Shown here: in pieces, positions 1-64,000 of the stretch
Layout of the letters: every line of letters begins with the position of its first letter
How positions within the stretch are numbered: the first letter of the stretch is position 1
NCBI GenBank assembly: GCA_003194495.1
Contig: PQXE01000004.1
Coordinates: 2,994-66,993 of the forward strand
Source of the DNA: Deltaproteobacteria bacterium
Lineage (GTDB): Bacteria > Desulfobacterota > Dissulfuribacteria > Dissulfuribacterales > UBA3076
Length of the DNA stretch: 64,000 bases
Direction of reading: 5' to 3'
Program-made: the position numbers and the translations under genes
The notes under the pieces: generated by a model
What the model saw: the letters and a program-made list of their open reading frames with translations, nothing else
Told to the model about the DNA's origin: nothing
Database searches by the model: none

Positions 1-447
1 CGGGAGAATCTCGATTTCAATGCGATACCGAAGGCAGGTTTCGCGAACAGCAGCTATTTTTTTTATGTTCGGCTCTCTTTTTGATGAGGATAGGCTTACA
101 TCTTCGCTGGATCTCCTCATTTCCCGAATTTGGCGATTAACCTTCTCGACCACTGCAGGCGACAGTTCGACATCAACCTCTAAGCTGAAACGGCGGCTTT
201 CTTCCTTGAGCAGTCCCTTGATGCCGTCAGCACCGAAAGTAAAAGATTCAAGAGGTTTTCCACGATAGGGAGGCTCAAAGGCTTCTTTCAGGGTCTTGCA
301 AACGCCGAGCTTGGAAAGTAACTGCAAGGCATCCAGAAAATTGCTCTTGCCAGCGGCGTTCGGACCAAAAAGCACGGAAAGTTGATTTAATTCCACTTCT
401 ACATTCTGCAGTGACTTATATCCTGCGACTCGTATGCGTTTCAGCAT
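1..447 (-). CDS. AAA-type ATPase (RecF/OLD/ABC-like N-terminus), 5' part only; the gene runs off the left edge
   Basis: Manual reverse translation from ATG at 447-445 gives MLKRIRVAGYKSLQNVEVELNQLSVLFGPNAAGKSNFLDALQLL... and stays open to position 1. The Walker A motif is GPNAAGKS. It is absent from the ORF track because no stop lies inside the window. A GAGGGGAAG SD-like run sits upstream. Confidence 0.8.
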   Translation of the reverse strand, partial: MLKRIRVAGYKSLQNVEVELNQLSVLFGPNAAGKSNFLDALQLLSKLGVCKTLKEAFEPPYRGKPLESFTFGADGIKGLLKEESRRFSLEVDVELSPAVVEKVNRQIREMRRSSEDVSLSSSKREPNIKKIAAVRETCLRYRIEIEILP

Positions 448-513
448 AATCTTCCCCTCAGTTATTTGTTTTTCGGGTCAGTACTGGTATATTGCTTCCT
501 CAGTCTGGACTTA

Positions 514-551
514 TTATCATAATTGATAACAAATTATCTAAAGTAAGATAA
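514..551. promoter_or_regulatory. Operator-like cluster of TTATC/GATAA inverted repeats between the helicase stop and the ATPase start
   Basis: The sequence TTATCataattGATAAcaaaTTATCtaaagtaaGATAA lies in the 160-nt gap upstream of the ATPase ATG. Confidence 0.3.
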
Positions 552-608
552 TCCGGGGTTAAGGGTTTGGGTTTGAGGCCTAGTCCCACCAAGCCAAACA
601 CCCCTTTT

Positions 609-3600
609 TTATTCCACCATCTGCCCCGACAAGATTTTCTCCGCCCCCAAATGATAATGTTCAACCTTAACCACCGGTTTCCAGCCTAATCGTGCCGGAT
701 TCTGGATCACGTGCAATTCTGGTTCGGTAGCGCAATTGAATACTACATAAAGCCAGTAATCCTTCTTGAGCCGTTCCGCAGTCTTATACTCATTAGTTGT
801 AAGCGCCACTTCCCCGACATGAGAACGCCCCTTCACTTCGATAAACCGGACCTCTATCGCCGTATCGGGATCTTCCGGGTGGGGTCGCCGAGAGATCAGG
901 TCGAAGCCGCGGTTCTCCTCTTCCACGCTCTGTACTTTCCAGCCACGAGACTCTTCATGCCTGATGACTGCTTCAACGGCGATCTTTTCGATTTCCGGAT
1001 CACGAACCATCTTCCTGACATCAGGAGTCTCACGATCCGGATGTGGCAGGACCCATGCGCTTCCAAGATGCTGGATGTTGCTGATCATGCACTGCTGCTC
1101 TTTTTCCAACTCACTCCGGCGCTGTTCCAGACGGTTGTTCAACTCGTCGAGTCTGTCTTCCAGCATCTTGATCCGGCCGTCCAGTCCCGACTCCTGCGAG
1201 CCGGATTCCTTTTGATTCAAGAGTCCGCCTAACTGGATCTGTGCCCGGTCGATAATGGCGTTCAGGCTGATCTCCATGTGCTCGGAAATTGTCTTAACTT
1301 CTCTTCCGCGCTGGACACGTTCCTCTTCAAGAATCGGCATAAGCGCCTGTTGGTAGAGCACTGTTTCGGCATGATCCTTTCCTGGAAAATCGATATTGTC
1401 AGGCACTTCCGTGCCCTTGGGGGCAAGGGAGAGATCAAGAAAGATGGTAGGCTGACGGACTGTAATGGTTCCGTCCCGGTTGGTCTGCGTTACGAACAGG
1501 CGCTTATGAAGAATATGTCCGCGACCGTCCCGGACCTCTCCGGAGAAAACGTTGAGCAGGGCGGGTGCAGACCGGTGTAAATCATAGAAAACAGCTCCCC
1601 GCTGCAGGTCCTCCTGGACCTTGTCCTGTACCATGGCTCGCACACTCTCGAATAGCGGATGCCCGGGTGTGACCCATTCCAGAGTCGGATCGACTGTGAG
1701 CAGATCCTTGTCGAACACGATTTGTTTGTACTCGCGGCCAAGTTTGCCGAACCTTGGTTCGAGCTGTTCACCATAAGGCATGAGAATTCGCGGCAAGCGC
1801 CCTATCCGGTAGACATGCTCCTGCTTTCGGTCCTGTCTCGGTGAGACGCCGGCCAACGGCGAGGCATGGACAAAGAAGTCCTCGATCACCTCGGGTACAA
1901 GCCTTCGTTCCTTGGCCTCCTCGGACTTGCCAACAATCGCGGATAGATTCAATTCACGCTTGGCCAGTCCCTCAAGGGTAGATTCGGTGATACGCTTCAA
2001 TCGTTCGGTATCCACTTGCTCGACTATACGGTCCTTAATCACTGCCTCAGTGAGGTTTCGGGCGTACATCTCGCGCAACATACGCTCAAGTTGGTTAGCC
2101 GGAAAGATGTCGCCCAGCACGTTAAACACCTTGCCCGTGCGATTTGGGTCCAGGTCAATTTCGATCTGGCTGATACGCTCGAAAAGCTTTTCCAGCACAC
2201 GTCCTTCCCGGGTGTTTGTGCTGACAAAGTTGCTTATCAGGCAATCCTTCTCCTGACCATAACGGTGGATTCGTCCCATGCGCTGTTCAAGGCGATTAGG
2301 ATTCCAGGGGATGTCGTAGTTGATCATATACCAACAAAATTGCAGGTTGATGCCCTCTCCGGCAGCCTCTGTAGCGACCAGTACCTGGCAGTCCTCCTTA
2401 AATTCCCGCTCGGCGTAGATTCGGGTTCCGGGGGCATCTCTGTCTCCGATCTTCATGCTGCCGTGGATTTTAGTGACGTTCAGGCCCCACTCTCGAAGCT
2501 TACCCAGGGGGCGGCCGTCCCTCCCGTCTCCGGCCAGATAATCCAGGGTGTCCTTATGCTCCGTGAAGATCAGGAGCTTCATCTTCTCGTCCTGAAAAAC
2601 GCCGCCTTCGGTGATCACCTCCCTGAGCTTGTTCAACTTGGTTTCGATTTCTCGCTCTTCCAGCAAACGAGCCTGATCCGCCAACTTCCCCAGCTCGATA
2701 ATTTCCTCCCGCAAATCTTCGGGATCGATAGAGGCGACTACGTCCTCCAGGCTGGCCAGAATCTCCTGTTGTTCCTCATCAGGCAGTTCGTCGAAATCGT
2801 CCGGGACCTTCTTAAGGATTTGCTCCTGGCGGTATGCCTCAGGGTCTTCAAGGATCTTTTCGCGCTTGGCCTTCATCCGCTTCAGTGTGCGGCGGACCGC
2901 ATAAATACTGGATGCAAAACGACGTTGAAGCATGGCCATGGTAAAACCAAGAGCACGACCCCTTGCTGAATCATCCTGAGAGGCTTTGATAGACTGGTCT
3001 TCCACGTAACGGGTCAGATTGTCATAAAAGTCGAGTTCATCATCATCGATCTGGAAACCGACTGTATGGACATTCCTTTTCGTGAACAGGCTCTTGGCTT
3101 TGCCCGTATCCGGGTCTGGAAAGGTCACCAGGGCTTCTTTTACACGACGTAAATAAAATGGGGCTGCCCGTTCCTTCATCGCCCGTTCCAGGCTCTTGAT
3201 GTCTCCATAGACATCTCGATCCAACAACCTGAGAAAGAGACTGAAGTTCTTTGGATCGCCCTTGTGAGGCGTGGCGGTCATAAGGAGATAGTGATCGGTC
3301 ATCTCTGACAACGATTCGCCTAGCTGGTATGCCAGGGTCTTCTTATCTTCGGCATAGGCACTCATTTTATGTGCCTCGTCTACGATGATCAGGTCCCAAC
3401 GGCTGCGCAAGAGACTTTCTTTTGCATCCTCGATGCGCGAAACCCAGGAAACGGAGGTAATGCACTGGTCGATGTCCTGCCAAGGATTCGCGCCATAGGT
3501 GGCCCGCAAAATATCGCTGCGAATGACCTGGAACGTCTCCCGGAACTTATCTTTGAGCTCCCGTTGCCATTGGAAGGAGAGGTTGGCAGGTGTCACTATC

Positions 3601-4058
3601 AGAATGCGCTGAATCAGTCCGCGAACCTTTAGTTCTGTGATGAGCAGACCCGCCATGATGGTCTTGCCGGCACCTGGGTCATCCGCCAGCAGGAAACGGA
3701 TTCGCGGCAGACGCAGGAAGTAATCGTAGACCGCTTCAAGCTGGTGTGGCAGTGGGTCAACGCGAGCAATCGAAAGACTAAAATAGGGATCATATTCATA
3801 GGCTAAACTGAGCCGGATCGCCTCGACGCATAGACGGAACTTAGCAGCATCGCCGTCGAAAGGTTCTCTTTCGGGGGATATTTCCAGTTCCGCGATTTGT
3901 TCCGCAGTGAGGACCGGTTGGTGTACTTTGCCCGAATGCATCCCCTCGCCGATAAGTTTGATGGAATCCCCCATCTGAACCAATGAAATAATCTTCACCG
4001 GCTCAGGAAGAAGAGGACCTGTGACGATGTGGTTTGGCTTAAGTTCGATCGGTTGCAT
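609..4058 (-). CDS. SNF2-family helicase fused to a C-terminal PD-(D/E)xK nuclease-like (DUF3883-like) domain
   Basis: Helicase motifs seen: LLADDPGAGKT (I), IIVDEAHKM (II), ATEAAGEGINLQ (V), RLEQRMGRIHRYGQ (VI). The C-terminus reads GFDLISRR...IEVRFIEVKGRSH...YWLYVVFNC, which fits a D...ExK nuclease core. The start is moved to the MQPIELK Met (4058); the ORF track start is 4136. Confidence 0.85.
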   Translation of the reverse strand: MQPIELKPNHIVTGPLLPEPVKIISLVQMGDSIKLIGEGMHSGKVHQPVLTAEQIAELEISPEREPFDGDAAKFRLCVEAIRLSLAYEYDPYFSLSIARVDPLPHQLEAVYDYFLRLPRIRFLLADDPGAGKTIMAGLLITELKVRGLIQRILIVTPANLSFQWQRELKDKFRETFQVIRSDILRATYGANPWQDIDQCITSVSWVSRIEDAKESLLRSRWDLIIVDEAHKMSAYAEDKKTLAYQLGESLSEMTDHYLLMTATPHKGDPKNFSLFLRLLDRDVYGDIKSLERAMKERAAPFYLRRVKEALVTFPDPDTGKAKSLFTKRNVHTVGFQIDDDELDFYDNLTRYVEDQSIKASQDDSARGRALGFTMAMLQRRFASSIYAVRRTLKRMKAKREKILEDPEAYRQEQILKKVPDDFDELPDEEQQEILASLEDVVASIDPEDLREEIIELGKLADQARLLEEREIETKLNKLREVITEGGVFQDEKMKLLIFTEHKDTLDYLAGDGRDGRPLGKLREWGLNVTKIHGSMKIGDRDAPGTRIYAEREFKEDCQVLVATEAAGEGINLQFCWYMINYDIPWNPNRLEQRMGRIHRYGQEKDCLISNFVSTNTREGRVLEKLFERISQIEIDLDPNRTGKVFNVLGDIFPANQLERMLREMYARNLTEAVIKDRIVEQVDTERLKRITESTLEGLAKRELNLSAIVGKSEEAKERRLVPEVIEDFFVHASPLAGVSPRQDRKQEHVYRIGRLPRILMPYGEQLEPRFGKLGREYKQIVFDKDLLTVDPTLEWVTPGHPLFESVRAMVQDKVQEDLQRGAVFYDLHRSAPALLNVFSGEVRDGRGHILHKRLFVTQTNRDGTITVRQPTIFLDLSLAPKGTEVPDNIDFPGKDHAETVLYQQALMPILEEERVQRGREVKTISEHMEISLNAIIDRAQIQLGGLLNQKESGSQESGLDGRIKMLEDRLDELNNRLEQRRSELEKEQQCMISNIQHLGSAWVLPHPDRETPDVRKMVRDPEIEKIAVEAVIRHEESRGWKVQSVEEENRGFDLISRRPHPEDPDTAIEVRFIEVKGRSHVGEVALTTNEYKTAERLKKDYWLYVVFNCATEPELHVIQNPARLGWKPVVKVEHYHLGAEKILSGQMVE

Positions 4059-4389
4059 AGCATTTCCTATTACCAGCAATTTCGATAGAAACGTTTTTTC
4101 CGCAATCCCCACTGACAGCGGGCAATATCGACGCATTTAAAGTGACTGCTGTTGCTTCATGGATATGTTTGCAACGCTTTGGCCTTACAGCTCCCCATCT
4201 GTTTGTCGGCAGAAAGCTTCGGAAAAACAAGAACAAACTCATTTCTATCATATGAAACTATATGCCCGATTTCAAGCAGTTATTCCTGGTATTATAGACT
4301 CAAACGGGATGGCCTGGCTACTAACACCACGTCGCTTGCCTGGGAGACTGGGTGTTGACAATCATGGATTCCGGTATTTATTTATTGGA

Positions 4390-4980
4390 ATGAATTCCAT
4401 GGATTACAACGTCTTTTTTGAAAATGCACTTAAGGACGCAACAACTACCTACAGGGAAAGCCTTGAGTCCTGCGGCCGGAAGCTCATTAAGCTTTCGCAA
4501 TGGACCTGCAGGGCCTTTGAGAACAATGGCAAGATTATCCTCTTCGGAAATGGGGGAAGTGCTGCTGATGCTCAACATATAGCAGCAGAGTTTGTAAACC
4601 GTTTCCGCCTGGAGAGGAAACCACTCCCTGCCATCGCCCTTACTACAGATACCTCTATCCTCACCGCGATATCAAACGACTACGACTTTAGCCAGGTATT
4701 TTCCAAGCAGGTACAGGCCCTTGCCGGCCCGGATGATGTAGTCCTGGGAATCAGCACTAGCGGAAATTCACCCAATGTGCTAAAAGCCCTTTCCGTTGCC
4801 AGGGAAATAGGGGCAAAAACCGTGGGTATTACCGGGGGAAATGGCGGAAAGATGGATCAGTGTTCTGATTTGGTCATATGTGCGGCATCATCTGATACCC
4901 CTCGGATTCAGGAGGTCCATATTTTTTTTGGGCATCTGTTATGCGATCTTGTGGAACGGCAAATTTTTAGTTCGGTATAA
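4390..4980 (+). CDS. SIS-domain protein, phosphoheptose isomerase GmhA / DiaA-like
   Basis: KIILFGNGGSAADAQHIAAEFVNRF and GISTSGNSPNV are typical SIS motifs. The start is moved to MNSMDY (4390), because the first 77 codons of the track ORF have no family-like sequence. Confidence 0.75.
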   Translation: MNSMDYNVFFENALKDATTTYRESLESCGRKLIKLSQWTCRAFENNGKIILFGNGGSAADAQHIAAEFVNRFRLERKPLPAIALTTDTSILTAISNDYDFSQVFSKQVQALAGPDDVVLGISTSGNSPNVLKALSVAREIGAKTVGITGGNGGKMDQCSDLVICAASSDTPRIQEVHIFFGHLLCDLVERQIFSSV

Positions 4981-4986
4981 TTAGAC

Positions 4987-5940
4987 ATGAGCTATCCTGA
5001 ACCCATAGATCTATCCGGCCTCAAGACCTATTCACTCTATGATCGTCCCAGCAAGGTTACAGTCTCTGACTTTGCACAACCGGTCTCTTCCGGCCTCAAG
5101 TTAAAGGATTTTTTGAAACTACTCCCCAACCAGTTGGCTGCAAAAGATTTTAAGGCCGTGGTCCGGGCGGTTTGCACCGCAATACGTAATGAACGTATGG
5201 TCTTGCTCGCCATGGGTGCCCATGTAATAAAGGTGGGATTAAATCCCATATTGATAAAACTCATGGAGCGGGGGATTCTTTCAGGCATTGCATTGAACGG
5301 GGCAGGAATTATTCATGACTCAGAGATAGCCATGGCCGGAAAGACTTCTGAGGACGTAGCGTCAGTTCTTGGTGAAGGGCAATTCGGTGCAGCCAGGGAA
5401 ACAGGCGAGTTTCTTAATCAGGCCATATGCAAAGCAGCTAAAAATGGTAAGGGCCTTGGTGAAACCGTGGGACATGCCCTGCTTGAAGCAGGATTTCCTT
5501 ACAACGGTCAGAGCCTTTTAGCCAGCGCGGCCGGATTGGGGGTACCTGTGACTGTTCACGTCGCAATGGGTACTGACATCATTCATATCCACCCGGGTGT
5601 AGATGGTGCCGCAACAGGCAAGGCGTCCCACCATGACTTCAGGCTTTTTTGCAGCCTTGTGGCCAAGCTTGATCAAGGCGTGTTACTACATGTGGGCTCT
5701 GCCGTACTCTTGCCGGAGATTTTTCTCAAGGCATTGACACTTGTCCGCAACCTGGGTTGTCCTGTAAAGGAATTTACTACTGCCAATTTTGATTTTATCC
5801 GTCACTACAGGCCCTTGACCAACGTGGTCCACAGACCTAACTTAGAAGGCGGCCAAGGGTTCAACATCGTAGGCCATCACGAGATTATGCTTCCCTTGCT
5901 GGCCGCAAGTATCCTGGATAGCCTGGAAGAAAAAAGCTGA
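4987..5940 (+). CDS. Conserved hypothetical protein, possibly deoxyhypusine-synthase-like fold
   Basis: A 317-aa ORF 6 nt after the SIS gene. The GAHVIKVGLNP motif is reminiscent of COG1899-type proteins. The family assignment is from memory only. Confidence 0.35.
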   Translation: MSYPEPIDLSGLKTYSLYDRPSKVTVSDFAQPVSSGLKLKDFLKLLPNQLAAKDFKAVVRAVCTAIRNERMVLLAMGAHVIKVGLNPILIKLMERGILSGIALNGAGIIHDSEIAMAGKTSEDVASVLGEGQFGAARETGEFLNQAICKAAKNGKGLGETVGHALLEAGFPYNGQSLLASAAGLGVPVTVHVAMGTDIIHIHPGVDGAATGKASHHDFRLFCSLVAKLDQGVLLHVGSAVLLPEIFLKALTLVRNLGCPVKEFTTANFDFIRHYRPLTNVVHRPNLEGGQGFNIVGHHEIMLPLLAASILDSLEEKS

Positions 5941-5950
5941 TAACAAAGAA

Positions 5951-6008
5951 AATTCACGCAAAGGCGCAAAGAAAATTAAGAAAAAAATTGCGCCTTTGCG
6001 TGAAATTC
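5951..6008. repeat. Near-perfect 19-bp-stem hairpin with CGCAAAG-type arms
   Basis: aattcacgcaaaggcgcaa ... ttgcgcctttgcgtgaaatt. The same arm motif cacgcaaaggcgcaaag recurs at about 57361 and 57481. Confidence 0.7.
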
Positions 6009-6131
6009 ATAGTATAGGAATTTCCATTTTGGACACGGATGAACACAGATTTTCAAATTTATGAATAATAATATTATCTGTGTATATCTGCGAAAATCTG
6101 TGTCCTATTTAAATTATGGAGGAAATTTATA

Positions 6132-6359
6132 ATGCCTATTTTTGAGTATGTGTGCACTGCCTGCGGAGAGGATTTTGAAGAACTGGTCCTTGGGTCCAGG
6201 ACCGATGTCAAGTGTCCCAAATGCGGCTCTTTAGAGGTACAAAAGAAGATTTCAGCCTTTGCTTTTAAGACTGGTCACAAGTTTGTAGGGACCGGGGAGA
6301 AGTCAAGCAGCCTATGTAACGGTTGTACAAGTTCTGACTGCAGCTCCTGCGGGGGTTAA
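6132..6359 (+). CDS. FmdB-family zinc-ribbon putative regulatory protein
   Basis: MPIFEYVCTACGEDFE...CPKCGS signature with a Cys-rich tail CNGCTSSDCSSCGG. A GGAGG SD lies upstream. Confidence 0.8.
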   Translation: MPIFEYVCTACGEDFEELVLGSRTDVKCPKCGSLEVQKKISAFAFKTGHKFVGTGEKSSSLCNGCTSSDCSSCGG

Positions 6360-6360
6360 T

Positions 6361-7296
6361 GTGGGAACCGAAAAAAAATTGAGACTTGGGACAAGAAAGA
6401 GTTTGTTGGCCCTTTCACAGAGTAACTGGGTCAAAAAAGAAATTGAAACGCACTGGCCTGACGTCAATGTAGATCTTGTAAAGTTCACCACCAAAGGGGA
6501 TAAAATCCTGGATGTACCACTGGCCCAGGTTGGCGGCAAAGGCCTTTTTGTAAAAGAGATCGAAGACGCCCTTCTCAGGAAAGACGCGGATATCGCCGTG
6601 CACAGCTTGAAGGATGTCCCTGCCGAACTCCCGGAAGGGCTTGAAGTCACCATTTTCCCTGATCGTGAAGACCCGCGGGATGCCCTGATTTCCAGGGCCG
6701 GGCTCAGACTGGAAGAATTGCCTAAGGGTGCCCGAGTGGGCACGAGCAGTCTTCGAAGGATAGCCCAGGTTAAGAATGCAAGGCCTGATCTTGAAACGGC
6801 CTCCCTGAGGGGGAATATCGACACAAGGCTTCGTAAGCTTGATGAGGGGCAGTATGATGCCGTTATCCTGGCGGCTGCCGGGCTCAGAAGACTGGGTCTG
6901 GGTCAAAGGATTACTCAACTTCTGGAACCCGAAGTGATGCTTCCCGCCGTAGGCCAGGGGGCACTTGGCATAGAATTCAGGAGCATGAATACAGAGGTCA
7001 GGCGAATTCTTGCCTCGATCCATCATGAAGAAACATCCATCTGTGTAAGGGCTGAAAGGGCTTTTCTTTTCAGACTTGAAGGTGGATGCCAGGTGCCTAT
7101 AGGCGCCTTTGCCCAGATCAAGGGAGAAACACTTGAGCTTGAAGGCATGGTGGGTAACGAAGCCGGAACAGACATTATAAGGATAAAAAAGCAAGGATCT
7201 GCTGATCAGCCTGAAGCTCTTGGGACCAACCTTGGAGAAGAGGTCCTGGCTGCCGGGGGTGCAGAAATATTGAGGGAAGTTTATGGAGCGAATTAA
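6361..7296 (+). CDS. hemC: Hydroxymethylbilane synthase (porphobilinogen deaminase)
   Basis: LRLGTRKSLLALSQ, GGKGLFVKEIE, SLRGNIDTRLRKL and a GGCQVPIG-type C-terminus. GTG start 1 nt after the fmdB-like stop. Confidence 0.9.
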   Translation: MGTEKKLRLGTRKSLLALSQSNWVKKEIETHWPDVNVDLVKFTTKGDKILDVPLAQVGGKGLFVKEIEDALLRKDADIAVHSLKDVPAELPEGLEVTIFPDREDPRDALISRAGLRLEELPKGARVGTSSLRRIAQVKNARPDLETASLRGNIDTRLRKLDEGQYDAVILAAAGLRRLGLGQRITQLLEPEVMLPAVGQGALGIEFRSMNTEVRRILASIHHEETSICVRAERAFLFRLEGGCQVPIGAFAQIKGETLELEGMVGNEAGTDIIRIKKQGSADQPEALGTNLGEEVLAAGGAEILREVYGAN

Positions 7297-8818
7297 GCCG
7301 GATTCTTCATCTGGCAAGGTTTATTTAATAGGAGCCGGCCCTGGGGATCCGGGCCTTTTGACCATTCGTGGCAAGGAGCTTTTGGCTGAGGCAGAGGTGG
7401 TTGTATATGATCGTCTGGCAAGCCCGAGGCTTCTGCCCTTTGCCTCTCCTCATGCAGAACATATCTATGTTGGTAAACGCATGGGCTCACACACAGTGAC
7501 TCAAGAAGATATCAACAGGATAATCGTGGAAAAGGCCCTGGAAGGAAAGTGTGTGGCCCGCCTGAAGGGAGGGGATCCCTTTATATTTGGCCGGGGGGGC
7601 GAAGAGGCCCAGATACTTGCCAAGGCTGGGATATATTTTGAGGTGGTGCCTGGTGTGACCTCAGGTATTGCAGTTCCCACCTACGCAGGAATACCCCTGA
7701 CCCACCGGGCACATACCGCTTCCGTAGCCTTTATCACAGGCCACCGCAAATTAGACAGTAAAGAGGTGGATATAGACTGGGAGGGTCTTGCCAAAGGCGT
7801 GGGGACCCTTGTCTTTCTTATGGGGATGAAAAACCTGCCCAATATCGCAGAGCGACTCATAAAATACGGGCGCAGTCCTGATACCCCGGTGGCAGTGATT
7901 CGCTGGGGAACTACCCCTCTTCAAACATCAATTACAGGAAAATTAATAAATATAGCAAAAAAGGTAAAAGAAGCAGGTCTTGGGCCTCCGTCAATTATCG
8001 TGGTGGGAGACGTTGTGGCCCTGCGGGACCAGGCAAACTGGTTTGAAAGCCTACCCCTGTTGGGTAAACGAATCCTTGTTACCAGGACCAGGGAACAGGC
8101 CAGTGACCTTGTGAGATTGCTGGAACGGAGAGGCGCGCATTGCTTAGAGTGCCCCACAATAGAAGTCAGTTTGCCAAAGGATTTGAAACCTCTGGACCAG
8201 GCCGTTAACTCACTTTCCACCTTTGACTGGGTGATTTTCAGCAGCGCCAACGCTGTACGGTTTTTCTTTGGACGTCTGTTCGAGCTGAATTTTGATCTCA
8301 GGGTCCTTGGAAACATACGTATTGCTGTTGTGGGTGCCGGTACTGCCAAGGCGCTTTCCGCCCTGCACTTAACTTCGGACATTATACCCGACGACTTCAG
8401 GGCGGAAGGCCTGATAGAGGCTTTCAGCCGGATAGATATATCAGCAAAGCGCATCCTTATCCCCAGGGCGGAAAAGGCAAGAGAGATTCTCCCCAGCCGG
8501 CTTTCAGAGCTTGGGGCAGAGGTTACCCTGGTTCCTGCCTATGTGACCCTGGCGCCTGACCTAAAACCGGAAATCCTGGAGATCCTGGAACAGGAAACCA
8601 TTGATGTGTTGACCTTCACCAGTTCATCAACTGTTAAGAACTTTTTCCAGTTACTCCCTGATGATCTGCGCAACCGGATACTTGAGCAGGCAAAGGTGGC
8701 CTGTATCGGCCCGATCACCGCCAGGACGGCGGAAGACTTCGGCCTTAAAGTCACAGTTCAACCTGAAAAGTTTACAATACCTTCGCTGGTATCCGCCATA
8801 GAGGACCTTTTTAAATAG
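7283..8818 (+). CDS. Fused uroporphyrinogen-III C-methyltransferase / uroporphyrinogen-III synthase
   Basis: The N-terminal half carries VYLIGAGPGDPGLLT and GGDPFIFGRGGEE (SAM-dependent tetrapyrrole methylase). The C-terminal 250 aa is HemD-like. It overlaps hemC by 14 nt. Confidence 0.85.
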   Translation: MERIKPDSSSGKVYLIGAGPGDPGLLTIRGKELLAEAEVVVYDRLASPRLLPFASPHAEHIYVGKRMGSHTVTQEDINRIIVEKALEGKCVARLKGGDPFIFGRGGEEAQILAKAGIYFEVVPGVTSGIAVPTYAGIPLTHRAHTASVAFITGHRKLDSKEVDIDWEGLAKGVGTLVFLMGMKNLPNIAERLIKYGRSPDTPVAVIRWGTTPLQTSITGKLINIAKKVKEAGLGPPSIIVVGDVVALRDQANWFESLPLLGKRILVTRTREQASDLVRLLERRGAHCLECPTIEVSLPKDLKPLDQAVNSLSTFDWVIFSSANAVRFFFGRLFELNFDLRVLGNIRIAVVGAGTAKALSALHLTSDIIPDDFRAEGLIEAFSRIDISAKRILIPRAEKAREILPSRLSELGAEVTLVPAYVTLAPDLKPEILEILEQETIDVLTFTSSSTVKNFFQLLPDDLRNRILEQAKVACIGPITARTAEDFGLKVTVQPEKFTIPSLVSAIEDLFK

Positions 8819-8870
8819 GTAACCGTTCACGGGTTCAGAGGTTCAGGGTTCAGGGTTCAGGGTTCAAAAG
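8819..8870. repeat. Tandem GGTTCAG heptamer array preceded by an AACCGTTCACGGG motif
   Basis: gtaaccgttcacgggttcagaggttcagggttcagggttcagggttcaaaag, directly after the cobA/hemD stop. Confidence 0.8.
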
Positions 8871-8916
8871 TTTTGTAATTTCTATTAATTCTGTTAAAAT
8901 ATATAATAATTCTCTC

Positions 8917-10353
8917 ATGACAATTTACTGTCCCACAGATCCTCCTGAACTTGCCACATTCTTAGGCAGAATACGCAGGAAGCAGGAAGATTATGAAAAA
9001 TACGGTTTTACCCATATCCAGGGAAGGACACTTAGGGCCTTTTTCGATCTGGCCCAGGAGTTCGAGACCATGGAGAATTTCTACAGGGTGTGTGTCTTTG
9101 TCCCCAAGGAGTTCATGGGCCTTGATTCCTGCCTTTATTTAGTCGATCCGGATACCAAAAAGCTCCAAATTGCCTGCGATTCCATCAAAGGACTGAAGGT
9201 CTGCGGCATGAATCCTCCCGATGATATCAGGATCAGCGAATCCGCCTATGAGACAGGTGATACGCTTGTATCACCTATCAGGGGTAACTGGAGGCTGTTA
9301 ACCAGGAAACCTTTAGCACAGGCAGAGGAAATTATAGGCCTGTTCGCAGTATTTCCCCTATCTAAGTTTGGAGAGAATGACAGGCTGTTTTTTGAAAAGT
9401 ACGCAAACAGAATAGGATACAATCTGCACTACAAGTTGATTTCAGTACAGAGTGAAAAGCACATCAAGTTCATCAATACGCTTGTAGCAGACATTGAGCA
9501 CAATGTCCTGGTGCCCAACATGAAATACAAGCTCTTTCTGAACAATCTCAGAAAAAAAATCCGGGAGCTTGAAGATATTGAAAAAAATATGGGGGAAAGG
9601 ATAGAAGCCGGAATCAAGAAAAAATGCATTGAGATATGCCATATAGAGCAAATACAGGATAGCCTGTCCGACTTGCGTAAAGATATCCTTGAGCAGTATG
9701 AAGAAATTGATAAACACTATCAGAATACCAGTCTTTTTCTTGAGAGCCTGCTCAGAAGGGATCACTTTGAGAAGGGACATTTGGTGCTGCGGCGCAAGAT
9801 GTGTCGTTTCAGGAAAGAGGTTTTAGACCCCCAACTTGAGCGTTACAAACAACGGCTTGAACGTAAGGGTATACGTATAGACTACCAGTTTGGCGGGATG
9901 CCTGACGAAGATATCCCATTGGCAGTGGATGTAGGGCTTATTTCTCAGGTCTATGCGAACCTGTTTTCCAATGCGGAGAAATACTGCCGGGAGGTAATTA
10001 ACGAACACGGAGAACCCGTCAAGTTTATGTCCTACGGACAGGATATAATACAAGATTTTTTCGGCCCCGGAAAGCAGGGAATCAAGTTTAATGTCTATAC
10101 AACCGGGCCGCACATCCCTTCAGAGGAGGCTTCCCGCATCTTTGACGAGGGTTTTCGCGGGACCGGTTCTGAAAACAAGCAGGGTGTCGGCCATGGATTA
10201 CATTTTGTGAAAAAGGTAGTGGAAGTCCACGGCGGCATTGTCGGCTACGAAGCAACCAATCTCGGGAACAACTTCTTCTTTGCCCTTCCCCTCCAGTACA
10301 CCATTAAAGAAATGATGGACCTCCCTCTGGTTGCTGAGCTCAATACTCCCTGA
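8917..10353 (+). CDS. Cytoplasmic sensor histidine kinase (HATPase_c)
   Basis: The C-terminus has N, G1 and G2 boxes (NLFSNAEKY, DEGFRG, GHGLHFVKKVVEVHGG) and a candidate H-box ADIEHNV. No obvious TM segment. Confidence 0.7.
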   Translation: MTIYCPTDPPELATFLGRIRRKQEDYEKYGFTHIQGRTLRAFFDLAQEFETMENFYRVCVFVPKEFMGLDSCLYLVDPDTKKLQIACDSIKGLKVCGMNPPDDIRISESAYETGDTLVSPIRGNWRLLTRKPLAQAEEIIGLFAVFPLSKFGENDRLFFEKYANRIGYNLHYKLISVQSEKHIKFINTLVADIEHNVLVPNMKYKLFLNNLRKKIRELEDIEKNMGERIEAGIKKKCIEICHIEQIQDSLSDLRKDILEQYEEIDKHYQNTSLFLESLLRRDHFEKGHLVLRRKMCRFRKEVLDPQLERYKQRLERKGIRIDYQFGGMPDEDIPLAVDVGLISQVYANLFSNAEKYCREVINEHGEPVKFMSYGQDIIQDFFGPGKQGIKFNVYTTGPHIPSEEASRIFDEGFRGTGSENKQGVGHGLHFVKKVVEVHGGIVGYEATNLGNNFFFALPLQYTIKEMMDLPLVAELNTP

Positions 10354-10513
10354 TTTTATGACAAGTAATCATTCACTTCCCCCCCTGACAGCCAACAGCC
10401 TTTTTCGGGTTTCAAAGCACAATCCGTTGAGAATACGCCTTTTGGTGCAACCTTGTCCGCGGTTGAAACCCTGCAAAAGCCTGTCGGCTGCCAGGGCAGT
10501 GTGAACGGTTACT

Positions 10514-12745
10514 ATGACAATGTCAACCGGCCTCCCAGACCCAAAAGGGGTTTTTGTTGACTTTAAGCGTGAACTCAACCCGGAACAGCTCAGGGCTGTA
10601 GAGATCATGAACGGCCCGGTTTTGGTGATAGCCGGTGCCGGAAGCGGAAAGACCCGTACCCTGGTTTACAGAGTTGCCCGGCTTATCCGGGAAGGAGTGA
10701 AGCCGGACAAAATCCTGCTTCTGACCTTTACCAGAAAGGCTGCCGCCACCATGCTGGCCAGGGCTTCCCGGATCGTAGGGCCCCAATGTCAGCAGGTAAC
10801 AGGAGGCACTTTCCACGGTTTCGCCCATAGAATGTTAAGGCGCTATGGGCACCTGATCGGCTATCCCCACAACTTCACAATACTGGACAGGTCAGATACG
10901 CTGGACCTCCTGCACCTCCTGGCCCGTCAGTTAGAACTCACAGGGCCTGGAAAGCAATTTCCCCGAAAATCCACCTTGGCTTCAATTGTGAGCAAGACAG
11001 AGAACTGCGGAGGATATGTATCCAAAGTGATTGAACAGAGTTATCCGCACCTCATGGGGGAACTGGCAGGATTGGAAAAACTCATCCCGGTCTATCGCAA
11101 ATATAAAAAAGTCCACGCACTCATGGATTACGACGACTTGCTCCTCAGGTGGAGAGATGTGCTGAAAGAACATGCCCAGGTCAGAGAATCCATGGGTTCC
11201 TGGTTTCAATACATAATGGTGGATGAATATCAGGATACAAATGCCGCCCAGGCGGAGATCGTACACCTCACGGCTTGCGGTCATGACAATGTAATGGTTG
11301 TCGGAGATGATGCCCAGTCCATCTATTCCTTCAGAGGGGCAAATTTCAAGAATATTATGAACTTCCCTGATATGTTTTCCGAAACTCAGATAATAAAACT
11401 TGAGAGGAACTACCGCAGCACTCAGCCCAACCTGGACTGCACCAACGCCATAATTGCCAATGCCAGGGAAAAATTTACAAAACGACTGACAACACAGAGA
11501 AAGGGAGGAAATCCACCATACCTGTACACGGCCAAGGATGAGATGGACCAGGCAAAATTTGTTGCCGACCGTATCCGGGAATTGTTGAAAGATGGGTTTA
11601 AACCCTCTGATATCGCCGTACTTTTCAGGGCTGGTTTTCATTCCTTTCACCTTGAGACCGAATTAGGCAGCCGCGGAATAACCTTTGTCAAACGCGGAGG
11701 AATGCGTCTCATTGAGGCCGCCCATATCAAGGACCTTCTCTCTCTCCTTCGCCTTCTTATAAACCCGCTGGACCGGCTGAGCTGGAGCAGAATCCTCCTA
11801 TTAATCGAACGTCTCGGCATCAAGAGCGTAGAGAAAATTTTCTCCCAATTGATTAAAAGCGCGGATCCCCTGGAGTGTCTTTCAACCTATAAAACCAAGG
11901 CGGCTTGGGGAGAAACAGTAAGGGAACTCGGCAGTCTGTTAAAAAGACTCCATGACATGCCGGAGGACCTTCCTGATTTGTTTTTACAGCTCGAGACCTG
12001 GTATCGCCCACATCTGGAAAAAATCCATCATGAAGATTTTCCCAAACGTCTGCGGGAACTGGCGCACCTGAGAGGAATGGCAGCCCGGTATGACGACGCA
12101 GTGTCTATGCTCGCTGACCTGGCCCTGGACCCTCCGGACCAAGAAGAGACGGAAAAAGAAAAAGAACGGATAGTCCTTTCCACCATGCACTCGTCCAAGG
12201 GCCTTGAATGGAAGGCAGTCTTGATCTTGTCACTGGCGGAGGGACGCTTTCCGTCGCCTGCGGCTTCCTTTCGCACCAAGGAAATAGAAGAAGAACGCAG
12301 GCTCTTTTATGTAGCCGCAACCAGGGCCAAGGACTTTCTGTGTTTTTGTTACCCCGCCTTTATAAGCGTCTCAGGTACAGGCTTGCTCCCTGCCAGGCCA
12401 TCACGGTTCCTGGATGAGATACCTTCCGACCTTTTACAGTTATGGAAAAAGGAAATAGATACTGATGAAAAAATTTATCAAAAAAGCCGGTATATGCAGG
12501 ATGTCACCCGGCCATCTTCAAAGCCTTCAGAACACGTCCAACAAATAGACTTCCAAAGCAGCCCTGGATCTGATCAAACCGGTCCTGGTATCTTTTCACC
12601 GGGGAAAAGGGTCAGGCACCCGATCTTTGGGCCGGGAAGGGTGATCAGGGACATTGGTCCAAATAAGATACGGGTACTTTTTGACGTTGCCGGTGAAAAA
12701 ACCCTGCACCTTGATTATGCCAAGCTTAGTGTTATTGAGAGCTAA
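10514..12745 (+). CDS. UvrD/PcrA/Rep-family ATP-dependent DNA helicase
   Basis: LNPEQLRAV, AGAGSGKTRTLVYR, MVDEYQDTN, VGDDAQSIYSFRGA, ERNYRST and LSTMHSSKGLEW motifs. Confidence 0.9.
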   Translation: MTMSTGLPDPKGVFVDFKRELNPEQLRAVEIMNGPVLVIAGAGSGKTRTLVYRVARLIREGVKPDKILLLTFTRKAAATMLARASRIVGPQCQQVTGGTFHGFAHRMLRRYGHLIGYPHNFTILDRSDTLDLLHLLARQLELTGPGKQFPRKSTLASIVSKTENCGGYVSKVIEQSYPHLMGELAGLEKLIPVYRKYKKVHALMDYDDLLLRWRDVLKEHAQVRESMGSWFQYIMVDEYQDTNAAQAEIVHLTACGHDNVMVVGDDAQSIYSFRGANFKNIMNFPDMFSETQIIKLERNYRSTQPNLDCTNAIIANAREKFTKRLTTQRKGGNPPYLYTAKDEMDQAKFVADRIRELLKDGFKPSDIAVLFRAGFHSFHLETELGSRGITFVKRGGMRLIEAAHIKDLLSLLRLLINPLDRLSWSRILLLIERLGIKSVEKIFSQLIKSADPLECLSTYKTKAAWGETVRELGSLLKRLHDMPEDLPDLFLQLETWYRPHLEKIHHEDFPKRLRELAHLRGMAARYDDAVSMLADLALDPPDQEETEKEKERIVLSTMHSSKGLEWKAVLILSLAEGRFPSPAASFRTKEIEEERRLFYVAATRAKDFLCFCYPAFISVSGTGLLPARPSRFLDEIPSDLLQLWKKEIDTDEKIYQKSRYMQDVTRPSSKPSEHVQQIDFQSSPGSDQTGPGIFSPGKRVRHPIFGPGRVIRDIGPNKIRVLFDVAGEKTLHLDYAKLSVIES

Positions 12746-12766
12746 TCAGGTAGGTAAATAAAAAAA

Positions 12767-12800
12767 GGGCGAGGTGAGATTACTCATCCTCGCCCTTTTG
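12767..12800. terminator. Bidirectional rho-independent terminator between convergent genes
   Basis: The stem gggcgagg / cctcgccc is flanked by an A-run upstream and a T-run downstream. Confidence 0.7.
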
Positions 12801-12815
12801 AACAGTTCCGGCTAT

Positions 12816-14588
12816 CTAAGGGGCAATAATCATTGTCCCGTCTGCCGAACTTGTGGATATGTGAAACTGGTCCAGGAAGGTCATGCCGAGCAGTGCAGTG
12901 GACTGGCCTTCTGAGAGATAAACTTCAACATTTTGCCTGGATAGACGTCCCTCAATTTCAATATCAGCATAGCATTTGTATGCCGTGATGGTGCCGCCTA
13001 CCCCTCCTATCAGCTCAGGCGTCTGATCGCATTTACTGTTAAGCAAACCGGTCTCCTCATCAATCAAGCCCATTTGTGAGGCATCAGCCAGATCAAGGAG
13101 TACGGCAAAGGCCCCGGTATCGACTATAAATCCGATGGCATATCCATTTACAGTTCCATTTACCAGATAGCAGTTGCAGCTTGGATCAAGGAGAACAACG
13201 ACTTCAAGCCTGACCGCTGAAAAATTCTGTGGGACATACCAATCTGCTTGTCCTGCAAAGCGATATTGCCACGTACCTTCCAGATAACCGGCAGCAGTCG
13301 GCTCCAGCTTGGTTATCTTATAGAGATACTCGACGTTCCCCCAAATACTGGGCTCGACAAAGTAAATTTCATAACCACCTGACTGTACACAACTACTTAC
13401 CACCAACCGATGTCCTTGAATCGCAAAGGTATCACAAATCTGGTCTGTGCTATTGGCATAGGTGACAGTCAAAAATGTTTGGGCAACAGGGCTGCTCCAC
13501 ACTCCGCTGAGATTACCCCGTTCCTCATGGAGAATCATTGGATAAATTGTCCCTGTATCATCTATATACGTGTATGATTCTCCTCCAAACTTTTCTGTTA
13601 CTACCCAGGTGCCGGTAACAGGCTGAATGTGTAACACATAGTAAAGAAGTTCCCGCCATGATTGCCAATCATTGATACCATTATTATCCTTTACTATGGT
13701 CCTGACAATCCAGTCGCCTTCCATTCCGATCAGCCGCAGGCCTCCTCCAAAGGAAATAGGAATAAACGCCTTTATATTAGGGGTCTGATCACTCCAAGCC
13801 ACATCTGTTGGAGCATACGGAATAACCGGATCTCCTATACCCTCATCGCTACTAAAGGGTATGGCAATAGGGGTATTTTGTACATCCGCTGCGTAGAACA
13901 GGCTCTCCGCCCCTTCAACCGGATGGCCCCACTGGCTGAACAGATCAAAACGCATTCCATTTTCACTGTCCCATCTATACGCAAAAACCTGGCCTGGAGC
14001 CAGACTTGGATGCTCTGCCAACACATAAAGCGGTCCGGAAATATCTTCTGTTACAGGCACATTCATGACCAGATCCAGCCAATCGGTCGTGGCCACTGAC
14101 TTCTCAGTAGCTTCACGCAGTGCATTGACATAGACTCGAACAGGGATAGAACGCGATCCGTCCGACAAAGTAGTAGTCACCGTTACGTTTCCATCATAAA
14201 TAGTGACATTGCCCCCATAAATATTCTGATTTGCCAAGAGTTGATTTATATCAACGCCGACAGTGAATGATCCACCTCCGTTGGTGTCTCTTATTATATC
14301 GTCTGCACTTCCATTTAGGGTAATCCATTGGTAGTTCTTTGACGCAATCCAACAAAAGTCAATCGCTTCACTGGTACTGTTAGAGGTTACAAAGCCATTA
14401 ACCTGTACTGTAATTGGATCAGGATTAGTAAGCTGTTCCTGTGTAACGTAGAATTGGAGATCACCAGGTGAAACCACTAATGTTCCTTCCTTAGTAACGT
14501 TACAATCTGCGGCATTACCAGTTCCGGCCCCAAAAGCTATTATAGCCACAAAATAAAGGATAGAAATTATAAATTTATCTGTCTTCAT
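12816..14588 (-). CDS. Secreted beta-rich protein with a C-terminal retropepsin-like (clan AA) aspartyl protease domain
   Basis: Signal peptide MKTDKFIISILYFVAIIAFGAGTGNA. The C-terminal roughly 110 aa carries FIVDTGAFAV (DTG), GGVGG (flap) and LLGMTFLDQF. GAGGAG lies 6 nt before the ATG at 14588. An alternative ATGA-coupled start exists at 14648. Confidence 0.7.
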   Translation of the reverse strand: MKTDKFIISILYFVAIIAFGAGTGNAADCNVTKEGTLVVSPGDLQFYVTQEQLTNPDPITVQVNGFVTSNSTSEAIDFCWIASKNYQWITLNGSADDIIRDTNGGGSFTVGVDINQLLANQNIYGGNVTIYDGNVTVTTTLSDGSRSIPVRVYVNALREATEKSVATTDWLDLVMNVPVTEDISGPLYVLAEHPSLAPGQVFAYRWDSENGMRFDLFSQWGHPVEGAESLFYAADVQNTPIAIPFSSDEGIGDPVIPYAPTDVAWSDQTPNIKAFIPISFGGGLRLIGMEGDWIVRTIVKDNNGINDWQSWRELLYYVLHIQPVTGTWVVTEKFGGESYTYIDDTGTIYPMILHEERGNLSGVWSSPVAQTFLTVTYANSTDQICDTFAIQGHRLVVSSCVQSGGYEIYFVEPSIWGNVEYLYKITKLEPTAAGYLEGTWQYRFAGQADWYVPQNFSAVRLEVVVLLDPSCNCYLVNGTVNGYAIGFIVDTGAFAVLLDLADASQMGLIDEETGLLNSKCDQTPELIGGVGGTITAYKCYADIEIEGRLSRQNVEVYLSEGQSTALLGMTFLDQFHISTSSADGTMIIAP

Positions 14589-14644
14589 AGCGGACTCCTC
14601 TACAGCAGGCATTATCCTGCCATACCTTATGCCTTCCATGAACC

Positions 14645-15874
14645 TCATGTACCTTGATCTTCAAATACCTGCTGGTTTATAATAATAGGGTCATTGACCT
14701 CCTGGATCTCTGACTCTTCATTTTCTTGAGGAATTGGTATTGGCTGCACATTAGAGATAGCGGCATAATTTTCCACCGGGCTTTTGGCCAAAGCGTTTGC
14801 AAGATTAATAATTAATGCCCCGGCGGCTTCTTCAACTGCTTTATCAATTTGGGTCCTTGCCGCTGGATCTGCCCACATACTTTTAGGCTCAACCCGTTTT
14901 TCCACCCGGTTCGCCCAAATAATGCGGCCATCACTTGCGTCTTGCAAGGCAAGACTTATTTGAACTACTGCCTGGGGAACATGGCCTCCCTTAGATGCCA
15001 AGTATGCGGCTGATGCCCCGGCCGCACCCCATACAGCAGCATTTAATCCGGCATGATCACTATATCCGCCTTCATGGCTGACAGACTTTGTAGCAAAACG
15101 TGGGTGAGAACCACCTGTTATTGTGGTCTTTTTATTAGGAGGTGTAAAAGGCGTTTCCGCATAGCTACCCAACAGGGATCCAAGACCGGCGCCAACAGCT
15201 AAATCCTGCCAAAGATCGTATCGTTCAGATTCCGCGAAACCAAATAATAACGCGGAACTCGTGTCAAAGAAAAACGGCAGGATCCCAACCTGAATCGGAT
15301 TAAGAGTATTTCCATCTCTTACTTCATATTCAACAACACGTCCTCTCAAAATGTAATCAGCCCCAAAACGGCGCCCTATTTGTTGGATGGTGCCGGGGTC
15401 AAGACCGACCCTTGTGAGCTCGTAGCGTTCTCTGGAGTTGCCAAGCTGCTCATTCATTACGGCCAGCTTCTGGATTTCTTCCTGCATGGCTTCCGACCAT
15501 CCACTACTTAATTCCGCAGTAATTAATCCGCAAGAGCTACCGGAACGAATGGAAGGTTGCCCAACGATCCGGATAACTCCAAGATCAACAAGATATTGCA
15601 CAACATCTTCTTTAAGAGGGACATAAAATCCCTTCTCGGCCAACCGGTACATCAGGGCCTCATAGATCTTGACCTGCCGGCGAAGAGAATCGTCCGGCTG
15701 AGCTCCCATGGTGTAATCCGCCAAAGGTAATACAACGATTTGTTTTGCCGGACTATTTGGATATTGAACAGGGGTATTGAGAGGTGCAACAGAATCCTTA
15801 ACTTTTTGCCCGCAACTAACGAGGCAAACCATAATTGCCAACAAAAACAGTAAAATAGACCATCTGTTAAACAT
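14645..15874 (-). CDS. Lipoprotein, CsgG/LpoB-like scaffold interrupted by glycine-zipper segments
   Basis: Signal plus lipobox LLAIMVCLVSC. It has an ADYILRGRVVEYEV-type motif and the Gly-rich stretches AVGAGLGSLLGSY and AAVWGAAGASAAY. The family call is tentative. Confidence 0.45.
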   Translation of the reverse strand: MFNRWSILLFLLAIMVCLVSCGQKVKDSVAPLNTPVQYPNSPAKQIVVLPLADYTMGAQPDDSLRRQVKIYEALMYRLAEKGFYVPLKEDVVQYLVDLGVIRIVGQPSIRSGSSCGLITAELSSGWSEAMQEEIQKLAVMNEQLGNSRERYELTRVGLDPGTIQQIGRRFGADYILRGRVVEYEVRDGNTLNPIQVGILPFFFDTSSALLFGFAESERYDLWQDLAVGAGLGSLLGSYAETPFTPPNKKTTITGGSHPRFATKSVSHEGGYSDHAGLNAAVWGAAGASAAYLASKGGHVPQAVVQISLALQDASDGRIIWANRVEKRVEPKSMWADPAARTQIDKAVEEAAGALIINLANALAKSPVENYAAISNVQPIPIPQENEESEIQEVNDPIIINQQVFEDQGT

Positions 15875-16023
15875 GACTTCCCTCCCGGAATGCCTATAGT
15901 TTTTTGTAACATTTGTATCTATCTATACTTATCGGACATATATATAAAATTACTTTAAAATTTTTTGTAACCGTTTAGTAATTTATGGGTTGAGAGGGGC
16001 AGGGAGCAGGGAGCAAAAAAAAA

Positions 16024-16173
16024 GAACATCGAACATCGAACGTCCAACATCGAATGCTGAATAGGGAAACAGGAGGCGCTGATGACAGTTTCACGGACTT
16101 GTTGAGAAATTACATTGAATGTTCAGTATTGGTTATTCGTTTTTTATTCGACATTGGATGTTGGATGTTCATC
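16024..16173. repeat. CGAACAT-arm hairpin element, full copy
   Basis: The left arm gaacatcgaacatcgaacgtccaacatcgaatg is inverted against the right arm cattcgacattggatgttggatgttc. The core (ggacttgttgagaaattacattgaatgttcag) is shared with the copy at 18439; the copy at 35272 shares only attgaatgttcggta. Confidence 0.8.
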
Positions 16174-16267
16174 TTTCAAAAAAAACCGTACAGGTTGAAA
16201 TCCTTCAGCCCTCAGCCTTCAACCTGAACAGTTACTGCGGCATAAATATAACCTTAAACGCCTACAA

Positions 16268-16768
16268 TTATTGCTTCGGTCCGCTAACCGGAGTACCCTT
16301 TCCACGCCTGTGTCGTTCACCGGCTAGCGCCCTCACTTGGCCTGCAAGCCTTTCAGAAAACAAGAGAAACCTGGCCTGATCCCTGATATTGAAAACTTCT
16401 CCCAGCCCCTCGAGTTGTCTCTTCGGGAGTTTGGCCAATTCCACGTTGGTATCGGTTAAATCCCGCATAAGATCTCTAAGCCTGGCGTCTGAAGAAGAGG
16501 AACGATCGACATCCTCCCTTAATTCCTTAAGGAGTTTTCTTCTCTTATTAATTAGCTCGACCCGATCATCATCGTATTTTTTTAGAATTCCAAAGACCTT
16601 TTGAGCCTCTTTTTCTGATAGGTCAAATTCTTGTATGAGTTCCCAGTTTCTTAGTATTACAAATCGTTCCTTAAGGTCTCTGGGTCTGTCTCGAAAGCCT
16701 GGTCCGGCAAAACACTCTGAAATCATCAGGACCAATGCGAGTGCGCAGAAAAGGATTTGCTTTTTCAT
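16268..16768 (-). CDS. Periplasmic Spy/CpxP-like (heavy-metal-sensor-like) helical protein
   Basis: A signal peptide (MKKQILFCALALVLMISECFA), then a charged helical protein. It is the last gene of the ECF sigma operon. Family call from general resemblance only. Confidence 0.45.
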   Translation of the reverse strand: MKKQILFCALALVLMISECFAGPGFRDRPRDLKERFVILRNWELIQEFDLSEKEAQKVFGILKKYDDDRVELINKRRKLLKELREDVDRSSSSDARLRDLMRDLTDTNVELAKLPKRQLEGLGEVFNIRDQARFLLFSERLAGQVRALAGERHRRGKGTPVSGPKQ

Positions 16769-16850
16769 TTTAAGTCACCTTCCTTTATTGATTTTTTTAT
16801 TGATTTTTTGGCACATGTAATCAGTTTTGAAATCCGTATTTCCGACTCTG

Positions 16851-17042
16851 TCAGCGGCATATACATCTCCAATGTCCGGGTATCCATATTCCTCTATAAT
16901 TGCAATGCCGAGGCACCCACACTTTTGCACAGCCGCACGCCACCGGCCCCGGTGGCGGACACTGAACCCTGGCTGTACAGCTAACAGACAAAAGAAATAT
17001 GACCAATAGCAAAGTAAGAAATACCCTTCTCATAACTATCAC
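16851..17042 (-). CDS. Small Cys-rich membrane-anchored or secreted protein with a repeated W(V/I)P(R/G)HW motif
   Basis: 63 aa with a hydrophobic N-terminus, then CTARVQCPPPGPVACGCAKVWVPRHCNYRGIWIPGHWRCICR (7 Cys). It sits 4 nt after the anti-sigma gene. Confidence 0.5.
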   Translation of the reverse strand: MIVMRRVFLTLLLVIFLLSVSCTARVQCPPPGPVACGCAKVWVPRHCNYRGIWIPGHWRCICR

Positions 17043-17046
17043 CTCC

Positions 17047-17556
17047 TCATGTCGAGTTTTCAGCAGTCTCTGCCAAAAGGGACGACCAGCCCTCGGTTAA
17101 ACCCACATTAAGATAAAGATCATATTGATCTTCTTCGCATTCAGTTACCAATATCTGTGAATCTTCGTATACTGAGATAACAGGGTCAATTCCCGCCATA
17201 AGCATGAGTTCGTCTTCTTGAAGAAAAGATTTTTGCCCATAAAACAAATTGAAGACCAGGAGCATGACCGTAATCGCAGTGGCTGCCCAGCCGAACCTCC
17301 ACCAGTTGAACTCCCATAAAGCCCTGTGTTTGGGGATTTTGACATTGCTGCGCACGTTTGCCCGCATCTCATGCCAAAAACGAGCACTCTGCTCCTGCTC
17401 AACCTCTTGTTTCAGCTCAGCAAACCCTTTTTCAAGCAAAGCCATTTCCTCTTTGCAGGAAGGACAGTCTTCCAGGTGTTTCCCCAGGTCCTTGGTCAAA
17501 CCTTCTTCAGCAGGGAAAAACTCCGGGAGCTTCTCCCAAAAATCCTTACATCTCAT
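17047..17556 (-). CDS. Anti-sigma factor with a zf-HC2 N-terminus and one TM helix
   Basis: Cys/His cluster C3...H27-x3-C-x2-C (LEDCPSCKEE) and TM WWRFGWAATAITVMLLVFNLF. It overlaps the sigma gene by 11 nt. Confidence 0.7.
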   Translation of the reverse strand: MRCKDFWEKLPEFFPAEEGLTKDLGKHLEDCPSCKEEMALLEKGFAELKQEVEQEQSARFWHEMRANVRSNVKIPKHRALWEFNWWRFGWAATAITVMLLVFNLFYGQKSFLQEDELMLMAGIDPVISVYEDSQILVTECEEDQYDLYLNVGLTEGWSSLLAETAENST

Positions 17557-18088
17557 GAATAATTCCCCTTTTCCTGAGTAATTCTCTAAGACCTTTCATG
17601 GCAAAATGAAAATTCGAGCGAGCGGTCTCCTGCTTGATCTCCAAAATCTCGGATATTTCTCTAAAACTCAAATCACTTATGAGCCTCAAATTCAGGACCT
17701 GGTGCTGTCTTGCCGGCAGGCAGTTAATGGCCTCCATGATCTGTTTTTTGAGGTCCTTCCTGATTAAATCAGGCTCAGGACCAGTACGACAATCCGGGTC
17801 CATCCAGCCCTCATACTCCAGGTTTTCTTTCCTGGTCTTCAAATAATCCAGGGCCTGATTTGCCGCTATTCTATACAACCATCCCCGGAACTGACTCCTG
17901 TTTTTAAGTGATTTAAGGCGGCGGAAGGCCTTAATAAATGCCTTCTGCGTTATATCTCGAGCTTCTTCCACGTCAAAAACCATACCCCTTACCATGTAAA
18001 ACAATGGACCCTGGTATTTAGCCATTAAACCCTCAAAGGCACCTTCTTTGCCCCTCAGGAATGCAGTAATTAATTCTTCATCAGTCAT
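17546..18088 (-). CDS. ECF (RpoE-type) RNA polymerase sigma-70 family factor
   Basis: Region 2 (DITQKAFIKAF, RGWLYRIAANQALDYL) and region 4 (LPARQHQVLNLRLISDLSFREISEIL). Confidence 0.85.
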   Translation of the reverse strand: MTDEELITAFLRGKEGAFEGLMAKYQGPLFYMVRGMVFDVEEARDITQKAFIKAFRRLKSLKNRSQFRGWLYRIAANQALDYLKTRKENLEYEGWMDPDCRTGPEPDLIRKDLKKQIMEAINCLPARQHQVLNLRLISDLSFREISEILEIKQETARSNFHFAMKGLRELLRKRGIIHEM

Positions 18089-18121
18089 AACATGTTCAAA
18101 ATAAACCAGAGTTACCAGTTA

Positions 18122-18147
18122 AGACGATTCAAGCTGTCAATTCGTTT
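18122..18147 (-). promoter_or_regulatory. Possible autoregulated ECF-type promoter (AAAC-N17-CGTCT)
   Basis: The minus strand reads aaacgaattgacagcttgaatcgtctta about 35 nt upstream of the sigma ATG. Motif resemblance only. Confidence 0.25.
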
Positions 18148-18166
18148 AAAAAATAATGGATTTTAT

Positions 18167-18383
18167 GGCATCCTTCATTCTGTAGTTTACACTTTTTCAA
18201 CATAGACGGATGCCAGCCATTAGCTGTTAGCCATTAGCCATTAGGTAAAAACATTGTATAAAAACGGATTGTTAAGCTAAAACCTAACGGCTAATAGCTA
18301 ACCGCTAATCGCACAAGTCATATTTTTTGAGGTATATTATCCCTAAAAGTGTAAACTACTTTTGGCTTGCTATGAAGGATGCC
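18167..18383. repeat. Nested-palindrome element (GGCATCCTTCA / GTTTACAC ends), copy 1
   Basis: ggcatccttcattctgtagtttacac ... gtgtaaactacttttggcttgctatgaaggatgcc, with a TTAGCCA-heptamer hairpin core. It is the reverse complement of 61787-61996. Confidence 0.85.
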
Positions 18384-18395
18384 GATTTTATTCAA

Positions 18396-18436
18396 ACAAA
18401 TTGTAGGTTGGGTTAAGCTGTCAGGCTGCAACTAAT
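18396..18436. repeat. Solo left end of the TTGTAGGTTGGGTTAAGC element
   Basis: caaattgtaggttgggttaagctgtcaggctgcaactaat matches 58402-58440. Confidence 0.7.
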
Positions 18437-18438
18437 AT

Positions 18439-18537
18439 GGACTTATTGAGAAATGACGTTGAATGTTCGGTATTGAATATTTGTTTTTCATTCGATGTTG
18501 GACGTTCGATGTTCGATGTTCGATGTTCGACGTTCAT
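18439..18537. repeat. CGAACAT-arm element, right half only
   Basis: ggacttattgagaaatgacgttgaatgttcgg...cattcgatgttggacgttcgatgttcgatgttcgatgttcgacgttcat, followed by CTGAACC heptamers that run into the glnD stop. Confidence 0.8.
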
Positions 18538-18583
18538 CTTTAGATCTTAAACCTTTGAACCCTGAACTCTGAACCTTTAAACC

Positions 18584-21157
18584 CTAAAACACCCCGCAAT
18601 TTACCGCATACAACAAGGCATTTCGGATCTCCTCCTGCAGATCAGGGGTGCTGATTTTCTGCCTTTTTTTGTCTTGCACGTAAAAAACATCCACTACCTG
18701 GTCGACCTTGGTACCTATCTTGGCCCTGGAAATATTTAAACCAAAATCCGCCAGGGTACGGGTAACATCGTAGAGAAGGCCGATCCTGTCCTCTGCATAG
18801 ACCTCCACGATTGTGTAGAAGTCGGATGCCTCATTGTCCAGGACAACCCGGGCTTGGCGTTTGAGGTATTTCTGCCAATCGCCTGATCTTACCGGCCTGT
18901 ATTTTCCAGCCAGTCGATGGGCTAGTCCCAGCCGGTCGTCCAGGGCCAGGTTCAGATTTCTTTTAAGGGCTTCCCAGTCCTGTTCATCGTAGCCCTTGTT
19001 GACCGAGGATTTCACATCCAGCACATCTATAGCTGTCCCATCCCTTAGGGTGAAAATCTGAGCAGCAAGTACGTTAAGATTGTGAAGGGCCATAATTCCA
19101 AATACCCTGGCAAGGAGTCCGGTTCGGTCATTGGCCATCACGAGCAGGGACCAGTAAGTTCTCCTGTCTTCAGTCAATACCAGGGAAAGTTGATCCGACA
19201 ACTGAGTCTTGAGTTGGGTATGCCTTTCAATGGCCTCGGGAGTAAAGCTCAGTATGTAGTCATCAGGCATTATAGCAAGGCTGTCTTTTCCTTTTTCTCC
19301 GAGCCTGGAGGCTATCTGTTGCTTCATCCAATCTAAGGCCTGGATCCTGTGGTAATCATAGACCTCTGATCCTTCCAGAAAGAGGGTAATTTTCAAGAAT
19401 AGATCGTGCACCAGCGCTGCTTTCCAATCATTCCAGACGCTTGGGCCGGTTGCCCTCGAATCCGCTGTGGAGAGTAGATAGAGCATGTTTAACCGTTCAA
19501 TGTCTTGTATTTCCCCGGCGCATTTCAATATGAGGGTTTCATCTTCCAGGTCCCGTCTCGTGGCAATATGCACCAGATAGAGATGGTCCTGCACAAGGAA
19601 GGAGAGACAAGCGCATTCCTCTGAGGAAAGCCCTATTCTTTTACCGATATCCTTGACTATTTCAGCCCCGCGTTCAGCGTGGTGTCCACCACGGCCCTTT
19701 CCTATGTCATGTAACAGGGCAGCGAGATAAAGTATGTGAGGTGATTCCAATGCCATAAAAATCAGAGACTCTTCCTCCTTCAGACCATGGAGTTCGGCAA
19801 CAGTTTGAAGTAAATGTCTATCCACTGTGTGAACGTGGTAAACATCGTGTTGGGCCAGGGATTTGATCTCAGAGAACTCCGGGATGTAGGCGGCAAGAAT
19901 ACCTGTATCCAGCATGGCATCCAGGACATCCAAAGGCCTTTCGCCATCCTGAAGCGCCTGCAAAAAGGCCTCTGCCATGTATTTTGAGGATCTCAACTCT
20001 TCGTTTATAAGGTCCAGGTTGGCGCTTACAAGCCGTCTTGTCCTGTAATGTATAGGCAGGCCGGTCTTGGCCGCATGGGCAAAGAGCCGCATTAACAGAT
20101 AAGGACATTTTTCAAGTAGTGATGGCTCTGTGAGGACTATGCGGCAATCAATGACTTCTATGCCGGGCTCAAGAATTTTATTTTCTTTGCTGCAGACGGA
20201 AAGGTTAGAAACCTCGTCAACACATTCAAAAAATAGGTCTGATATAACTGCTACGGTCTGTAGATGTCCGTAAACCTCCTTCATGAAGTGTTCCACACCA
20301 AGCATATTGTTACTGTCCTTATAACCAAAGAAACTGGAAACTTCCTCCTGATACTCGAAAAACAGCCTGTCGTTTTTGCGGGATTTAATATAGTGGAGCC
20401 TGTTTCTTATCCTGAGCAGATAATCCCGGGAATCTTCCAGTGCGATCCTTTCATCCTTTGTAATAAGCCCTGCATCTTCAATGGATTTGATATCTTCCAG
20501 TCCAAAAAGGACCTTGGAAGTCCATAAAATCGAATGGATGTCCCGCAACCCCCCCCTGCTTTCCTTAATGTTGGGCTCAAGGAGATAGGCATTGGCGCCG
20601 AAGCGTCTATGCCTTTCTTTTCTGTGAGCAATCATGTCCTCCACAAAGGTCTTTTTTCTGCCCTTTAGAAATCTCTGAATGAACTTGTGCTTCAACCGGG
20701 GAAAGAGTGAGTCGTCTCCATGGATAAACCTGGCATCTAATAATGCTACCTGAAAGTAAAAATCTTTTTCGGCGTCAGTCAGGCAGGCATCAATAGTCCT
20801 CACACCGTGGCCCACTTCAAAACCGGCATCCCACAAGGGATAAAAAACGGATTCAGCAACAGCGGACACCTTGTCTTCCACTTCTGGTTCATAAAGCAAC
20901 ATCACATCAATATCTGAAAATGGGAAAAGTTCTGCTCTTCCGTATCCACCCAGAGCAATCAGGGCCATTTTCTCCCTGGCTTCAGGACAGGCAGAAAGGG
21001 CCTCTGATAAAAAGGCATCCACAATCCTGGTGTGCTCTACAAGGAGTTCCCGTCCCCTGAGCCCTTGCTCCCACAAGGTTTGCAAGGCCTCGCGACCGGA
21101 ACGTAATTCATCCGATTTGGATTGTTGATTGATGATTGATGATTGATGATTTATCAT
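18584..21157 (-). CDS. glnD: [Protein-PII] uridylyltransferase / uridylyl-removing enzyme
   Basis: 857 aa. Nucleotidyltransferase motif GGYGRAELFPFSDIDV, HD domain (HDIGKGRGGHH) and two C-terminal ACT-like regions. The N-terminus MINHQSSIINQQSK is encoded by a GATTGAT heptamer array. Confidence 0.85.
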   Translation of the reverse strand: MINHQSSIINQQSKSDELRSGREALQTLWEQGLRGRELLVEHTRIVDAFLSEALSACPEAREKMALIALGGYGRAELFPFSDIDVMLLYEPEVEDKVSAVAESVFYPLWDAGFEVGHGVRTIDACLTDAEKDFYFQVALLDARFIHGDDSLFPRLKHKFIQRFLKGRKKTFVEDMIAHRKERHRRFGANAYLLEPNIKESRGGLRDIHSILWTSKVLFGLEDIKSIEDAGLITKDERIALEDSRDYLLRIRNRLHYIKSRKNDRLFFEYQEEVSSFFGYKDSNNMLGVEHFMKEVYGHLQTVAVISDLFFECVDEVSNLSVCSKENKILEPGIEVIDCRIVLTEPSLLEKCPYLLMRLFAHAAKTGLPIHYRTRRLVSANLDLINEELRSSKYMAEAFLQALQDGERPLDVLDAMLDTGILAAYIPEFSEIKSLAQHDVYHVHTVDRHLLQTVAELHGLKEEESLIFMALESPHILYLAALLHDIGKGRGGHHAERGAEIVKDIGKRIGLSSEECACLSFLVQDHLYLVHIATRRDLEDETLILKCAGEIQDIERLNMLYLLSTADSRATGPSVWNDWKAALVHDLFLKITLFLEGSEVYDYHRIQALDWMKQQIASRLGEKGKDSLAIMPDDYILSFTPEAIERHTQLKTQLSDQLSLVLTEDRRTYWSLLVMANDRTGLLARVFGIMALHNLNVLAAQIFTLRDGTAIDVLDVKSSVNKGYDEQDWEALKRNLNLALDDRLGLAHRLAGKYRPVRSGDWQKYLKRQARVVLDNEASDFYTIVEVYAEDRIGLLYDVTRTLADFGLNISRAKIGTKVDQVVDVFYVQDKKRQKISTPDLQEEIRNALLYAVNCGVF

Positions 21158-21261
21158 TGCTCTATTGTTCTATTCTCATGCCTTCTCCACTCAAAACTCA
21201 CAAATCAACGGCTTTAGGTTATCGGTGAATCCTGTCATAAGTCTGTTTCTTCATCTTTTCT

Positions 21262-21415
21262 GGCATCCTTCACGACAAGTCAAAAGTAGTTTACCTTTCT
21301 AAGGGTAATATAGCGCAAAAAATATGACTTGTGCGATTAGCTACTCGCCGTTAGCCGATTTGTTGGGCACGCTACGCTTTTTCGAAAAAAGCGTAAACTG
21401 ATGAATGAAGGATGC
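21262..21415. repeat. Nested-palindrome element, copy 3 (short, mosaic)
   Basis: ggcatccttcacgacaagtcaaaagtagtttacc ... aaaaaagcgtaaactgatgaatgaaggatgc. The left half matches copy 2 and the right end matches copy 4. Confidence 0.75.
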
Positions 21416-21427
21416 ATCTTTTCTCAT

Positions 21428-22444
21428 TCAAAATTCGATGTTGGACGTTCGATGTTCGATGTTCATCTTTTTCCTGAACCTCTGAACCTTTGAACCCGTG
21501 AACGGTTTTGCAGAAAGTCTCCTCATATAATAATTTTTTCCCTCATAATTCGTCTCAATAAGTTGACCTTGAGCAATCATATTATGGATAATGGACCAAT
21601 CAGCCCCCGCCTGGGATATAAACTCATCCAATGCCTCTTCCCTCATGGGATGTACAGCGGTAATACTCAGCAGATCTTCCTCAACATCTCCTGTAAAAAC
21701 AAAGGCGTTGCCTTCATAACCTATGAGGTATTCTACGCTGTCATTTTTTTCATTCAAGATCTGATAGGCCCGATTTATCACTTCCTCACCCGGAGGTTGC
21801 ACCCACTTTACTGCGGGCGGTCTTGTGGGAATGGATACATAAGCAATGTCAGAGCTCAGTCGGGCTAAAAAATTACCAATCTCTGCAATATGGTCATCAC
21901 TGTCATTGATATCTTTAACAAGCATTGTCTCAGTTACCAGTTTTCCTTTAAAAATACCCGCAAATTCGAGCATCCCGTCCAAAATGGACACCAGGTCCAA
22001 ATGCCGATGGGGACGATTGATTTTCCGCCAGATCGCTTCTTGCGTTGAATCTATCTTTAAAGAAACCCAGTCAGCCTTCATTAGATCTTTTCTGACATCC
22101 TTGCGCCGGATGAGGGAAGCATTGCTGATCACCGCAATCTTGATCCCCAAAGGCCTCAACAACTCGATCTCACGGCCTAGATTTAAATCCAGGGTCGGTT
22201 CGCCATCAGCTACAAAGGTAAGGTAATCAATGGATTCTCCGATTTCTCTTGCTCTTTCCGCCTTTTCCGCAACCTCTTCCAAAATCTCCCCTGGTCTATA
22301 AAATTCGCAGCGCTTAACCTGCATCTGTGATGTAAGTCCCACCTGACAATAAACACAGGAATACGTGCAAACCTTTGCAGGAATATTGTTAATGCCCAGG
22401 CTGCGTCCCAAACGTCTGGACGGAACAGGTCCGAAAGCCTTCAT
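21428..22444 (-). CDS. Radical SAM protein (COG0731 / TYW1-like Fe-S oxidoreductase type)
   Basis: MKAFGPVPSRRLGRSLGINNIP...CTYSCVYCQ has the CxxxCxxC cluster. The last roughly 26 codons (KPFTGSKVQRFRKKMNIEHRTSNIEF) are repeat-encoded. Confidence 0.75.
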   Translation of the reverse strand: MKAFGPVPSRRLGRSLGINNIPAKVCTYSCVYCQVGLTSQMQVKRCEFYRPGEILEEVAEKAERAREIGESIDYLTFVADGEPTLDLNLGREIELLRPLGIKIAVISNASLIRRKDVRKDLMKADWVSLKIDSTQEAIWRKINRPHRHLDLVSILDGMLEFAGIFKGKLVTETMLVKDINDSDDHIAEIGNFLARLSSDIAYVSIPTRPPAVKWVQPPGEEVINRAYQILNEKNDSVEYLIGYEGNAFVFTGDVEEDLLSITAVHPMREEALDEFISQAGADWSIIHNMIAQGQLIETNYEGKNYYMRRLSAKPFTGSKVQRFRKKMNIEHRTSNIEF

Positions 22445-22558
22445 GATTTTTGTCTGCCTTATCGTGTATTGTGGAATTGATAATTTATGAAAATCGCTTC
22501 GCTACGATATCCTGATATCTTTCCTTCAACAATTTTCAATTGTCAATTATCAATTAAA

Positions 22559-23290
22559 TCAGGAAGTGCTCCCGTCGTCACTGTTATTCTGGTATTGTTT
22601 TAATTCAGAGCGAATCTTGTTAGCGCATTCAGGGCAAAGGCTATGAGTAAATTCAGCTTCTGAATGATCTCTGATGTAAGATTCGATTTGATTCCAGTAT
22701 CCGTTGTCATCTCGTATCTTTTTACATGACGCGCAAATAGGCAAAAGTCCGCTTAGGGTCTTAACTTTTGCAAGGGCTTCCTGGAGTTGATTAATAAGAT
22801 TTCGTCGCTCCTCCTCTGCCTGCAGCCGTTCGGTAATATCGCGGAAAGTGACAAGAATTGCCTTGTCTTTTCTCCAGGGAATCAAGGTCGCTGTCAAATC
22901 CATTTGGAAAACCGGGCCATTGGCATGGAGAAACTTCTGTGTAAATACTGCATCATGTATCTGAATTTTTCCCAGTAGATCTTTCCTTGATAATTTGCAT
23001 GCAGGTGGGAAAAGAATCGAAAAATGATTACCGATAAGGGCCTTGTCTTCATAGCCCAAAATCCGGTAGGTGGCTCGATTGACACTGAGAATCCGGCCGC
23101 TTTCACTATCTATAATCATGATGGCATCCAATGATTTGGAGAAAATAACCCTGAACTTATCCTCCGACTCATGCAGTACCTCCTCTGTTTGCCTGGATTC
23201 CATCTCAGTTGATTCAAATTGAGACATCCTCCTGCGCAGTTCTGTCAATTCACTTAAAAGTTGGTCTTTTGTTTTGTCTTTATCATTCAT
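22559..23290 (-). CDS. PAS-domain signalling protein with a coiled coil and a C-terminal Cys4 (CxxC...CxxC) module
   Basis: Central PAS fold (FRVIFSKSLDAIMIID...ILVTFRDITERLQAEEE), then LLPICASCKKIRDDNGYWNQIESYIRDHSEAEFTHSLCPECANK. No HisKA or HATPase domain. Confidence 0.7.
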   Translation of the reverse strand: MNDKDKTKDQLLSELTELRRRMSQFESTEMESRQTEEVLHESEDKFRVIFSKSLDAIMIIDSESGRILSVNRATYRILGYEDKALIGNHFSILFPPACKLSRKDLLGKIQIHDAVFTQKFLHANGPVFQMDLTATLIPWRKDKAILVTFRDITERLQAEEERRNLINQLQEALAKVKTLSGLLPICASCKKIRDDNGYWNQIESYIRDHSEAEFTHSLCPECANKIRSELKQYQNNSDDGSTS

Positions 23291-23331
23291 ATTGCTCTCC
23301 CCATAAGCTTGGAATTAAGACCTTTCAATTC

Positions 23332-23609
23332 GTAACCGTTCACGGGATTACAACGCCCGTTTTACCGCAACCTATCGAGCTGTAAGCGTTTACAGGGTGC
23401 TGCAGATGCGAGGCGACGGGTACGCAGACGTACTTCCTGTACTTCAAGTGCCCGGCAACAAAGCAGATGCGGTGCCCTGTGAACGTAATCCATCGAACTG
23501 TAAGCGTTTACAGGGTGCTGCAGATGCGAGGCGTACGGGTACGCAGACGTACTTCCTGTACTTCAAGTGCCCGACAACAAAGCAGATGCGGTGCCCTGTG
23601 AACGCTTAC
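23332..23609 (+). repeat. Leader motif plus tandem dimer of the 109-nt long-hairpin unit (forward orientation)
   Basis: Units begin with gtaagcgtttacagggtgctgcagatgcg at 23382 and 23500. They are joined by the linker taatccatcgaact and close with ctgtgaacgcttac at 23609. Confidence 0.85.
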
Positions 23610-23773
23610 TGTAATTCTTTTCGACCTTTAACCTACCTTTCTAAAATTTATGTGTTACATAAGTTGAGCGGTTAGCTGTTAGGGTTTAGATCTGAAAAAT
23701 AAAGGCACTACCTTTGAACCAGTGAACGGTTACAAATAGTCACTATCATTCTTTGCGCGAAAGAACAGATCAA

Positions 23774-25090
23774 ATGGAATTTCAAAATTGTATCAGAAAT
23801 AAATACGGCAAGTGTGATGTCCCGTCCAATACGATCAAAAGAATAAAAGACGGGTTACAGAAACTGAATCTCGAAGTTGGATACTATCCCTTTCAAGTAT
23901 CGGACAACATTTATTGGGGGCGGGTATGGATTGATTCAGTAAGGATAATCTGTAATGGGAAAGGCATTACCCCTGAGCTTGCCGAGGCCAGTGCATATGC
24001 AGAACTGGCTGAACGCCTCAGTGCCGGGCTGTTCTATCCGGTCTTTGAAGAGCAGGTAAGGTTTAACGTTCCGAGCCTTTACAATGAGGAAACCAACAGT
24101 TTTCTGAATTATGAATGGATGGAAGGATATATTTATTCCCACCAGGATGATCTGGAAAATCCTCTTAGAATAGAAGATCTGCTGGCAAATGAAAAACACC
24201 TGACGCATAAGGATATTGAAAATTTAAAAAACTGCAGGATGGCCGGTCACTGGGTTGACGGTTTTTCAATAGTCCGCAACGAGACAGTAAAAATACCGGT
24301 CAATTTTGTTTCTTATATTCACGGATCAAACGGGATGGCGGCAGGAAATACCATTGAAGAGGCGATGATTCAGGCCACATGTGAAATATTTGAACGCTTT
24401 TCCCAAATACAGACAATCAGATCTGAAAAAATCATACCCTCAATTGATTTGGATTCCATAGAAAATGAGACCATAAGGGATATGATTAAATTCTATCAGG
24501 GAAAGAATGTTGACGTAATGATCAAGGATCTTTCCCTTGACGGCCTGATACCCTGCATAGGCGTCCTGTTTATAAACAACAACCTGCGTACTGATCGCCT
24601 GGAACACAGGATCTTGATACCGGGCGTGTCCTTCAATCTGGAGGAGGCCCTGTCAAGGTGCTTTACAGAAAGCATGCAGGGCAGGGAAACCCTTTTAACT
24701 CCCCGTCCCGAGCTGGACAGACCGGTTGTCCATAGATCCAAGGTTAATGACTATTATATGTTAATGAAATGCAGTATTTCTCTGAAAGATATCTCTTTTC
24801 TGGATCAAGGAGAAACCAGGACTTATAAGGATATCAAGATCAACGATGTCCTCAGTGAAATCGAGGAAATCAAAAGGATATGTAAAGCATTCAATACTGA
24901 TTTTATATTATTAAACCACACCCATCCGGTATTAAATTTCCCGGCTGCAAGAGTAATAATCCCACGAATTTCTGATTTTTTACCTTTTTTAAGACAGGAC
25001 GTCCTTGTATCCGGGCCGACAAGACCTTCCGCTATGTGGCGCGGAGAAGAATTCAAGAAAATAATGCAGAGCTTTTTTGCCGGAAGTTAA
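23774..25090 (+). CDS. YcaO-domain protein (ATP-dependent amide-backbone activating enzyme family)
   Basis: NGKGITPELAEASAYAELAERLS and GSNGMAAGNTIEEAMIQATCEIFERF are YcaO signatures. The start is taken as the ATG at MEFQNC; the track uses an upstream TTG at 23753. Confidence 0.8.
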   Translation: MEFQNCIRNKYGKCDVPSNTIKRIKDGLQKLNLEVGYYPFQVSDNIYWGRVWIDSVRIICNGKGITPELAEASAYAELAERLSAGLFYPVFEEQVRFNVPSLYNEETNSFLNYEWMEGYIYSHQDDLENPLRIEDLLANEKHLTHKDIENLKNCRMAGHWVDGFSIVRNETVKIPVNFVSYIHGSNGMAAGNTIEEAMIQATCEIFERFSQIQTIRSEKIIPSIDLDSIENETIRDMIKFYQGKNVDVMIKDLSLDGLIPCIGVLFINNNLRTDRLEHRILIPGVSFNLEEALSRCFTESMQGRETLLTPRPELDRPVVHRSKVNDYYMLMKCSISLKDISFLDQGETRTYKDIKINDVLSEIEEIKRICKAFNTDFILLNHTHPVLNFPAARVIIPRISDFLPFLRQDVLVSGPTRPSAMWRGEEFKKIMQSFFAGS

Positions 25091-25116
25091 AGATAAAGGC
25101 TGAAGGACGTACAATA

Positions 25117-25197
25117 AATGTTGAATTTTGAATGTTGAATTAAGGTATATATCTTTTTAAATCTTCTTCCACAATTCAGCATTCACAATTCAGCATT
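25117..25197. repeat. AATTCAGCATTCA-arm element, short (uninterrupted) copy
   Basis: aatgttgaattttgaatgttgaat ... attcagcattcacaattcagcatt. Its reverse complement aligns with 51845-52047 minus a 119-bp insert. Confidence 0.85.
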
Positions 25198-25235
25198 GTC
25201 CGTAAAGAGATGCAGATGGAGTATTTTGAGCAAAA

Positions 25236-26894
25236 TCAGGGCATTATGTATTTCTGCTTACACCTTGGCACCCACCACCGTATGAAGTTGTAAGTTATAC
25301 CGGCAGTAGCAGGCTCAATATCTTTGAAACGCTTGTGGATCACTGGAAGGGCCATTGGAACGTAAAGAAAAGTATAGGGCTGATCCTCAGCCAGTATCTC
25401 CTGGATATGCCAATATATTTTTTTGCGTTCATTGCGGTCAAAGGTCCTCCGCCCCTCCACAAGGAGGCGGTCCATCTCGGGGTTCTGGTAACTGATAAAG
25501 TTCAGCTCTTTTCCGCCTGTCTTTGAGGAATGCCAGATATCATAGATGTCCGGGTCCTGTCCTAATGTCCAGCCCAGTATTACTGCCTCAAACCGCCTCT
25601 TGTCTATAAAGTCGTTGATAAAGGCTGTCCACTCAAGGGTCCTGATCTTCATCTCTATCCCGATCTGCTTGAGCCTGTATTGAACAATCTGAGCTGTTCG
25701 ATCCCTCAGAGGATTACCCTGATTGGTTATGGCCGTGAATGAGAATGGCTTCCCTTCCTTATCCAGCCGGCCGTCTCCATCCCTGTCCACCCAGCCTGCC
25801 TCGGCAAGCAGGGCTGTTGCCCTTTGCGGATCATATGGATAACGCCTGACATTTGGGTTGTAAAACCATGTATCGGGTTTATACGGGCCGGTTGCCTTCA
25901 CTCCATATCCTAATAGCACTCCACGGATTATCTCATCCTTATCTATGGCATAGGCAATGGCCTGTCTTACTCTTTTGTCTGTAAAGAGAGGGAATTTTAA
26001 ATTGTAACCCAGATACGTATATGAAAAGGAGAGATAGCGATATTTGTTAAAATTTATCTCGAAAAACAGGGAGCTTGCCTGCCTTTCATATTGGATCGGA
26101 GATAACCCCATCCAATCAAGGCCACCTGATTTCAGCTCAAGGAACATGGTCGCCGGGTCAGGTATTATCCTCATTATATAGCGGTCAAGATAAGGCCGTC
26201 CTTCAAAACAAGTGGGATTTGCCTTCAGCTCTATGCGCTCCTGGGTCTTCCACTCTGAAAGGCTGTACGGACCCAGGCCCACAGGGTTTCGTCCAAGCGG
26301 ACTCTTTGTGATGTCCTTTCCATCCAGCAGGTGCTTTGGCAGCACGACCAAATTCCCCCAGGAACTCAGGGCAGGGGCAAATGGCTCCCCGTACGTCACT
26401 TTAAAGGTATAAGGGTCAGGTGCTTCGGCATCCTCGACTTCCATAAAATCGCCCGCATAGGCAGTCGGAGTGCCTGGGGCCGTGATAGTCTCAAAGCCGA
26501 ATAGTGCGTCCTCCGATGTAAACGGCTCACCGTCCTCCCATTTAACGCCCTTCCTGAGCTTAAAGGTGATGGTGAGTCCGTCAGAAGAGATTGTCCATGA
26601 CTCAGCCAGATCACCAACCAGGTTGAGGTCTTTGTCGTATTTAACCAAGCCGTTATAAATAAGGCCTGCGATCTGGTGCGACGTGGCGTCAGAGGCCAGC
26701 ATGGGAATCAGGGTCGTGGCATCGCCGATGGATCCCAAGACAATGGCATCGCCGTAGTCCGGCTCGGACGCAAAGGAAAGGTGGAAGGCTGAAGGTGGAA
26801 GGCTGAAGGTAAAAAATAAGAAAAAAAGGAGCCAAAAAGACCGAAGTCGTGAGATGTGGGAAGAAAAAATCACGCTTAACCTTAGACCTTCCAC
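25236..26894 (-). CDS. ABC transporter substrate-binding protein, family 5 (peptide/nickel, OppA/DppA-like)
   Basis: 552 aa with family 5 SBP-like sequence throughout (e.g. LVKYDKDLNLVGDLAESWTISSDGLTITFKLRKGVKWEDG). The GTG start lies inside a GGTGGAA/GGCTGAA repeat. An alternative GTG at 26873 gives a cleaner signal peptide. Confidence 0.8.
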   Translation of the reverse strand: MEGLRLSVIFSSHISRLRSFWLLFFLFFTFSLPPSAFHLSFASEPDYGDAIVLGSIGDATTLIPMLASDATSHQIAGLIYNGLVKYDKDLNLVGDLAESWTISSDGLTITFKLRKGVKWEDGEPFTSEDALFGFETITAPGTPTAYAGDFMEVEDAEAPDPYTFKVTYGEPFAPALSSWGNLVVLPKHLLDGKDITKSPLGRNPVGLGPYSLSEWKTQERIELKANPTCFEGRPYLDRYIMRIIPDPATMFLELKSGGLDWMGLSPIQYERQASSLFFEINFNKYRYLSFSYTYLGYNLKFPLFTDKRVRQAIAYAIDKDEIIRGVLLGYGVKATGPYKPDTWFYNPNVRRYPYDPQRATALLAEAGWVDRDGDGRLDKEGKPFSFTAITNQGNPLRDRTAQIVQYRLKQIGIEMKIRTLEWTAFINDFIDKRRFEAVILGWTLGQDPDIYDIWHSSKTGGKELNFISYQNPEMDRLLVEGRRTFDRNERKKIYWHIQEILAEDQPYTFLYVPMALPVIHKRFKDIEPATAGITYNFIRWWVPRCKQKYIMP

Positions 26895-26897
26895 CTT

Positions 26898-27749
26898 CTA
26901 CCTATTTCCTTTCCTCTCCCTAAGGCCCTCAACACAGCTATACGGCACCCTGAGTCCTCCTGTGCCTCTGCCAACCTTTATTTTTGGTTTGGCCTTGCCA
27001 TGATAGTCGCTACCGCCGGTGGGGACCAGGTCATACTTCTTGCAGAGCGACAGGGACAGATTGATTAGCTCCTTGCTATGCATGCTATAGTAACATTCAA
27101 TGCCGTCAAGACCTTGCTCTGTCCACTTTGCTACAAGCTCATCCAGATGTGCGGGAGTTCCAAATTCAAGTGACATGGGATGGGCCAGGACTGCCAGACC
27201 TCCGGCCTTATGTATGGTAGTTATTGCCTTTTCCGGACTGAGGATGGACTTTGGAACATAAGCTGGGGCGCCTTTTTTCAGATAACGGACAAATGCCTCA
27301 TTTGTGGATTTTACATAACCTCGATTTACCATGGCCCTTGCAATGTGCGGGCGGCCGATCTGTCCCCCTTTGCCCATTTCCTCCAGCTCGCTCGGGGATA
27401 TTAGACGGCCCAGGTCTTTAAGACGTTCCAGAATCAAAGGATTTCGGGAGGCCCTTGCGGATTGGACCTGTTTCAACACCTCGTTCAATTCAGGTGAACC
27501 CGGATCAAATAGATAGGCCAATACATGCAGGGTGCCATGTGATATCCGAACGCTCAGTTCCACACCTGGGAGCAGCTCTATTCCAAGTTTCTCAGATGCC
27601 TCAAGTGCCTCAGGAAAACCTGCCACAGTATCATGGTCGGTGACCGCAATTGCTGCAAGACCTGAGTTTACGGCAAGCCGTATTACTTCAGCAGGTGAAT
27701 CAGAACCGTCGGATGCCGTGGTATGTGTATGCAAATCGCAGTATTTCAT
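26898..27749 (-). CDS. PHP-domain phosphoesterase (TrpH/YciV-like)
   Basis: MKYCDLHTHTTASDGS, AVTDHDT and LAHP motifs. Confidence 0.8.
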   Translation of the reverse strand: MKYCDLHTHTTASDGSDSPAEVIRLAVNSGLAAIAVTDHDTVAGFPEALEASEKLGIELLPGVELSVRISHGTLHVLAYLFDPGSPELNEVLKQVQSARASRNPLILERLKDLGRLISPSELEEMGKGGQIGRPHIARAMVNRGYVKSTNEAFVRYLKKGAPAYVPKSILSPEKAITTIHKAGGLAVLAHPMSLEFGTPAHLDELVAKWTEQGLDGIECYYSMHSKELINLSLSLCKKYDLVPTGGSDYHGKAKPKIKVGRGTGGLRVPYSCVEGLRERKGNR

Positions 27750-28130
27750 TTGAACCCCTGAACCTCCAAACTACGAACCATGAACTATGAACTACGAACT
27801 ATGAACTACGAACTCCAACCCCCCCCACAACCGGTTACTTCCATGGAACATAATATACTGAACGGCCATTCGGTTAAATAAAAAAGTTATCCTCATGATA
27901 TAATCCCCCCCTTCGTAATGCATGATGGTCCTGTAAAATCCTGACAAGCACTCTTACATACAGCATGTTGGCATCTTAGCAATAGCATTACACTAAATCT
28001 TGTATATGATTTCTGTTTTGTCGTATTTTTACAAAATCATTATTTTATTAATGGAGAGAATTCATTATTTTCAGACAAAACCCAAGGAAATAAAGAAAGA
28101 AATGCCTGAATCTTAACTGATATTTTGGGG

Positions 28131-28157
28131 TTGACAAATGAAGTAAAAAGATATTAT
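28131..28157 (+). promoter_or_regulatory. Possible sigma70-type promoter for dsrABD
   Basis: GGGGTTGACAaatgaagtaaaaagaTATTAT, about 155 nt upstream of the dsrA ATG. The spacer is suboptimal (15-16 nt). A similar GGGGTTGACAAA lies at 46129. Confidence 0.3.
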
Positions 28158-28311
28158 ACAGGTTTCCAGTTGTAGATTTTTTTGTAATTTGCCGAATGAT
28201 GATTCATTTTTTTGCATTGGTACTGTTTTGAGTGCCAAAAAGGGATAGGTTAGTCTATATTCCTTAACTGAAATTGCTGTTAAAAACATTCTATTAAGGA
28301 GGAAGAATTAA

Positions 28312-29601
28312 ATGGCAGATCTTAAAAAACATGATACTCCGATGATGGAGGACTTAAAGTCCGGTCCATTTCCGAGTTTCGTTGACGACCTGGAGACCAG
28401 AGCTAAGGGCGGTGTCCAGTGCTGTTACGATCTTCTGGGTCAGATGGAGCTCTCTTACGAGCACAAAGAGACGCACTGGAAACATGGTGGTATTGTAGGT
28501 GTCTTTGGATATGGCGGCGGGGTTATCGGGCGTTACTCAGATGCCCCGGAACAGTTCCCCACCATTGCCCATTTTCATACCCTTCGTGTCAACCAGCCGG
28601 CCAGCAAGTTTTATACTTCCAAGTTCCTGCGCAAGATGTGTGATATGTGGGATCATCGCGGAAGCGGCGTAACCAACTTCCACGGCTCAACAGGCGACAT
28701 GATCCTTATCGGGACCTCAACCGACGAACTGGAGCCCTGTTTTTACGACCTGAGCCACCAGTTTGACATGGACCTGGGTGGATCCGGATCCAACCTCAGG
28801 ACGCCTGCATGCTGCATGGGCAAGGCCCGCTGTGAATGGTCCTGCCTGGATACACAGGCCATCACCTATGACCTGACCATGACCTATCAGGACGAACTCC
28901 ATCGCCCGGCATTTCCATACAAGTTCAAATTCAAGACATCCGGCTGTCCCAATGACTGCGTGGCGGCAATTGCACGTGCATGTACCTCTATTATCGGCAC
29001 CTGGCGGGACCAGATCCGTATAGACCAGAAGGCGGTCCAGGCCTATATCGGCGGAGAATTAAAACCCAATGCCGGCGCCTTCTCAGACCGTGACTGGGGC
29101 GCATTCGACATCCAGAAAGAGGTCATTGATCTCTGTCCAAGCGGGTGTATGGCTATGGACGGAAACGAGCTTAAGATTGACGATCGCGAGTGTGTTCGCT
29201 GCATGCATTGCATTAATGTCATGCCCAATGCCCTGCGTCCCGGTGTAGATTGTGGCGCCACGATACTGAACGGGGCAAAGGCACCGATCCTTGAAGGCGC
29301 CCAGATGTCCACCCTAATCATCCCGTTCATAAAGATGGAATACCCCTATGATGAATTCAAGGACTTTGTAGATCTGATGTGGGACTGGTGGATGGAAGAA
29401 GGCAAGAACCGGGAGAGACTTGGCGAGCTTATACAGCGTCAGGGCCTTGCGCATTATATCATTGATATACTCGGGCGCGAACCCATTCCACAGCACGTGA
29501 GGGAACCTCGGTCCAATCCGTATCCTTTCTGGAAAGAGGAGGATGTACCAGGTGGATGGAAGCGCGACATCAAAGCATTCCGCGCAAGGCATCTTGCTTA
29601 A
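28312..29601 (+). CDS. dsrA: Dissimilatory sulfite reductase alpha subunit
   Basis: Strong AGGAGG SD. 429 aa with sirohaem/Fe-S Cys clusters (CxxxxxC...C...C) and a ferredoxin-like insert CVRCMHCINVMP. It is followed by dsrB and dsrD. Confidence 0.9.
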   Translation: MADLKKHDTPMMEDLKSGPFPSFVDDLETRAKGGVQCCYDLLGQMELSYEHKETHWKHGGIVGVFGYGGGVIGRYSDAPEQFPTIAHFHTLRVNQPASKFYTSKFLRKMCDMWDHRGSGVTNFHGSTGDMILIGTSTDELEPCFYDLSHQFDMDLGGSGSNLRTPACCMGKARCEWSCLDTQAITYDLTMTYQDELHRPAFPYKFKFKTSGCPNDCVAAIARACTSIIGTWRDQIRIDQKAVQAYIGGELKPNAGAFSDRDWGAFDIQKEVIDLCPSGCMAMDGNELKIDDRECVRCMHCINVMPNALRPGVDCGATILNGAKAPILEGAQMSTLIIPFIKMEYPYDEFKDFVDLMWDWWMEEGKNRERLGELIQRQGLAHYIIDILGREPIPQHVREPRSNPYPFWKEEDVPGGWKRDIKAFRARHLA

Positions 29602-29626
29602 TCAGGTTTAACAGGAGGTAAAGATA

Positions 29627-30865
29627 ATGATTGACACTTCAATGTATAAAGACGATCCCGGCTACGACATAACAGAAAAGCTGGACACACCCTATGATCC
29701 GGAACTGGCCGACAGGGAATACAATCCCCAAAAACCCATGGCAGGCCGTCTTACAGACCAGGGCCCGCCTCACTATGAGCAGTTCTTCCCTGAGGTAATC
29801 AAGAAGAACTACGGCAAGTGGCTCACTCACGAGATCATTCAGTCCGGTGTCATCAAACATATCAGTGAGACAGGTGATATAGTCTATGTGGTGCGCTGCG
29901 CTACGCCCCGTCTGATCACCACCAACCTGCTCCGCGAGGTCGCGGATATTGCAGATAAGTTCTGTGAAGGTCACTGTCGCTGGACCACCCGGAACAGCCT
30001 TGAGTTCCACACAACAGACGAGGGGACCTTAAAGGACCTGATAGAGTTCCTTAACAATTTCAAGCATCCTGGTGGATCATACAAGTTCCCCATTGGAGGC
30101 ACCGGTGCGGGGATAACCAATATCGTCCATACCCAGGGCTGGATACACTGCCATACACCGGCCATCGACGCATCCGGTGTTGTAAAGGCCGTGATGGACG
30201 ACCTGTTTGAGTACTGGCACAGCCATAAGCTGCCGGCCCAGTTGCGCATTGCGCTGGCCTGCTGCCTCAACATGTGCGGCGCGGTCCACTGCTCAGACAT
30301 AGCCATCTTAGGCATTCACAGAAAACCTCCCTTTGTTGAGGACGACCGCATCACCGGTGTCTGCGAGGTCCCGTTGGCCATAGCTGCATGCCCCACATTG
30401 GCCATCAAGCCTGCCAAGATAACACTTGAGGACGGCACGGAAGTAAAATCGGTCCGGGTAAATGAGCCAAGGTGCATGTTCTGCGGCAATTGTTACACAA
30501 TGTGCCCGGCCATGCCGTTGGCCGATGAAGAGGGTGACGGCGTTGCACTCCTGGTTGGCGGGAAGATCTCAAACCGCATCACTAAACCCACGTTCTCCAA
30601 GCTGGTGGTCCCGTTTATTCCCAATGAGACTCCGCGTTGGCCCAGCACGGTTGCAACCGTCAGAAAGATAGTTGAGGCCTATGAGAAAGGTGCAAACAAG
30701 TATGAGCGTCTTGGGGATTGGGCGGCACGGATCGGTTGGCCGCGCTTCTTTGAACAGTGTGATCTACCTTTCACTGAGAAGTCCATTGACGACTACCGTC
30801 TTGCATATGATACATATAATACAACCACGCAGTTCAAGTGGAGTTCACACACTGATAACATGTAG
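29627..30865 (+). CDS. dsrB: Dissimilatory sulfite reductase beta subunit, with an N-terminal extension of about 30 aa
   Basis: AGGAGG lies 8 nt before the [37 protein letters not shown] matches the usual DsrB N-terminus but begins at residue 32. Ferredoxin insert [12 protein letters not shown]. Confidence 0.9.
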
Positions 30866-30883
30866 ACCCATGAGGAAACCATT

Positions 30884-31138
30884 ATGGCAGTAGACAAAGA
30901 AGAACTAAAAAAGCAGATCTTGGCATTTGTGGAGAAGAAGTCAAAATTCAAGCCAAAGATGTACTTGAAGGACATGTACAAGGCAAATCCCGACGCCAAG
31001 GCACGCGAGATAAAGAACGCGGCCAATGAACTGGTAAGAGATGAAAAGCTCGAGTTCTGGTCTTCAGGAAGCACTACTCTGTACGGCCTAAAGGGCAGCA
31101 GCGCGAAGGAGACAGAGACTTTCGAGCACAAAGATTAG
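30884..31138 (+). CDS. dsrD: DsrD
   Basis: 84 aa with the KFKPKMYLKDMYK...LEFWSSGSTTLYGLKG winged-helix DsrD signature, directly after dsrB. Confidence 0.9.
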   Translation: MAVDKEELKKQILAFVEKKSKFKPKMYLKDMYKANPDAKAREIKNAANELVRDEKLEFWSSGSTTLYGLKGSSAKETETFEHKD

Positions 31139-31200
31139 ATAGAGACACAAAACAGCAAATTGCCTTTGAATAAGTGGGATGTGCTGAGAACGGTTAGAGG

Positions 31201-31238
31201 AAAGGCCTCCTATGTAATGCTATGGGAGGCCTTTTTAT
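31201..31238 (+). terminator. Rho-independent terminator of dsrABD
   Basis: Stem aaaggcctcc / ggaggccttt followed by TTTAT. Confidence 0.7.
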
Positions 31239-31285
31239 AGCAGAATATAATTCTATATTCTCTCTGCGCACTCTGCGGTGAATTA

Positions 31286-31930
31286 TTACGTTTTATATTC
31301 CATCAGTATCTGGATGTCTACAACAAGGGCTTTGATCGGGCGTCCGAAAAAAAACTCAAGCTCGTCCTCTTTAAGCCCTAGCGCTTCAACGACCTTTTGG
31401 CGAAAGGCATCATCGGTTGAAACCATCTGTTCTATTTCAGGACCGGTCTGTTGCACCCCTTCTTGTGAACCTGCTTCACTGAGGAGTCCGTAAAGTCGTC
31501 CAGGAGGAAATCTCCTCTCATAGGCTGAGATCAGGTCTGCAACGGCAGAGCCTGTTGGGCAGAGATCAAGACGGGACAGAAGGTCCTGCATGAAAAGCCC
31601 TTCAACTTCCGCAGTGTCCCAGCATTTGAGGACCCGGCATTCCAAAGGACGGTCCTTATAGATAGAACAGGCCTTCTGTTTTGCATCGTAGAATGTACAA
31701 GCACTTGATCCATCCTTGCCCTTTATCTTGATCATCTCATCCGAGAGCTCTATAAGCCTCTCCTCAAGGGGATGATATGCTAGTTCCCCGGCCCTCAACG
31801 TGAAGAGGTATGTCGGTCTTAGAACGCCCTTCTGGAGAAAAATCCTGTCCTCAGAGTGGAGGGTAGGGCCGCCCTTTTCGCAGCATGTGCCGCATCGTAT
31901 GCAGGACTCTATTTTTTTTTCTGATTCCAT
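31286..31930 (-). CDS. YkgJ-family (UPF0153, CxxCxxCC) Fe-S/zinc cluster protein
   Basis: CIRCGTCCEKGGP near the N-terminus, with further Cys at positions 87, 97, 108 and 113. Confidence 0.7.
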   Translation of the reverse strand: MESEKKIESCIRCGTCCEKGGPTLHSEDRIFLQKGVLRPTYLFTLRAGELAYHPLEERLIELSDEMIKIKGKDGSSACTFYDAKQKACSIYKDRPLECRVLKCWDTAEVEGLFMQDLLSRLDLCPTGSAVADLISAYERRFPPGRLYGLLSEAGSQEGVQQTGPEIEQMVSTDDAFRQKVVEALGLKEDELEFFFGRPIKALVVDIQILMEYKT

Positions 31931-31959
31931 AGTAAATATACTTCCTGTATTGTATTGTT

Positions 31960-32112
31960 GTTACCTAAGTTAAGCGATTAGCGTTTAGCTTTGAAAAATC
32001 AGGGCATTACGTTAACTAGAAATAACACCCAACGGGAAAAGTTTGTAATAGTAAAATATCCTGTAATCATTAAACTAATAGCTAACCGCTAAAGGCTAAT
32101 CGCTCAATTTAG
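31960..32112. repeat. TTAGC-heptamer-arm hairpin in a divergent promoter region
   Basis: cctaagttaagcgattagcgtttagc ... gctaaccgctaaaggctaatcgctcaatttagg. Confidence 0.75.
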
Positions 32113-32175
32113 GTGTTATACTGGGATCGGTTCTTTGTGGTTTAAATTTTCGTAACCATAGGCAATTATTAGTCA

Positions 32176-32709
32176 ATGTTTAAAGACCTTGAAAATCTAT
32201 TCGACTTTGCTGACAGGGCAGTAGCTGATGTACAGGAACGCTACAGCAAGGAAGTGCGCTGCAAGAAGGGCTGCACCGACTGCTGCCACGCGGTATTTGA
32301 CGTTTCGTTAATAGAAGCACTATACATCCGCCGGCATTTTGATTCCCTGGACAGAAAGCAGAGACGCGCTGCCCTGAACATTGCAAAAAAGGCCCTCAAA
32401 TCCTGGGACCAGTTAGTCACCGCCAAGGCCGACCTCTCACTAGCCCGCATAAGGTGCCCTCTGTTGACTGACAGCGGTGAGTGCGTCTGCTATAAGGCCC
32501 GGCCCATCAACTGCCGCACCTACGGGATCCCCACTGTGATTGGTGATAGGAGCCATGTATGCGGACTCTCCGGCTTTGAGCAGGGTAAAACCTATCCTAC
32601 CCTTAACCTGGCCCACCTGCAGAAGAGGCTCTACGAACTCTCTGTAGCGTTGGAAGGTAATGAGCGTGGCAAGAGACGGTGGCCTGTGGCTGCTGTACTC
32701 CTTTTTTAA
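32176..32709 (+). CDS. YkgJ-family (UPF0153) cysteine-cluster protein
   Basis: CKKGCTDCCHAVF motif plus CPLL...CVCY...C and CRTYG. Confidence 0.7.
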   Translation: MFKDLENLFDFADRAVADVQERYSKEVRCKKGCTDCCHAVFDVSLIEALYIRRHFDSLDRKQRRAALNIAKKALKSWDQLVTAKADLSLARIRCPLLTDSGECVCYKARPINCRTYGIPTVIGDRSHVCGLSGFEQGKTYPTLNLAHLQKRLYELSVALEGNERGKRRWPVAAVLLF

Positions 32710-32767
32710 TTCAAAATTCAAAATTTAGAATTCAAAATTGTGTCTGAACGACCTTTTAGTTCAGACA

Positions 32768-33391
32768 CTACTTAGAAACCCCAGCCGACATGGCCTCCTC
32801 AATTACCTTTATGCCCTTTTCAAGTATCTCCGCCCTCTCCCTGTACGCTGTGCTCTGATAAATACCATGTGCGGTCCTATAGGCATCCAGGGCCTTATCC
32901 AGTTCATTCCTCTTCTGGTAAATATCACCTATTCCTGTGAGATACAGCCCGATCTTGCCGACATCCTCGAGCCCTTCTAGCAACTCCAGTGCTCGAAAAT
33001 AGTATGGAAGGGCCTTATCCAAATCCCCTAACTGCCTGTAGAGATCAATGATTTTCTCTGCCAATAAAACAGTACTGACAGGGTCGTGTTTCTTCTCACA
33101 TATTGCCAATCCTCTCTGGTAAACAGGTATGGCCCCCTTGAAATTGCCCCGCCTTACGCGGAGATCTCCTATCTGCTCACAGATATTTGCAACTTCCACA
33201 TCTTTTCCATCAGCAGCCTCATAAATTTCAAGGGCCTCCTCAAATTTCTCAAGGGCGTCCAGGGACCTCCCCTGGACACTCATAGTCTTTGCCTCCCGGT
33301 AAAGGGCCTCTGCTCTGGAGAGTTCATTATCTTTCACTTCTGATACGTTGGAAGCCGTTTGTTCATTCATTTCATCTTCCTTCCTGGTCAA
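32768..33391 (-). CDS. TPR-repeat protein
   Basis: Repeated A..Y..AL.....G....A 34-residue periodicity. It overlaps the upstream gene by 4 nt (ATGA). Confidence 0.7.
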   Translation of the reverse strand: MTRKEDEMNEQTASNVSEVKDNELSRAEALYREAKTMSVQGRSLDALEKFEEALEIYEAADGKDVEVANICEQIGDLRVRRGNFKGAIPVYQRGLAICEKKHDPVSTVLLAEKIIDLYRQLGDLDKALPYYFRALELLEGLEDVGKIGLYLTGIGDIYQKRNELDKALDAYRTAHGIYQSTAYRERAEILEKGIKVIEEAMSAGVSK

Positions 33392-34509
33392 TTAGCTGAT
33401 CGGCCCTCGATACGCTCAACAGCCTCGCTTGCCAGTTCCCCCACGGTTTTGTATATGATGGTTTGCCCATCAAAAAGGCTAAGTTTCCCGGTATCGTCTG
33501 TCATTCCCTGTATAGCCTTCAGCGGTTCCTGAGCTTTCATGCGACCAAATGCCCACACTGCAAGGCCCCGTATCTTCGGCTCAGAATTATTCAGCAGTCC
33601 AAAGAGGGCAAAAAATGAGCTGGACCTCACGACCTGCGGGTGTAATTCACCAATACGGCCAATGGCCCAGAGTACTGCAGGGCAAGAGGGCGGATCATTC
33701 ACAAATCCGATTAGATGCCGCGCGAATGAGCCGTATATCTTGGGCTGGGCACGAATAATTTCGCCGATTGTCTCTATGGATCCCCAGTTCGTGGCTGCTG
33801 AGTCGCCGCTGGCCAGAAGAAGCCTCCTTACCAGGTCGCCCACAAGGGTAGACCTGTCTGTGGTCAAAGCCCCTGCTACTGCCCCCAGTGTAGTAATTGC
33901 CTTCCACATCAACATCTCATCTGTTGAATACAGAAGGCGTTGGATCTTTCTTAAAACCAAGGGGTCTTCAAGGGCCATCGCCCTGATTTTTTCAACCTCT
34001 CCTAACTGTACAAGGGCCTTGACCTGCTGTTTGGAGTGCCGTCGTGATCTCCTTTTGAAATAGGCCTCATTTTTCTCTTCCGCAGAGATCTGGGGATCAG
34101 CAAGCAAATCGAGCCTCTTGCTGATACCCTCTTGTGTGACATCACGGACGTCTTTTGCCATTCGAATAAAGATAAGTGCGGCCCTTACTACTTTCTCGTC
34201 CTTTGTTCGTCTAATGGGTTGAATAAGGTGAGACTCAATATCATAATTCTCTAAAATGGCGTCTTCATAGTCCTCTCCCGGTTCAAGACTCCAGGCCAGG
34301 TCCCAGTCGTCATTGCAGGCAAAGCCAAGTGCCTCAACCCAACCTGCACCAAGATTGTGCCCTGTGACATCGTGGACATATACTGCTCCGCATTCGCATG
34401 CACCGTATTCAAATTCTCCGAGTCTCCTTGGCTCCACTTCCTTTGGACGATCGATGGAACTGTCACAGAATGGACAGAGGGGCTCGTAAGCAATTGTTTT
34501 CCTTTCCAT
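33388..34509 (-). CDS. Zn-ribbon (CPFC...CECG) N-terminus plus HEAT/ARM-like repeat protein
   Basis: MERKTIAYEPLCPFCDSS...GACECGAVY, then HEAT-like repeats (PAVLWAIGRIGELHPQVV, IRGLAVWAFGRMKAQE). Confidence 0.5.
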   Translation of the reverse strand: MERKTIAYEPLCPFCDSSIDRPKEVEPRRLGEFEYGACECGAVYVHDVTGHNLGAGWVEALGFACNDDWDLAWSLEPGEDYEDAILENYDIESHLIQPIRRTKDEKVVRAALIFIRMAKDVRDVTQEGISKRLDLLADPQISAEEKNEAYFKRRSRRHSKQQVKALVQLGEVEKIRAMALEDPLVLRKIQRLLYSTDEMLMWKAITTLGAVAGALTTDRSTLVGDLVRRLLLASGDSAATNWGSIETIGEIIRAQPKIYGSFARHLIGFVNDPPSCPAVLWAIGRIGELHPQVVRSSSFFALFGLLNNSEPKIRGLAVWAFGRMKAQEPLKAIQGMTDDTGKLSLFDGQTIIYKTVGELASEAVERIEGRSAN

Positions 34510-34512
34510 GGA

Positions 34513-35196
34513 TTAGCTGGCCTCTCCTGTCTGAGATTCCGCCTTGGCAGAGACCATCTCCTCAAACTGAGGGGAAACCGCATATCCGATCTTTTTAGCC
34601 TTCTCAAGGTGATCAAGGGCCAGGTCGTAATCCCCTTGGTAGTAGTAGGCAACAGCAAGGTTGTTATGGGCAACGCCGAACCTAGGGGCCAGACTAACGG
34701 CTTTTTTCCCGGCCGCAATTGCACTCTCCAACTTATCAAGCTCCACGTTGACAGTGACAAGATTGGCCAAGGCAGTAATCATTTCCGGTTTGATCTCAAT
34801 GGCCTTATTGAAATATTCCGCAGCATATTCCCATCTCTGCATATGGATATAGGCCGCGCCTATATTAGACATGACATCAGTAGACTCGGGGCGAATCTTG
34901 AGGGCCTCTTTGCTCTCGGTTATACCATCTTCAAGTCTACCCATCTGGAAATAGAGTGTGCTCAGGTTGAGCCGTGTCTCAAAAGACAATGGATCAAATT
35001 TCAGGCCATGCTTAAAGGCGATTTCCGCATCCTCCAGTCTCTCGGCATTCTGATAGACCATACCAAGCCTGAGGGCCGCAATAACGGAGTTCGGATTATC
35101 CTTCATCTCTTTTTCAAGGTCTTTAATCAATTGATTTTGCCGGGTGGAATTATCTCGCGGCGGACGGGTCATAAACGCCTCCTTATATTTGAACAT
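34513..35196 (-). CDS. TPR-repeat protein
   Basis: Six or so TPR units (e.g. AEIAFKHGLKFDPLSFETRLNLSTLYFQMGRLEDG). First gene of a three-gene operon. Confidence 0.7.
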   Translation of the reverse strand: MFKYKEAFMTRPPRDNSTRQNQLIKDLEKEMKDNPNSVIAALRLGMVYQNAERLEDAEIAFKHGLKFDPLSFETRLNLSTLYFQMGRLEDGITESKEALKIRPESTDVMSNIGAAYIHMQRWEYAAEYFNKAIEIKPEMITALANLVTVNVELDKLESAIAAGKKAVSLAPRFGVAHNNLAVAYYYQGDYDLALDHLEKAKKIGYAVSPQFEEMVSAKAESQTGEAS

Positions 35197-35271
35197 ACAA
35201 ATAATTTTTCTAACATAAATTTATAATTATAACATACTTTTGCCATCAAAGCATCATCGGGAATTTAAAAA

Positions 35272-35397
35272 ATGAACGTCGAACATCGAATGTTGAATGG
35301 GGGAAACGGCTGAAAAGTAACAGAAATAGCCATTGAATGTTCGGTAGTTTGGTCTTTGTTTTTCATTCGACGTTGGACGTTCGATGTTCGATGTTCA
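35272..35397. repeat. CGAACAT-arm hairpin element, full copy
   Basis: atgaacgtcgaacatcgaatg ... cattcgacgttggacgttcgatgttcgatgttcat. The right end overlaps the stop codon of the 35395 gene. Confidence 0.8.
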
Positions 35398-36567
35398 TTT
35401 GTTCACTTGATCATCTCTTAAAGAAAAGCTCTGGATAGCCTCGTATAGCTCTTTCGTGTGACTTCCCAGGTTTGCCTGTATTACTGAAAAGTCCCCTGGA
35501 TCTTCTTTTGCGTACATGTCCAACAGCGGATAAAAAAGCCCTGCAAGCTCTTCCTGGTCAAAGCCTTTAAACAAAGAAAGCAAGTCCCTGACTTGACCCA
35601 GGCCATATCCGCCCTCGGCCTCCATGATTAGCAGGCCCTCGAAGAACCCTTGTATTAAAGCATCCACTGAGAAACCACCGGCCCAGCCCCTGACACCCAC
35701 GCCATCCAATCTATCCAGCCGCATTCTGATTGACAGATTCAAGAAAAAATATGTCAACGCCACCACTGGATCGATGGTATCCTTTGATGAAAATAACATG
35801 ATTGGCTCATATTTCCTGGCTGTCGTGAGTTTGACATCAATGATTCCATCCTTGCTCCTGACTATGAAATCACCGGCCGCGTGGTGCCAGGGATAGATCT
35901 GGTCAAAGTCGCGGATATCATAATAAAGGGTGAGGATCTTCGAGGCCTGTCTGAAAATTTCAAATCCTTGCTCGTTTGACGCAAACCAGTGCTCGTTTTT
36001 CAGGTCCCAGACGCAAACCCCTTGTTTTCCGCCCTTTTCATCTGTTGAAATATGCCATTCGTAATAGTTCTCAAACCATTCTGTTAAAAACATGGACATG
36101 GATTCGTTCCCGTAATCGGACCGAACCTTTACATCTCCCTCAAAGTATGGCACTGGCAGATAGGGCAGAGCCAGTTTCAAATTCAGGAATTTCAGCAGAC
36201 CCAATTCATGCTTCAGCCATGCCTTACCATTCTCAGAAACAGCGGTGCTGACGCACATCTTCAGTGACTGCCCGCCGCAGAATATCTCTACACTTGCCAA
36301 ATGATACAGCGCTCCATGCTTTTCAGTGCGAATCAGTATTTCACTGATACTGTCAGGGCCAATATCACTCCTTAAATGCTCACCAAGGACTGTGGTCAAA
36401 GGTCTCCCATGATCCATGAGAATAAAGTCTTTAATTGCCTCGAAATAGTTACCTAAGGTCAGGAAAGGATGCCTTTCCCCTGCACTGATCAAGAAAGGCC
36501 GCTGAAGATCGTCGGCACCAACAGGAATATCCCCTTTTGGAGCAGAGAATAAATATTTAATAAGCAT
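35395..36567 (-). CDS. Hypothetical protein, about 390 aa, no confident family
   Basis: A long clean ORF. The track start (36606) lies in the loop of the dsrP terminator hairpin, so the Met at 36567 (MLIKYLF) is preferred. Neither start has a good SD. Confidence 0.5.
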   Translation of the reverse strand: MLIKYLFSAPKGDIPVGADDLQRPFLISAGERHPFLTLGNYFEAIKDFILMDHGRPLTTVLGEHLRSDIGPDSISEILIRTEKHGALYHLASVEIFCGGQSLKMCVSTAVSENGKAWLKHELGLLKFLNLKLALPYLPVPYFEGDVKVRSDYGNESMSMFLTEWFENYYEWHISTDEKGGKQGVCVWDLKNEHWFASNEQGFEIFRQASKILTLYYDIRDFDQIYPWHHAAGDFIVRSKDGIIDVKLTTARKYEPIMLFSSKDTIDPVVALTYFFLNLSIRMRLDRLDGVGVRGWAGGFSVDALIQGFFEGLLIMEAEGGYGLGQVRDLLSLFKGFDQEELAGLFYPLLDMYAKEDPGDFSVIQANLGSHTKELYEAIQSFSLRDDQVNK

Positions 36568-36582
36568 TGAGTTTAGGTATCC

Positions 36583-36617
36583 GGATAAAAATAAAAAGCC
36601 CGCCATATCCGGCGGGC
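36583..36617 (-). terminator. Rho-independent terminator or attenuator after dsrP
   Basis: The minus strand reads gcccgcc-ggatat-ggcgggc followed by TTTTTATTTTTAT. Confidence 0.7.
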
Positions 36618-36645
36618 TTTTAATGCTGTTTTATGAGGCTTTATC

Positions 36646-37806
36646 TTATGTTGCAGCCTCTTCCTCTCTGACAGTAATTGCGACCTTGTGAAGCACAGTA
36701 AGTATCAGTGCCCCAATTCCCCAAATGGCCAGTGTAATGGCTATCTCCGGGAAGGTGGCCGAGTACTCTATAATCCTGTGAAATGGATTTGGTATGAATC
36801 CACCAATTACAAGCGCTACACCCTTATCGATCCAGCAGGCCAAAAATATGGACGCACAGGCAAAGGCCAGGATACCATGGTGCCTACGGGCAGACGGGAT
36901 CAGCAACAGAAGGACTCCAATAAAGGCAAATGGAGCCGCTGTCCACATCCAGGCAACAATCTTGCCGTGACCATGCAGACCAACAAACAGGTATTGAAGC
37001 GGATGCATATGTCCCGGGATATTGCTGTAAAAGGCTGTGAATATCTCCATGCCCACCAGGAACAGGTTTATGATCATGGCGTAACATATGGTTTTGGCAA
37101 TTGTCTGCAAGGCATCTCTTCCCGGATCGAACTTGCTGACCCTGCTTATTATAAGGAGCACCAGTACGAGCAATGCCGGACCGGATGCAAAGGCTGATGC
37201 AAGAAACCTGGGAGCCATTACGGCTGTGAGCCACAAATGCCTTCCCGGAAGACCGGCGTACAGAAACGCCGTCACTGTGTGAATGCTGACTGCCCATGGT
37301 ATGGAGAGGTATATAAAGGGCTTCACCCATCCAGGATGCGGCAACTTTCTCGCGTCGGCCAACAGACAATTATATCCGACTATTATATTGATAATAAGGT
37401 ACCCGCACAGCACGATCATGTCGTAGAAAAGTATGGAGTTGGGCGTGGGATGCAACAGCACATTAAGCATTCTCTGCGGCTGTCCTACATCCACCACAAT
37501 AAAGAGCATACACATGGTTACTGCGGCAATGGCCAGAAACTCACCAAAGACAACAACCTTTCCATATTTCTTATAGTCGTGAAGATACAGAGGTATGACT
37601 ATCATCACAGCGGATGCGGCCACTCCGACCAGGTATGTGAACTGTGCAATATAGACACCCCATGAGATGTCCCTGCCCATTCCGGTAATTCCCAAGCCTT
37701 TATAAAGCTGGTAAAACCAACACCCCACACCGACACCAATGATGCCCATCAGAAAAACTAACCACATAAAATATCTAGGTTCACCCTTTAAAGCCTTTTC
37801 TATCAT
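36646..37806 (-). CDS. dsrP: DsrP, NrfD-family integral membrane quinone-interacting subunit
   Basis: 386 aa with about 10 TM helices. Last gene of the dsrMKJOP order. Confidence 0.85.
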   Translation of the reverse strand: MIEKALKGEPRYFMWLVFLMGIIGVGVGCWFYQLYKGLGITGMGRDISWGVYIAQFTYLVGVAASAVMIVIPLYLHDYKKYGKVVVFGEFLAIAAVTMCMLFIVVDVGQPQRMLNVLLHPTPNSILFYDMIVLCGYLIINIIVGYNCLLADARKLPHPGWVKPFIYLSIPWAVSIHTVTAFLYAGLPGRHLWLTAVMAPRFLASAFASGPALLVLVLLIISRVSKFDPGRDALQTIAKTICYAMIINLFLVGMEIFTAFYSNIPGHMHPLQYLFVGLHGHGKIVAWMWTAAPFAFIGVLLLLIPSARRHHGILAFACASIFLACWIDKGVALVIGGFIPNPFHRIIEYSATFPEIAITLAIWGIGALILTVLHKVAITVREEEAAT

Positions 37807-37813
37807 GGCATCC

Positions 37814-38617
37814 TCACACTAAGTAAAAGACTGACGGCTTTGTGCCGAGCTCTAACTTACGCCTCATGGAACTTCGCTTACGCAGGATTTGCCGCACGCT
37901 GGAATCAGGGTCTGCCAAATCCCCAAAGGCCAGGGCCTCCGGCGCAGCCTCAACGCATGCAGGCAACTTATCCTGTGCAAGCCTTTCCACACAGAAATTG
38001 CATTTTTCCACCACACCCTTCATCCGGGTGGGGAAATCCAAATTGTATTCCTTCTGATTAAGCGCATTCCTGGGATCAAACCAGTTAAAACTGCGAGAAC
38101 CATACGGACATCCGGCCATGCAGAAGCGACATCCGATACATCGGTGATAATCCATGGCCACGACCCCATCAGGCCTCCTGAATGTGGCCTTGGTGGGACA
38201 TACCCTTACACAGGGCGGCTCATCACAATGGTTGCACAGACACAGGAACGGCAATTCCTTCACACGATCGTCCATATACGAGTTTTCGTTCCCGGCAAAG
38301 GTATGCTCATAGTCGTCCTGCCACAACCACTTCACCTGGTTCTTTGAATCCCCGAAATCAGGTATGTTATGTGTAGAGTGACAGGCCTTTATACACTTCT
38401 CCACAACCCCGGGTTCTCCACACTTCTGCACGTCTATGGTCATTCCCCAGCGTTTCGCCACTTCTGCCGGCTCTTCAGGAACATATTCCACACCGTGGCC
38501 ATGCTCCGAGGCCTCAAGTGCGCCGGGGCGCAAAAATTCAAAGGCACCCTTACCCCCCAGGCCGAATAGAGCAGACATCCCGGCTATCTTTATAAATTGT
38601 CTTCTATCCATGCTCAT
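37814..38617 (-). CDS. dsrO: DsrO, periplasmic 4Fe-4S ferredoxin-like subunit with a Tat signal
   Basis: MSMDRRQFIKIAGMSALFGLGG Tat motif. Several Fe-S Cys motifs including CxxCxxCxxxC (CIGCRFCMAGCP, CNHCDEPPCVRVCP). The ATGA overlap with the dsrJ stop supports the start at 38617. Confidence 0.85.
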   Translation of the reverse strand: MSMDRRQFIKIAGMSALFGLGGKGAFEFLRPGALEASEHGHGVEYVPEEPAEVAKRWGMTIDVQKCGEPGVVEKCIKACHSTHNIPDFGDSKNQVKWLWQDDYEHTFAGNENSYMDDRVKELPFLCLCNHCDEPPCVRVCPTKATFRRPDGVVAMDYHRCIGCRFCMAGCPYGSRSFNWFDPRNALNQKEYNLDFPTRMKGVVEKCNFCVERLAQDKLPACVEAAPEALAFGDLADPDSSVRQILRKRSSMRRKLELGTKPSVFYLV

Positions 38618-39048
38618 GACTCGTTCCCTTTTGACTCTTCTCTTGGCTCTTCTTTTGGCTCTTCCGGCGGCACTATGTGACAATCCCAGCAGTAAGGCGC
38701 GATGGCGGTATAATTATGGCACGCATCACAGAACTCCTTCTTGTTGGAATGGCACTTAAGACACGTATTCTGAAGACTGATAACGTATTTCTCACCCTTC
38801 TGATTAATAAATTCCCTGTTGCCATCCCTGAGGGCCTGATCACGCCAAACATTTACGAGCTGCATGTGCGTGGTCCGCATATACTCCTTGTCCTCAACAC
38901 ACTGCTTCACAGCCATTTTCTTGATTTCCGGCGTGTCGATCTTCGGCTCAGGCACAGGAGCGGCCTTGCCCGCATTCATCCAGAATGCGAAAGTAAACAG
39001 GCCCAAAAAGATAGCAAGCCCTACTAAGATCTTCCAAGCGTCATACAT
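38614..39048 (-). CDS. dsrJ: DsrJ, membrane-anchored trihaem cytochrome c
   Basis: An N-terminal TM helix plus three CxxCH motifs: CLKCH, CDACH and CWDCH. Confidence 0.9.
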   Translation of the reverse strand: MYDAWKILVGLAIFLGLFTFAFWMNAGKAAPVPEPKIDTPEIKKMAVKQCVEDKEYMRTTHMQLVNVWRDQALRDGNREFINQKGEKYVISLQNTCLKCHSNKKEFCDACHNYTAIAPYCWDCHIVPPEEPKEEPREESKGNES

Positions 39049-39115
39049 CCTCTTGTTCCTCCTTGCCCTGGATCTTTTCCCCGCGTAGTACTATTGTCTC
39101 TTCCCTGACCACTGA

Positions 39116-40738
39116 TTATGGTTCCGGTTCCCAGGTTGCAATCTCAAAACCACGTATATTATGTGTCCTCTCCCCTTCTCCTTCCATGATCAGGGCATTG
39201 GCCACCAGCTCACAAACACCGGTAACACCGACATCCGGATTCCAATATTGGGCCGCCGGGGGTAGAGCCGCCCGGTCAATGGCACAAATGCAGGCAAGCA
39301 TGTTTACACCATACTTGTCCGCCACGTATCTGAGGGCATTCTGCCTTGGGAAGCCGCCCCTCAGCCGAAGCTCCATATTCTCCGAGGCATTCAGACCGGA
39401 CCCGCTCCCACAGCAGTAGGTCTGCTCCCTGATGGTATTCTCAGGCATTTCATAGAAATGATTGCAGACATTCTTGATGACGTAACGAGGCTCTTCAAAC
39501 AATCCCAACCCTCTGGAAGGATTGCAGGAGTCGTGGTACGTAACCTTGAGATGATCGTTACGGCTCGGGTCAAGCTTGAGCTTGTTGTGCTTGATCAGGT
39601 CGGCCACAAACTCCATTATGTGGACCATCTTATGGGCCTTGGCATTCTCAAACTTTGTCCCTGTAATGGGGGACACCGGCTCCTCAAGAAAGTCTATGGG
39701 ACCGTGCCAAGTGGTCATATACTGGTTTAGCACCCGCCACATATGGCCGCACTCACCGCCCAGGATCCACTTAACCCCAAGGCGTTTGGCCTCATTGTAT
39801 ATCTTGCCGTTCATGCGTTTTGCCATTTCATTGGCGGTAAAGTAGCCAAAATCCCCGCCCTCGGACGCATAGGTACTCCACGTATAATCAAGGCCGAGAT
39901 GTTCAAAGAGCATCAAATAACCCGCAAGAGTGAATATACCCGGATCAGCGAACACATCGCCCGATGGGGTGACAAAGAGGATCTCCGCACCCTTTCTATT
40001 GAAAGTAGGTTCGAATGTGATGCCCACATTATCTTCAATATCCCACAGCATGGCATCAATACACTCTTTATATGCCTGGGGCTGGAGGCCAAGGTGATTA
40101 CCGGTATGGATACATTTTGAAACCGACTCCTGTACCCAGGCGATATTCATACCGAGCTCGTTCATGATCTCCCTGCCCATAATGGTGATTTCCGCAGTAT
40201 CTATCCCATAAGGACAAAAGACCGAGCATCGACGGCATTCGCTGCACTGGAACATATAATACCAGAGCTGCTTTAACGCATTTTTAGTGAGCTTTCTTGC
40301 GCCTGCAAAACGCCCCAGTATCTTACCGGTTTTAGTGAACTCGCCCCTGTATATCGACCTCAACAGCTCCGCCCGCAAAACAGGCATGTTCATTGGATCT
40401 CCGCTGCCGAGAAAATAATGACACTTATCCGCACAGGCACCGCACCTGACACAAATATCCATATATATCTTAAACGTACGATACTTGTCGAGCATGTCCC
40501 TCATTTTATTGAGAAACCGCTCCTTCCAGTCATCAGGGAGTTCCCAGTCCTCGTCTTCGATTACCCAGTACTTACCCCAGTCGCTTCGATCGTTCATCCC
40601 GACATTTTCCAACACAACCGGTCTGGCTGGATAGCAATAAATACCGGACTTGATATCAACAGGACGATCCATCCAGTTGCCACGAGGCGGTTTATAATCA
40701 ATATTCAGCGACTCATAGTATTCAGGATTCTTCGCCAT
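39116..40738 (-). CDS. dsrK: DsrK, HdrD-like catalytic Fe-S subunit with a CCG domain
   Basis: CVRCGACADKCH, CSECRRCSVFCP and a C-terminal CCGSGSG motif. Confidence 0.9.
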   Translation of the reverse strand: MAKNPEYYESLNIDYKPPRGNWMDRPVDIKSGIYCYPARPVVLENVGMNDRSDWGKYWVIEDEDWELPDDWKERFLNKMRDMLDKYRTFKIYMDICVRCGACADKCHYFLGSGDPMNMPVLRAELLRSIYRGEFTKTGKILGRFAGARKLTKNALKQLWYYMFQCSECRRCSVFCPYGIDTAEITIMGREIMNELGMNIAWVQESVSKCIHTGNHLGLQPQAYKECIDAMLWDIEDNVGITFEPTFNRKGAEILFVTPSGDVFADPGIFTLAGYLMLFEHLGLDYTWSTYASEGGDFGYFTANEMAKRMNGKIYNEAKRLGVKWILGGECGHMWRVLNQYMTTWHGPIDFLEEPVSPITGTKFENAKAHKMVHIMEFVADLIKHNKLKLDPSRNDHLKVTYHDSCNPSRGLGLFEEPRYVIKNVCNHFYEMPENTIREQTYCCGSGSGLNASENMELRLRGGFPRQNALRYVADKYGVNMLACICAIDRAALPPAAQYWNPDVGVTGVCELVANALIMEGEGERTHNIRGFEIATWEPEP

Positions 40739-40741
40739 TTT

Positions 40742-41743
40742 TTATTCCCTCTCCACTGGTATTCCGGCTTCTTTCATTTTTTCTCTGAATTCATTTTCAT
40801 AATCTTCATAAGAATGGATTTTGACAGGATATTCCCATGGATTGACATGCATTTTGGCACGGTTGGTGTTTGCCAAATTTCTCCCGGGGCTGAGAAACAC
40901 GCCCCCGGCATGCATCAATTTGCTGAAGGGGAAATACGCAAACAGGGTGCTGACAAGGGCCACATGAACAAAAAATATCGCGCCGATTCCCTCCGGCATT
41001 ACCGGATGCAAGGTTGCAAGACCCATCGCGAGCTCCTTTACGCCCACAATATCCACCCTGATGAAGAACCGCATAAGCACGCCGGAAATGCCTATACCCA
41101 GGATCAAAAACAGTGGAAAGTAATCATTAGCCAGGGATATATACCGCATTTTCGGTACAATAAGGCGCCTTACCAGGAGATAACTCACGGCACCGATAAG
41201 CAGTAAATCAGTAAGGTAAAGCGTCGGCGCACCTATCTGGAACATCCCATCCACCAGATCAATCCCATTTATTAAAAACGGTACAGGCTCAAGGAAGAGC
41301 CTCAGATGCCTCACAGCGATGATAAGAAAAGAATAGTGAAATGCCAATGCACCAAGCCAGATCCATTTTGAACCACCGTAGACGATATTGCCGCTTGCCA
41401 TCTCCGCCTTTGTGTGCCTGAACAGCGAACGGAAAGCGAATACTTCAAGAATCATACGGCCTATCACCCCGAGTGTGCTGCTAGGGCATTCGATCTTATT
41501 CTGTTTTATCCATGGCAATGTCTTCTGCTGCCCACACGTAGTTGGAATACGATAAGGAACCGGTGACCGCCCCCAGTCAACGACTCGATAAATAAACCCT
41601 ACAAGGAATATGGCAAACGCCGCATAGGGAACTAAAATCCCAAAGACAGGCTGCAGGGCTGACACTTCCCCTCCGACCAAGGCAACCACTACGATTGCCA
41701 GAACCGCACCAAGAGATACACCTAACGATACTTTTACACCCAT
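40742..41743 (-). CDS. dsrM: DsrM, NarI-like dihaem membrane cytochrome b
   Basis: Multiple TM helices with conserved His. The start is moved to MGVKVSLG (41743), which has a GAGG SD inside the end of the upstream gene. Confidence 0.85.
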   Translation of the reverse strand: MGVKVSLGVSLGAVLAIVVVALVGGEVSALQPVFGILVPYAAFAIFLVGFIYRVVDWGRSPVPYRIPTTCGQQKTLPWIKQNKIECPSSTLGVIGRMILEVFAFRSLFRHTKAEMASGNIVYGGSKWIWLGALAFHYSFLIIAVRHLRLFLEPVPFLINGIDLVDGMFQIGAPTLYLTDLLLIGAVSYLLVRRLIVPKMRYISLANDYFPLFLILGIGISGVLMRFFIRVDIVGVKELAMGLATLHPVMPEGIGAIFFVHVALVSTLFAYFPFSKLMHAGGVFLSPGRNLANTNRAKMHVNPWEYPVKIHSYEDYENEFREKMKEAGIPVERE

Positions 41744-41748
41744 TACCG

Positions 41749-42327
41749 TTACCTCACTTCTCCCAGACCGCAACTATTACAGCAGTCTTTAGTCCCTTTG
41801 CCCTGCCCCTGCTCTTGTCGAACCATATAGGAAAGGCACCTTGCCTCTCCCTCTACAAAAAATGGTCTTTTCTTAAATTCATCCAATTTGATTTCCCAGA
41901 TCTTCTCCCGACACTTCATGTATACGTCAAAGGCGAGGAGAATACAATAGTCGATCCTTGACTCCAATTCCAACAGGTCTTCAAAAAATCCATCTGTATC
42001 TATATCTTTTTTCGTCTCATCCCTGATAATTTTCTTAAGCAGAAGAACAACAGCAACAGCCCCTGAAGGCGGAAAATCCTGAACCGCCCGGATTCTGACT
42101 ATCTTGTCGAGAAGAGAAAACATATTCTTCTGATTATTTCCGTTAAGAAGCTCATCAAATAGAGGCCCCACTGCTTCAGAAATATCGGCACCTACGGGAT
42201 TGGCAAACTTATTCCTTTGGTGCCTGAAAAACTCTACGGTTTCAGAAGGATAAGATTCATAGATACTATTAATCCACTTATCTACAATAAGATCCTTTTT
42301 TTTTGCCAGGAGTTTGTCTAAATTCAT
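41749..42327 (-). CDS. DsrT-like / RsbRD-N-terminal-domain protein with a Cys-rich tail
   Basis: LIVDKWINSIYESYP...FANPVG resembles the RsbRD_N family found upstream of dsrMK in sulfate reducers. The C-terminus is CLSYM...DCCNSCG. Confidence 0.55.
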   Translation of the reverse strand: MNLDKLLAKKKDLIVDKWINSIYESYPSETVEFFRHQRNKFANPVGADISEAVGPLFDELLNGNNQKNMFSLLDKIVRIRAVQDFPPSGAVAVVLLLKKIIRDETKKDIDTDGFFEDLLELESRIDYCILLAFDVYMKCREKIWEIKLDEFKKRPFFVEGEARCLSYMVRQEQGQGKGTKDCCNSCGLGEVR

Positions 42328-42604
42328 GTTCGCACTATTCTTTAAGGACTTCAGACATAAATTATTTTTTGCCCTGCCGGCAGGATATTAACATTTATCC
42401 ATTAATCCTGCGACAAGGACCGGCTTTTATTACTTTTTTTTCTTTTAAATCATTCAGAACTTCCCATAATTTTCTGAATGACAATTCATAATGAACATCT
42501 CTTTATACAAAATGTGATTCCATGTCAAGACCAACTATGGATGAAACTGGATTTGAATACAAAATTATGTTATTTCGTCTGCCTAAACGGTATCAAAAAA
42601 TGTG

Positions 42605-42758
42605 CCCGTTCACGGGATTACAATGCCCGTTTACCGCACCCACCGAACTGTAAGCGTTTACAGGGTGCTGCAGATGCGAGGCGGAGGATACGCAGACGTA
42701 CTTCCTGTACTTCAAGTGCCCGACAACAAAGCAGATGCGGTGCCATGTAAACGCTTAC
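42605..42758 (+). repeat. Leader motif plus a single 109-nt long-hairpin unit (forward orientation)
   Basis: gcccgttcacgggattacaatgcccgtttaccgca..., then the unit 42650-42758, closed by a perfect 13-bp stem GTAAGCGTTTACA / TGTAAACGCTTAC. It ends 10 nt before the 42769 ATG. Confidence 0.85.
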
Positions 42759-42768
42759 CAGGAAATAA

Positions 42769-44502
42769 ATGAAAATATTACTCATATATCCATACTGCCT
42801 TGAAGACAGACTCCAGGATTACGATGTAAGAGTCATGCCCATAGGCGCTTATTATATAGGCGCTGTGCTAAAAGCAAATCACTATGATGTCGAAATTGTG
42901 AATTGGCACAATATTAATAAAACGCCGGAAAGAATCAAGGAAATTCTGAAAGAAAAAAAGCCGGATATCATTGGTTTTTCCATCTTGCACGCGAACCGCT
43001 GGGGCGGCATAGAGGTCGCCCAAATCGCCAAGCAGCTCAATCCAAAAGTCAAGACCGTGTTTGGCGGGGTTGGAGCCACCTTTCTGTGGAGACATTTCCT
43101 GACCCATTTCCCGGAAATAGACTTCATCGTTATGAGAGAAGGGGAGTACACTTTTTTAAATCTGGTAAAATGTATTGAAAAAGCGGATTATGAACATGTT
43201 GAAGACATTAAGGGAATCTGTTTCAGGAAAAAAGGCAAGATACTACGGACTGAAGATGCCACATTTATTCAAGATATTGATGAGCTGCCAAATCCGGCAA
43301 AATATTTCAAATATCAGCATGTAATCTCGTCTCGAGGCTGTCCATGGAATTGTACGTTTTGCGGATCACCCCGATTCTGGAGACGTAAAGTCAGATTTCA
43401 TTCTCCGGAATACTTTGTAGAGCAACTGGAATTACTCTACAAAAAAGGAGTGAATTTTTTTTATGTCTCAGATGATACCTTTACGCTCAAAGGGGACCGG
43501 GTGATTGAGATATGCAAAAAAATCCTGGAAAGGAACCTTAATATCACATGGTTTGCTATCTCGCGAGTGAACTGTGTGAATGAAGAAATATTATATTGGA
43601 TGAGGAAGGTCGGCTGCATTCAAATCAGCTACGGCGTGGAAAGTGGTTCTGAAAAGATCAGGAATTGCCTGAATAAAAATATTAAGGCCCATGATATTAA
43701 AAAGGCCTTTGAGCTGACTACTAAATACGGGATCCTTGCACGGGCCTATTTCATCTATGGCTCCCATGGAGAAAGCTGGGCAACCATTCAAAAGACAATA
43801 GATCTGATGCATAGAATCAAACCAATGAGTACTGTTTTTTATATCCTTGACCTGTTTCCAGGCACAGCGCTTTACTCGGATTTTAAGAAAAAATTTAAGA
43901 TCTCGGACAATATATGGCTGCAGCAAATAGAAGATATCATGTATTTTGAAACTGATCCACGTCTGTCCAGGGATACGATATTGGCCTTCGGCGAAAAACT
44001 GAGGAGCGAATACTATGGAAATCTTCACCATTATGTTGATTCCATTGAACTTATAGATAAAAAAGATCTCTACGAACTGCATTCAGGTTTTTGCTCAAGA
44101 CTGGGGATGACTTTCAGCCACGGGGACTACGCAAAGATCGACGCGGTCAGGGAAAAAGATAAAACCGCTGAAAAGCTGTTCAAAAGGGCATTGGGTTATT
44201 ACCCTGACCATCGTGCTTATCTGGGATTGGGCATCATCAAACAAAAAAACAGGGCCTTTGATGAATCTATCAGGATTTTATCAGAAGGCATTAAATGTTT
44301 TCCTGGCAGTGAGCCGTTGAATACGTGCCTGGGAATCAGCTATATGAACTTAGGGCAATTCAGCAAGGCGCTTTCATGCCTTCTGAAATTCCCGGACTCA
44401 AGAGAAACTGTTCCCTATATTGCAAGCTGTTACAAGGCATTGGGTGATTCTGAAAAAGAATCCGCCTTTCTTGAAAAACTCCGTAATATTGAGTTACTGT
44501 AG
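42769..44502 (+). CDS. B12-binding-domain radical SAM enzyme with a C-terminal TPR region
   Basis: N-terminal cobalamin-binding-like fold (MKILLIYPY...IGFSI), an SSRGCPWNCTFCGSP cluster, and C-terminal TPR units. Confidence 0.75.
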   Translation: MKILLIYPYCLEDRLQDYDVRVMPIGAYYIGAVLKANHYDVEIVNWHNINKTPERIKEILKEKKPDIIGFSILHANRWGGIEVAQIAKQLNPKVKTVFGGVGATFLWRHFLTHFPEIDFIVMREGEYTFLNLVKCIEKADYEHVEDIKGICFRKKGKILRTEDATFIQDIDELPNPAKYFKYQHVISSRGCPWNCTFCGSPRFWRRKVRFHSPEYFVEQLELLYKKGVNFFYVSDDTFTLKGDRVIEICKKILERNLNITWFAISRVNCVNEEILYWMRKVGCIQISYGVESGSEKIRNCLNKNIKAHDIKKAFELTTKYGILARAYFIYGSHGESWATIQKTIDLMHRIKPMSTVFYILDLFPGTALYSDFKKKFKISDNIWLQQIEDIMYFETDPRLSRDTILAFGEKLRSEYYGNLHHYVDSIELIDKKDLYELHSGFCSRLGMTFSHGDYAKIDAVREKDKTAEKLFKRALGYYPDHRAYLGLGIIKQKNRAFDESIRILSEGIKCFPGSEPLNTCLGISYMNLGQFSKALSCLLKFPDSRETVPYIASCYKALGDSEKESAFLEKLRNIELL

Positions 44503-44506
44503 TCAC

Positions 44507-45934
44507 ATGCTCCAAAGAAACTTTCCCAGATTAGTTGTCGCGGGCCTTAAGGGCGGAGCAGGAAAAACCGTTGCCTCTTTAGGACTGGTTCGGGCCTGGC
44601 AGAAACAAGGCCTTCGAATAATTCCTTTTAAAAAAGGCCCTGATTATATCGATGCCGGCTGGCTCTCACAGGCTGCCAAAAGGCCCTGCTACAACCTGGA
44701 CCCTTTCCTTATGTCCAGGGAAATTATCCGAAAGTCCTTTGCCTTCAGAGCAAAAAATGCTGATATCAGTGTAATAGAAGGTAATCGTGGTCTTTTTGAC
44801 GGCGTAGATGAGTCCGGTTCAAGTAGCACGGCAGAACTTGCCAAGTGGATAGATGCCCCTGTTGTCCTGGTTTTGGACTGCACCAAAATGACAAGAACAG
44901 CCGCAGCCCTTGTCCTGGGCTGTCAGGGGCTTGATCCGGGACTTCGTGTTGAGGGAGTGATACTCAACCATGTAGCCGGATTGCGCCATGAAACAATTGT
45001 CAGGCAATCTGTGGAAAAATACACAGGCATTTCCGTACTCGGTGCCCTGCCAAGGATGAAAGGTGATCCTATCCCCATGCGCCATCTTGGTGTAACTCCG
45101 TGGGAAGAACACCCGGAGGCCGCCGAGGCCCTGGACCGGCTGGGCCGGATGGTGACAGAATCAGTGGATATGCATGCATTAGCAAAGATCGCTGATCAGA
45201 GCGGAGAATGGAAGTTTGGCAGTATGGATGCCGTGGAACTATTTCCTGGTGCAGAAGAAATCCCTTTGTCACAAGCGCCGCTTGTGGGTGTGCTCCGGGA
45301 CGGGGCCTTTCAATTCTATTACCCTGAAAACCTTGAAGCCCTGGAGAAAGCCGGGGCAAAACTCATATTCCTGGATTCCCTTCAAGGTGGCGGATTGCCG
45401 GAACTCGATGCACTATATATAGGAGGTGGGTTCCCTGAAACACAGGCTGCCCGCCTCTCAGCTAATGAAGCCATGAGGAGGGATCTCTATCAGGCTATAC
45501 ATCGCGGACTTCCTGTCTATGCAGAGTGCGGAGGCCTGATGTATCTAGGCAGGCAACTTGTCTGGCAAGGGCGGACCTATCCTATGGCAGGGGCCATTGG
45601 TTGGGATTTTGTTGTCGGTGAAAAGCCGGTCGGCCATGGCTACAGCGCCCTGGAAGTTGTCTCCCAAAACCCCTTTTATGATATAGGGACAATATTGCGG
45701 GGCCATGAATTCCATTACTCCAGACCGGTCCTGGCGGACAAAGAAAAATCAGGAAAACTAAGCTGCCGTGTAGTAAGGGGACATGGCTTTGACGGACAAC
45801 TTGAAGGAATAACGTTTAAAAATATCTTTGGGACCTATACACACATCCACGCCCTTGAACGCCCTGAATGGGCCACCCGCCTGGTTAAGATCGCTATTGA
45901 ATATCGGGCATCCTTAACGACAGGTCAAAAGTAG
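44507..45934 (+). CDS. CobB/CbiA-family a,c-diamide synthase paralogue; DsrN (sirohaem amidase) candidate
   Basis: Atypical P-loop AGLKGGAGKT, FKKGPDYID, and a C-terminal GATase-like ECGGLMYL. The start is moved to MLQRNF, 4 nt after the rSAM stop. It lies beside the dsr cluster. Confidence 0.6.
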   Translation: MLQRNFPRLVVAGLKGGAGKTVASLGLVRAWQKQGLRIIPFKKGPDYIDAGWLSQAAKRPCYNLDPFLMSREIIRKSFAFRAKNADISVIEGNRGLFDGVDESGSSSTAELAKWIDAPVVLVLDCTKMTRTAAALVLGCQGLDPGLRVEGVILNHVAGLRHETIVRQSVEKYTGISVLGALPRMKGDPIPMRHLGVTPWEEHPEAAEALDRLGRMVTESVDMHALAKIADQSGEWKFGSMDAVELFPGAEEIPLSQAPLVGVLRDGAFQFYYPENLEALEKAGAKLIFLDSLQGGGLPELDALYIGGGFPETQAARLSANEAMRRDLYQAIHRGLPVYAECGGLMYLGRQLVWQGRTYPMAGAIGWDFVVGEKPVGHGYSALEVVSQNPFYDIGTILRGHEFHYSRPVLADKEKSGKLSCRVVRGHGFDGQLEGITFKNIFGTYTHIHALERPEWATRLVKIAIEYRASLTTGQK

Positions 45935-46114
45935 TTTACACTTTGTTCGTCTTGTGTTTTGCCGGTGAAATTTGAAACTGGAAATTGGAAAAAATACAAA
46001 GATATAGATGCGTTACCTAATTTCAAGTTTCAAATTTCCAGTTTCGACATCGACATTCAATTCGATAATAAACGCTTTTTCGAAAAAAGTGTAAACCAGT
46101 GGATAAAGGATGCC
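45907..46114. repeat. Nested-palindrome element, copy 4; its left end supplies the last 9 codons of the CbiA/DsrN-like gene
   Basis: ggcatccttaacgacaggtcaaaagtagtttacac ... aaaaaagtgtaaaccagtggataaaggatgcc. The core hairpin is built of GAAATTT/GAAACTG heptamers. Confidence 0.8.
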
Positions 46115-46227
46115 AAATATTTCACAAACGGGGTTGACAAAAAGAACGCCGATCGTCTATATGAACGACCAAGTAATTAAATGCCAAGAGATGTGGGCTT
46201 ACTGATTATCATAAAAAGGAGGAAGTT

Positions 46228-46419
46228 ATGTTTGAGGTTACCATTGATTTTGATAAGTGCCAAGGCGACGAGGAGTGTGTGGGCAACTGTCCGTCTGAAG
46301 TATTTGACTGGGACGAAGAGGCTGAAAGGCCAATAATCGCCAGGATGGATGACTGTTTGGGCTGTGAGACCTGTGTAGAGGTCTGTGAAGCGGGCGCAAT
46401 CACCGTTGAGGAAGTCTAG
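46228..46419 (+). CDS. Small ferredoxin
   Basis: 63 aa with CQGDEECVGNCP and CLGCETCVEVC motifs. AGGAGG SD. Confidence 0.85.
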   Translation: MFEVTIDFDKCQGDEECVGNCPSEVFDWDEEAERPIIARMDDCLGCETCVEVCEAGAITVEEV

Positions 46420-46450
46420 CGCAATCTAAACGTCAAATTTTATCAAAAAA

Positions 46451-46478
46451 AGGATAGCCATTGGCTATCCTTTTTTTG
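46451..46478. terminator. Bidirectional rho-independent terminator (ferredoxin / ribF)
   Basis: aggatagcca-t-tggctatcct with an A-run before and a T7 run after. Confidence 0.75.
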
Positions 46479-46540
46479 TTGGATGGCCTGTGGTTGGGCA
46501 GGCACGCAGGCCGATGATGGGCAGGCACATAGGCCTGCCC

Positions 46541-47485
46541 CTACATGTTGTTTTTCTCTTTGGCAAGGACGAGACGAGCTGCCTCCGCATCCTTTGTGAT
46601 CTGTCCGGCCAGTTCCTTCGGCCCGGAAAATTTTTTTTCGTCCCTCAATCGCTGAATAAAATCCAATTTAATCGGGTGACCGTAGATATCCTTTTCAAAG
46701 TCGAATATGTGGACCTCGGCCCCCAGATCCTGTCCGCCAAATGTGGGATTGTACCCGATATTCATCACCCCTCCATAGCACTGGTCTTGATAAATAACCT
46801 GGACTACATAGACCCCCGGTTTGGGACATAGGTCCTCCTTGTCAATGCGCAGGTTGGCCGTGGGAAAACCTACGACCGGACCGCCTCGATGTATTCCTTC
46901 CTGTACGATTCCATGAATCTGATAATACCTTCCAAGGAGAAGCCGGACCTGTTTCATCTCGCCCAGGGTTACATGTTCCCTGACATTAGTGCTGCTGGCC
47001 ACCATGCCTTCCACAGAAACAGGGGAAATAACATGTACGCTAAATCCAAGCTCTGATCCCATGGCCTGGAGTAAAGATATATTTCCCTGTCGGCCCTTGC
47101 CAAAGGCATAATCATAACCCACGACCAGGTCCTCCACCCCTATAGTCCGGTAAAGTATTTTATTAACAAAATCGTGAGCGGACGTACCCGCAAGCTCTTT
47201 GGTAAAGGGTAAACAGACCAGGTGTTCAATTCCAGCCTCAGCTATCAGCTCCACCTTATGGTCCATGGTTGAAATAAGTTTTGGTGGATTTTGAGGCCTT
47301 AAGACCTTCATGGGATGAGGCTCAAAGGTAAGGGCTACCGTGTCCCCGTTTCTTGGCCCTGCAAGTTCCACTACCCGGCGAAAAAGGGCCTGATGCCCCA
47401 GATGTACTCCGTCAAAGTTACCTATGGTCAGTGCAGGCCGATGAAATAATTTTTTAATCTCGTGCAGACCTTTGTAAACATTCAT
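46541..47485 (-). CDS. ribF: Bifunctional riboflavin kinase / FAD synthetase
   Basis: ALTIGNFDGVHLGHQAL, GFPTANL and a riboflavin kinase C-terminus. Confidence 0.9.
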   Translation of the reverse strand: MNVYKGLHEIKKLFHRPALTIGNFDGVHLGHQALFRRVVELAGPRNGDTVALTFEPHPMKVLRPQNPPKLISTMDHKVELIAEAGIEHLVCLPFTKELAGTSAHDFVNKILYRTIGVEDLVVGYDYAFGKGRQGNISLLQAMGSELGFSVHVISPVSVEGMVASSTNVREHVTLGEMKQVRLLLGRYYQIHGIVQEGIHRGGPVVGFPTANLRIDKEDLCPKPGVYVVQVIYQDQCYGGVMNIGYNPTFGGQDLGAEVHIFDFEKDIYGHPIKLDFIQRLRDEKKFSGPKELAGQITKDAEAARLVLAKEKNNM

Positions 47486-47568
47486 TTCAAATCTTCTTCA
47501 GTTTGTGGTTGCAGCCTTTGCTCCAGACACTAATTTACTATTTGGTCAGCAGACAGTACAATGGCCCC

Positions 47569-47597
47569 TTGACAAGTGCAAGCACTGTCTATTTAAT
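47569..47597 (+). promoter_or_regulatory. Sigma70-type promoter of tRNA-Leu
   Basis: TTGACA, a 17-nt spacer, then TTTAAT, ending 12 nt before the tRNA 5' end. Confidence 0.55.
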
Positions 47598-47609
47598 GAT
47601 CATCGCTCA

Positions 47610-47698
47610 GCCGAAGTGGCGGAATTGGTAGACGCGCTAGATTCAGGATCTAGTGGACAGTATTATCCGTGGGAGTTCGAATCTCCCCTTCGGCACCA
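47610..47698 (+). tRNA. tRNA-Leu (anticodon CAG), CCA encoded
   Basis: Acceptor GCCGAAG / CTTCGGC, anticodon arm ctaga-ttCAGga-tctag, long variable arm, and T-arm gggag-ttcgaat-ctccc. Confidence 0.9.
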
Positions 47699-47745
47699 CC
47701 TAATCAGTGTCTGAACGGAAAAGCAATTCAGGCACAATTTTGAAT

Positions 47746-48078
47746 TTAGGATTTTGAATTTAGGATTGCTGATTTTTGAACGGAATTATTTCCTGTCTTT
47801 CCGTTTATTTTTTGACGCAGCACTCCGGACGGCCGGAAAGTCACGACTCTTCGAGGTTCAAGAATCAGGTCCTCTCCTGTATGTGGGTTTCTGCCACGTC
47901 TGGACCTCTTATCCTTGACAGAAAATTTACCAAAACCGCTAACAAGAACGTTCTCTCCTGCCTCAAGACGATCTTTAATGATCTTGAGCAAGCTCTCTAC
48001 GGCTTGAGCAGACTCTATTTTGCTCAGTTTTTTACTTCTATATATACGACTTACAAGATCTGCCTTAGTTAAGGTCAT
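47746..48078 (-). CDS. HU/IHF-family DNA-binding protein with a repeat-encoded C-terminal tail
   Basis: MTLTKADLVSRIY...GFGKFSVKDKRSRRGRNPHTGEDLILEPRRVVTFRPS. The last roughly 12 codons lie in AATTCAAAATCCTAAATTC repeats. Confidence 0.8.
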   Translation of the reverse strand: MTLTKADLVSRIYRSKKLSKIESAQAVESLLKIIKDRLEAGENVLVSGFGKFSVKDKRSRRGRNPHTGEDLILEPRRVVTFRPSGVLRQKINGKTGNNSVQKSAILNSKS

Positions 48079-48218
48079 ATTGAGACACCCTCCTCTCAAA
48101 ACACATAAGATAAATCTCAGGAACTTGTTACAAATTTCAAAATATTAATACGTTAAAGAAAAAAACCCATTAAGTCAAGAAGATAAGCGCCTATAAAAAA
48201 GATATCTCCAAAATTCTT

Positions 48219-48917
48219 TTACTGCGTATCGTTCAAGCTATCAACCATAGCCCTCAAGTCATCAAGAGGTATTTGCCCTGGAGCAGCCTCATGACCCCTG
48301 GCTGGAGACGCATATGTCAGATAAGCCCCCAACGCCAGGCAGGCCAGCCTGCTCATCTTTCCAAAAGGCCCCATACAGAAAGCTATTAAAGGAACCCCCT
48401 CATCCAGGGCCTTAAAATACAGCGAAAAAACCTTCAAGACATCCTGTGGACCCGCAGCCATAGTGACTATCTTCCCAATGTCCGCCCCGGCCTGTCTTTC
48501 CGAATCAAACACTTCGATCAGTTTTTCCTTTGCTGAAGTGCAGGAAAAATCATGATAGGAAATTATGAGCTTTGTCCCGGCTTCACGAACTTTTTTTACT
48601 ATAGTGTCCCTTAAGGCCGGAGCTGTTCTGAGTTCAATATCAACATAATCCGCCCCTGCTGATATGGCCTTTTCCAAAAGGCCGGTTCGCTCCTCTTCCG
48701 GACCTGAAAAAAGACCTCCTTCTGCCGAGGATCTATTAGTAAAAATAAAGGGGCAAGGGCGGTCTTTTATTAAACTCACAAAATCCAGAGATTCCGCATC
48801 TGCAAGAGCATCCAGACGAACTTCAGCCATATCGGCTTTTGCCGCCACCTGTTGCAGACGCTTTAGCAGGGCGTCACATGTAAGTTCAGCCAGGGAGACA
48901 CAGATCATGCGAGACAA
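48219..48917 (-). CDS. aroD: Type I 3-dehydroquinate dehydratase
   Basis: 232 aa with AEVRLD, ADYVDIEL and SYHDF motifs. Confidence 0.75.
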   Translation of the reverse strand: MSRMICVSLAELTCDALLKRLQQVAAKADMAEVRLDALADAESLDFVSLIKDRPCPFIFTNRSSAEGGLFSGPEEERTGLLEKAISAGADYVDIELRTAPALRDTIVKKVREAGTKLIISYHDFSCTSAKEKLIEVFDSERQAGADIGKIVTMAAGPQDVLKVFSLYFKALDEGVPLIAFCMGPFGKMSRLACLALGAYLTYASPARGHEAAPGQIPLDDLRAMVDSLNDTQ

Positions 48918-48928
48918 TCACCAAATCA

Positions 48929-49546
48929 CTAAATAAAATATGTGTCCTTCCGGGGATCGATTCCCTCCAGATAGCCGGCAATGGCCCTATCATACTTATT
49001 TGTTGTAATAAAAACCTTCCTGGCCAGTTCAAAACGTGTGGTCAGTGTAGTGGCTCCGTCATTGGCCTTCATTTCTCCAAACACCTTTGAATAATCAGAT
49101 GGATCTACAACCACGGTCACATACCGGAAATTCTTTGCAGAAGAACGAAGCAGGGTCGGCCCTCCGATATCAATATTCTCAATGGCGTCAGCCAAACTCA
49201 CACCTTCTTTAGCCACGGTTTTTTCAAAGGCATAAAGATTTACCACTACCATATCAATAGAAGGAATAGCATGATCTTCCATCTGTTGCATATGGTTAGC
49301 ATTGTCACGAAGAGCCAGGATGCCCCCATGGACCATAGGGTGTAAAGTCTTCACCCGGCCATCCATCATCTCCGGGAAACCGGTAAGATCTGAAACATCC
49401 TTTACAGAAACACCCGCCTCTCTTATTACTTGCGCCGTACCACCGGTAGATACGATCTCTACACCCATATCCTCAAGTTCTTTAGCCAATTCCGGCACAC
49501 CTGCTTTATCAGTTACGCTAATGAGTGCCCTTTTTATTTTTGTCAT
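48929..49546 (-). CDS. Stand-alone IMP cyclohydrolase (PurH N-terminal MGS-like domain only)
   Basis: [12 protein letters not shown]...STGGTA...[15 protein letters not shown], ending after about 200 aa with no AICAR formyltransferase domain. Confidence 0.75.
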
Positions 49547-49621
49547 ATGTATTGACCGCCTTTATTGCTTGAATTCTAAAAAAGATATTAACAAAATTGA
49601 GCTATTAGCTTAATATCGGTA

Positions 49622-49698
49622 TGGTCGGGACGAGAGGATTTGAACCTCCGACCCCAGCGTCCCGAACGCTGTGCTCTACCAGACTGAGCCACGTCCCG
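49622..49698 (-). tRNA. tRNA-Pro (anticodon CGG), CCA encoded
   Basis: The minus strand reads cgggacg-tg-gctcagtctggtagagc-a-cagcg-ttCGGga-cgctg-gggtc-ggagg-ttcaaat-cctct-cgtcccg-a-cca. Confidence 0.9.
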
Positions 49699-49862
49699 AC
49701 CGAAGATCTATTCCATATATTCGCCAAGCCGGACCTTGTCAACAGGAGCATCTGCTGATATCAGGGTAGTAAGTATCTTGACTATACTACATGCACCGGA
49801 AGCAATCTACGCTTTTCCAAAAATGGGGCGGCTTTTTTGTGGCCATGAAGGAGATGAGGCTT

Positions 49863-50213
49863 ATGAAGATTGAGTCATATCGCTTTGGTGAAATAGTAAT
49901 TGATGGAATACGTTATACAAAGGACCTGAAAATTATTAGAAGAAAGGCCTTTGACAACTGGTGGAGGTCCCAGGGACATACCCTTCAACTCTCTGATATC
50001 CTGGATGTTGTAGATGCAAAACCCGGTACCCTGATAGTCGGAACAGGTGCCTACGGCAAAATGGTTCTAGGTTCCGGGCTTTCGGAGGAACTCGCGGCTA
50101 AGGGCATCCACATTGAAGCCCTTCCCACTGAACCCGCCATACAGAGATTCAATGAACTGGTATCGCAACTTGGACACGAGACTGTTGCCTTTGCAGTTCA
50201 CCTCACATGCTAG
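49863..50213 (+). CDS. Mth938-like (DUF498) domain protein
   Basis: MKIESYRFGEIVIDGIRYTKDLKII...LIVGTGAYGKM. AAGGAG lies 9 nt before the ATG at 49863. Confidence 0.65.
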   Translation: MKIESYRFGEIVIDGIRYTKDLKIIRRKAFDNWWRSQGHTLQLSDILDVVDAKPGTLIVGTGAYGKMVLGSGLSEELAAKGIHIEALPTEPAIQRFNELVSQLGHETVAFAVHLTC

Positions 50214-51697
50214 GGCCTCTTGCACACCGATCTCCTGATTCTCCCCTTCCGGGTATTGTAATTGCCGGCTCACACAGCGGCTGCGGGAAAACAACAGTTA
50301 CCCTTGCCATAATGACGGCACTGAAAAAAAGAGGCCTTAAGGTGGCTCCTTTTAAGGTTGGCCCTGACTTTATTGATCCAGGACACCACGCCTCAGTGTG
50401 CGGATGCCCTTCTCACAACCTTGACGGGTGGATTTTAAATAAATCTTCAGTGCAGGAGTTGTACTCGCAGTATTGTGCCGGGGCGGATGTTTCAGTTATT
50501 GAGGGGGTAATGGGCCTATTTGATGGTGCCGGAGGAACTTCTGAATCAGGTTCTACTGCAGAAATCGCAAAGTGGCTGGATCTGCCTGTTCTATTGATAG
50601 TGGATGTGCTTGGTATGGCAAGGAGTGTGGTCGCGCTGGTCAAGGGCTATCTTGAATTCGACAGCGGCTTACGCTTTGCCGGAGTAGTCCTTAATAAAAC
50701 GGGAAGTAAAAGGCATGCTGCGCTTTTGAAAGTAGCGCTGTCTCCTCTGGGACTGTCATGGACCGGCGCCCTGTTTCGTAATCAGGACTTGCAACTTCCA
50801 TCAAGACATCTGGGACTCATAACTGCGGAAGAAGGCGGTCTTGAAGCAAAACAAGCAGACCTTTTTAGGAGCTGGTTTGAAAAAGGCTGCGATTTAAATT
50901 TATTACTAAAGACAATCCGGCAAAACAGGAAAGACATACGTCCGGCTGATCAAACCGAAACAATAAAACGCCCCGGCATTTCCCTTTCGCGTCCGGTGCG
51001 TATTGCAGTGGCAAAGGATGAGGCCTTTTGTTTTTATTATCAGGCAAATCTTGACATTCTTGAAAGATTCGGTGCGGAAATCGTGTTTTTCTCGCCCCTT
51101 AGAGATCATTCCCTGCCTCCTGTAATACAGGGGCTTTATCTTGGAGGTGGATACCCTGAACTGCACGCCCAAGCCCTCTCAACAAACAGGGAACTTCGAG
51201 AGGAAATACTGACCAAAGCCCGGGGAAATCTCCCTATCTATGCAGAATGCGGGGGCTTTCTGTACCTGTGCCGGGGCTTGGCTCAAAAAGAAAATCCAAG
51301 GCCGGCACATCCCTGGGTCGGCCTGTTCCCTTTTATGGTAAATATGCAGAAAAGGCGCTGTGCTCTTGGCTACAGAAAAATCATTTTAAAAAAAGATACT
51401 ATACTCGGCCCGGCAGGCACAAAAATTAGAGGACACGAATTCCATTATTCCAATTTACTTGAGCCGATTTCTCAGGATAAATCAATAATCCGTATCTACG
51501 AGGTCAGAAATGCCGGTGACAACCTTCTTGCCCCTGAAGGTTACACATGGAACAACACGCTTGCCGGCTATATACATCTACATTTTGGAAGTTGCCCCGA
51601 TGCTGCCAAGAACTTCGTAGCTGAAGCGCAACGGCATTTTGTTCGTAACCGTTCAGGGTTCACAGGTTCATGGTTCACCGAAGATCAGAATCGTTGA
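50207..51697 (+). CDS. cbiA: Cobyrinate a,c-diamide synthase family protein (second paralogue)
   Basis: Canonical AGSHSGCGKTTVT P-loop, FKVGPDFID, and the GATase motif ECGGFLYL. The start overlaps the upstream stop (ATGCTAG). The C-terminal FVRNRSGFTGSWFTEDQNR is encoded by GGTTCA heptamers. Confidence 0.7.
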   Translation: MLGPLAHRSPDSPLPGIVIAGSHSGCGKTTVTLAIMTALKKRGLKVAPFKVGPDFIDPGHHASVCGCPSHNLDGWILNKSSVQELYSQYCAGADVSVIEGVMGLFDGAGGTSESGSTAEIAKWLDLPVLLIVDVLGMARSVVALVKGYLEFDSGLRFAGVVLNKTGSKRHAALLKVALSPLGLSWTGALFRNQDLQLPSRHLGLITAEEGGLEAKQADLFRSWFEKGCDLNLLLKTIRQNRKDIRPADQTETIKRPGISLSRPVRIAVAKDEAFCFYYQANLDILERFGAEIVFFSPLRDHSLPPVIQGLYLGGGYPELHAQALSTNRELREEILTKARGNLPIYAECGGFLYLCRGLAQKENPRPAHPWVGLFPFMVNMQKRRCALGYRKIILKKDTILGPAGTKIRGHEFHYSNLLEPISQDKSIIRIYEVRNAGDNLLAPEGYTWNNTLAGYIHLHFGSCPDAAKNFVAEAQRHFVRNRSGFTGSWFTEDQNR

Positions 51698-51844
51698 TTT
51701 GTGAGTTCTTAACCCACAATCTTCTTGCAAAAAACCCTTTATTTGGCTAAGAATTCCATGTCCTCAACAAATAAATTGATTATACTGCAAAAAGTCTGAA
51801 ACATGATTCCGCTCAAAAAGCCCGAGATGTATCCCTTTATAGGC

Positions 51845-52047
51845 AATGTTGAATTGTGAATGCTGAATTGTGGAAGAAAATTTAAAAAATATATACCGAG
51901 GTACTTGCAAAAATGCAAAAATTGCACCTCGCTTCAAATCGAGCATAATAATTTCAGTAGGTTATATATGTCTTGATAATAGAAAAGTGCAAAAATTGCA
52001 TTTTTGCAAGAGGCTCTACCTTAATTCAAAATTCAGCATTCAACATT
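51845..52047. repeat. AATTCAGCATTCA-arm element, long copy carrying a nested insertion
   Basis: The outer arms aatgttgaattgtgaatgctgaattgtggaag / cttaattcaaaattcagcattcaacatt match the reverse complement of 25117-25197. Confidence 0.85.
51898..52016. mobile_element. 119-bp MITE-like insertion with about 30-bp terminal inverted repeats and a 4-bp TACC target-site duplication
   Basis: TIRs are gaggtacttgcaaaaatgcaaaaattgcac and gtgcaaaaattgcatttttgcaagaggctc. TACC lies at 51894-51897 and 52017-52020. The paralogous copy at 25117-25197 reads atatataccttaattc uninterrupted. Confidence 0.7.
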
Positions 52048-52116
52048 TATTGTATTGTGCGCCGCAGATTGGATTTTTTCAGCGGAATCATAAATTAAAA
52101 TAGGAGATTTCTGACT

Positions 52117-54690
52117 ATGCCAACAGGTCTGCGCTGGAAATTTATCTTGATGGCAGCACTTATTGCCTTGTCTGTGGTTTTTGTACTGCCCTCTTTCTAT
52201 AAAGGTACGCCTGACTGGTTCAAAAAGTATATTTACAGCGAGGGCCTGAAACTTGGTCTGGACCTCCAGGGAGGAATGCATCTCATCCTCAAGGTGGACG
52301 TGGACCAAGCAGTTAGAAATTCTGCAGATCTTGCGGCAACGGACCTTAAGGAGTCCCTTGGGCGCAGACAGATAACATTGGTGCGCCGCCAGAGTCCGAA
52401 CCCTGACGAAATACTGTTCTTTCTTCCTAATAAGGACGCGGTGGGAAGGGTAAAGGCCGTTCTGGAAGATGAATTCCCAAGCCTCGAACTCGTAAAGGTA
52501 AAAGAAGAGGGAAAATTCCCCAGCCTGGTATTAAGACTCTCCCCGGAAGAAGAAAAATTCATAAGAGAAAACGCGGTTGATCAGTCCCTGGAGATCATTC
52601 GTAACCGGATAGACCAGTTTGGTGTTACAGAACCTGTAATCGTCCGTCAAGGCGAGGAAGAAATAGTAGTCCAGCTTCCGGGGATCCGGGACCCTGAACG
52701 GGCCCTCAAGCTCATAGGGCAGACCGCGCAACTGGAGTTCAAACTGGTGGATGACGAGGCCGGAGTAGATATTGGAAGGCTTATCCGCCAAGCAGCAGAT
52801 AGCGGCCGCCTTCCAGCCGGCTATAACATTAAGGCCCTTAACTCGGTCCTGAAGGGCCAGATACCCAGGGACGATTCCATTTACTTCCTTAAAGATGTCG
52901 ATGATCGCACAGGCAAAATCAAAAAGACGCCGATTCTTCTCAAGGACAAAACGCTGATGACAGGGGATACTGTAAAGACTGCCCACGTCCGGATCGGCGG
53001 GAATTACAACGAGCCCTATGTTGCCCTTGAGTTTACAGATCGGGGGGCAAGACTCTTTGAGAAAATCACCGGTGATAATGTGGGCAAGCGTCTTGCCATT
53101 GTCCTGGACGGAGTGGCCCGCTCTGCACCGGTAATAAGGGAACGTATAGGAGGAGGGCATGCCCAGATCACCGGCTCATTTACTACTGAAGAGGCATCCG
53201 ACCTTGCCATTGTGCTAAGAGCCGGGGCCCTGCCCGCGCCGATCAGCATTATTCAAAACGTCACGGTAGGTCCGTCTCTTGGCCGTGATTCCATACAGCA
53301 CGGCCTGTATTCGGGCCTGCTCGGAGCGGCCTTTGTAGTTGTCTTCATGGTCATATATTACACGTTTTCAGGTTTCATAGCGAACATAGCCATGGTCCTG
53401 AACCTGCTCTTTCTTATGGCTGTTCTGGCGCTTTTCCAGGCCACACTGACCCTTCCCGGAATAGCAGGCATCATACTCATCATTGGTATGGGTGTTGACT
53501 CCAACGTACTGATCTTTGAGCGCATGCGGGAGGAAAGGGCCCTTGGAAAACCCCTTAAGGCATTTATTGACGGGGGTTATGACAAGGCCTTCTGGACCAT
53601 TGTAGACGCCCATGTTACTACTCTTATAACCGCCATAGCCCTGTTCCTCTTTGGAACCGGCCCAATCAAGGGCTTTGCCGTCACCCTGTCCGCCGGTATT
53701 GTCATCAACCTCTTTACTGCCATCTTTGGGACCAGGATGGTATATGACGGGCTGCTGGCCAAGCATGCCCTGAGCAACCTGAGGTTCCTCCAGTTAATCA
53801 AGAAAACCAACCTGGACTTCATAGGACGCAGGAATTTCGCCTTCGCACTGTCAGTAGTCCTGGTAACTATAGGTCTCGCAGGCTTCATACAGGTCGTAAG
53901 AGGGACAGCCAACCTCGGCGTAGACTTTTCCGGTGGAACCATGGTCCAGTACCGCGCGGACAAGCCCTTTACCCTGGACAATGTAAGAAAGGCCCTGACA
54001 GAAACCGGTATCGAGGGTTACTCCCTCCAGGAAGTGCCGGGGGAACATGTCTTAATCGTACGCGTCAAAAAATCAGTGGCTACTGTAGGAGACATAGAGA
54101 CCAGTATAACCAACAGCTTAAAACAAGACCTTCCTGAGACCCGCTTTGTAATAGAAAGCAAGGCCGAGATCGGTTCAACCGTGAGCAAGGAGTTGAGACG
54201 TAAGGCACTGATAGCAATATGCATATCATTTGCGGGCATAATCTGTTACCTGGCCTTCAGGTTCAATTTAAGCTTTGGAATAGCAGCTACCGCCGCCACC
54301 TTCCATGACGTACTGGTAGTACTTGGCATTTTATTTATCCTGGACAAGGAAATAACACTCCTGACAATAACCGCCCTTCTGACACTTGGCGGCTACTCCC
54401 TCACTGATACAGTAGTAGTCTTTGATAGAATCAGAGAAAATATCAAACGTTACAAGAAATTGCCTTTTGCCGGGATCATAAATCAAAGCATCAACGAGAT
54501 GCTGAGCAGGACAATTATTACGTCCACGACCACGATGATGGTAGTCTTGTGCATCTTTTTCTTTGGCGGTGTGGTAATACATGACTTTGCCTTTACTCTG
54601 CTATTGGGAGTGCTGGTTGGGACCTATTCCTCAGTATTCGTAGCCAGCCCTGTGGTGTATTTGTGGCACAAGGGGAAAACGCCTAGATAG
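52117..54690 (+). CDS. secDF: Fused protein translocase subunits SecD and SecF
   Basis: 857 aa. SecD periplasmic P1 region ([11 protein letters not shown]), then 6 + 6 TM helices with SecF motifs in the C-terminal third. Confidence 0.9.
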
Positions 54691-54698
54691 GTTTTCCC

Positions 54699-55961
54699 AT
54701 GGATCAACTAATCATTGAAGGCAGGCACCCGCTCAAGGGGACTATCAGGATTAGCGGGGCCAAAAACGCGGCCCTGCCCATTCTTGCGGCAACGCTCCTC
54801 ACCGGCGGCACCTTCAGGCTGCAGAATATCCCCAGGCTGGTTGACATAAAAACCTTCACAGACCTCCTGACTGACCTGGGCGTTACGGTAGATTACAGCG
54901 CAGATAATGACTCTGATGTCTTAAACATAGACTCCTCAGGACTCTCTGACCACGAGGCCCCTTACGACCTGGTGCGCAAGATGCGGGCTTCAATTCTGGT
55001 GCTTGGACCTCTTATATCCCGCATTGGAAAGGCCCGTGTTTCCCTTCCCGGAGGTTGTGCCATCGGCGCCCGTCCCATAAATCTTCACTTAAAGGGCCTT
55101 GAGCTCATGGGGGCCAAGCTCCGGCTCAAAGAAGGCTACATAGAGGCAAAGGCAGGGAGACTGAACGGTGCGCATATCTATTTTGACACGCCGTCTGTGA
55201 CAGGCACGGAAAACCTGATGATGGCGGCGGTCCTTGCCAAGGGGATAACCGTACTGGGAAATGCTGCAATGGAACCGGAGGTGATTGCCCTGGGACAAAT
55301 GCTCAACCAAATGGGGGCAAAAATCAAGGGCCTTGGTTCAAATACCATCAAGATAGAAGGCGTCAAGAAACTAAGACCTGTTGAATGGAAAATAATCCCG
55401 GATCGCATAGAGGCCGGCACGTACATGATGGCTGTGGGGGCAGTTGGCGGAGAGCTGATAATTAAAAATGTTTTAGCAGATCACTTGGAGGCGGTCATAT
55501 CCAAACTCAGGAGCACAGGGCTTCAGGTTGAAGTAGATAATGCCGGAATTTCCGTCAGGAAAAAAGGCGCTCTGCACAGTGTGGATGTTACGACTCTGCC
55601 ATATCCCGGTTTCCCGACTGATCTGCAGGCCCAGATCATGGTGCTGATGGCCCTGGCCGGTGGCCTCAGTGTGATCACTGAAACCATATTTGAAAACCGT
55701 TTCATGCACGTTGCCGAGTTAAGACGGCTTGGCGCTGACATAAAGGTTGAGGGCAGGAGCGCCATCATCAAAGGTGTAAAGGGATTAAACAGTGCCCCTG
55801 TAATGGCCACTGATCTCAGGGCCAGCGCCTCTCTGGTACTGGCAGGACTTGCAGCAAAAGGGATTACAACAATATCCAGAGTTTACCACCTTGATCGCGG
55901 GTATGAATACCTGGAACAGAAGCTTGCAGCAGTGGGGGCCAAAATCAAAAGAAAAAAGTAA
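54699..55961 (+). CDS. murA: UDP-N-acetylglucosamine 1-carboxyvinyltransferase
   Basis: [41 protein letters not shown] and FPTDLQAQ motifs. The stop codon lies inside the first bases of the repeat at 55958. Confidence 0.95.
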
Positions 55962-56184
55962 GCGTTTACATGGCACCGCATCTGCTTTGTTGCCGGGCAC
56001 TTGAAGTACAGGAAGTACGTCTGCGTACCCGTCGCCTTGCATCTGCAGCACCCTGTAAACGCTTACAGTTCGATGGATTACGTTTACATGGCACCGCATC
56101 TGCTTTGTTGCCGGGCACTTGAAGTACAGGAAGTACGTCTGCGTACCCGTCGCCTTGCATCTGCAGCACCCTGTAAACGCTTAC
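55958..56184 (-). repeat. Tandem dimer of the 109-nt long-hairpin unit (reverse orientation)
   Basis: Read on the minus strand it has the same unit-linker-unit organisation as 23382-23609, with the same taatccatcgaact linker. Confidence 0.85.
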
Positions 56185-56235
56185 AATCCGGTAGGTTAGA
56201 AACTCTATTTCGTCTGTGTTTGTCTGTGTGGGTCT

Positions 56236-57285
56236 GTGGCTAATAAGAAAGTCTTTTATGATAAGCGGGCTGATCCGGTGAAAAAAGAAAAAAATACCCT
56301 GGTTGACCGATACGGCAGACGGTTGACCTATCTCAGGCTCTCAGTAACAGACAGATGTAATCTTCGATGTCAGTATTGCATGCCTCAGATCAACTTTTCC
56401 TGGTTGCCTCATGATTCAATCCTCACCTATGAAGAAATTCTAAAAATTTGCCGCACTCTGGCGGCCGTTGGTGTCACAAAAGTGCGCCTTACAGGTGGCG
56501 AGCCATTGGTCCGGCGGGACTTAATAAGCCTTGTGGAAAGACTGACTGAGATTGACGGGCTTGAAGAAACCTGTATCACCACAAATGGTGTCCTGCTGGA
56601 GGAATATGCAGACGGCCTATTCAAAGCAGGTATCAGGCATATTAACATCAGCCTTGATTCCCTGAATCCGGAACGATTTGCCTATATTACCGGCTTTGAT
56701 CTATTTGAGCAGGTATGGCGGGGCATAGAAAAGGCCATGGAAAAAGGATTTTCCCCGATAAAAATCAACTCGGTGATCATGAAAGACATAAATGACAATG
56801 AAATAACAGCCCTGGCAGGACTGAGCTTGAAATATCCCGTGCAAGTTCGTTTTATAGAGTTCATGCCTGTCGGCCATGATATTTTTTGGAATCCGGCCAG
56901 ATTTATCAGTTGTGATAAGGTCAGAAATCAGGTAGAGGACGCATTTGGAAAACTGTGCCCATTGCCCAAATCGCACAGTGCCGGACCGGCAAGTGAATAT
57001 GTGCTGGATAAGGCCCCGGGAAGTGTGGGATTTATCGGCGCTTTAAGCCGCCATTTCTGCAATAGTTGTAACCGCCTGCGCCTCACTGCAGATGGACGTC
57101 TTCGATTATGCCTGTTCTCTGATAAGGAGGTAGATGTCAAAAAAGCCTTGCAACAAGGACTGAACACAGAGGAGCTTGCTCTTTTTTTCCATCAGGCCGT
57201 ATTAAAAAAGCCAAAAGGATTAGAAGAGTTTTCGGATAAAGAAAGATTATCCTGCACCCGGAGTATGTCCAGCATAGGTGGATGA
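56236..57285 (+). CDS. moaA: GTP 3',8-cyclase (molybdenum cofactor biosynthesis protein A)
   Basis: LRLSVTDRCNLRCQYCMP radical SAM cluster, LTGGEPL, and the C-terminal CNSCNRLRLTADGRLRLCLF. GTG start. Confidence 0.9.
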   Translation: MANKKVFYDKRADPVKKEKNTLVDRYGRRLTYLRLSVTDRCNLRCQYCMPQINFSWLPHDSILTYEEILKICRTLAAVGVTKVRLTGGEPLVRRDLISLVERLTEIDGLEETCITTNGVLLEEYADGLFKAGIRHINISLDSLNPERFAYITGFDLFEQVWRGIEKAMEKGFSPIKINSVIMKDINDNEITALAGLSLKYPVQVRFIEFMPVGHDIFWNPARFISCDKVRNQVEDAFGKLCPLPKSHSAGPASEYVLDKAPGSVGFIGALSRHFCNSCNRLRLTADGRLRLCLFSDKEVDVKKALQQGLNTEELALFFHQAVLKKPKGLEEFSDKERLSCTRSMSSIGG

Positions 57286-57312
57286 GGTTAGCCACGAGCT
57301 GAAATCGGGTAG

Positions 57313-57534
57313 CAGGATCTGTAAGGAAAGTAGTTTACACTTTCTAAAAAGAACAATCTCACGCAAAGGCGCAAAGACGCCAAGTTTTGTCAGCCATTTC
57401 TGGCCAGAACCAATTTAACTGTTATGTTTATACTGTTTGGCAATACCTGATATTACCAAAGTTTTTCTTCATTTCTTTTTTTGCGCCTTTGCGTAAGCTT
57501 CTTCAAAAATGTAAACCGATAAATGAAGGATGCC
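57313..57534. repeat. Nested-palindrome element, copy 5 (degenerate left end)
   Basis: caggatctgtaaggaaagtagtttacac ... aaaaatgtaaaccgataaatgaaggatgcc. The core hairpin is made of cacgcaaaggcgcaaag / tttgcgcctttgcgt arms. Confidence 0.7.
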
Positions 57535-57559
57535 GAAGCGTCTTAGGGGAGGAGATAAA

Positions 57560-57874
57560 ATGGATACTTCTTTAGATATAAAATTTGCAGAAAGGACAGA
57601 GTCAATCGTTACTCAGCTTGGCTTTAAAGATTTGAAATCCTTCGTTAAAAATCAGGCTTTGCTTTTGCTTATGGCCAGAATTGAAAAATATGAGGCGGAG
57701 AACAGGCGTTTTGAGGCCAAATATCATATGCCCTTTAAGGCGTTTCAGGCAAAAGTTGAAGGGTTGCAAAATGAAGAAGTATTTACAGAAGATGACGATT
57801 ACTTAGACTGGCGCTTTGCAAAAGAGGTGATTGATAGACTTGTGAGACAAAAACGGGAATTGGAATATGCTTGA
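57560..57874 (+). CDS. Small acidic helical protein, putative antitoxin-like partner
   Basis: GGAGG SD before MDTSLDIKF. It overlaps the downstream gene by 8 nt (ATGCTTGA). Motif FTEDDDYLDWRFAKE. Confidence 0.5.
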   Translation: MDTSLDIKFAERTESIVTQLGFKDLKSFVKNQALLLLMARIEKYEAENRRFEAKYHMPFKAFQAKVEGLQNEEVFTEDDDYLDWRFAKEVIDRLVRQKRELEYA

Positions 57875-58220
57875 TCTAATAGCCAGGTACAAACGTTTTA
57901 TTAAATCCTTCCATGTGTTCCTGTATGAGCAAGAAGGAGAGATGCTTCGGTTTAAGGCGCAAATAACGTTCACAAACGACTCGAAACTCTTCATAAAAGA
58001 ATATGTTTTTGAAAACAAAGAGAGAAAGTATGCCTATCATTGGACAGATACCTCTGGAAATCTAATCTGTCGTTGGGACAATGCAAATCATTGGCCAGGT
58101 ATTTCGACTTCTCCGCACCACAAACACACTGGCAATGAAGTATTTGAATCAACAGAAACATCTGTTGGTGATGTGTTGAATAGGATCAGCGAGAAATTCG
58201 AAGATAAACCGAAAGGCTGA
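57867..58220 (+). CDS. DUF6516 / TumE-like toxin-antitoxin family protein
   Basis: KYAYHWTDTSGNLICRWDNANHWPGISTSPHHKHTG resembles the RxDNAxH...PHHKH signature of that family. Call from memory of the family. Confidence 0.5.
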   Translation: MLDLIARYKRFIKSFHVFLYEQEGEMLRFKAQITFTNDSKLFIKEYVFENKERKYAYHWTDTSGNLICRWDNANHWPGISTSPHHKHTGNEVFESTETSVGDVLNRISEKFEDKPKG

Positions 58221-58401
58221 GGCAAGAATTGCAGGGTATAGCGGACCTGCCTCCACCAGCCAGGGCATTACTACTGACTCCCATATCTCTGGCAATGCGT
58301 TTCTTTAGCTTTGACAATTCTATCTGCCTACATCTTCCGAATTACCAATAATACCAATTTCAGTGAAATTGGTAATTTGCTCTCATTAGCTACCCTAAAC
58401 G

Positions 58402-58548
58402 ACAAATTGTAGGTTGGGTTAAGCCGTCGGGCTGCAACTAATTTTGCTGGGTTCGCTAATTTTACAGTGATCCCAGTACGTTGATGCCCCATTAAGTCAG
58501 GCAAACCCAACAAAAGTGATGATTACAACCGCTTAACCCAATCTACAA
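58402..58548. repeat. 147-bp element with 19-22-bp terminal inverted repeats (MITE-like)
   Basis: caaattgtaggttgggttaagc ... gcttaacccaatctacaat. The left end is duplicated at 18396-18436. Confidence 0.7.
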
Positions 58549-58786
58549 TATACCCAAGGACAATGAAAATGAAGTGGATAACCCTTTTGTTGAATTTGGC
58601 CGAAAATTAAACCCCTCCAGAGAATTATATACTTGATAAAGCCAAAAGTTATTGATATCATTCATTAACAATAACAAAACGTTGGCGCAATCCAACAGTC
58701 ATTTGCGTTTATAGATTCAAAGTATAGATTCTACGTTACAAATAGCTGTGCTGTTTCACAAATTAGTAGGGTAGGCTATACCCACC

Positions 58787-59494
58787 ATGAACGATATGGG
58801 GTCAGCATTGGCCGAAACGATGATCAAGGCCAAAAGGAGGAAGTCAGTGGGCAGGACCAAAGCGAAAGACAAGGCATCCCTTCCGGAAGAAAAACCGGGA
58901 AATAATACAACTCAAGGTGCCGGAAAACCTCAAATTCCTGGTGACGATGTGGGCAAAGCCGGAAACATAGAACAGATCAGGGATATCCTCTTTGGAGTCC
59001 AAATGCGGGATTATGAAGAAAGGTTTGCCCGCCTGGAAGAACGCATGGTTACACAAATCACTGATTTGCGGGATGAAACAACGAAGCGTTTTGACTCGAT
59101 CGAAGACTGCATCAAAAAAGAGGTGGAATCGTTGAGTGGTCGCGTAAAGACCGAACAAGATAATCGGGCCAAATCGATCGAAGAACTTTCAACCGGACTC
59201 AAAGATACGACCGCGTCATTTGAAAAGAAAATTAGTCAATTGGAAGACGATCTTGACAAAAAATCGAGGAATTTTCACCAGCAGATTCTGGATCAGTCCA
59301 AAAATCTGTTAGATGAGATCCACCAAAAACACGAAGAGGCCTCAACAGCAATCGCACAGGCGGCTCAAGACCTTCGTAGCGACAAGGTCAGCCGTTCCGT
59401 CCTCTCACATCTCTTTGTAGACATGGGTACGCGTCTGGGTAATGATCAGGCCATGAAACCAGACCCTGAATCGCAAGATGTGGAAAATGAGTAA
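58787..59494 (+). CDS. Coiled-coil protein with a basic N-terminus
   Basis: 235 aa with IEQIRDILFGVQMRDYEERFARLEERM followed by heptad-rich sequence. First gene of a tightly packed three-gene operon. Confidence 0.6.
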   Translation: MNDMGSALAETMIKAKRRKSVGRTKAKDKASLPEEKPGNNTTQGAGKPQIPGDDVGKAGNIEQIRDILFGVQMRDYEERFARLEERMVTQITDLRDETTKRFDSIEDCIKKEVESLSGRVKTEQDNRAKSIEELSTGLKDTTASFEKKISQLEDDLDKKSRNFHQQILDQSKNLLDEIHQKHEEASTAIAQAAQDLRSDKVSRSVLSHLFVDMGTRLGNDQAMKPDPESQDVENE

Positions 59495-61253
59495 TCCGCC
59501 CGCGCATGACACCCGCAAAGAGGTGCCAAAAGACGATCAATCTTCTGGCGGGAATGCCCTGGTCAAGCTCCGGGGTCTGCTCCTGGAGCCTGTGCAGACA
59601 CAGCTCGGCAAATTACAGGATCGACTAGACAAGCCGGAGCTTCATGCAAATGACGTCAGCCAAGTCCTTCCGGAAGCGATTGTCCTCCGGTCAACCCGTG
59701 ATAAACAGATCGCCAAGGCACTGGAGCCCAGCGTCGAAGAAGCAATCAAGACATCCATTCAGAAAGACCCCAAGGTCCTTGCGGATGTGCTTTTCCCTGT
59801 TATGGGACCAGCCATCCGAAAAGCCATTTCCTCCACAATCCGCGGGATGATCCAATCGCTCAATCAAATCCTTGAATACAGCCTGTCCTTGCAGGGATTA
59901 AAGTGGAGGCTGGAGGCTCTTCAGACAAGAAGACCGTTTGGCGAAGTTGTCCTGCTTCATACCCTTGTATATCACGTTGAGCAGGTCTTTCTCATACACA
60001 GAAACACCGGCCTGGTGCTTCAGCATGCGGTATCAAAGGAGGTGACTCCTGAGGACCCGGATATGGTTTCCTGCATGTTAACAGCCATTCAGGACTTCGT
60101 TAAGGACTCGTTTGGTGCAGAAAAAGAGGAAACCCTCCAAACCTTGAGTATCGGCGATCGCAGTGTTTGGATTGAGGAAGGACCCCAGGCCGTACTGGCT
60201 GCAGTTATTCATGGTAATGCTCCAACAGATTTTCATTCCGTCTTGGCTGAGACATTAGATGCCATACACCTCAAGCAAAGGAGCGCCTTGGAATCTTTCG
60301 ATGGTGACAATACCCCTTTTGAGGCAATAAAAACAGACCTTGAAGAGTGTCTTCAGTACCAGGTTGAACAACAAAAACAAAAAAAAATTCCTGTATTATG
60401 GATATTATTAGGAGCAGTGATTTTGTTTGTCGGGACCTGGTTTTTTTATTCCTTTCGAGACAACAATCGTTGGGCGCATTATGTGGAAATGTTAAAAGAT
60501 GAACCAGGAATTGTCGTTACCTCAACTGAAAAACGATCCGGCAAGTATTACATTTTCGGGCTCCGTGATCCCTTGGCCCCTGATCCGGTAAAGATGATGA
60601 AAAGGGCGAATCTTCAGCCCAAAAAGATTATATCCCATTGGGAGCCTTACCACTCATTTTATCCGGAATTCATGCTCCATAGGATCAAGGCCATACTCAG
60701 GCCTACGGAAACAATGACTCTGAAATTTAAGGATGGTATTCTCCATGCCTATGGATCAGCTTCTAATCAATGGATTGTTGCAACCAGGAAAATAGTAAAC
60801 ACTATTCCAGGAATTGTTCGGTTTCAGGAAGATAACGTCATTGATACCGATCTAAAGGCCATCCAAACAATCAGAGGAAAGATTGAAAGGGAATTTCTTG
60901 CTTTTAAGTCTGGTTCCGCCAGGATTACGTCTAATCAAGAGAGCAGACTACAGGAGCTGGTAAGAGATATCAAAAGGCTTCATGCCTTGGCACAAGTTTT
61001 GGGCAAAAGGGCCTATATTGAAATTGTCGGGCATACTGACAGCACCGGACCGGAAAAAACAAATCTGAAAATCAGCCGGGAGCGCGCTGATAGAGTTCTA
61101 TCCATGCTGATCTCAAAAGGCCTTAAAGCAGAAGGTTTTACCACGACAGGTGTGGGCTCAAGAGAACCGTTGAAACAAGAAATCTCGGAGATGGATAGAG
61201 GACTTAACCGTTGCGTAACGTTCAGGGTAATTCTTAAAGATAACCTCAAGTAA
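59478..61253 (+). CDS. Bitopic membrane protein: conserved cytoplasmic region (Roadblock/LC7-like segment), one TM helix, periplasmic OmpA/MotB-like peptidoglycan-binding domain
   Basis: VEQVFLIHRNTGLVLQHA...DPDMVSCMLTAIQDFVKDSF...VWIEEGPQAVLAAVIHG; TM helix IPVLWILLGAVILFVGTWFFYSF; OmpA_C motif IEIVGHTDSTGPEKTNLKISRERADRVLSML. Confidence 0.7.
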   Translation: MWKMSNPPAHDTRKEVPKDDQSSGGNALVKLRGLLLEPVQTQLGKLQDRLDKPELHANDVSQVLPEAIVLRSTRDKQIAKALEPSVEEAIKTSIQKDPKVLADVLFPVMGPAIRKAISSTIRGMIQSLNQILEYSLSLQGLKWRLEALQTRRPFGEVVLLHTLVYHVEQVFLIHRNTGLVLQHAVSKEVTPEDPDMVSCMLTAIQDFVKDSFGAEKEETLQTLSIGDRSVWIEEGPQAVLAAVIHGNAPTDFHSVLAETLDAIHLKQRSALESFDGDNTPFEAIKTDLEECLQYQVEQQKQKKIPVLWILLGAVILFVGTWFFYSFRDNNRWAHYVEMLKDEPGIVVTSTEKRSGKYYIFGLRDPLAPDPVKMMKRANLQPKKIISHWEPYHSFYPEFMLHRIKAILRPTETMTLKFKDGILHAYGSASNQWIVATRKIVNTIPGIVRFQEDNVIDTDLKAIQTIRGKIEREFLAFKSGSARITSNQESRLQELVRDIKRLHALAQVLGKRAYIEIVGHTDSTGPEKTNLKISRERADRVLSMLISKGLKAEGFTTTGVGSREPLKQEISEMDRGLNRCVTFRVILKDNLK

Positions 61254-61262
61254 GGGACATCT

Positions 61263-61778
61263 ATGATCAAGAAAAAAATATGTCTGCTCGGATCCTTTGC
61301 CGCGGGGAAGACCAGTCTTGTAGAGCGGTTTGTTCACAACCGTTTTAATGACAAATATTTGACCACAATCGGTGTAAAAATAAGCCAAAAAACCCTCCCG
61401 CCGGTTCAACATCCCACAAGCGGCCGAGTCGTCCAGTATTCCTTTTTGATCTGGGATATCGCCGGAATGGAAAAGTTCGATACCATAGTTATGAACTATT
61501 ACCGGGGCGCATCCGGGGCGCTGGCAGTGGCTGATTTGACCCGGCTGGAAACCATTCCCCAGTTGCAGGATATCTGTGACAGATTTCGTTCGGTAAGTCC
61601 TGCTGCACGGCTTCTGATTATAGGCAATAAGCTGGATATTTTCCAACAAGATCGAGAAACCATTATCCTCTTGGAGAAAACAGTCTCCAATTTTTCTGCC
61701 GAATATATATTAACCAGCGCAAAAACCGGTCAGGGAGTGGAGGAAGCCTTTCTTGAGTTGGCCAAGAGAATACGGTAG
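61263..61778 (+). CDS. Ras-superfamily small GTPase (Rab/Rup-like)
   Basis: G1 GSFAAGKT, G2 Thr in LTTIGV, G3 WDIAGME, G4 GNKLD and G5 TSAK. It starts 9 nt after the OmpA-domain gene. Confidence 0.85.
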   Translation: MIKKKICLLGSFAAGKTSLVERFVHNRFNDKYLTTIGVKISQKTLPPVQHPTSGRVVQYSFLIWDIAGMEKFDTIVMNYYRGASGALAVADLTRLETIPQLQDICDRFRSVSPAARLLIIGNKLDIFQQDRETIILLEKTVSNFSAEYILTSAKTGQGVEEAFLELAKRIR

Positions 61779-61786
61779 CAATAAAT

Positions 61787-61996
61787 GGCATCCTTCATAA
61801 CAAGCCAAAAGTAGTTTACACTTTTAGGGATAATATACTTCAAAAAATATGACTTGTGCGATTAGCTATTAGCCGTTAGGTTTTAGCTTAACAGTCCGTT
61901 TTTATACAATGTTTTTACCTAATAGCTAAAGGCTAACAGCTAATGGCTGGCATCCGTCTATGTTGAAAAAGTGTAAACTACAGAATGAAGGATGCC
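61787..61996. repeat. Nested-palindrome element, copy 2 (reverse complement of copy 1)
   Basis: ggcatccttcataacaagccaaaagtagtttacac ... aaaaagtgtaaactacagaatgaaggatgcc. It ends 6 nt before the 62003 ATG. Confidence 0.85.
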
Positions 61997-62002
61997 CAAT
62001 AA

Positions 62003-63364
62003 ATGAATGAAACTATAATACGGTTATTGGCCTCCAAGAATTTGGGTATGATTTTCTTTGACGCCCGTTTCACGATTGTCGAAACGGATGATATTGGAAA
62101 AAGGATATTAAAAGCAACAGCACCATCATTTCCCGGAAGGGATCTATTTGAAATCTTTCCGGAATTTATCGGCAATGAACAATTAATACAAGAGGTTGTG
62201 GATAGAAAAGCCGCGGATTTCCGTTTGGATTATGTGAACCGATCCGGCCCAGATGGGCAAATTCATTTTTTGCACCTGCTTGTGCTGCCGGACGAGAAGC
62301 CCGGTTACGGGCTTTTGGTCCTTGAGGATGTGACAGACCGCGCCAGGATGTTGCAGGAATTGAATCAGCAGAAATACGAGCTCTTATTGTATAAGGGCGG
62401 TGCTGGATTCCGGAAGCCGTTCTTGAGCGAAGTTTTTTTGGGAAAATCAACTGCCATCAGTCAAGTGCGAGATACAATTGGAAAATTAAGCAAGGTACCC
62501 AACGCGACGGTTTTGCTGTTAGGTAAAAGCGGTACGGGGAAAAACCTGGTAGCTCGTATTATTCATTATAGTTCCTTATCATCTGATGCCCCTTTTGTGG
62601 ATATCAATTGCGCCGCTCTTCCGGAAAACCTGGTTGAATCAGAACTTTTCGGGTACGAAAAGGGCGCCTTTACCCATGCCACTGTTTCTCGTCCAGGATT
62701 GCTGCAAGCGGCCGAAGGCGGCACCATCTTCTTGGATGAAATTGGAGAATTGCCTATTAACCTGCAGGCAAAACTGCTTTCGTTTCTGGAGACCAAGAAT
62801 TTCCGCCGCCTGGGCAGTAACAAACGCATTGAGGTCAAGGCTCGAATTATTGCGGCCACCAATCGAAACCTGGAAAAGGAGGTTGCCAAGAAAAAATTTC
62901 GCCAGGATCTGTATTACCGTTTGAATGTGGTTTCCCTCACCCTGCCGCCGTTACGTGACCTTGGCGAAGATATTCTGAGTATCGCCGATCACTTTTTAGG
63001 AATCTATAATATTGAATTCAAAAAGCAGATAAAGGGATTTACCGGAGGTGCCCGGCAGGCATTGCTCGGTTATTCCTGGCCTGGGAACGTACGGGAATTG
63101 AGCAACTGCATAGAGCGGGCGATGATCTTTATTGAAAAAGAGTGGATTGACGAGGCGGATTTAGTTATCGGACATCTGGGACACACCCAGAATGCCCAGG
63201 AATGGTCTGTTCCTCACACCGGTATTTCCCTGGAAGAGGTCGAGCGCCAGCTCATTATTTCTGCCTTAAAACAGTCCGGCGGCAACAAGAGCAAGGCTGC
63301 CCGCTTGTTGACGCTTACTCGTGATACCTTGCGTTATCGTTTGGAAAAATATCAATTGGTCTGA
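62003..63364 (+). CDS. Sigma54-dependent transcriptional activator (PAS-like sensor, AAA+ domain, Fis-type HTH)
   Basis: GKSGTGKNLVARIIH (Walker A), ESELFGYEKGAFTHA (a variant of the GAFTGA loop), FLDEIGEL, and the C-terminal GGNKSKAARLLTLTRDTLRYRLEKY. Confidence 0.85.
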   Translation: MNETIIRLLASKNLGMIFFDARFTIVETDDIGKRILKATAPSFPGRDLFEIFPEFIGNEQLIQEVVDRKAADFRLDYVNRSGPDGQIHFLHLLVLPDEKPGYGLLVLEDVTDRARMLQELNQQKYELLLYKGGAGFRKPFLSEVFLGKSTAISQVRDTIGKLSKVPNATVLLLGKSGTGKNLVARIIHYSSLSSDAPFVDINCAALPENLVESELFGYEKGAFTHATVSRPGLLQAAEGGTIFLDEIGELPINLQAKLLSFLETKNFRRLGSNKRIEVKARIIAATNRNLEKEVAKKKFRQDLYYRLNVVSLTLPPLRDLGEDILSIADHFLGIYNIEFKKQIKGFTGGARQALLGYSWPGNVRELSNCIERAMIFIEKEWIDEADLVIGHLGHTQNAQEWSVPHTGISLEEVERQLIISALKQSGGNKSKAARLLTLTRDTLRYRLEKYQLV

Positions 63365-63427
63365 ACTATCCGGGGCTACGGCCTGCCCGCCTGCTCAGTG
63401 TCTGCGGCGGTCTCAAGGATAAAAACA

Positions 63428-63488
63428 AGACCTCCCGCTTTGCAGGGATAAATAATACCCTGCAACAATGGGAGGTCTGTCATTTTGC
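63428..63488 (+). terminator. Nested-stem terminator after the sigma54 activator gene
   Basis: agacctccc...ttgcaggg-ataaataata-ccctgcaa...gggaggtct followed by gtcATTTTgctt. Confidence 0.5.
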
Positions 63489-63570
63489 TTATTCCGCACA
63501 GTGGCGGCCAGGATGGTTTCAGTCAGAATCGACTCCCTGGTCACCACCGTGGGAACAGGTTAGGGATAGG

Positions 63571-64000
63571 CTACTTAGACAACCGGCTCAGGAACCAACC
63601 ATCTGCTTTGCCTTTTCCTTTGATCCGGCCGAAGATCTTGGCCTTGGCAGTCACCCGGACCGTTGCGCCATCGGAGATCACCTCGGCCAAATCGCAGCCT
63701 GAAAAGTCAACCGACTGCTGATCTGCGACCAGGAAGTTGGCTGATGGGTTGAAGCTGCAGCTATCCTCGTTGACGGCCACGTATGTCCACCCATCACCCG
63801 GCAGACGGTACTGGACCTCAATCTGCATGTCTACGATCTGCACATCGTACCCGTCGCTCTGGTTGGTAATAAGGAAATAACCGCTCAGGCTCGTCCCGTC
63901 CAGGGTGAAATCCTGGAGGTCGAGCGAGATGCTGCGGTTGTTCTTCGCCTCCACTGTGATGGTCACAGTAGCGGTATCCTCACCACCGTTGCCATCAGAT
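63571..64000 (-). CDS. C-terminal end of a larger secreted or adhesin-like protein (5' part outside the window)
   Basis: The frame stays open upstream of the track start to the window edge (...SDGNGGEDTATVTITVEAKNN), typical of cadherin/Big-like repeat boundaries. Confidence 0.5.
   Translation of the reverse strand, partial: SDGNGGEDTATVTITVEAKNNRSISLDLQDFTLDGTSLSGYFLITNQSDGYDVQIVDMQIEVQYRLPGDGWTYVAVNEDSCSFNPSANFLVADQQSVDFSGCDLAEVISDGATVRVTAKAKIFGRIKGKGKADGWFLSRLSK

Follow-up and report, generated by a model that had tools for sequence, protein, structure and literature searches.

The left end of the window, by which we mean the whole 64,000-nucleotide stretch of DNA analyzed here, in all likelihood carries on its minus strand the first one and a half genes of an Hma operon, in which a self-contained second cassette, HEC-01, is nested between hmaA and hmaB. 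The Hma system (helicase-methylase-ATPase; HmaA/HmaB/HmaC) was defined by Payne and colleagues (Payne et al., 2021, PMC8565338) and was renamed Type-1 DUF499-centred BREX-related (BR) system in 2026 (PMC12839542). HEC-01, an ABC ATPase together with a TOPRIM protein, was described as part of the "Hma-embedded candidate" arrangement (Payne et al., 2024, bioRxiv 10.1101/2024.01.29.577857). Hma with an embedded HEC-01 is an already described system type in a known arrangement, and the locus is not new in this respect. An initial annotation of the window had proposed a candidate anti-phage defence module; the view of a defence locus stands, with the helicase-nuclease fusion as effector. The same annotation had considered no named system assignable, which is superseded by the assignment to Hma (Type-1 BR) with embedded HEC-01.

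The helicase-nuclease HmaA

The hmaA gene (609..4058, minus strand) encodes a fusion of a SNF2 helicase with a PD-(D/E)xK (NOV_C) nuclease, as judged from PADLOC HmaA and Pfam matches. Counted from the first ATG the open reading frame (609..4136, minus strand) comprises 1175 residues, but the likelier start is M27 with its ATG at 4058, which lies 5 nt behind an AGGAA ribosome-binding site and yields 1149 residues, in line with the 1146–1150 residues of homologues; an identical 1149-residue protein is deposited at NCBI (PXF59651.1). Two candidate promoter-like sites 5' of hmaA (4247..4320, minus strand), TAGCCA-18-TATAAT and TTGAAA-17-TATGAT, each matching at 10/12 hexamer positions, are situated in the divergent intergenic region that hmaA shares with a SIS-domain gene.

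In a profile search residues 31–1134 align to positions 6–1132 of the 1176 positions of the PADLOC HmaA profile PDLC00659 (E 8.5e-199, 661 bits). Pfam places the N-terminal SNF2 lobe with motifs I–III at 3174..3692 (SNF2-rel_dom 3.5e-15, ResIII 6.5e-13), the Helicase_C lobe with motifs V and VI at 2256..2639 (2.5e-21) and the NOV_C (formerly DUF3883) PD-(D/E)xK nuclease domain, residues 1049–1144, at 705..992 (2.6e-20), all on the minus strand. Pfam and motifs agree with the earlier reading of a SNF2 motor and a C-terminal nuclease in one protein, and the SNF2 motifs (I, II, V and VI) and GFDL...IEVKG core reported then were all recovered. With motif III included, the series reads LADDPGAGKT (motif I), IVDEAHK (II), MTATPH (III), ATEAAGEGINLQ (V) and QRMGRIHRYGQ (VI), followed by the nuclease core RGFD(1053)L ... 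FIE(1074)VK(1076)GR ... E(1090), numbered from M27. When conservation was scored across 78 homologues, all helicase motifs and the nuclease core reached 0.92–1.00, and D1053, E1074, K1076 and E1090 were 100% conserved.

What such a protein can do is known from Halomonas meridiana HmaA, which has the same Pfam architecture (SNF2-rel_dom, Helicase_C, NOV_C) and which alone protects E. coli against T4 (Liu et al., 2024, PMC11232893). This homologue is an anti-T4 helicase-nickase whose defence depends on motif VI and on the nuclease residues; in the presence of Mn2+ the C-terminal domain introduces nicks into supercoiled plasmid, the motif VI variant R610A abolishes defence, and D1084, E1104, K1106 and E1121 are required for both nicking and defence (PMC11232893). 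Compared by these published residues, T133 and R596–R599 of the present HmaA are collinear with T136 and R610, and D1053, E1074, K1076 and E1090 with D1084, E1104, K1106 and E1121.

Could the SNF2 protein be a RapA/HepA-like RNA-polymerase recycling factor in a housekeeping locus? RapA is the nearest solved structure by sequence (E 3.5e-39), and the genes to the right of hmaA, the SIS-domain gene, hemC and cobA-hemD, are housekeeping genes. However, the protein reaches 197 of the 576 bits required by the NCBIfam RapA model, while the HmaA profile is matched over its full length. Moreover, RapA lacks a nuclease, whereas HmaA keeps an intact C-terminal NOV_C domain with all catalytic residues, shares its operon with a methyltransferase and has a patchy distribution, with relatives at 69–91% identity scattered across phyla, archaea included. 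Because of domain architecture and gene neighbourhood this reading, which the initial annotation had raised as a nuclease-less RapA/HepA-type factor, is refuted and its probability is vanishingly small. A second rival takes the locus for a fragment of DISARM or BREX type 3 with DrmD or BrxHII as helicase, given that HmaA has strong secondary PADLOC matches to DrmD (1.3e-131) and BrxHII and that BR and BREX type 3 are known to be evolutionarily linked (PMC12839542). We regard it as highly improbable, since the score for the NCBIfam DrmD model stays below the cut-off (376 vs 610 bits), the HmaA profile fits better by about 220 bits, and the neighbouring methyltransferase is of the DUF1156/HmaB type; in addition, profile searches of the leftward extension described below and of related loci found no DrmA/B/C, PglZ or BrxA/B/C.

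The adjacent ATPase and the leftward extension

Downstream of hmaA the embedded cassette begins at its 5' edge with an AT-rich spacer of 161 bp (448..608, minus strand; 39.8% GC vs 51–53% in the flanking genes). This spacer carries a GATTATC..GATAAT inverted repeat and sigma-70-like hexamers with 9/12 matches to −35/−10; a terminator was looked for in the spacer and none was found. The proposal that the ATPase gene is separately promoted draws some support from the AT-richness and the 9/12 matches, but the hexamers are weak.

The window holds the N-terminal 149 codons of the ATPase gene (1..447, minus strand; PADLOC, Pfam), with a start at 447, a GAGGGG ribosome-binding site and the Walker A motif G28PNAAGKS, before its edge cuts the gene. 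Extending the contig leftwards, as had been suggested, was achieved with Logan contig L001, which agrees with the window at 100% identity along 6067 bases and reaches 2703 bp further left; it completed the ATPase and revealed two more genes, so that the minus-strand order reads hmaA, HEC-01A, HEC-01B (DUF4276, 195 residues) and hmaB, within which the contig ends. The window fragment matches PADLOC HEC-01A at 2.3e-23 and Pfam AAA_15 at 3.3e-10, and the full protein of 440 residues matches PADLOC HEC-01A at 7.8e-59 and AAA_21 at 5.7e-29. Further motifs of the full protein are the signature LSEG317, the Walker B EEPE343 and the H-loop THS376, by which HEC-01A is classed as an ABC/OLD-type ATPase (AAA_15/AAA_21) and not as AAA+. 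Thus, of the "AAA ATPase" annotated at the edge, the Walker A motif GPNAAGKS and the truncation of the gene stand, but LSEG, EEPE and THS correct the class.

The closest solved relatives of HEC-01A are a class 1 OLD protein (6p74, E 2.7e-08), AriA and PtuA. A housekeeping RecF/RecN/SMC identity was rejected, as all scores lie far below the cut-offs (recF 32–35 bits vs 172; recN 17–20 bits vs 408), and with it falls the RecF/RecN/SbcC-like alternative that had been considered for this gene. MAD3 of the MADS system is the top NCBIfam match (1.5e-46) but was likewise rejected at 159.4 bits vs a cut-off of 420; other MADS genes were not found at the locus.

HEC-01B (L001:6936-7523) overlaps the 3' end of the HEC-01A gene by 8 nt. 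It matches DUF4276 with 37.3 bits (gathering cut-off 30.2) and, modestly, PADLOC HEC-01B (E 9.3e-07; about 1e-6 to 1e-9 overall), and a comparison by sequence with solved structures gave no match; it is predicted to be a TOPRIM-like DUF4276 protein. The order of ABC ATPase and small TOPRIM-like protein, embedded between hma genes, is that of HEC-01, and the partner of HEC-01A is this next gene. With PARIS (AriA and the TOPRIM protein AriB) and OLD the cassette has in common the OLD-type ABC fold signatures of HEC-01A, and with PARIS also the distribution of ATPase and TOPRIM-like nuclease over two genes, whereas in OLD and in GajA of Gabija the two are fused. It differs from PARIS in its partner, which belongs to DUF4276, whereas AriB is a DUF4435 protein; a profile search for AriB/DUF4435 in the L001 extension gave no match, and matches of AriA HMMs to HEC-01A are partial (1.5e-30, residues 280–383).

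The last gene of the extension, hmaB (L001:7520-8770), which codes for a DUF1156 N6-adenine methyltransferase, matches PADLOC HmaB at 3.4e-56 and DUF1156 at 5.9e-23. L001 covers the N-terminal 417 residues of HmaB, and the C-terminal 60% lies beyond the contig end.

Gene order in related loci

Which proteins are the conserved partners of HmaA? In a survey of 80 loci related to the hmaA locus, hmaB is found downstream of hmaA in 74, one relative (L009) being an orphan hmaA, and among the 52 loci whose downstream DNA extends over 9 kb or more, to which the collinearity count was limited, hmaA, hmaB and hmaC follow each other in this order on the same strand in 51. PADLOC HmaC matches in three of the relatives (L002, L031, L051) range from 1e-122 to 1e-130. 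Published surveys found hmaB beside about 85% and hmaC beside about 81% of hmaA genes. HmaB, a DUF1156 methyltransferase, and HmaC, a DUF499 ATPase, are the conserved partners of HmaA. Since L001 ends inside hmaB, we infer the completeness of Hma in the present genome, hmaC included, from these relatives. The locus shares with Hma/Type-1 BR the full-length HmaA match with its predicted SNF2 motor and C-terminal PD-(D/E)xK domain with catalytic residues, the DUF1156 methyltransferase downstream on the same strand, the gene order of its relatives and the patchy distribution across phyla; it differs in nothing of substance, its source being the MAG of an uncultured Deltaproteobacteria bacterium.

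The space between hmaA and hmaB is at most 50 bp in 28 of these 74 loci and exceeds 300 bp with variable cargo in 46 (62%), which agrees with published figures of 62.7% and 66.5%. This cargo consists of diverse defence or toxin-antitoxin genes, including 12 AAA_21 ATPases, 7 DarT and 6 HD proteins as well as Mrr, HEPN and Schlafen. H. meridiana also has defence genes inserted within its hma operon, where Septu separates hmaA from hmaB and an AAA_21 pair separates hmaB from hmaC, as compared to AAA_21/DUF4276 between hmaA and hmaB in the present locus.

The initial annotation had treated the helicase-nuclease and the ATPase as one pair, that is, as a dedicated two-gene module in which the ATPase would serve as sensor or regulator. 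The two genes indeed share a strand and are separated by 161 bp without a terminator, and ABC ATPases are the commonest cargo beside hmaA (12/46 cargo-bearing loci). However, no more than 3/80 loci (L031, L051, L054) have an orthologous ATPase after hmaA, there at the same position between hmaA and hmaB as in L001, and any related ABC ATPase follows in 12/74, so the pair is not conserved as neighbours, an outcome that the initial annotation itself had named as refuting its proposal. Moreover, hmaB directly abuts hmaA in the nearest relatives (L002, L004, L005; 86–89% identical HmaA), the orthologous ATPase gene invariably has its own DUF4276 partner gene behind it, HEC-01 pairs also exist outside hma loci, and an HmaA homologue protects E. 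coli on its own (PMC11232893). Because hmaA-hmaB-hmaC is conserved and the cassette is present in only three loci, HEC-01A is not the partner of HmaA, and a two-gene module is very unlikely.

Proposed mode of action

In the Hma operon proper, HmaB would mark self DNA, although protective methylation by HmaB went undetected in the published T4 work, and HmaC, a STAND-like DUF499 ATPase, might scan for or sense invading DNA. The SNF2 motor of HmaA would then translocate on DNA and its C-terminal PD-(D/E)xK domain would nick or cut it, as was shown for the studied homologue and as is suggested here by the collinearity with it and the invariant catalytic residues. The nested HEC-01 probably acts like PARIS or OLD, in that HEC-01A, the ABC ATPase, would detect some cue from the phage and then license the TOPRIM-like HEC-01B as nuclease. 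A representative of HEC-01 protected E. coli against none of the phages tried (bioRxiv 10.1101/2024.01.29.577857).

HEC-01 may provide a backup for an inhibited Hma, and OLD-ABC/TOPRIM modules embedded in BR loci were indeed proposed as backup effectors (PMC12839542). In its stronger form this idea makes the OLD-ABC/DUF4276 pair an integrated backup effector of Hma that is triggered by phage anti-restriction, as PARIS senses Ocr. In favour of such integration the hmaB ATG overlaps the HEC-01B stop codon (ATGA) in L001, and L031 and L051 have a junction just as tight; this implies that the genes are co-transcribed and translationally coupled. However, the cargo at the hmaA-hmaB position is highly diverse and swapped among close hmaA relatives, and HEC-01, found in more than 100 genomes, is like Septu mostly located outside hma loci (bioRxiv 10.1101/2024.01.29.577857). 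An integrated backup is therefore possible but somewhat unlikely, and the fully wired version, in which the cassette would be co-transcribed, translationally coupled to hmaB via ATGA and employed as a decoy-sensing backup against phage anti-restriction proteins, is a doubtful proposition.

Apart from the cassette, and outside the window, 24 of 59 relatives encode just 5' of hmaC a member of an unannotated family of proteins of about 195 residues with invariant D...ELEN...K motifs; this family may constitute a fourth, undescribed Hma component.

Identity of the helicase locus

The left end of the window holds parts of two named and nested defence systems, Hma and the embedded candidate HEC-01, and is an ordinary instance of an arrangement that is already known. 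Hma was defined by the helicase HmaA, the methylase HmaB and the ATPase HmaC and was found in 26 phyla (Payne et al., 2021, PMC8565338); it was later renamed Type-1 DUF499-centred BREX-related (BR), with a helicase related to BrxHII and RapA (2026 NAR study, PMC12839542). Genes are embedded in 62.7% of Hma systems, and the name "Hma-embedded candidates" was given to the commonest unknown cargo, of which HEC-01, an ABC ATPase with a TOPRIM-like protein, gave no protection in E. coli assays (Payne et al., 2024, bioRxiv 10.1101/2024.01.29.577857). Insertions were likewise reported for about 66% of hma loci (Liu et al., 2024, PMC11232893), and embedded OLD-ABC/TOPRIM modules of BR loci were proposed to be backup effectors (PMC12839542). 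The locus in the window fits this published picture, and its cargo sits where insertions are known to be frequent, between hmaA and hmaB.

The hmaA reading frame lies on the minus strand at 609–4136 in its longest form (1175 aa from the first ATG). M27 (ATG at 4058), giving 1149 aa, is taken as the likely start because an AGGAA ribosome-binding site stands before it, because homologues measure 1146–1150 aa and because an identical 1149-aa protein is deposited as PXF59651.1 ("MAG: helicase [Deltaproteobacteria bacterium]", encoded by a 119-kb contig). The Pfam domains of the protein are SNF2-rel_dom, Helicase_C and, at residues 1049–1144, NOV_C (PD-(D/E)xK clan, earlier named DUF3883). In an alignment of 78 homologues, motifs I (LADDPGAGKT), II (IVDEAHK), III, V and VI (QRMGRIHRYGQ) and the nuclease residues D1053 (RGFDL), E1074-V-K1076 (FIEVKGR) and E1090 all show conservation of 0.92–1.00. 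Thus the SNF2 motor, the C-terminal nuclease and the following GPNAAGKS ATPase that the initial annotation had described are indeed encoded, on the minus strand, and the profile searches it had proposed lead to named systems (SNF2-rel_dom, Helicase_C and NOV_C/DUF3883; AAA_15/AAA_21; PADLOC HmaA and HEC-01A).

The best PADLOC-DB match of the helicase is HmaA, aligned along the full length (E 8.5e-199); DrmD (1.3e-131) and BrxH follow well behind. Curated cut-offs exclude DrmD/DISARM, DpdE and MADS MAD3, and BrxHII, PARIS AriA and Gabija GajA were rejected on such cut-offs or on gene neighbours. A RapA-type transcription factor that lacks the nuclease residues had been named as an alternative; among solved structures RapA is the one nearest in sequence to the motor (3.5e-39), in agreement with the 2026 NAR study, but the RapA cut-off excludes it and the nuclease residues are kept. 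The AlphaFold2 prediction for HmaA was of too low quality for use (mean pLDDT 55, pTM 0.33), as the alignment of 37 sequences with 75–91% identity was too shallow. Only residues 1–60 and 730–810 are confidently modelled, the former as a small beta-rich fold that would fit the Tudor domain assigned in the literature.

The HEC-01 cassette

On the same strand, the ATPase gene starts at 447 behind a GAGGGG ribosome-binding site and is cut by the window edge after 149 codons; this fragment contains the Walker A motif and already matches the HEC-01A profile (2.3e-23). The leftward extension was achieved by exact-protein look-up, which found the public Logan contig L001 (8770 bp, of which 6067 bases are identical to the window) and added 2703 bp with the full ATPase, a DUF4276 protein and the start of hmaB. 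The complete ATPase has 440 aa and matches HEC-01A with 7.8e-59 and AAA_21 with 5.7e-29. It is an ATPase, as had been suggested, but not of the AAA+ class, since its signature LSEG, Walker B EEPE and H-loop THS are of the ABC/OLD type (AAA_15/AAA_21). A housekeeping RecF, RecN or SMC identity is excluded by curated cut-offs, and the nearest solved structures are class 1 OLD nuclease, AriA and PtuA. The DUF4276 protein (195 aa), whose start overlaps the end of the ATPase gene by 8 nt, scores 37.3 bits against a gathering score of 30.2 and matches HEC-01B with 9.3e-07; a sequence search of solved structures gave no match. Downstream follows hmaB, a DUF1156 methyltransferase (HmaB match 3.4e-56), of which L001 encodes the N-terminal 417 aa before the contig ends. 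A homology search with this part found no full-length protein of the same genome, the best full-coverage match being 74% identical. A look-up with the neighbouring SIS-domain protein led to no contig other than L001. Hma of this genome is read from hmaA and these 417 aa, with hmaC predicted from relatives.

The 161-bp spacer between hmaA and the ATPase gene (448–608, minus strand) is AT-rich (39.8% GC) and contains hexamers with 9 of 12 matches, which weakly suggests the separate ATPase promoter proposed initially; no terminator was found in it. The spacer forms the 5′ edge of the cassette and includes a GATTATC..GATAAT inverted repeat. At the 3′ edge the DUF4276 stop and the hmaB start overlap as ATGA (L001:7520–7523), and the junction is similarly tight in L031 and L051, two related hma loci.

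Survey of related loci

Is the ATPase the conserved partner of HmaA, as the initial annotation had it in pairing the two as one functional unit? HmaA relatives were searched in one genome per species; 498 were found and the best 80 examined, with HmaB and HmaC mapped in all 80 loci by tblastn and HmaC (DUF499 ATPase) confirmed by PADLOC in three relatives (1e-122 to 1e-130). The 80 relatives share 69–89% identity with the present HmaA and belong to Desulfobacterota, anammox Planctomycetota, KSB1, Chloroflexota, Acidobacteriota, cyanobacteria and methanogenic or methanotrophic archaea. Of the 80 loci, 74 have hmaB downstream of hmaA and on its strand. Where 9 kb or more of downstream sequence is available (52 loci), hmaA, hmaB and hmaC are collinear in all but L009 (51 of 52). 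The gap between hmaA and hmaB has a bimodal length, at most 50 bp (28/74 loci) or over 300 bp (46/74, 62%), and the share of long gaps independently reproduces the published embedding frequency of about 62%. Long gaps encode mixed defence or toxin cargo: 12 AAA_21/AAA_15 ATPases, 7 DarT, 6 HD, 3 DprA-like and 3 Schlafen/AlbA_2 proteins as well as Mrr, HEPN/nucleotidyltransferase and Macro.

The ATPase-DUF4276 cassette of the window occupies the same position in only three of these best 80 of 498 loci (L031, L051 and L054), with 67–73% identity for the ATPase and 51–64% for the DUF4276 protein, and in the nearest HmaA relatives hmaB abuts hmaA (L002, L004, L005) or other cargo is found (L003, L007). 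Helicase and ATPase are hence not conserved neighbours across genomes, and the ATPase, which belongs with DUF4276 in an exchangeable unit nested in the hma operon, is not the conserved partner of HmaA; the proposed helicase-ATPase pair is not the functional unit. Over the surveyed loci the turnover of cargo is faster than that of the hma backbone. As neither direct repeats nor a recombinase were seen at the cassette flanks, the conserved 3′ end of hmaA and 5′ end of hmaB may recombine to exchange cargo.

Among the best 80 of 498 loci (L002–L081), HmaA is 69–91% identical across Desulfobacterota, Planctomycetota, cyanobacteria and Methanoperedens/Methanosarcinales archaea, which is unusually high for a defence protein; the neighbouring HmaB N-terminus drops to 38–86%. 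In L054 two cargo modules are stacked between hmaA and hmaB (11982–14203), the HEC-01 pair being preceded by a 405-aa protein, whose SIR2/pAgo-associated PADLOC matches are weak, and a 335-aa ORF.

Proposed mechanism

How might the two systems act? H. meridiana HmaA alone lowers T4 propagation, R610 of motif VI and D1084/E1104/K1106/E1121 of the nuclease are required for this, and its C-terminal domain on its own nicks supercoiled plasmid in the presence of Mn2+ (Liu et al., 2024, PMC11232893). Because the present HmaA matches over its full length and has collinear, invariant key residues, this mechanism is extended to it: the SNF2 ATPase and the PD-(D/E)xK nickase would both be needed for defence. 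By analogy with their families, HmaB would methylate self DNA, HmaC would assemble or direct the restriction complex, and the HEC-01 ATPase would sense a phage cue and license the putative DUF4276 nuclease, as in PARIS. HEC-01 may work on its own or as a backup for Hma: its close junction with hmaB speaks for co-expression, and rapid cargo turnover for modular independence.

For the field little changes: an uncultured Deltaproteobacteria MAG is seen to carry a standard Hma operon with HEC-01, and the locus gives no special handle on the HmaB methylation target, the HmaC cue or cooperation between cargo and host. The practical value lies in annotation, as the NCBI name is just "helicase" and each of the two nested systems deserves a call of its own.

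Flanking genes and the hmaB-hmaC gap

Divergent from hmaA, the right flank (4159–8818) consists of housekeeping genes, namely a SIS-domain (GmhA-like) protein, a 317-aa protein without Pfam match, a Zn-ribbon protein, hemC and a fused cobA-hemD, and contains no defence island. The early view of an accessory defence cluster beside housekeeping genes holds. tRNA and Rfam scans gave nothing near the locus, the only tRNAs lying at 47.6 and 49.6 kb. The lowest GC content of the window is found at 42001–44000 (40.3% versus about 47% elsewhere).

Outside the window, 24 of 59 related loci encode a well-conserved family of about 195 aa directly upstream of hmaC, in an hmaB-hmaC gap of about 600 bp (for example L033:16428–17015, L043:16563–17150, L051:9971–10555 of Tepidimonas fonticaldi and L003:11824–12402). 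Searches of Pfam, NCBIfam, PHROGs and PDB sequences gave no match to its members, which share invariant D78, E98-L-E100-N, K114, FCYR and FPxGFF motifs, by which they look PD-(D/E)xK-like; the family may represent a new accessory gene within this Hma clade. The closest relative, L002, carries at the same position (6770–7339) a GGACT/AIG2-like protein of the gamma-glutamyl cyclotransferase fold (Pfam AIG2_2, 3e-16).

Follow-up and report, generated by a model that had tools for sequence, protein, structure and literature searches.

Tandem heptanucleotide repeats have been described in several bacterial groups. STRR heptanucleotides are found in heterocystous cyanobacteria (Mazel et al., 1990; Vioque, 1997; cited in PMC2858038), and Xanthomonas carries 70-75 convergent GGGAATC pairs able to form stem-loops; from species to species the arrays differ in length but stay paired or single (PMC4692102). 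TAACTGA repeats of 2-6 copies are abundant in the intergenic regions of marine Beggiatoaceae, some cyanobacteria and Bacteroidetes; nearly all are direct, with one inverted exception, and are positioned immediately ahead of start codons (PMC4679880). In Drosophila and plants, the tandem-repeat arms or TIRs of Foldback/Galileo elements provide extra transposase binding sites (PMC3688188). The heptamer arrays of the window, by which we mean the whole 64-kb stretch of DNA analyzed here, are a real and striking observation, and they combine two known kinds of bacterial repeat rather than representing a new type of structure.

The host of the window is a sulfate reducer with dsrMKJOP genes; MAGs of Thermodesulfobacteriota or Seep-SRB2 are its relatives. 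When TRF tandem-repeat calls on the 64-kb window were compared with those on 60 dinucleotide shuffles, we found 22 arrays of period 7 (shuffle mean 1.0, maximum 3), ten of period 14 (mean 0.27, maximum 2) and two of period 21 (mean 0.03, maximum 1). Periods 8 and 9 yielded six arrays each, against about 1.5 in shuffles, and no period was as outstanding as period 7. This was also the dominant period among the relatives (46 of 94 TRF rows), and 708 kb of metagenome loci contained 203 period-7 arrays versus about 60 for period 8 or 9. The 7-periodic bases comprised 520 of 7685 intergenic nt (6.8%) and 238 of 56315 nt inside ORF calls (0.4%), a density about 16-fold greater in intergenic DNA, and those within ORF calls mostly represent over-extended ORF ends. 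The original prediction had described 7-nt and 14-nt periodic arrays and proposed a comparison of intergenic with coding DNA, and on both points it was borne out. All the examples that it listed were present where it had placed them or nearby, except that CGCAAAG turned out to be an 8-nt unit and 21474-21496 was scored as period 8. Its impression that almost every gap between genes holds such arrays was overstated, as about 18 of about 30 gaps of at least 40 nt bear them. The arrays are located at either gene end, and several begin exactly at stop codons.

The repeats comprise 34 distinct canonical heptamers in the window and its relatives and 83 in the 708 kb of metagenome loci. They had been taken to be specific to their loci, but GAACATC, GGTTCAG, TTAGCNN, AATTCAG and CGCAAAG each occur at 2-5 loci of the window, with conserved flanks outside the heptamers, and are also present in unrelated contigs. 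Altogether, 34% of the intergenic bases of the window match repeats of unrelated contigs, and the repeat units recur together with their surrounding sequence in Seep-SRB2-type genomes and in at least 120 metagenome contigs.

The analogy with STRR sequences, already drawn in the original prediction, is apt: in both cases there are multiple 7-nt unit sequences, located in intergenic DNA on both strands, with copy numbers that vary among relatives. The arrays described here differ in that they belong to another phylum and that about half of them are inverted pairs in mobile palindromes with defined ends and TSDs. CCCCAGT, TTGGTCA and CAACAGT, reportedly the STRR units, were absent as STRR1-3 units from the 34 canonical heptamers of the window and relatives. 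Intergenic heptamer arrays are likewise shared with Xanthomonas (GGGAATC) and Nostoc (GGGGAYT), but there each genome has one G-rich, quadruplex-prone unit (PMC4692102), whereas the present arrays use dozens of AT-rich units, have no G4 potential and are carried on MITEs. Paired heptamer arrays had been thought undescribed; the Xanthomonas pairs are a precedent. The TAACTGA repeats are also intergenic heptamer arrays of sediment bacteria, and differ from the units found here, which are diverse, often inverted and located at either gene end.

A reverse-complement partner at most 300 nt away was found for 12-13 of 25 merged arrays, compared with about one in reversed/complemented controls. Inverted pairing is real, although not as usual as had been supposed, since about half of the arrays are unpaired. 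Folds of the paired arrays had z-scores of -3.7 to -9.2 relative to shuffles, and low values are expected of any inverted repeat. Pairing in several registers, which tandem arms had been expected to allow, was found for one of four hairpins tested.

We consider it likely that the intergenic DNA is a patchwork of several families of small, nested, foldback, non-autonomous mobile elements, and that the heptamer arrays which many of them carry owe their 7-nt bias to slippage. Family A is proven to be a MITE, as defined in PMC3184786, by its TIRs, 8-bp TSDs, empty sites in relatives and small size and dispersal. The TIRs GGCATCCTTCAT...ATGAAGGATGCC are present in all four full copies of the window, and 45 distinct full copies were found overall; the TSD is a perfect 8 bp in 28 of 44 copies and has one mismatch in four more. 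The right-end pattern had at least 120 matches in the metagenome scan. Family A copies are 105-354 bp long, contain no transposase ORF and are flanked by housekeeping genes. A1 (18163-18385, minus strand; z -7.6) is bounded by GGCATCCTTCAT/ATGAAGGATGCC and the TSD ATAAAATC, and contains a second stem, GTAGTTTACAC/GTGTAAACTAC, and inner arms of TTAGCNN heptamers; its site is empty in the relative L010. It is 97% identical to 61858-61996 within A4 (61786-62000, plus strand; z -6.5), which also has TTAGCNN arms and a perfect 8-bp TSD, CAATAAAT. A2 (21261-21415, plus strand) has the TSD TCTTTTCT, that is, (A)TCTTTTC(T), and lies within a family B element that is uninterrupted, and thus an empty site, in the orthologous L004 and in L009. 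A3 (45906-46124, plus strand; z -3.8) has a degenerate TSD and inner arms (GAAATTN)4/(NAATTTC)4, which define the commonest subfamily among the metagenomes. An A-like element at 57335-57534 (plus strand; z -4.3) has inner GTAGTTTACAC/TGTAAAC stems and arms of CGCAAAG units, with ATGAAGGATGC at its right end only.

Family A resembles bacterial MITEs such as Correia/NEMIS, ERIC, RUP, Nezha and Chunjie (PMC3184786) in its size and TIRs, in having a TSD of fixed length but no transposase, in the number and dispersal of its copies, in its AT-rich intergenic targets and in the long stem-loops predicted for it. It differs from them in that its interior is a variable slot for hairpin modules, many of which are tandem-heptamer foldbacks. 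The heptamer hairpins found as cargo were of the types GAAATTN, TTAGCNN, GGTTTCA/CCTGACA and TCAGTTR (with AACTGAY, in L051 and L107), and other copies carried a 9-mer hairpin or REP-like palindromes with GTAG, or had no hairpin. An autonomous element or IS with family A ends was not found in 132 loci (about 0.79 Mb) and the window, about 0.86 Mb in total, and there were no transposase genes among the 30 ORFs scanned in the window; from the former result we infer that a transposase gene located elsewhere mobilizes family A in trans. The one long-spaced pair of family A ends, in L015, was rejected as an autonomous element, since it consists of two MITEs, one on each side of a kaiC-like gene.

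In family B, a foldback, the heptamer arrays are outermost on both sides. The copy at 16016-16177 (z -3.7) has outer arms (GAACATC)4/(GATGTTS)3 and a conserved core TTGAATGTTCAGTATTGG..TTCGTTTTTTATTCGA, with ten copies in other loci, and the copy at 35262-35408 is complete (dG -55, z -6.4). A half element at 18439-18545 (plus strand) consists of the right arm, (GATGTTC) x6.4, its partner arm having been separated by rearrangement. The right arm of the element interrupted by A2, at 21419-21505 (plus strand), contains (GATGTTC) x4.4 followed by a CTGAACC array, which together overlap the 3′ end of a radical-SAM ORF call (21428-22444). No direct repeats were found flanking the ATGAAC.../...GTTCAT termini of about ten complete copies, and family B may spread differently, for example by a REPIN or IS200/IS605-like route. 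Long inverted arms of short tandem repeats liken family B to Foldback/Galileo, but those are eukaryotic elements with kilobase arms, whereas the arms here are 30-90 nt.

Nesting was seen repeatedly. In addition to A2 in family B, we found a family C hairpin in family G, a family G element in a family A copy (L011) and family C in a GGTGGAA hairpin (L005, L011). In the window, the palindromic MITE of family G at 51780-52095 (ends ..GATTCCGCTCAAAA / TTTTCAGCGGAATC; z -5.4) encloses a family C heptamer hairpin (51845-52047), which itself encloses a palindrome at 51904-52010. Another family C hairpin, at 25110-25200 (AATGTTG/AATTTTG versus CAATTCAG/CATTCAC; z -7.8), lies in a remnant of family G between the convergent ycaO and SBP genes. 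The content of one orthologous gap varies from genome to genome: the window has a C hairpin there, L004 and L006 an AGCTGAA hairpin, L005 and L009 a G MITE, and L011 a B element. In L012 the gap is empty, so that a hairpin is dispensable there. The idea of hairpins built locus by locus thus gave way to one of copies of dispersed, nested mobile elements, marked by TSDs and empty sites.

Array lengths change in steps of 7 nt between orthologues and paralogues, in agreement with the copy-number slippage that had been proposed as a check: GAACATC after glnD has 2-6 copies across orthologues, the GGTGGAA arms have 3-9 each, and arms within A subfamilies measure 23, 30 or 37 nt and 21 or 28 nt. Among orthologues the copy numbers of the two arms are unbalanced and drift independently. 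We infer from these patterns that slippage is the mutational mechanism. Replication slippage would favor heptanucleotide units, as in heterocystous cyanobacteria, Beggiatoaceae and Xanthomonas, so that arrays could grow, shrink and arise de novo in 7-nt steps, and transposition of the carriers would then disperse them. The hairpins would come from the carriers, which are built as inverted repeats (family A as a classical MITE, family B as a foldback), so that an array in one arm has a mirror copy in the other; this design suffices to account for the hairpin architecture. The hairpins would be mainly selfish or neutral, with incidental effects on transcripts at most. Slippage gives no reason for the preference for 7 nt or for the enrichment of the units in GAA/TTC.

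That enrichment bears on an unlikely alternative, namely that the arrays are functional parts of the elements, iterated binding sites in a 7-nt register for a transposase on subterminal repeats or for a cold-shock-type ssDNA-binding protein. A GAA/TTC (TTCA/TTCG) core is present in 20 of 34 distinct units and in 38 of 83 units of the metagenome loci, compared with about 27% expected, and the outermost position of the arrays in both family B arms fits such a role. GGTTCAG arrays, moreover, are preceded by a conserved end motif, GTAACCGTTCA (25 matches versus 1.6 expected), and there are precedents in the tandem-repeat TIRs of Galileo (PMC3688188) and in CspB, of which each protein binds one heptamer (cited in PMC4679880). 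However, the arrays of family A are internal cargo, swappable with non-heptamer palindromes or absent, and are therefore not required for its mobility. Many units, including TTAGCCA, CGCAAAG, GCAGGGA and CAATCAT, are without the core, an array may arise in a single arm, as did (TTTGGTG)5, de novo, in a B copy in L111, and no candidate protein was identified.

It is similarly improbable that the modules without TSDs (family B and stand-alone heptamer hairpins) are REPIN- or PATE-like and either move as single-stranded hairpins through a tyrosine transposase of the HUH class (RAYT or IS200/IS605 type) or enter the loops of hairpins. Such movement would account for hairpins nested in hairpins, and insertions are repeatedly close to loop centers, but some sites, such as the GGTGGAA-hairpin locus, show replacement instead of clean insertion. 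The lack of a TSD in family B is in line with this possibility, as are the REP-like doublets of GTAG and hairpin found as family A cargo and as family F at 18396-18436 and 58400-58555, given the RAYT/REP biology described in PMC2817692 and PMC3184786. REP, BIME and REPIN sequences share with the elements reported here short intergenic palindromes, often in doublets, repeat mosaics and the lack of a TSD (PMC2817692, PMC3184786). The heptamer hairpins, in contrast, are AT-rich and have neither the GTAG head nor the GC-rich palindromic stem that defines REP, GTAG being confined to family F and some A cargo. A RAYT or TnpA gene was not seen in the window or the examined loci.

We regard it as quite unlikely that selection maintains the hairpins as RNA or DNA structures (terminators, 3′-end stabilizers, RNase III sites or attenuators), free in sequence but kept in pairing and periodicity. 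The fold energies far below those of shuffles (z -4 to -9) and the arrays that begin at stop codons favor it, but any inverted repeat would give low z-scores, and elements also lie in divergent promoter regions (23291-23752, 27750-28311, 31931-32175 and 42328-42768), such as the TTAGCGN/NCGCTAA hairpin at 31955-32122 (z -5.3), which shares its heptamer family with A1 and A4 but is without the A frame. Intrinsic terminators have a short GC-rich stem and a 3-8 nt loop ahead of a U-tract. The heptamer hairpins differ from these in their AT-rich stems, their loops of 18-140 nt and the lack of a T-run or U-tract; ordinary terminators with GC stems and U-tracts exist at 12746-12815, 31139-31285 and 46444-46478. 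A terminator consensus scan of the window showed no enrichment (20 versus 19.6 expected), and the two matches within arrays were intra-arm artefacts. With Rfam covariance models, two tRNAs alone reached the gathering score, and no repeat element was matched at E up to 0.5.

The original prediction held that selection or a generating mechanism acts on structure and periodicity rather than on sequence; a strong 7-nt bias across many unit sequences, often in hairpins, agrees with this, but the compensatory arm changes that it proposed to look for did not appear. In 14 copies, native left/right arm pairs folded at -21.7 and chimeric pairs at -21.3 kcal/mol (permutation p = 0.27), revealing no co-variation or base-level co-evolution of the arms. 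Complementarity even reaches 100% over 33 nt between arms of different copies, compared with 85% within one copy. Arm lengths are correlated within the GAAATTN subfamily (r = 0.74), in support of selection on structure, and this could reflect shared ancestry or some pressure for balanced arms. TSDs and empty sites point to insertion rather than local evolution, and an orthologous gap may be empty or hold another element. One hairpin, GGTGGAA/GGCTGAA with TTCCACC/TTCAGCC at 26774-26915 (z -5.5) between the PHP and SBP genes, is kept at its locus in the window and four orthologues, with a single arm in two of them (L005 and L011), which is compatible with a local function.

An origin of the arrays in assembly or sequencing errors has a negligible probability: short-read contigs of the relatives often end inside arrays, but such breaks are what dispersed repeats produce, and the same arrays occur in 11 independently assembled relatives, with species-level differences, in one 100% identical Logan contig and in at least 120 metagenome contigs from many samples.

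The remaining arrays of the window lie close to genes or other repeats. A short hairpin at 5950-6007 (dG -29.4, z -9.2), 10 nt past the stop of ORF 4987-5940, has two copies of ACGCAAAG, an 8-nt unit, in each of its arms, which are 95% complementary and are found again at 57351-57504. The unpaired array at 8819-8872 (plus strand; z -0.8) begins directly past the cobA/hemD stop codon with the boundary motif GTAACCGTTCAC, followed by (GGTTCAG) x5.7, and has seven copies in unrelated loci. Also unpaired are (GCAGGGA) x3 at 15995-16015 (plus strand) and the GGTTCAG-type array at 18549-18590 (minus strand), directly past the glnD stop codon, which is missing at the orthologous site of L003, L004, L005 and L008 and longer in L009. 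The unpaired (CAATCAT) x5.7 array at 21120-21159 (minus strand; GATTGAT on the other strand), at the very 5′ terminus of the ORF called for glnD, is probably in the glnD 5′ UTR, as the GlnD profile begins at residue 22 and the array is kept in some relatives only. At 27750-27815 (plus strand; z +1.4), unpaired TTGAACC/CTGAACC and then (ACGAACT/ATGAACT) x6.6 abut the start of ORF 26898-27749, and at 51645-51682 (plus strand) GTAACCGTTCAGG and an unpaired GGTTCAN (GGTTCAG) array overlap the final 50 nt of the cobQ-like ORF 50207-51697. A degenerate GGCTGAA/GGTTGAA array at 16195-16245 (minus strand), with GTAACTGTTCAGG at its minus-strand start, lies downstream of the stop of ORF 16268-16768, and (CAATTNT) x3.9 at 22530-22556 (plus strand) adjoins the stop of ORF 22559-23290. 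Family E consists of an (AATTCAA) x4.6 array with a short terminator-like hairpin at 32705-32775 (plus strand) and its inverted copy at 47700-47776 (minus strand), where (ATTTTGAATTTAGG) x2.8 is located directly past a tRNA gene.

The heptamer arrays in the intergenic DNA of the window are real and conspicuous. TRF reported 22 period-7, 10 period-14 and 2 period-21 arrays, against means of 1.0, 0.27 and 0.03, respectively, in 60 dinucleotide-preserving shuffles of the window, and a lag-identity scan, which is independent of TRF, found long runs at lags 7, 14 and 12 only. Seven-periodic bases make up 6.8% of intergenic DNA versus 0.4% of ORF calls. The periodicity claimed in the original prediction is borne out, and all the examples it listed exist, with two minor amendments: the CGCAAAG unit is an 8-mer, and the period scored for one of the GGTTCAG arrays is 8. 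It had placed arrays in almost every gap between genes; they are indeed present, but only in about 18 of some 30 gaps of at least 40 nt. A GAA/TTC core is found in 20 of the 34 distinct heptamer units of the window and its relatives and in 38 of the 83 units of 708 kb of metagenome loci, versus 27% expected.

The hairpins had further been described as locus-specific, which did not hold up. In a repeat search the arrays recurred within the window together with conserved non-heptamer sequence. Family A is present in four full copies (A1 to A4, at 18163-18385, 21261-21415, 45906-46124 and 61786-62000) and one partial copy (57335-57534). Family B, with GAACATC/GATGTTC arms, is found at 16016-16177 and 35262-35408 and as half-elements at 18439-18545 and 21419-21472, heptamer hairpin family C at 25110-25200 and 51845-52047, the AATTCAA array family E at 32705-32775 and 47700-47776, and the CGCAAAG hairpins at 5950-6007 and 57351-57504. 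Heptamer families carried inside family A also occur outside its frame (TTAGCGN at 31955-32122, CGCAAAG at 5950-6007). The GGTTCAG arrays termed 'unpaired' are opened by a boundary motif, GTAACCGTTCA, with 25 occurrences in 0.86 Mb versus 1.6 expected. Altogether, 34% of the intergenic bases of the window match repeats in positionally unrelated metagenome contigs.

Family A is a proven MITE. It begins with GGCATCCTTCAT on the left and ends with ATGAAGGATGCC on the right, with a second stem formed by GTAGTTTACAC and GTGTAAACTAC. Its right end had at least 120 matches in metagenome contigs. Overall we recovered 45 distinct complete copies, 44 of them with both flanks present; the 8-bp TSD is perfect in 28 of these 44 and has one mismatch in 4 more. 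Within the window the TSDs of A1, A2 and A4 are perfect. The relative L010 has an empty A1 site, with a single ATAAAATC, and A2 is missing both from the orthologous position in L004 and from L009, which have the empty site. Family A is an abundant MITE, widespread in metagenome contigs of 33-56% GC. There are no transposase genes within the window, and no autonomous family A copy was found in ~0.86 Mb of DNA among long-spaced end pairs and orphan right ends. One candidate parent, L015, was rejected as two MITEs flanking a kaiC-like gene, and the remaining orphan ends were rejected as truncated or as having mutated left ends.

Between its conserved ends, family A has a variable slot in which one hairpin can stand in for another. 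The commonest cargo, seen also in A3, is a GAAATTN/NAATTTC heptamer hairpin, and A1 and A4 carry a TTAGCNN hairpin; other copies hold arrays of GGTTTCA/CCTGACA or of the TAACTGA-related TCAGTTR, a hairpin of a 9-mer (CTAAAGTGC), REP-like GTAG palindrome doublets or other palindromes, or no hairpin at all (L031, L083). Among the 45 copies the arm period is 7 in 18 and 9 in one, and no other period occurs. The cargo arms at L051 (~4100-4200) and L107 (~1700-1800) consist of TCAGTTG/TCAGTTA and AACTGAC/AACTGAT, which are related to the TAACTGA repeat known from Beggiatoaceae, cyanobacteria and Bacteroidetes. In the window itself, a REP-like palindromic family with a GTAG head (ATTGTAGGTTGGGTTAAGCC...GCTTAACCCAATCTACAAT; z = -6.4) lies at 18396-18436 and 58400-58555, and similar GTAG-hairpin doublets fill many metagenome A copies (e.g., L021 and L029).

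The elements are inserted into one another. A2 is nested in a family B element of which L009 and L004 have an unbroken version, family C hairpins lie inside the palindromic MITE family G in the window, and in L011 an A copy has this G element within its heptamer arm. In L005 and L011, C hairpins take the place of the inner part of the GGTGGAA hairpin. The convergent ycaO/SBP gap illustrates the turnover at one site: the window has a C hairpin there and L011 a B element, L005 and L009 carry a G MITE, L004 and L006 have an (AGCTGAA)n/(TTCAGCT)n hairpin from the ycaO stop codon onward, and in L012 the gap is empty (13 nt). The elements also mark points of rearrangement. In L004, L008 and L009 a single B element separates glnD from the lipoprotein-like gene that comes next (14645-15874 in the window), whereas in the window and L003 a three-gene segment (ECF sigma factor, 17546-18088, and ORFs at 17047-17556 and 16268-16768) lies between glnD and this usual neighbour, with a B-element part on either side (window 16178-18438); in the window, this stretch also contains an A MITE. 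This arrangement suggests insertion or recombination at the repeat. No TSD was found for the family B copies, of which about 10 complete ones were compared. At L005 (8620-9170), an ORF identified by eye as an IS3-type transposase (OrfA-like N-terminus MSVIRKRHTQQIKMKVALEAIKGQKTTAEI...) splits the B element downstream of glnD.

Copy number, which the original prediction had proposed to compare, changes in steps of 7 nt between orthologues and between copies, probably by slippage. The GAACATC array after glnD has 2, 2, 4, 5, 5 and at least 6 units in six orthologues, the GGTGGAA arms have between ~3 and 9 units and are unequal to each other, and in 14 copies of the GAAATTN subfamily the arms are 23, 30 or 37 nt and 21 or 28 nt long. 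Downstream of glnD, the window and L009 share a GGTTCAG array that four other orthologues lack. In one arm of a B element in L111 (~9250-9330) a (TTTGGTG)5 array has arisen at a site that in other copies shows no more than the proto-repeat GTTTGGTCTTTGTT, a clean case of a heptamer array born de novo.

The pairing of the arrays was described as usual in the original prediction; it is real but not general, as 12-13 of 25 arrays have a reverse-complement partner at most 300 nt away (~1 in controls) and long arrays without a partner include those at 8819-8872, 27750-27815 and 21120-21159. Folding z-scores of the paired regions lie between -3.7 and -9.2. Pairing in several registers applied to one of four hairpins tested, with an alternative register within 5 kcal/mol, and not to the other three. 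Compensatory changes between arms left no signal: in 14 GAAATTN-subfamily copies, gathered by a fuzzy pattern, chimeric arm pairs fold as well as native pairs (p = 0.27), and a 33-nt stretch is 100% complementary across the arms of different B copies while the arms within one copy are only 85% complementary. There is therefore no evidence for pairing kept up by selection or conversion. The arm lengths of the GAAATTN subfamily are correlated (r = 0.74), for which shared ancestry may be a simple explanation.

These features are best explained as slippage arrays of the STRR type that reside on mobile elements, MITEs or foldback elements nested in one another; the heptamer arrays would change by slippage and would travel on the elements. 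Each component has precedents. MITEs that have TIRs, TSDs and long stem-loops are well established (PMC3184786), tandem-repeat arms are the hallmark of eukaryotic Foldback/Galileo elements (PMC3688188), TAACTGA heptanucleotide repeats occur in Beggiatoaceae (PMC4679880), and GGGAATC/GGGGAYT repeats occur in Xanthomonas and Nostoc, where 70-75 of the Xanthomonas arrays are convergent pairs with stem-loop capacity (PMC4692102). The 7-nt preference has tentatively been put down to the footprint of the polymerase (Mrazek et al., 2007, cited in PMC4692102). In the literature we searched, whose coverage is incomplete, such elements were not found described for Seep-SRB2 or other sulfate reducers. 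The elements add a new member to kinds already known, from a lineage that has been little studied, and do not amount to a new structural principle. Heptanucleotide arrays of heterocystous cyanobacteria are known as STRR. The present lineage is a fourth bacterial one with an unexplained bias to 7-nt tandem units, and it is good test material for slippage versus protein binding because its units are diverse and close relatives show clear step-of-7 differences.

It is improbable, in our judgement, that the hairpins are instead a distinct class of very small mobile modules, dependent, for being made and inserted into the loops of other hairpins, on a lineage-specific enzyme or on a protein that binds single-stranded nucleic acid and recognises a GAA/TTC core in a 7-nt register. 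Such a protein-binding or specialised-mobility reading stays alive, at low probability, because slippage on mobile elements leaves the 7-nt preference, the GAA/TTC core, the TSD-less spread of family B and the correlated arm lengths unexplained. If true, the hairpins would be a bacterial counterpart of Foldback elements and would give a mechanistic handle on the old question of the heptanucleotide preference in cyanobacteria, Beggiatoaceae, Xanthomonas and seep sulfate reducers. A role as canonical terminators or promoters was rejected, since terminator and promoter consensus scans of the window showed no enrichment. The heptamer hairpins have long loops and no U-tract, unlike the ordinary terminators at 12746-12815, 31139-31285 and 46444-46478, and are found in divergent promoter regions too. 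An Rfam search of the repeats gave no match at the gathering score, nor at E up to 0.5.

The window has a G+C content of 47% and encodes dsrMKJOP (36646-41773) and housekeeping genes (glnD, secDF, cobA/hemD, cobQ-like, ycaO and murA-like EPSP synthase-fold genes). A GlnD search of species-representative genomes gave 11 loci, all from uncultured Thermodesulfobacteriota or 'Deltaproteobacteria' MAGs, one labelled Seep-SRB2, with 84-95% protein and 85-95% nucleotide identity. As contigs of the relatives end in arrays, the repeats account for MAG breaks at gene boundaries in ANME-partner-type sulfate reducers; a 2.6-kb Logan contig with the exact GlnD protein has both ends within repeats. A large inverted duplication around glnD was rejected, since the ORFs at 18584-21157 and 52117-54690, each of exactly 857 aa, are unrelated (GlnD and SecDF).

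The repeats also flag ORF calls that extend into repeat DNA. In the glnD ORF call, a (CAATCAT) x5.7 array (21120-21159) takes up codons 1 to 12. Since the GlnD family profile does not start until residue 22, and the sequences of several relatives diverge upstream of 21122, glnD probably starts further downstream, which would place the array in its 5' UTR. Two ORF calls, for a radical-SAM protein (21428-21505) and a CobQ-like amidotransferase (51645-51697), reach into repeats at their 3' ends, so that either their C-terminal residues are repeat-encoded or their stop codons were supplied by insertion. Two small unannotated-looking ORFs lie beside repeats in 'intergenic' gaps (6133-6360 and 46233-46421), one for a CxxC zinc-ribbon-like peptide (MPIFEYVCTACGEDFEELV...) and the other for a ferredoxin-like Cys-rich peptide, the latter followed by a perfect terminator (46444-46478).

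Two further repeats were observed. Family D, a ~119-nt repeat that has no heptamers and no match in Rfam, lies at 23357-23610, 42606-42759 and 55958-56197, with two copies in tandem at two of the loci. Its fold is very stable (z as low as -13.7), and it gives rise to spurious ORFs and is usually preceded by GTAACCGTTCACGGGATTACAA.GCCCGTTTTACCGC; its ends (GTAAGCGTTTACAGGGTGC.../...GCACCCTGTAAACGCTTAC) resemble IS66-type terminal repeats. A ~150-nt palindromic element (CTGACAGCCAACAGCC...GGCTGCCAGGGCAG) at 10354-10513, whose end GTGAACGGTTAC is directly upstream of the ATG at 10514, recurs at another position in L003 (4639-4786) with 96% identity.
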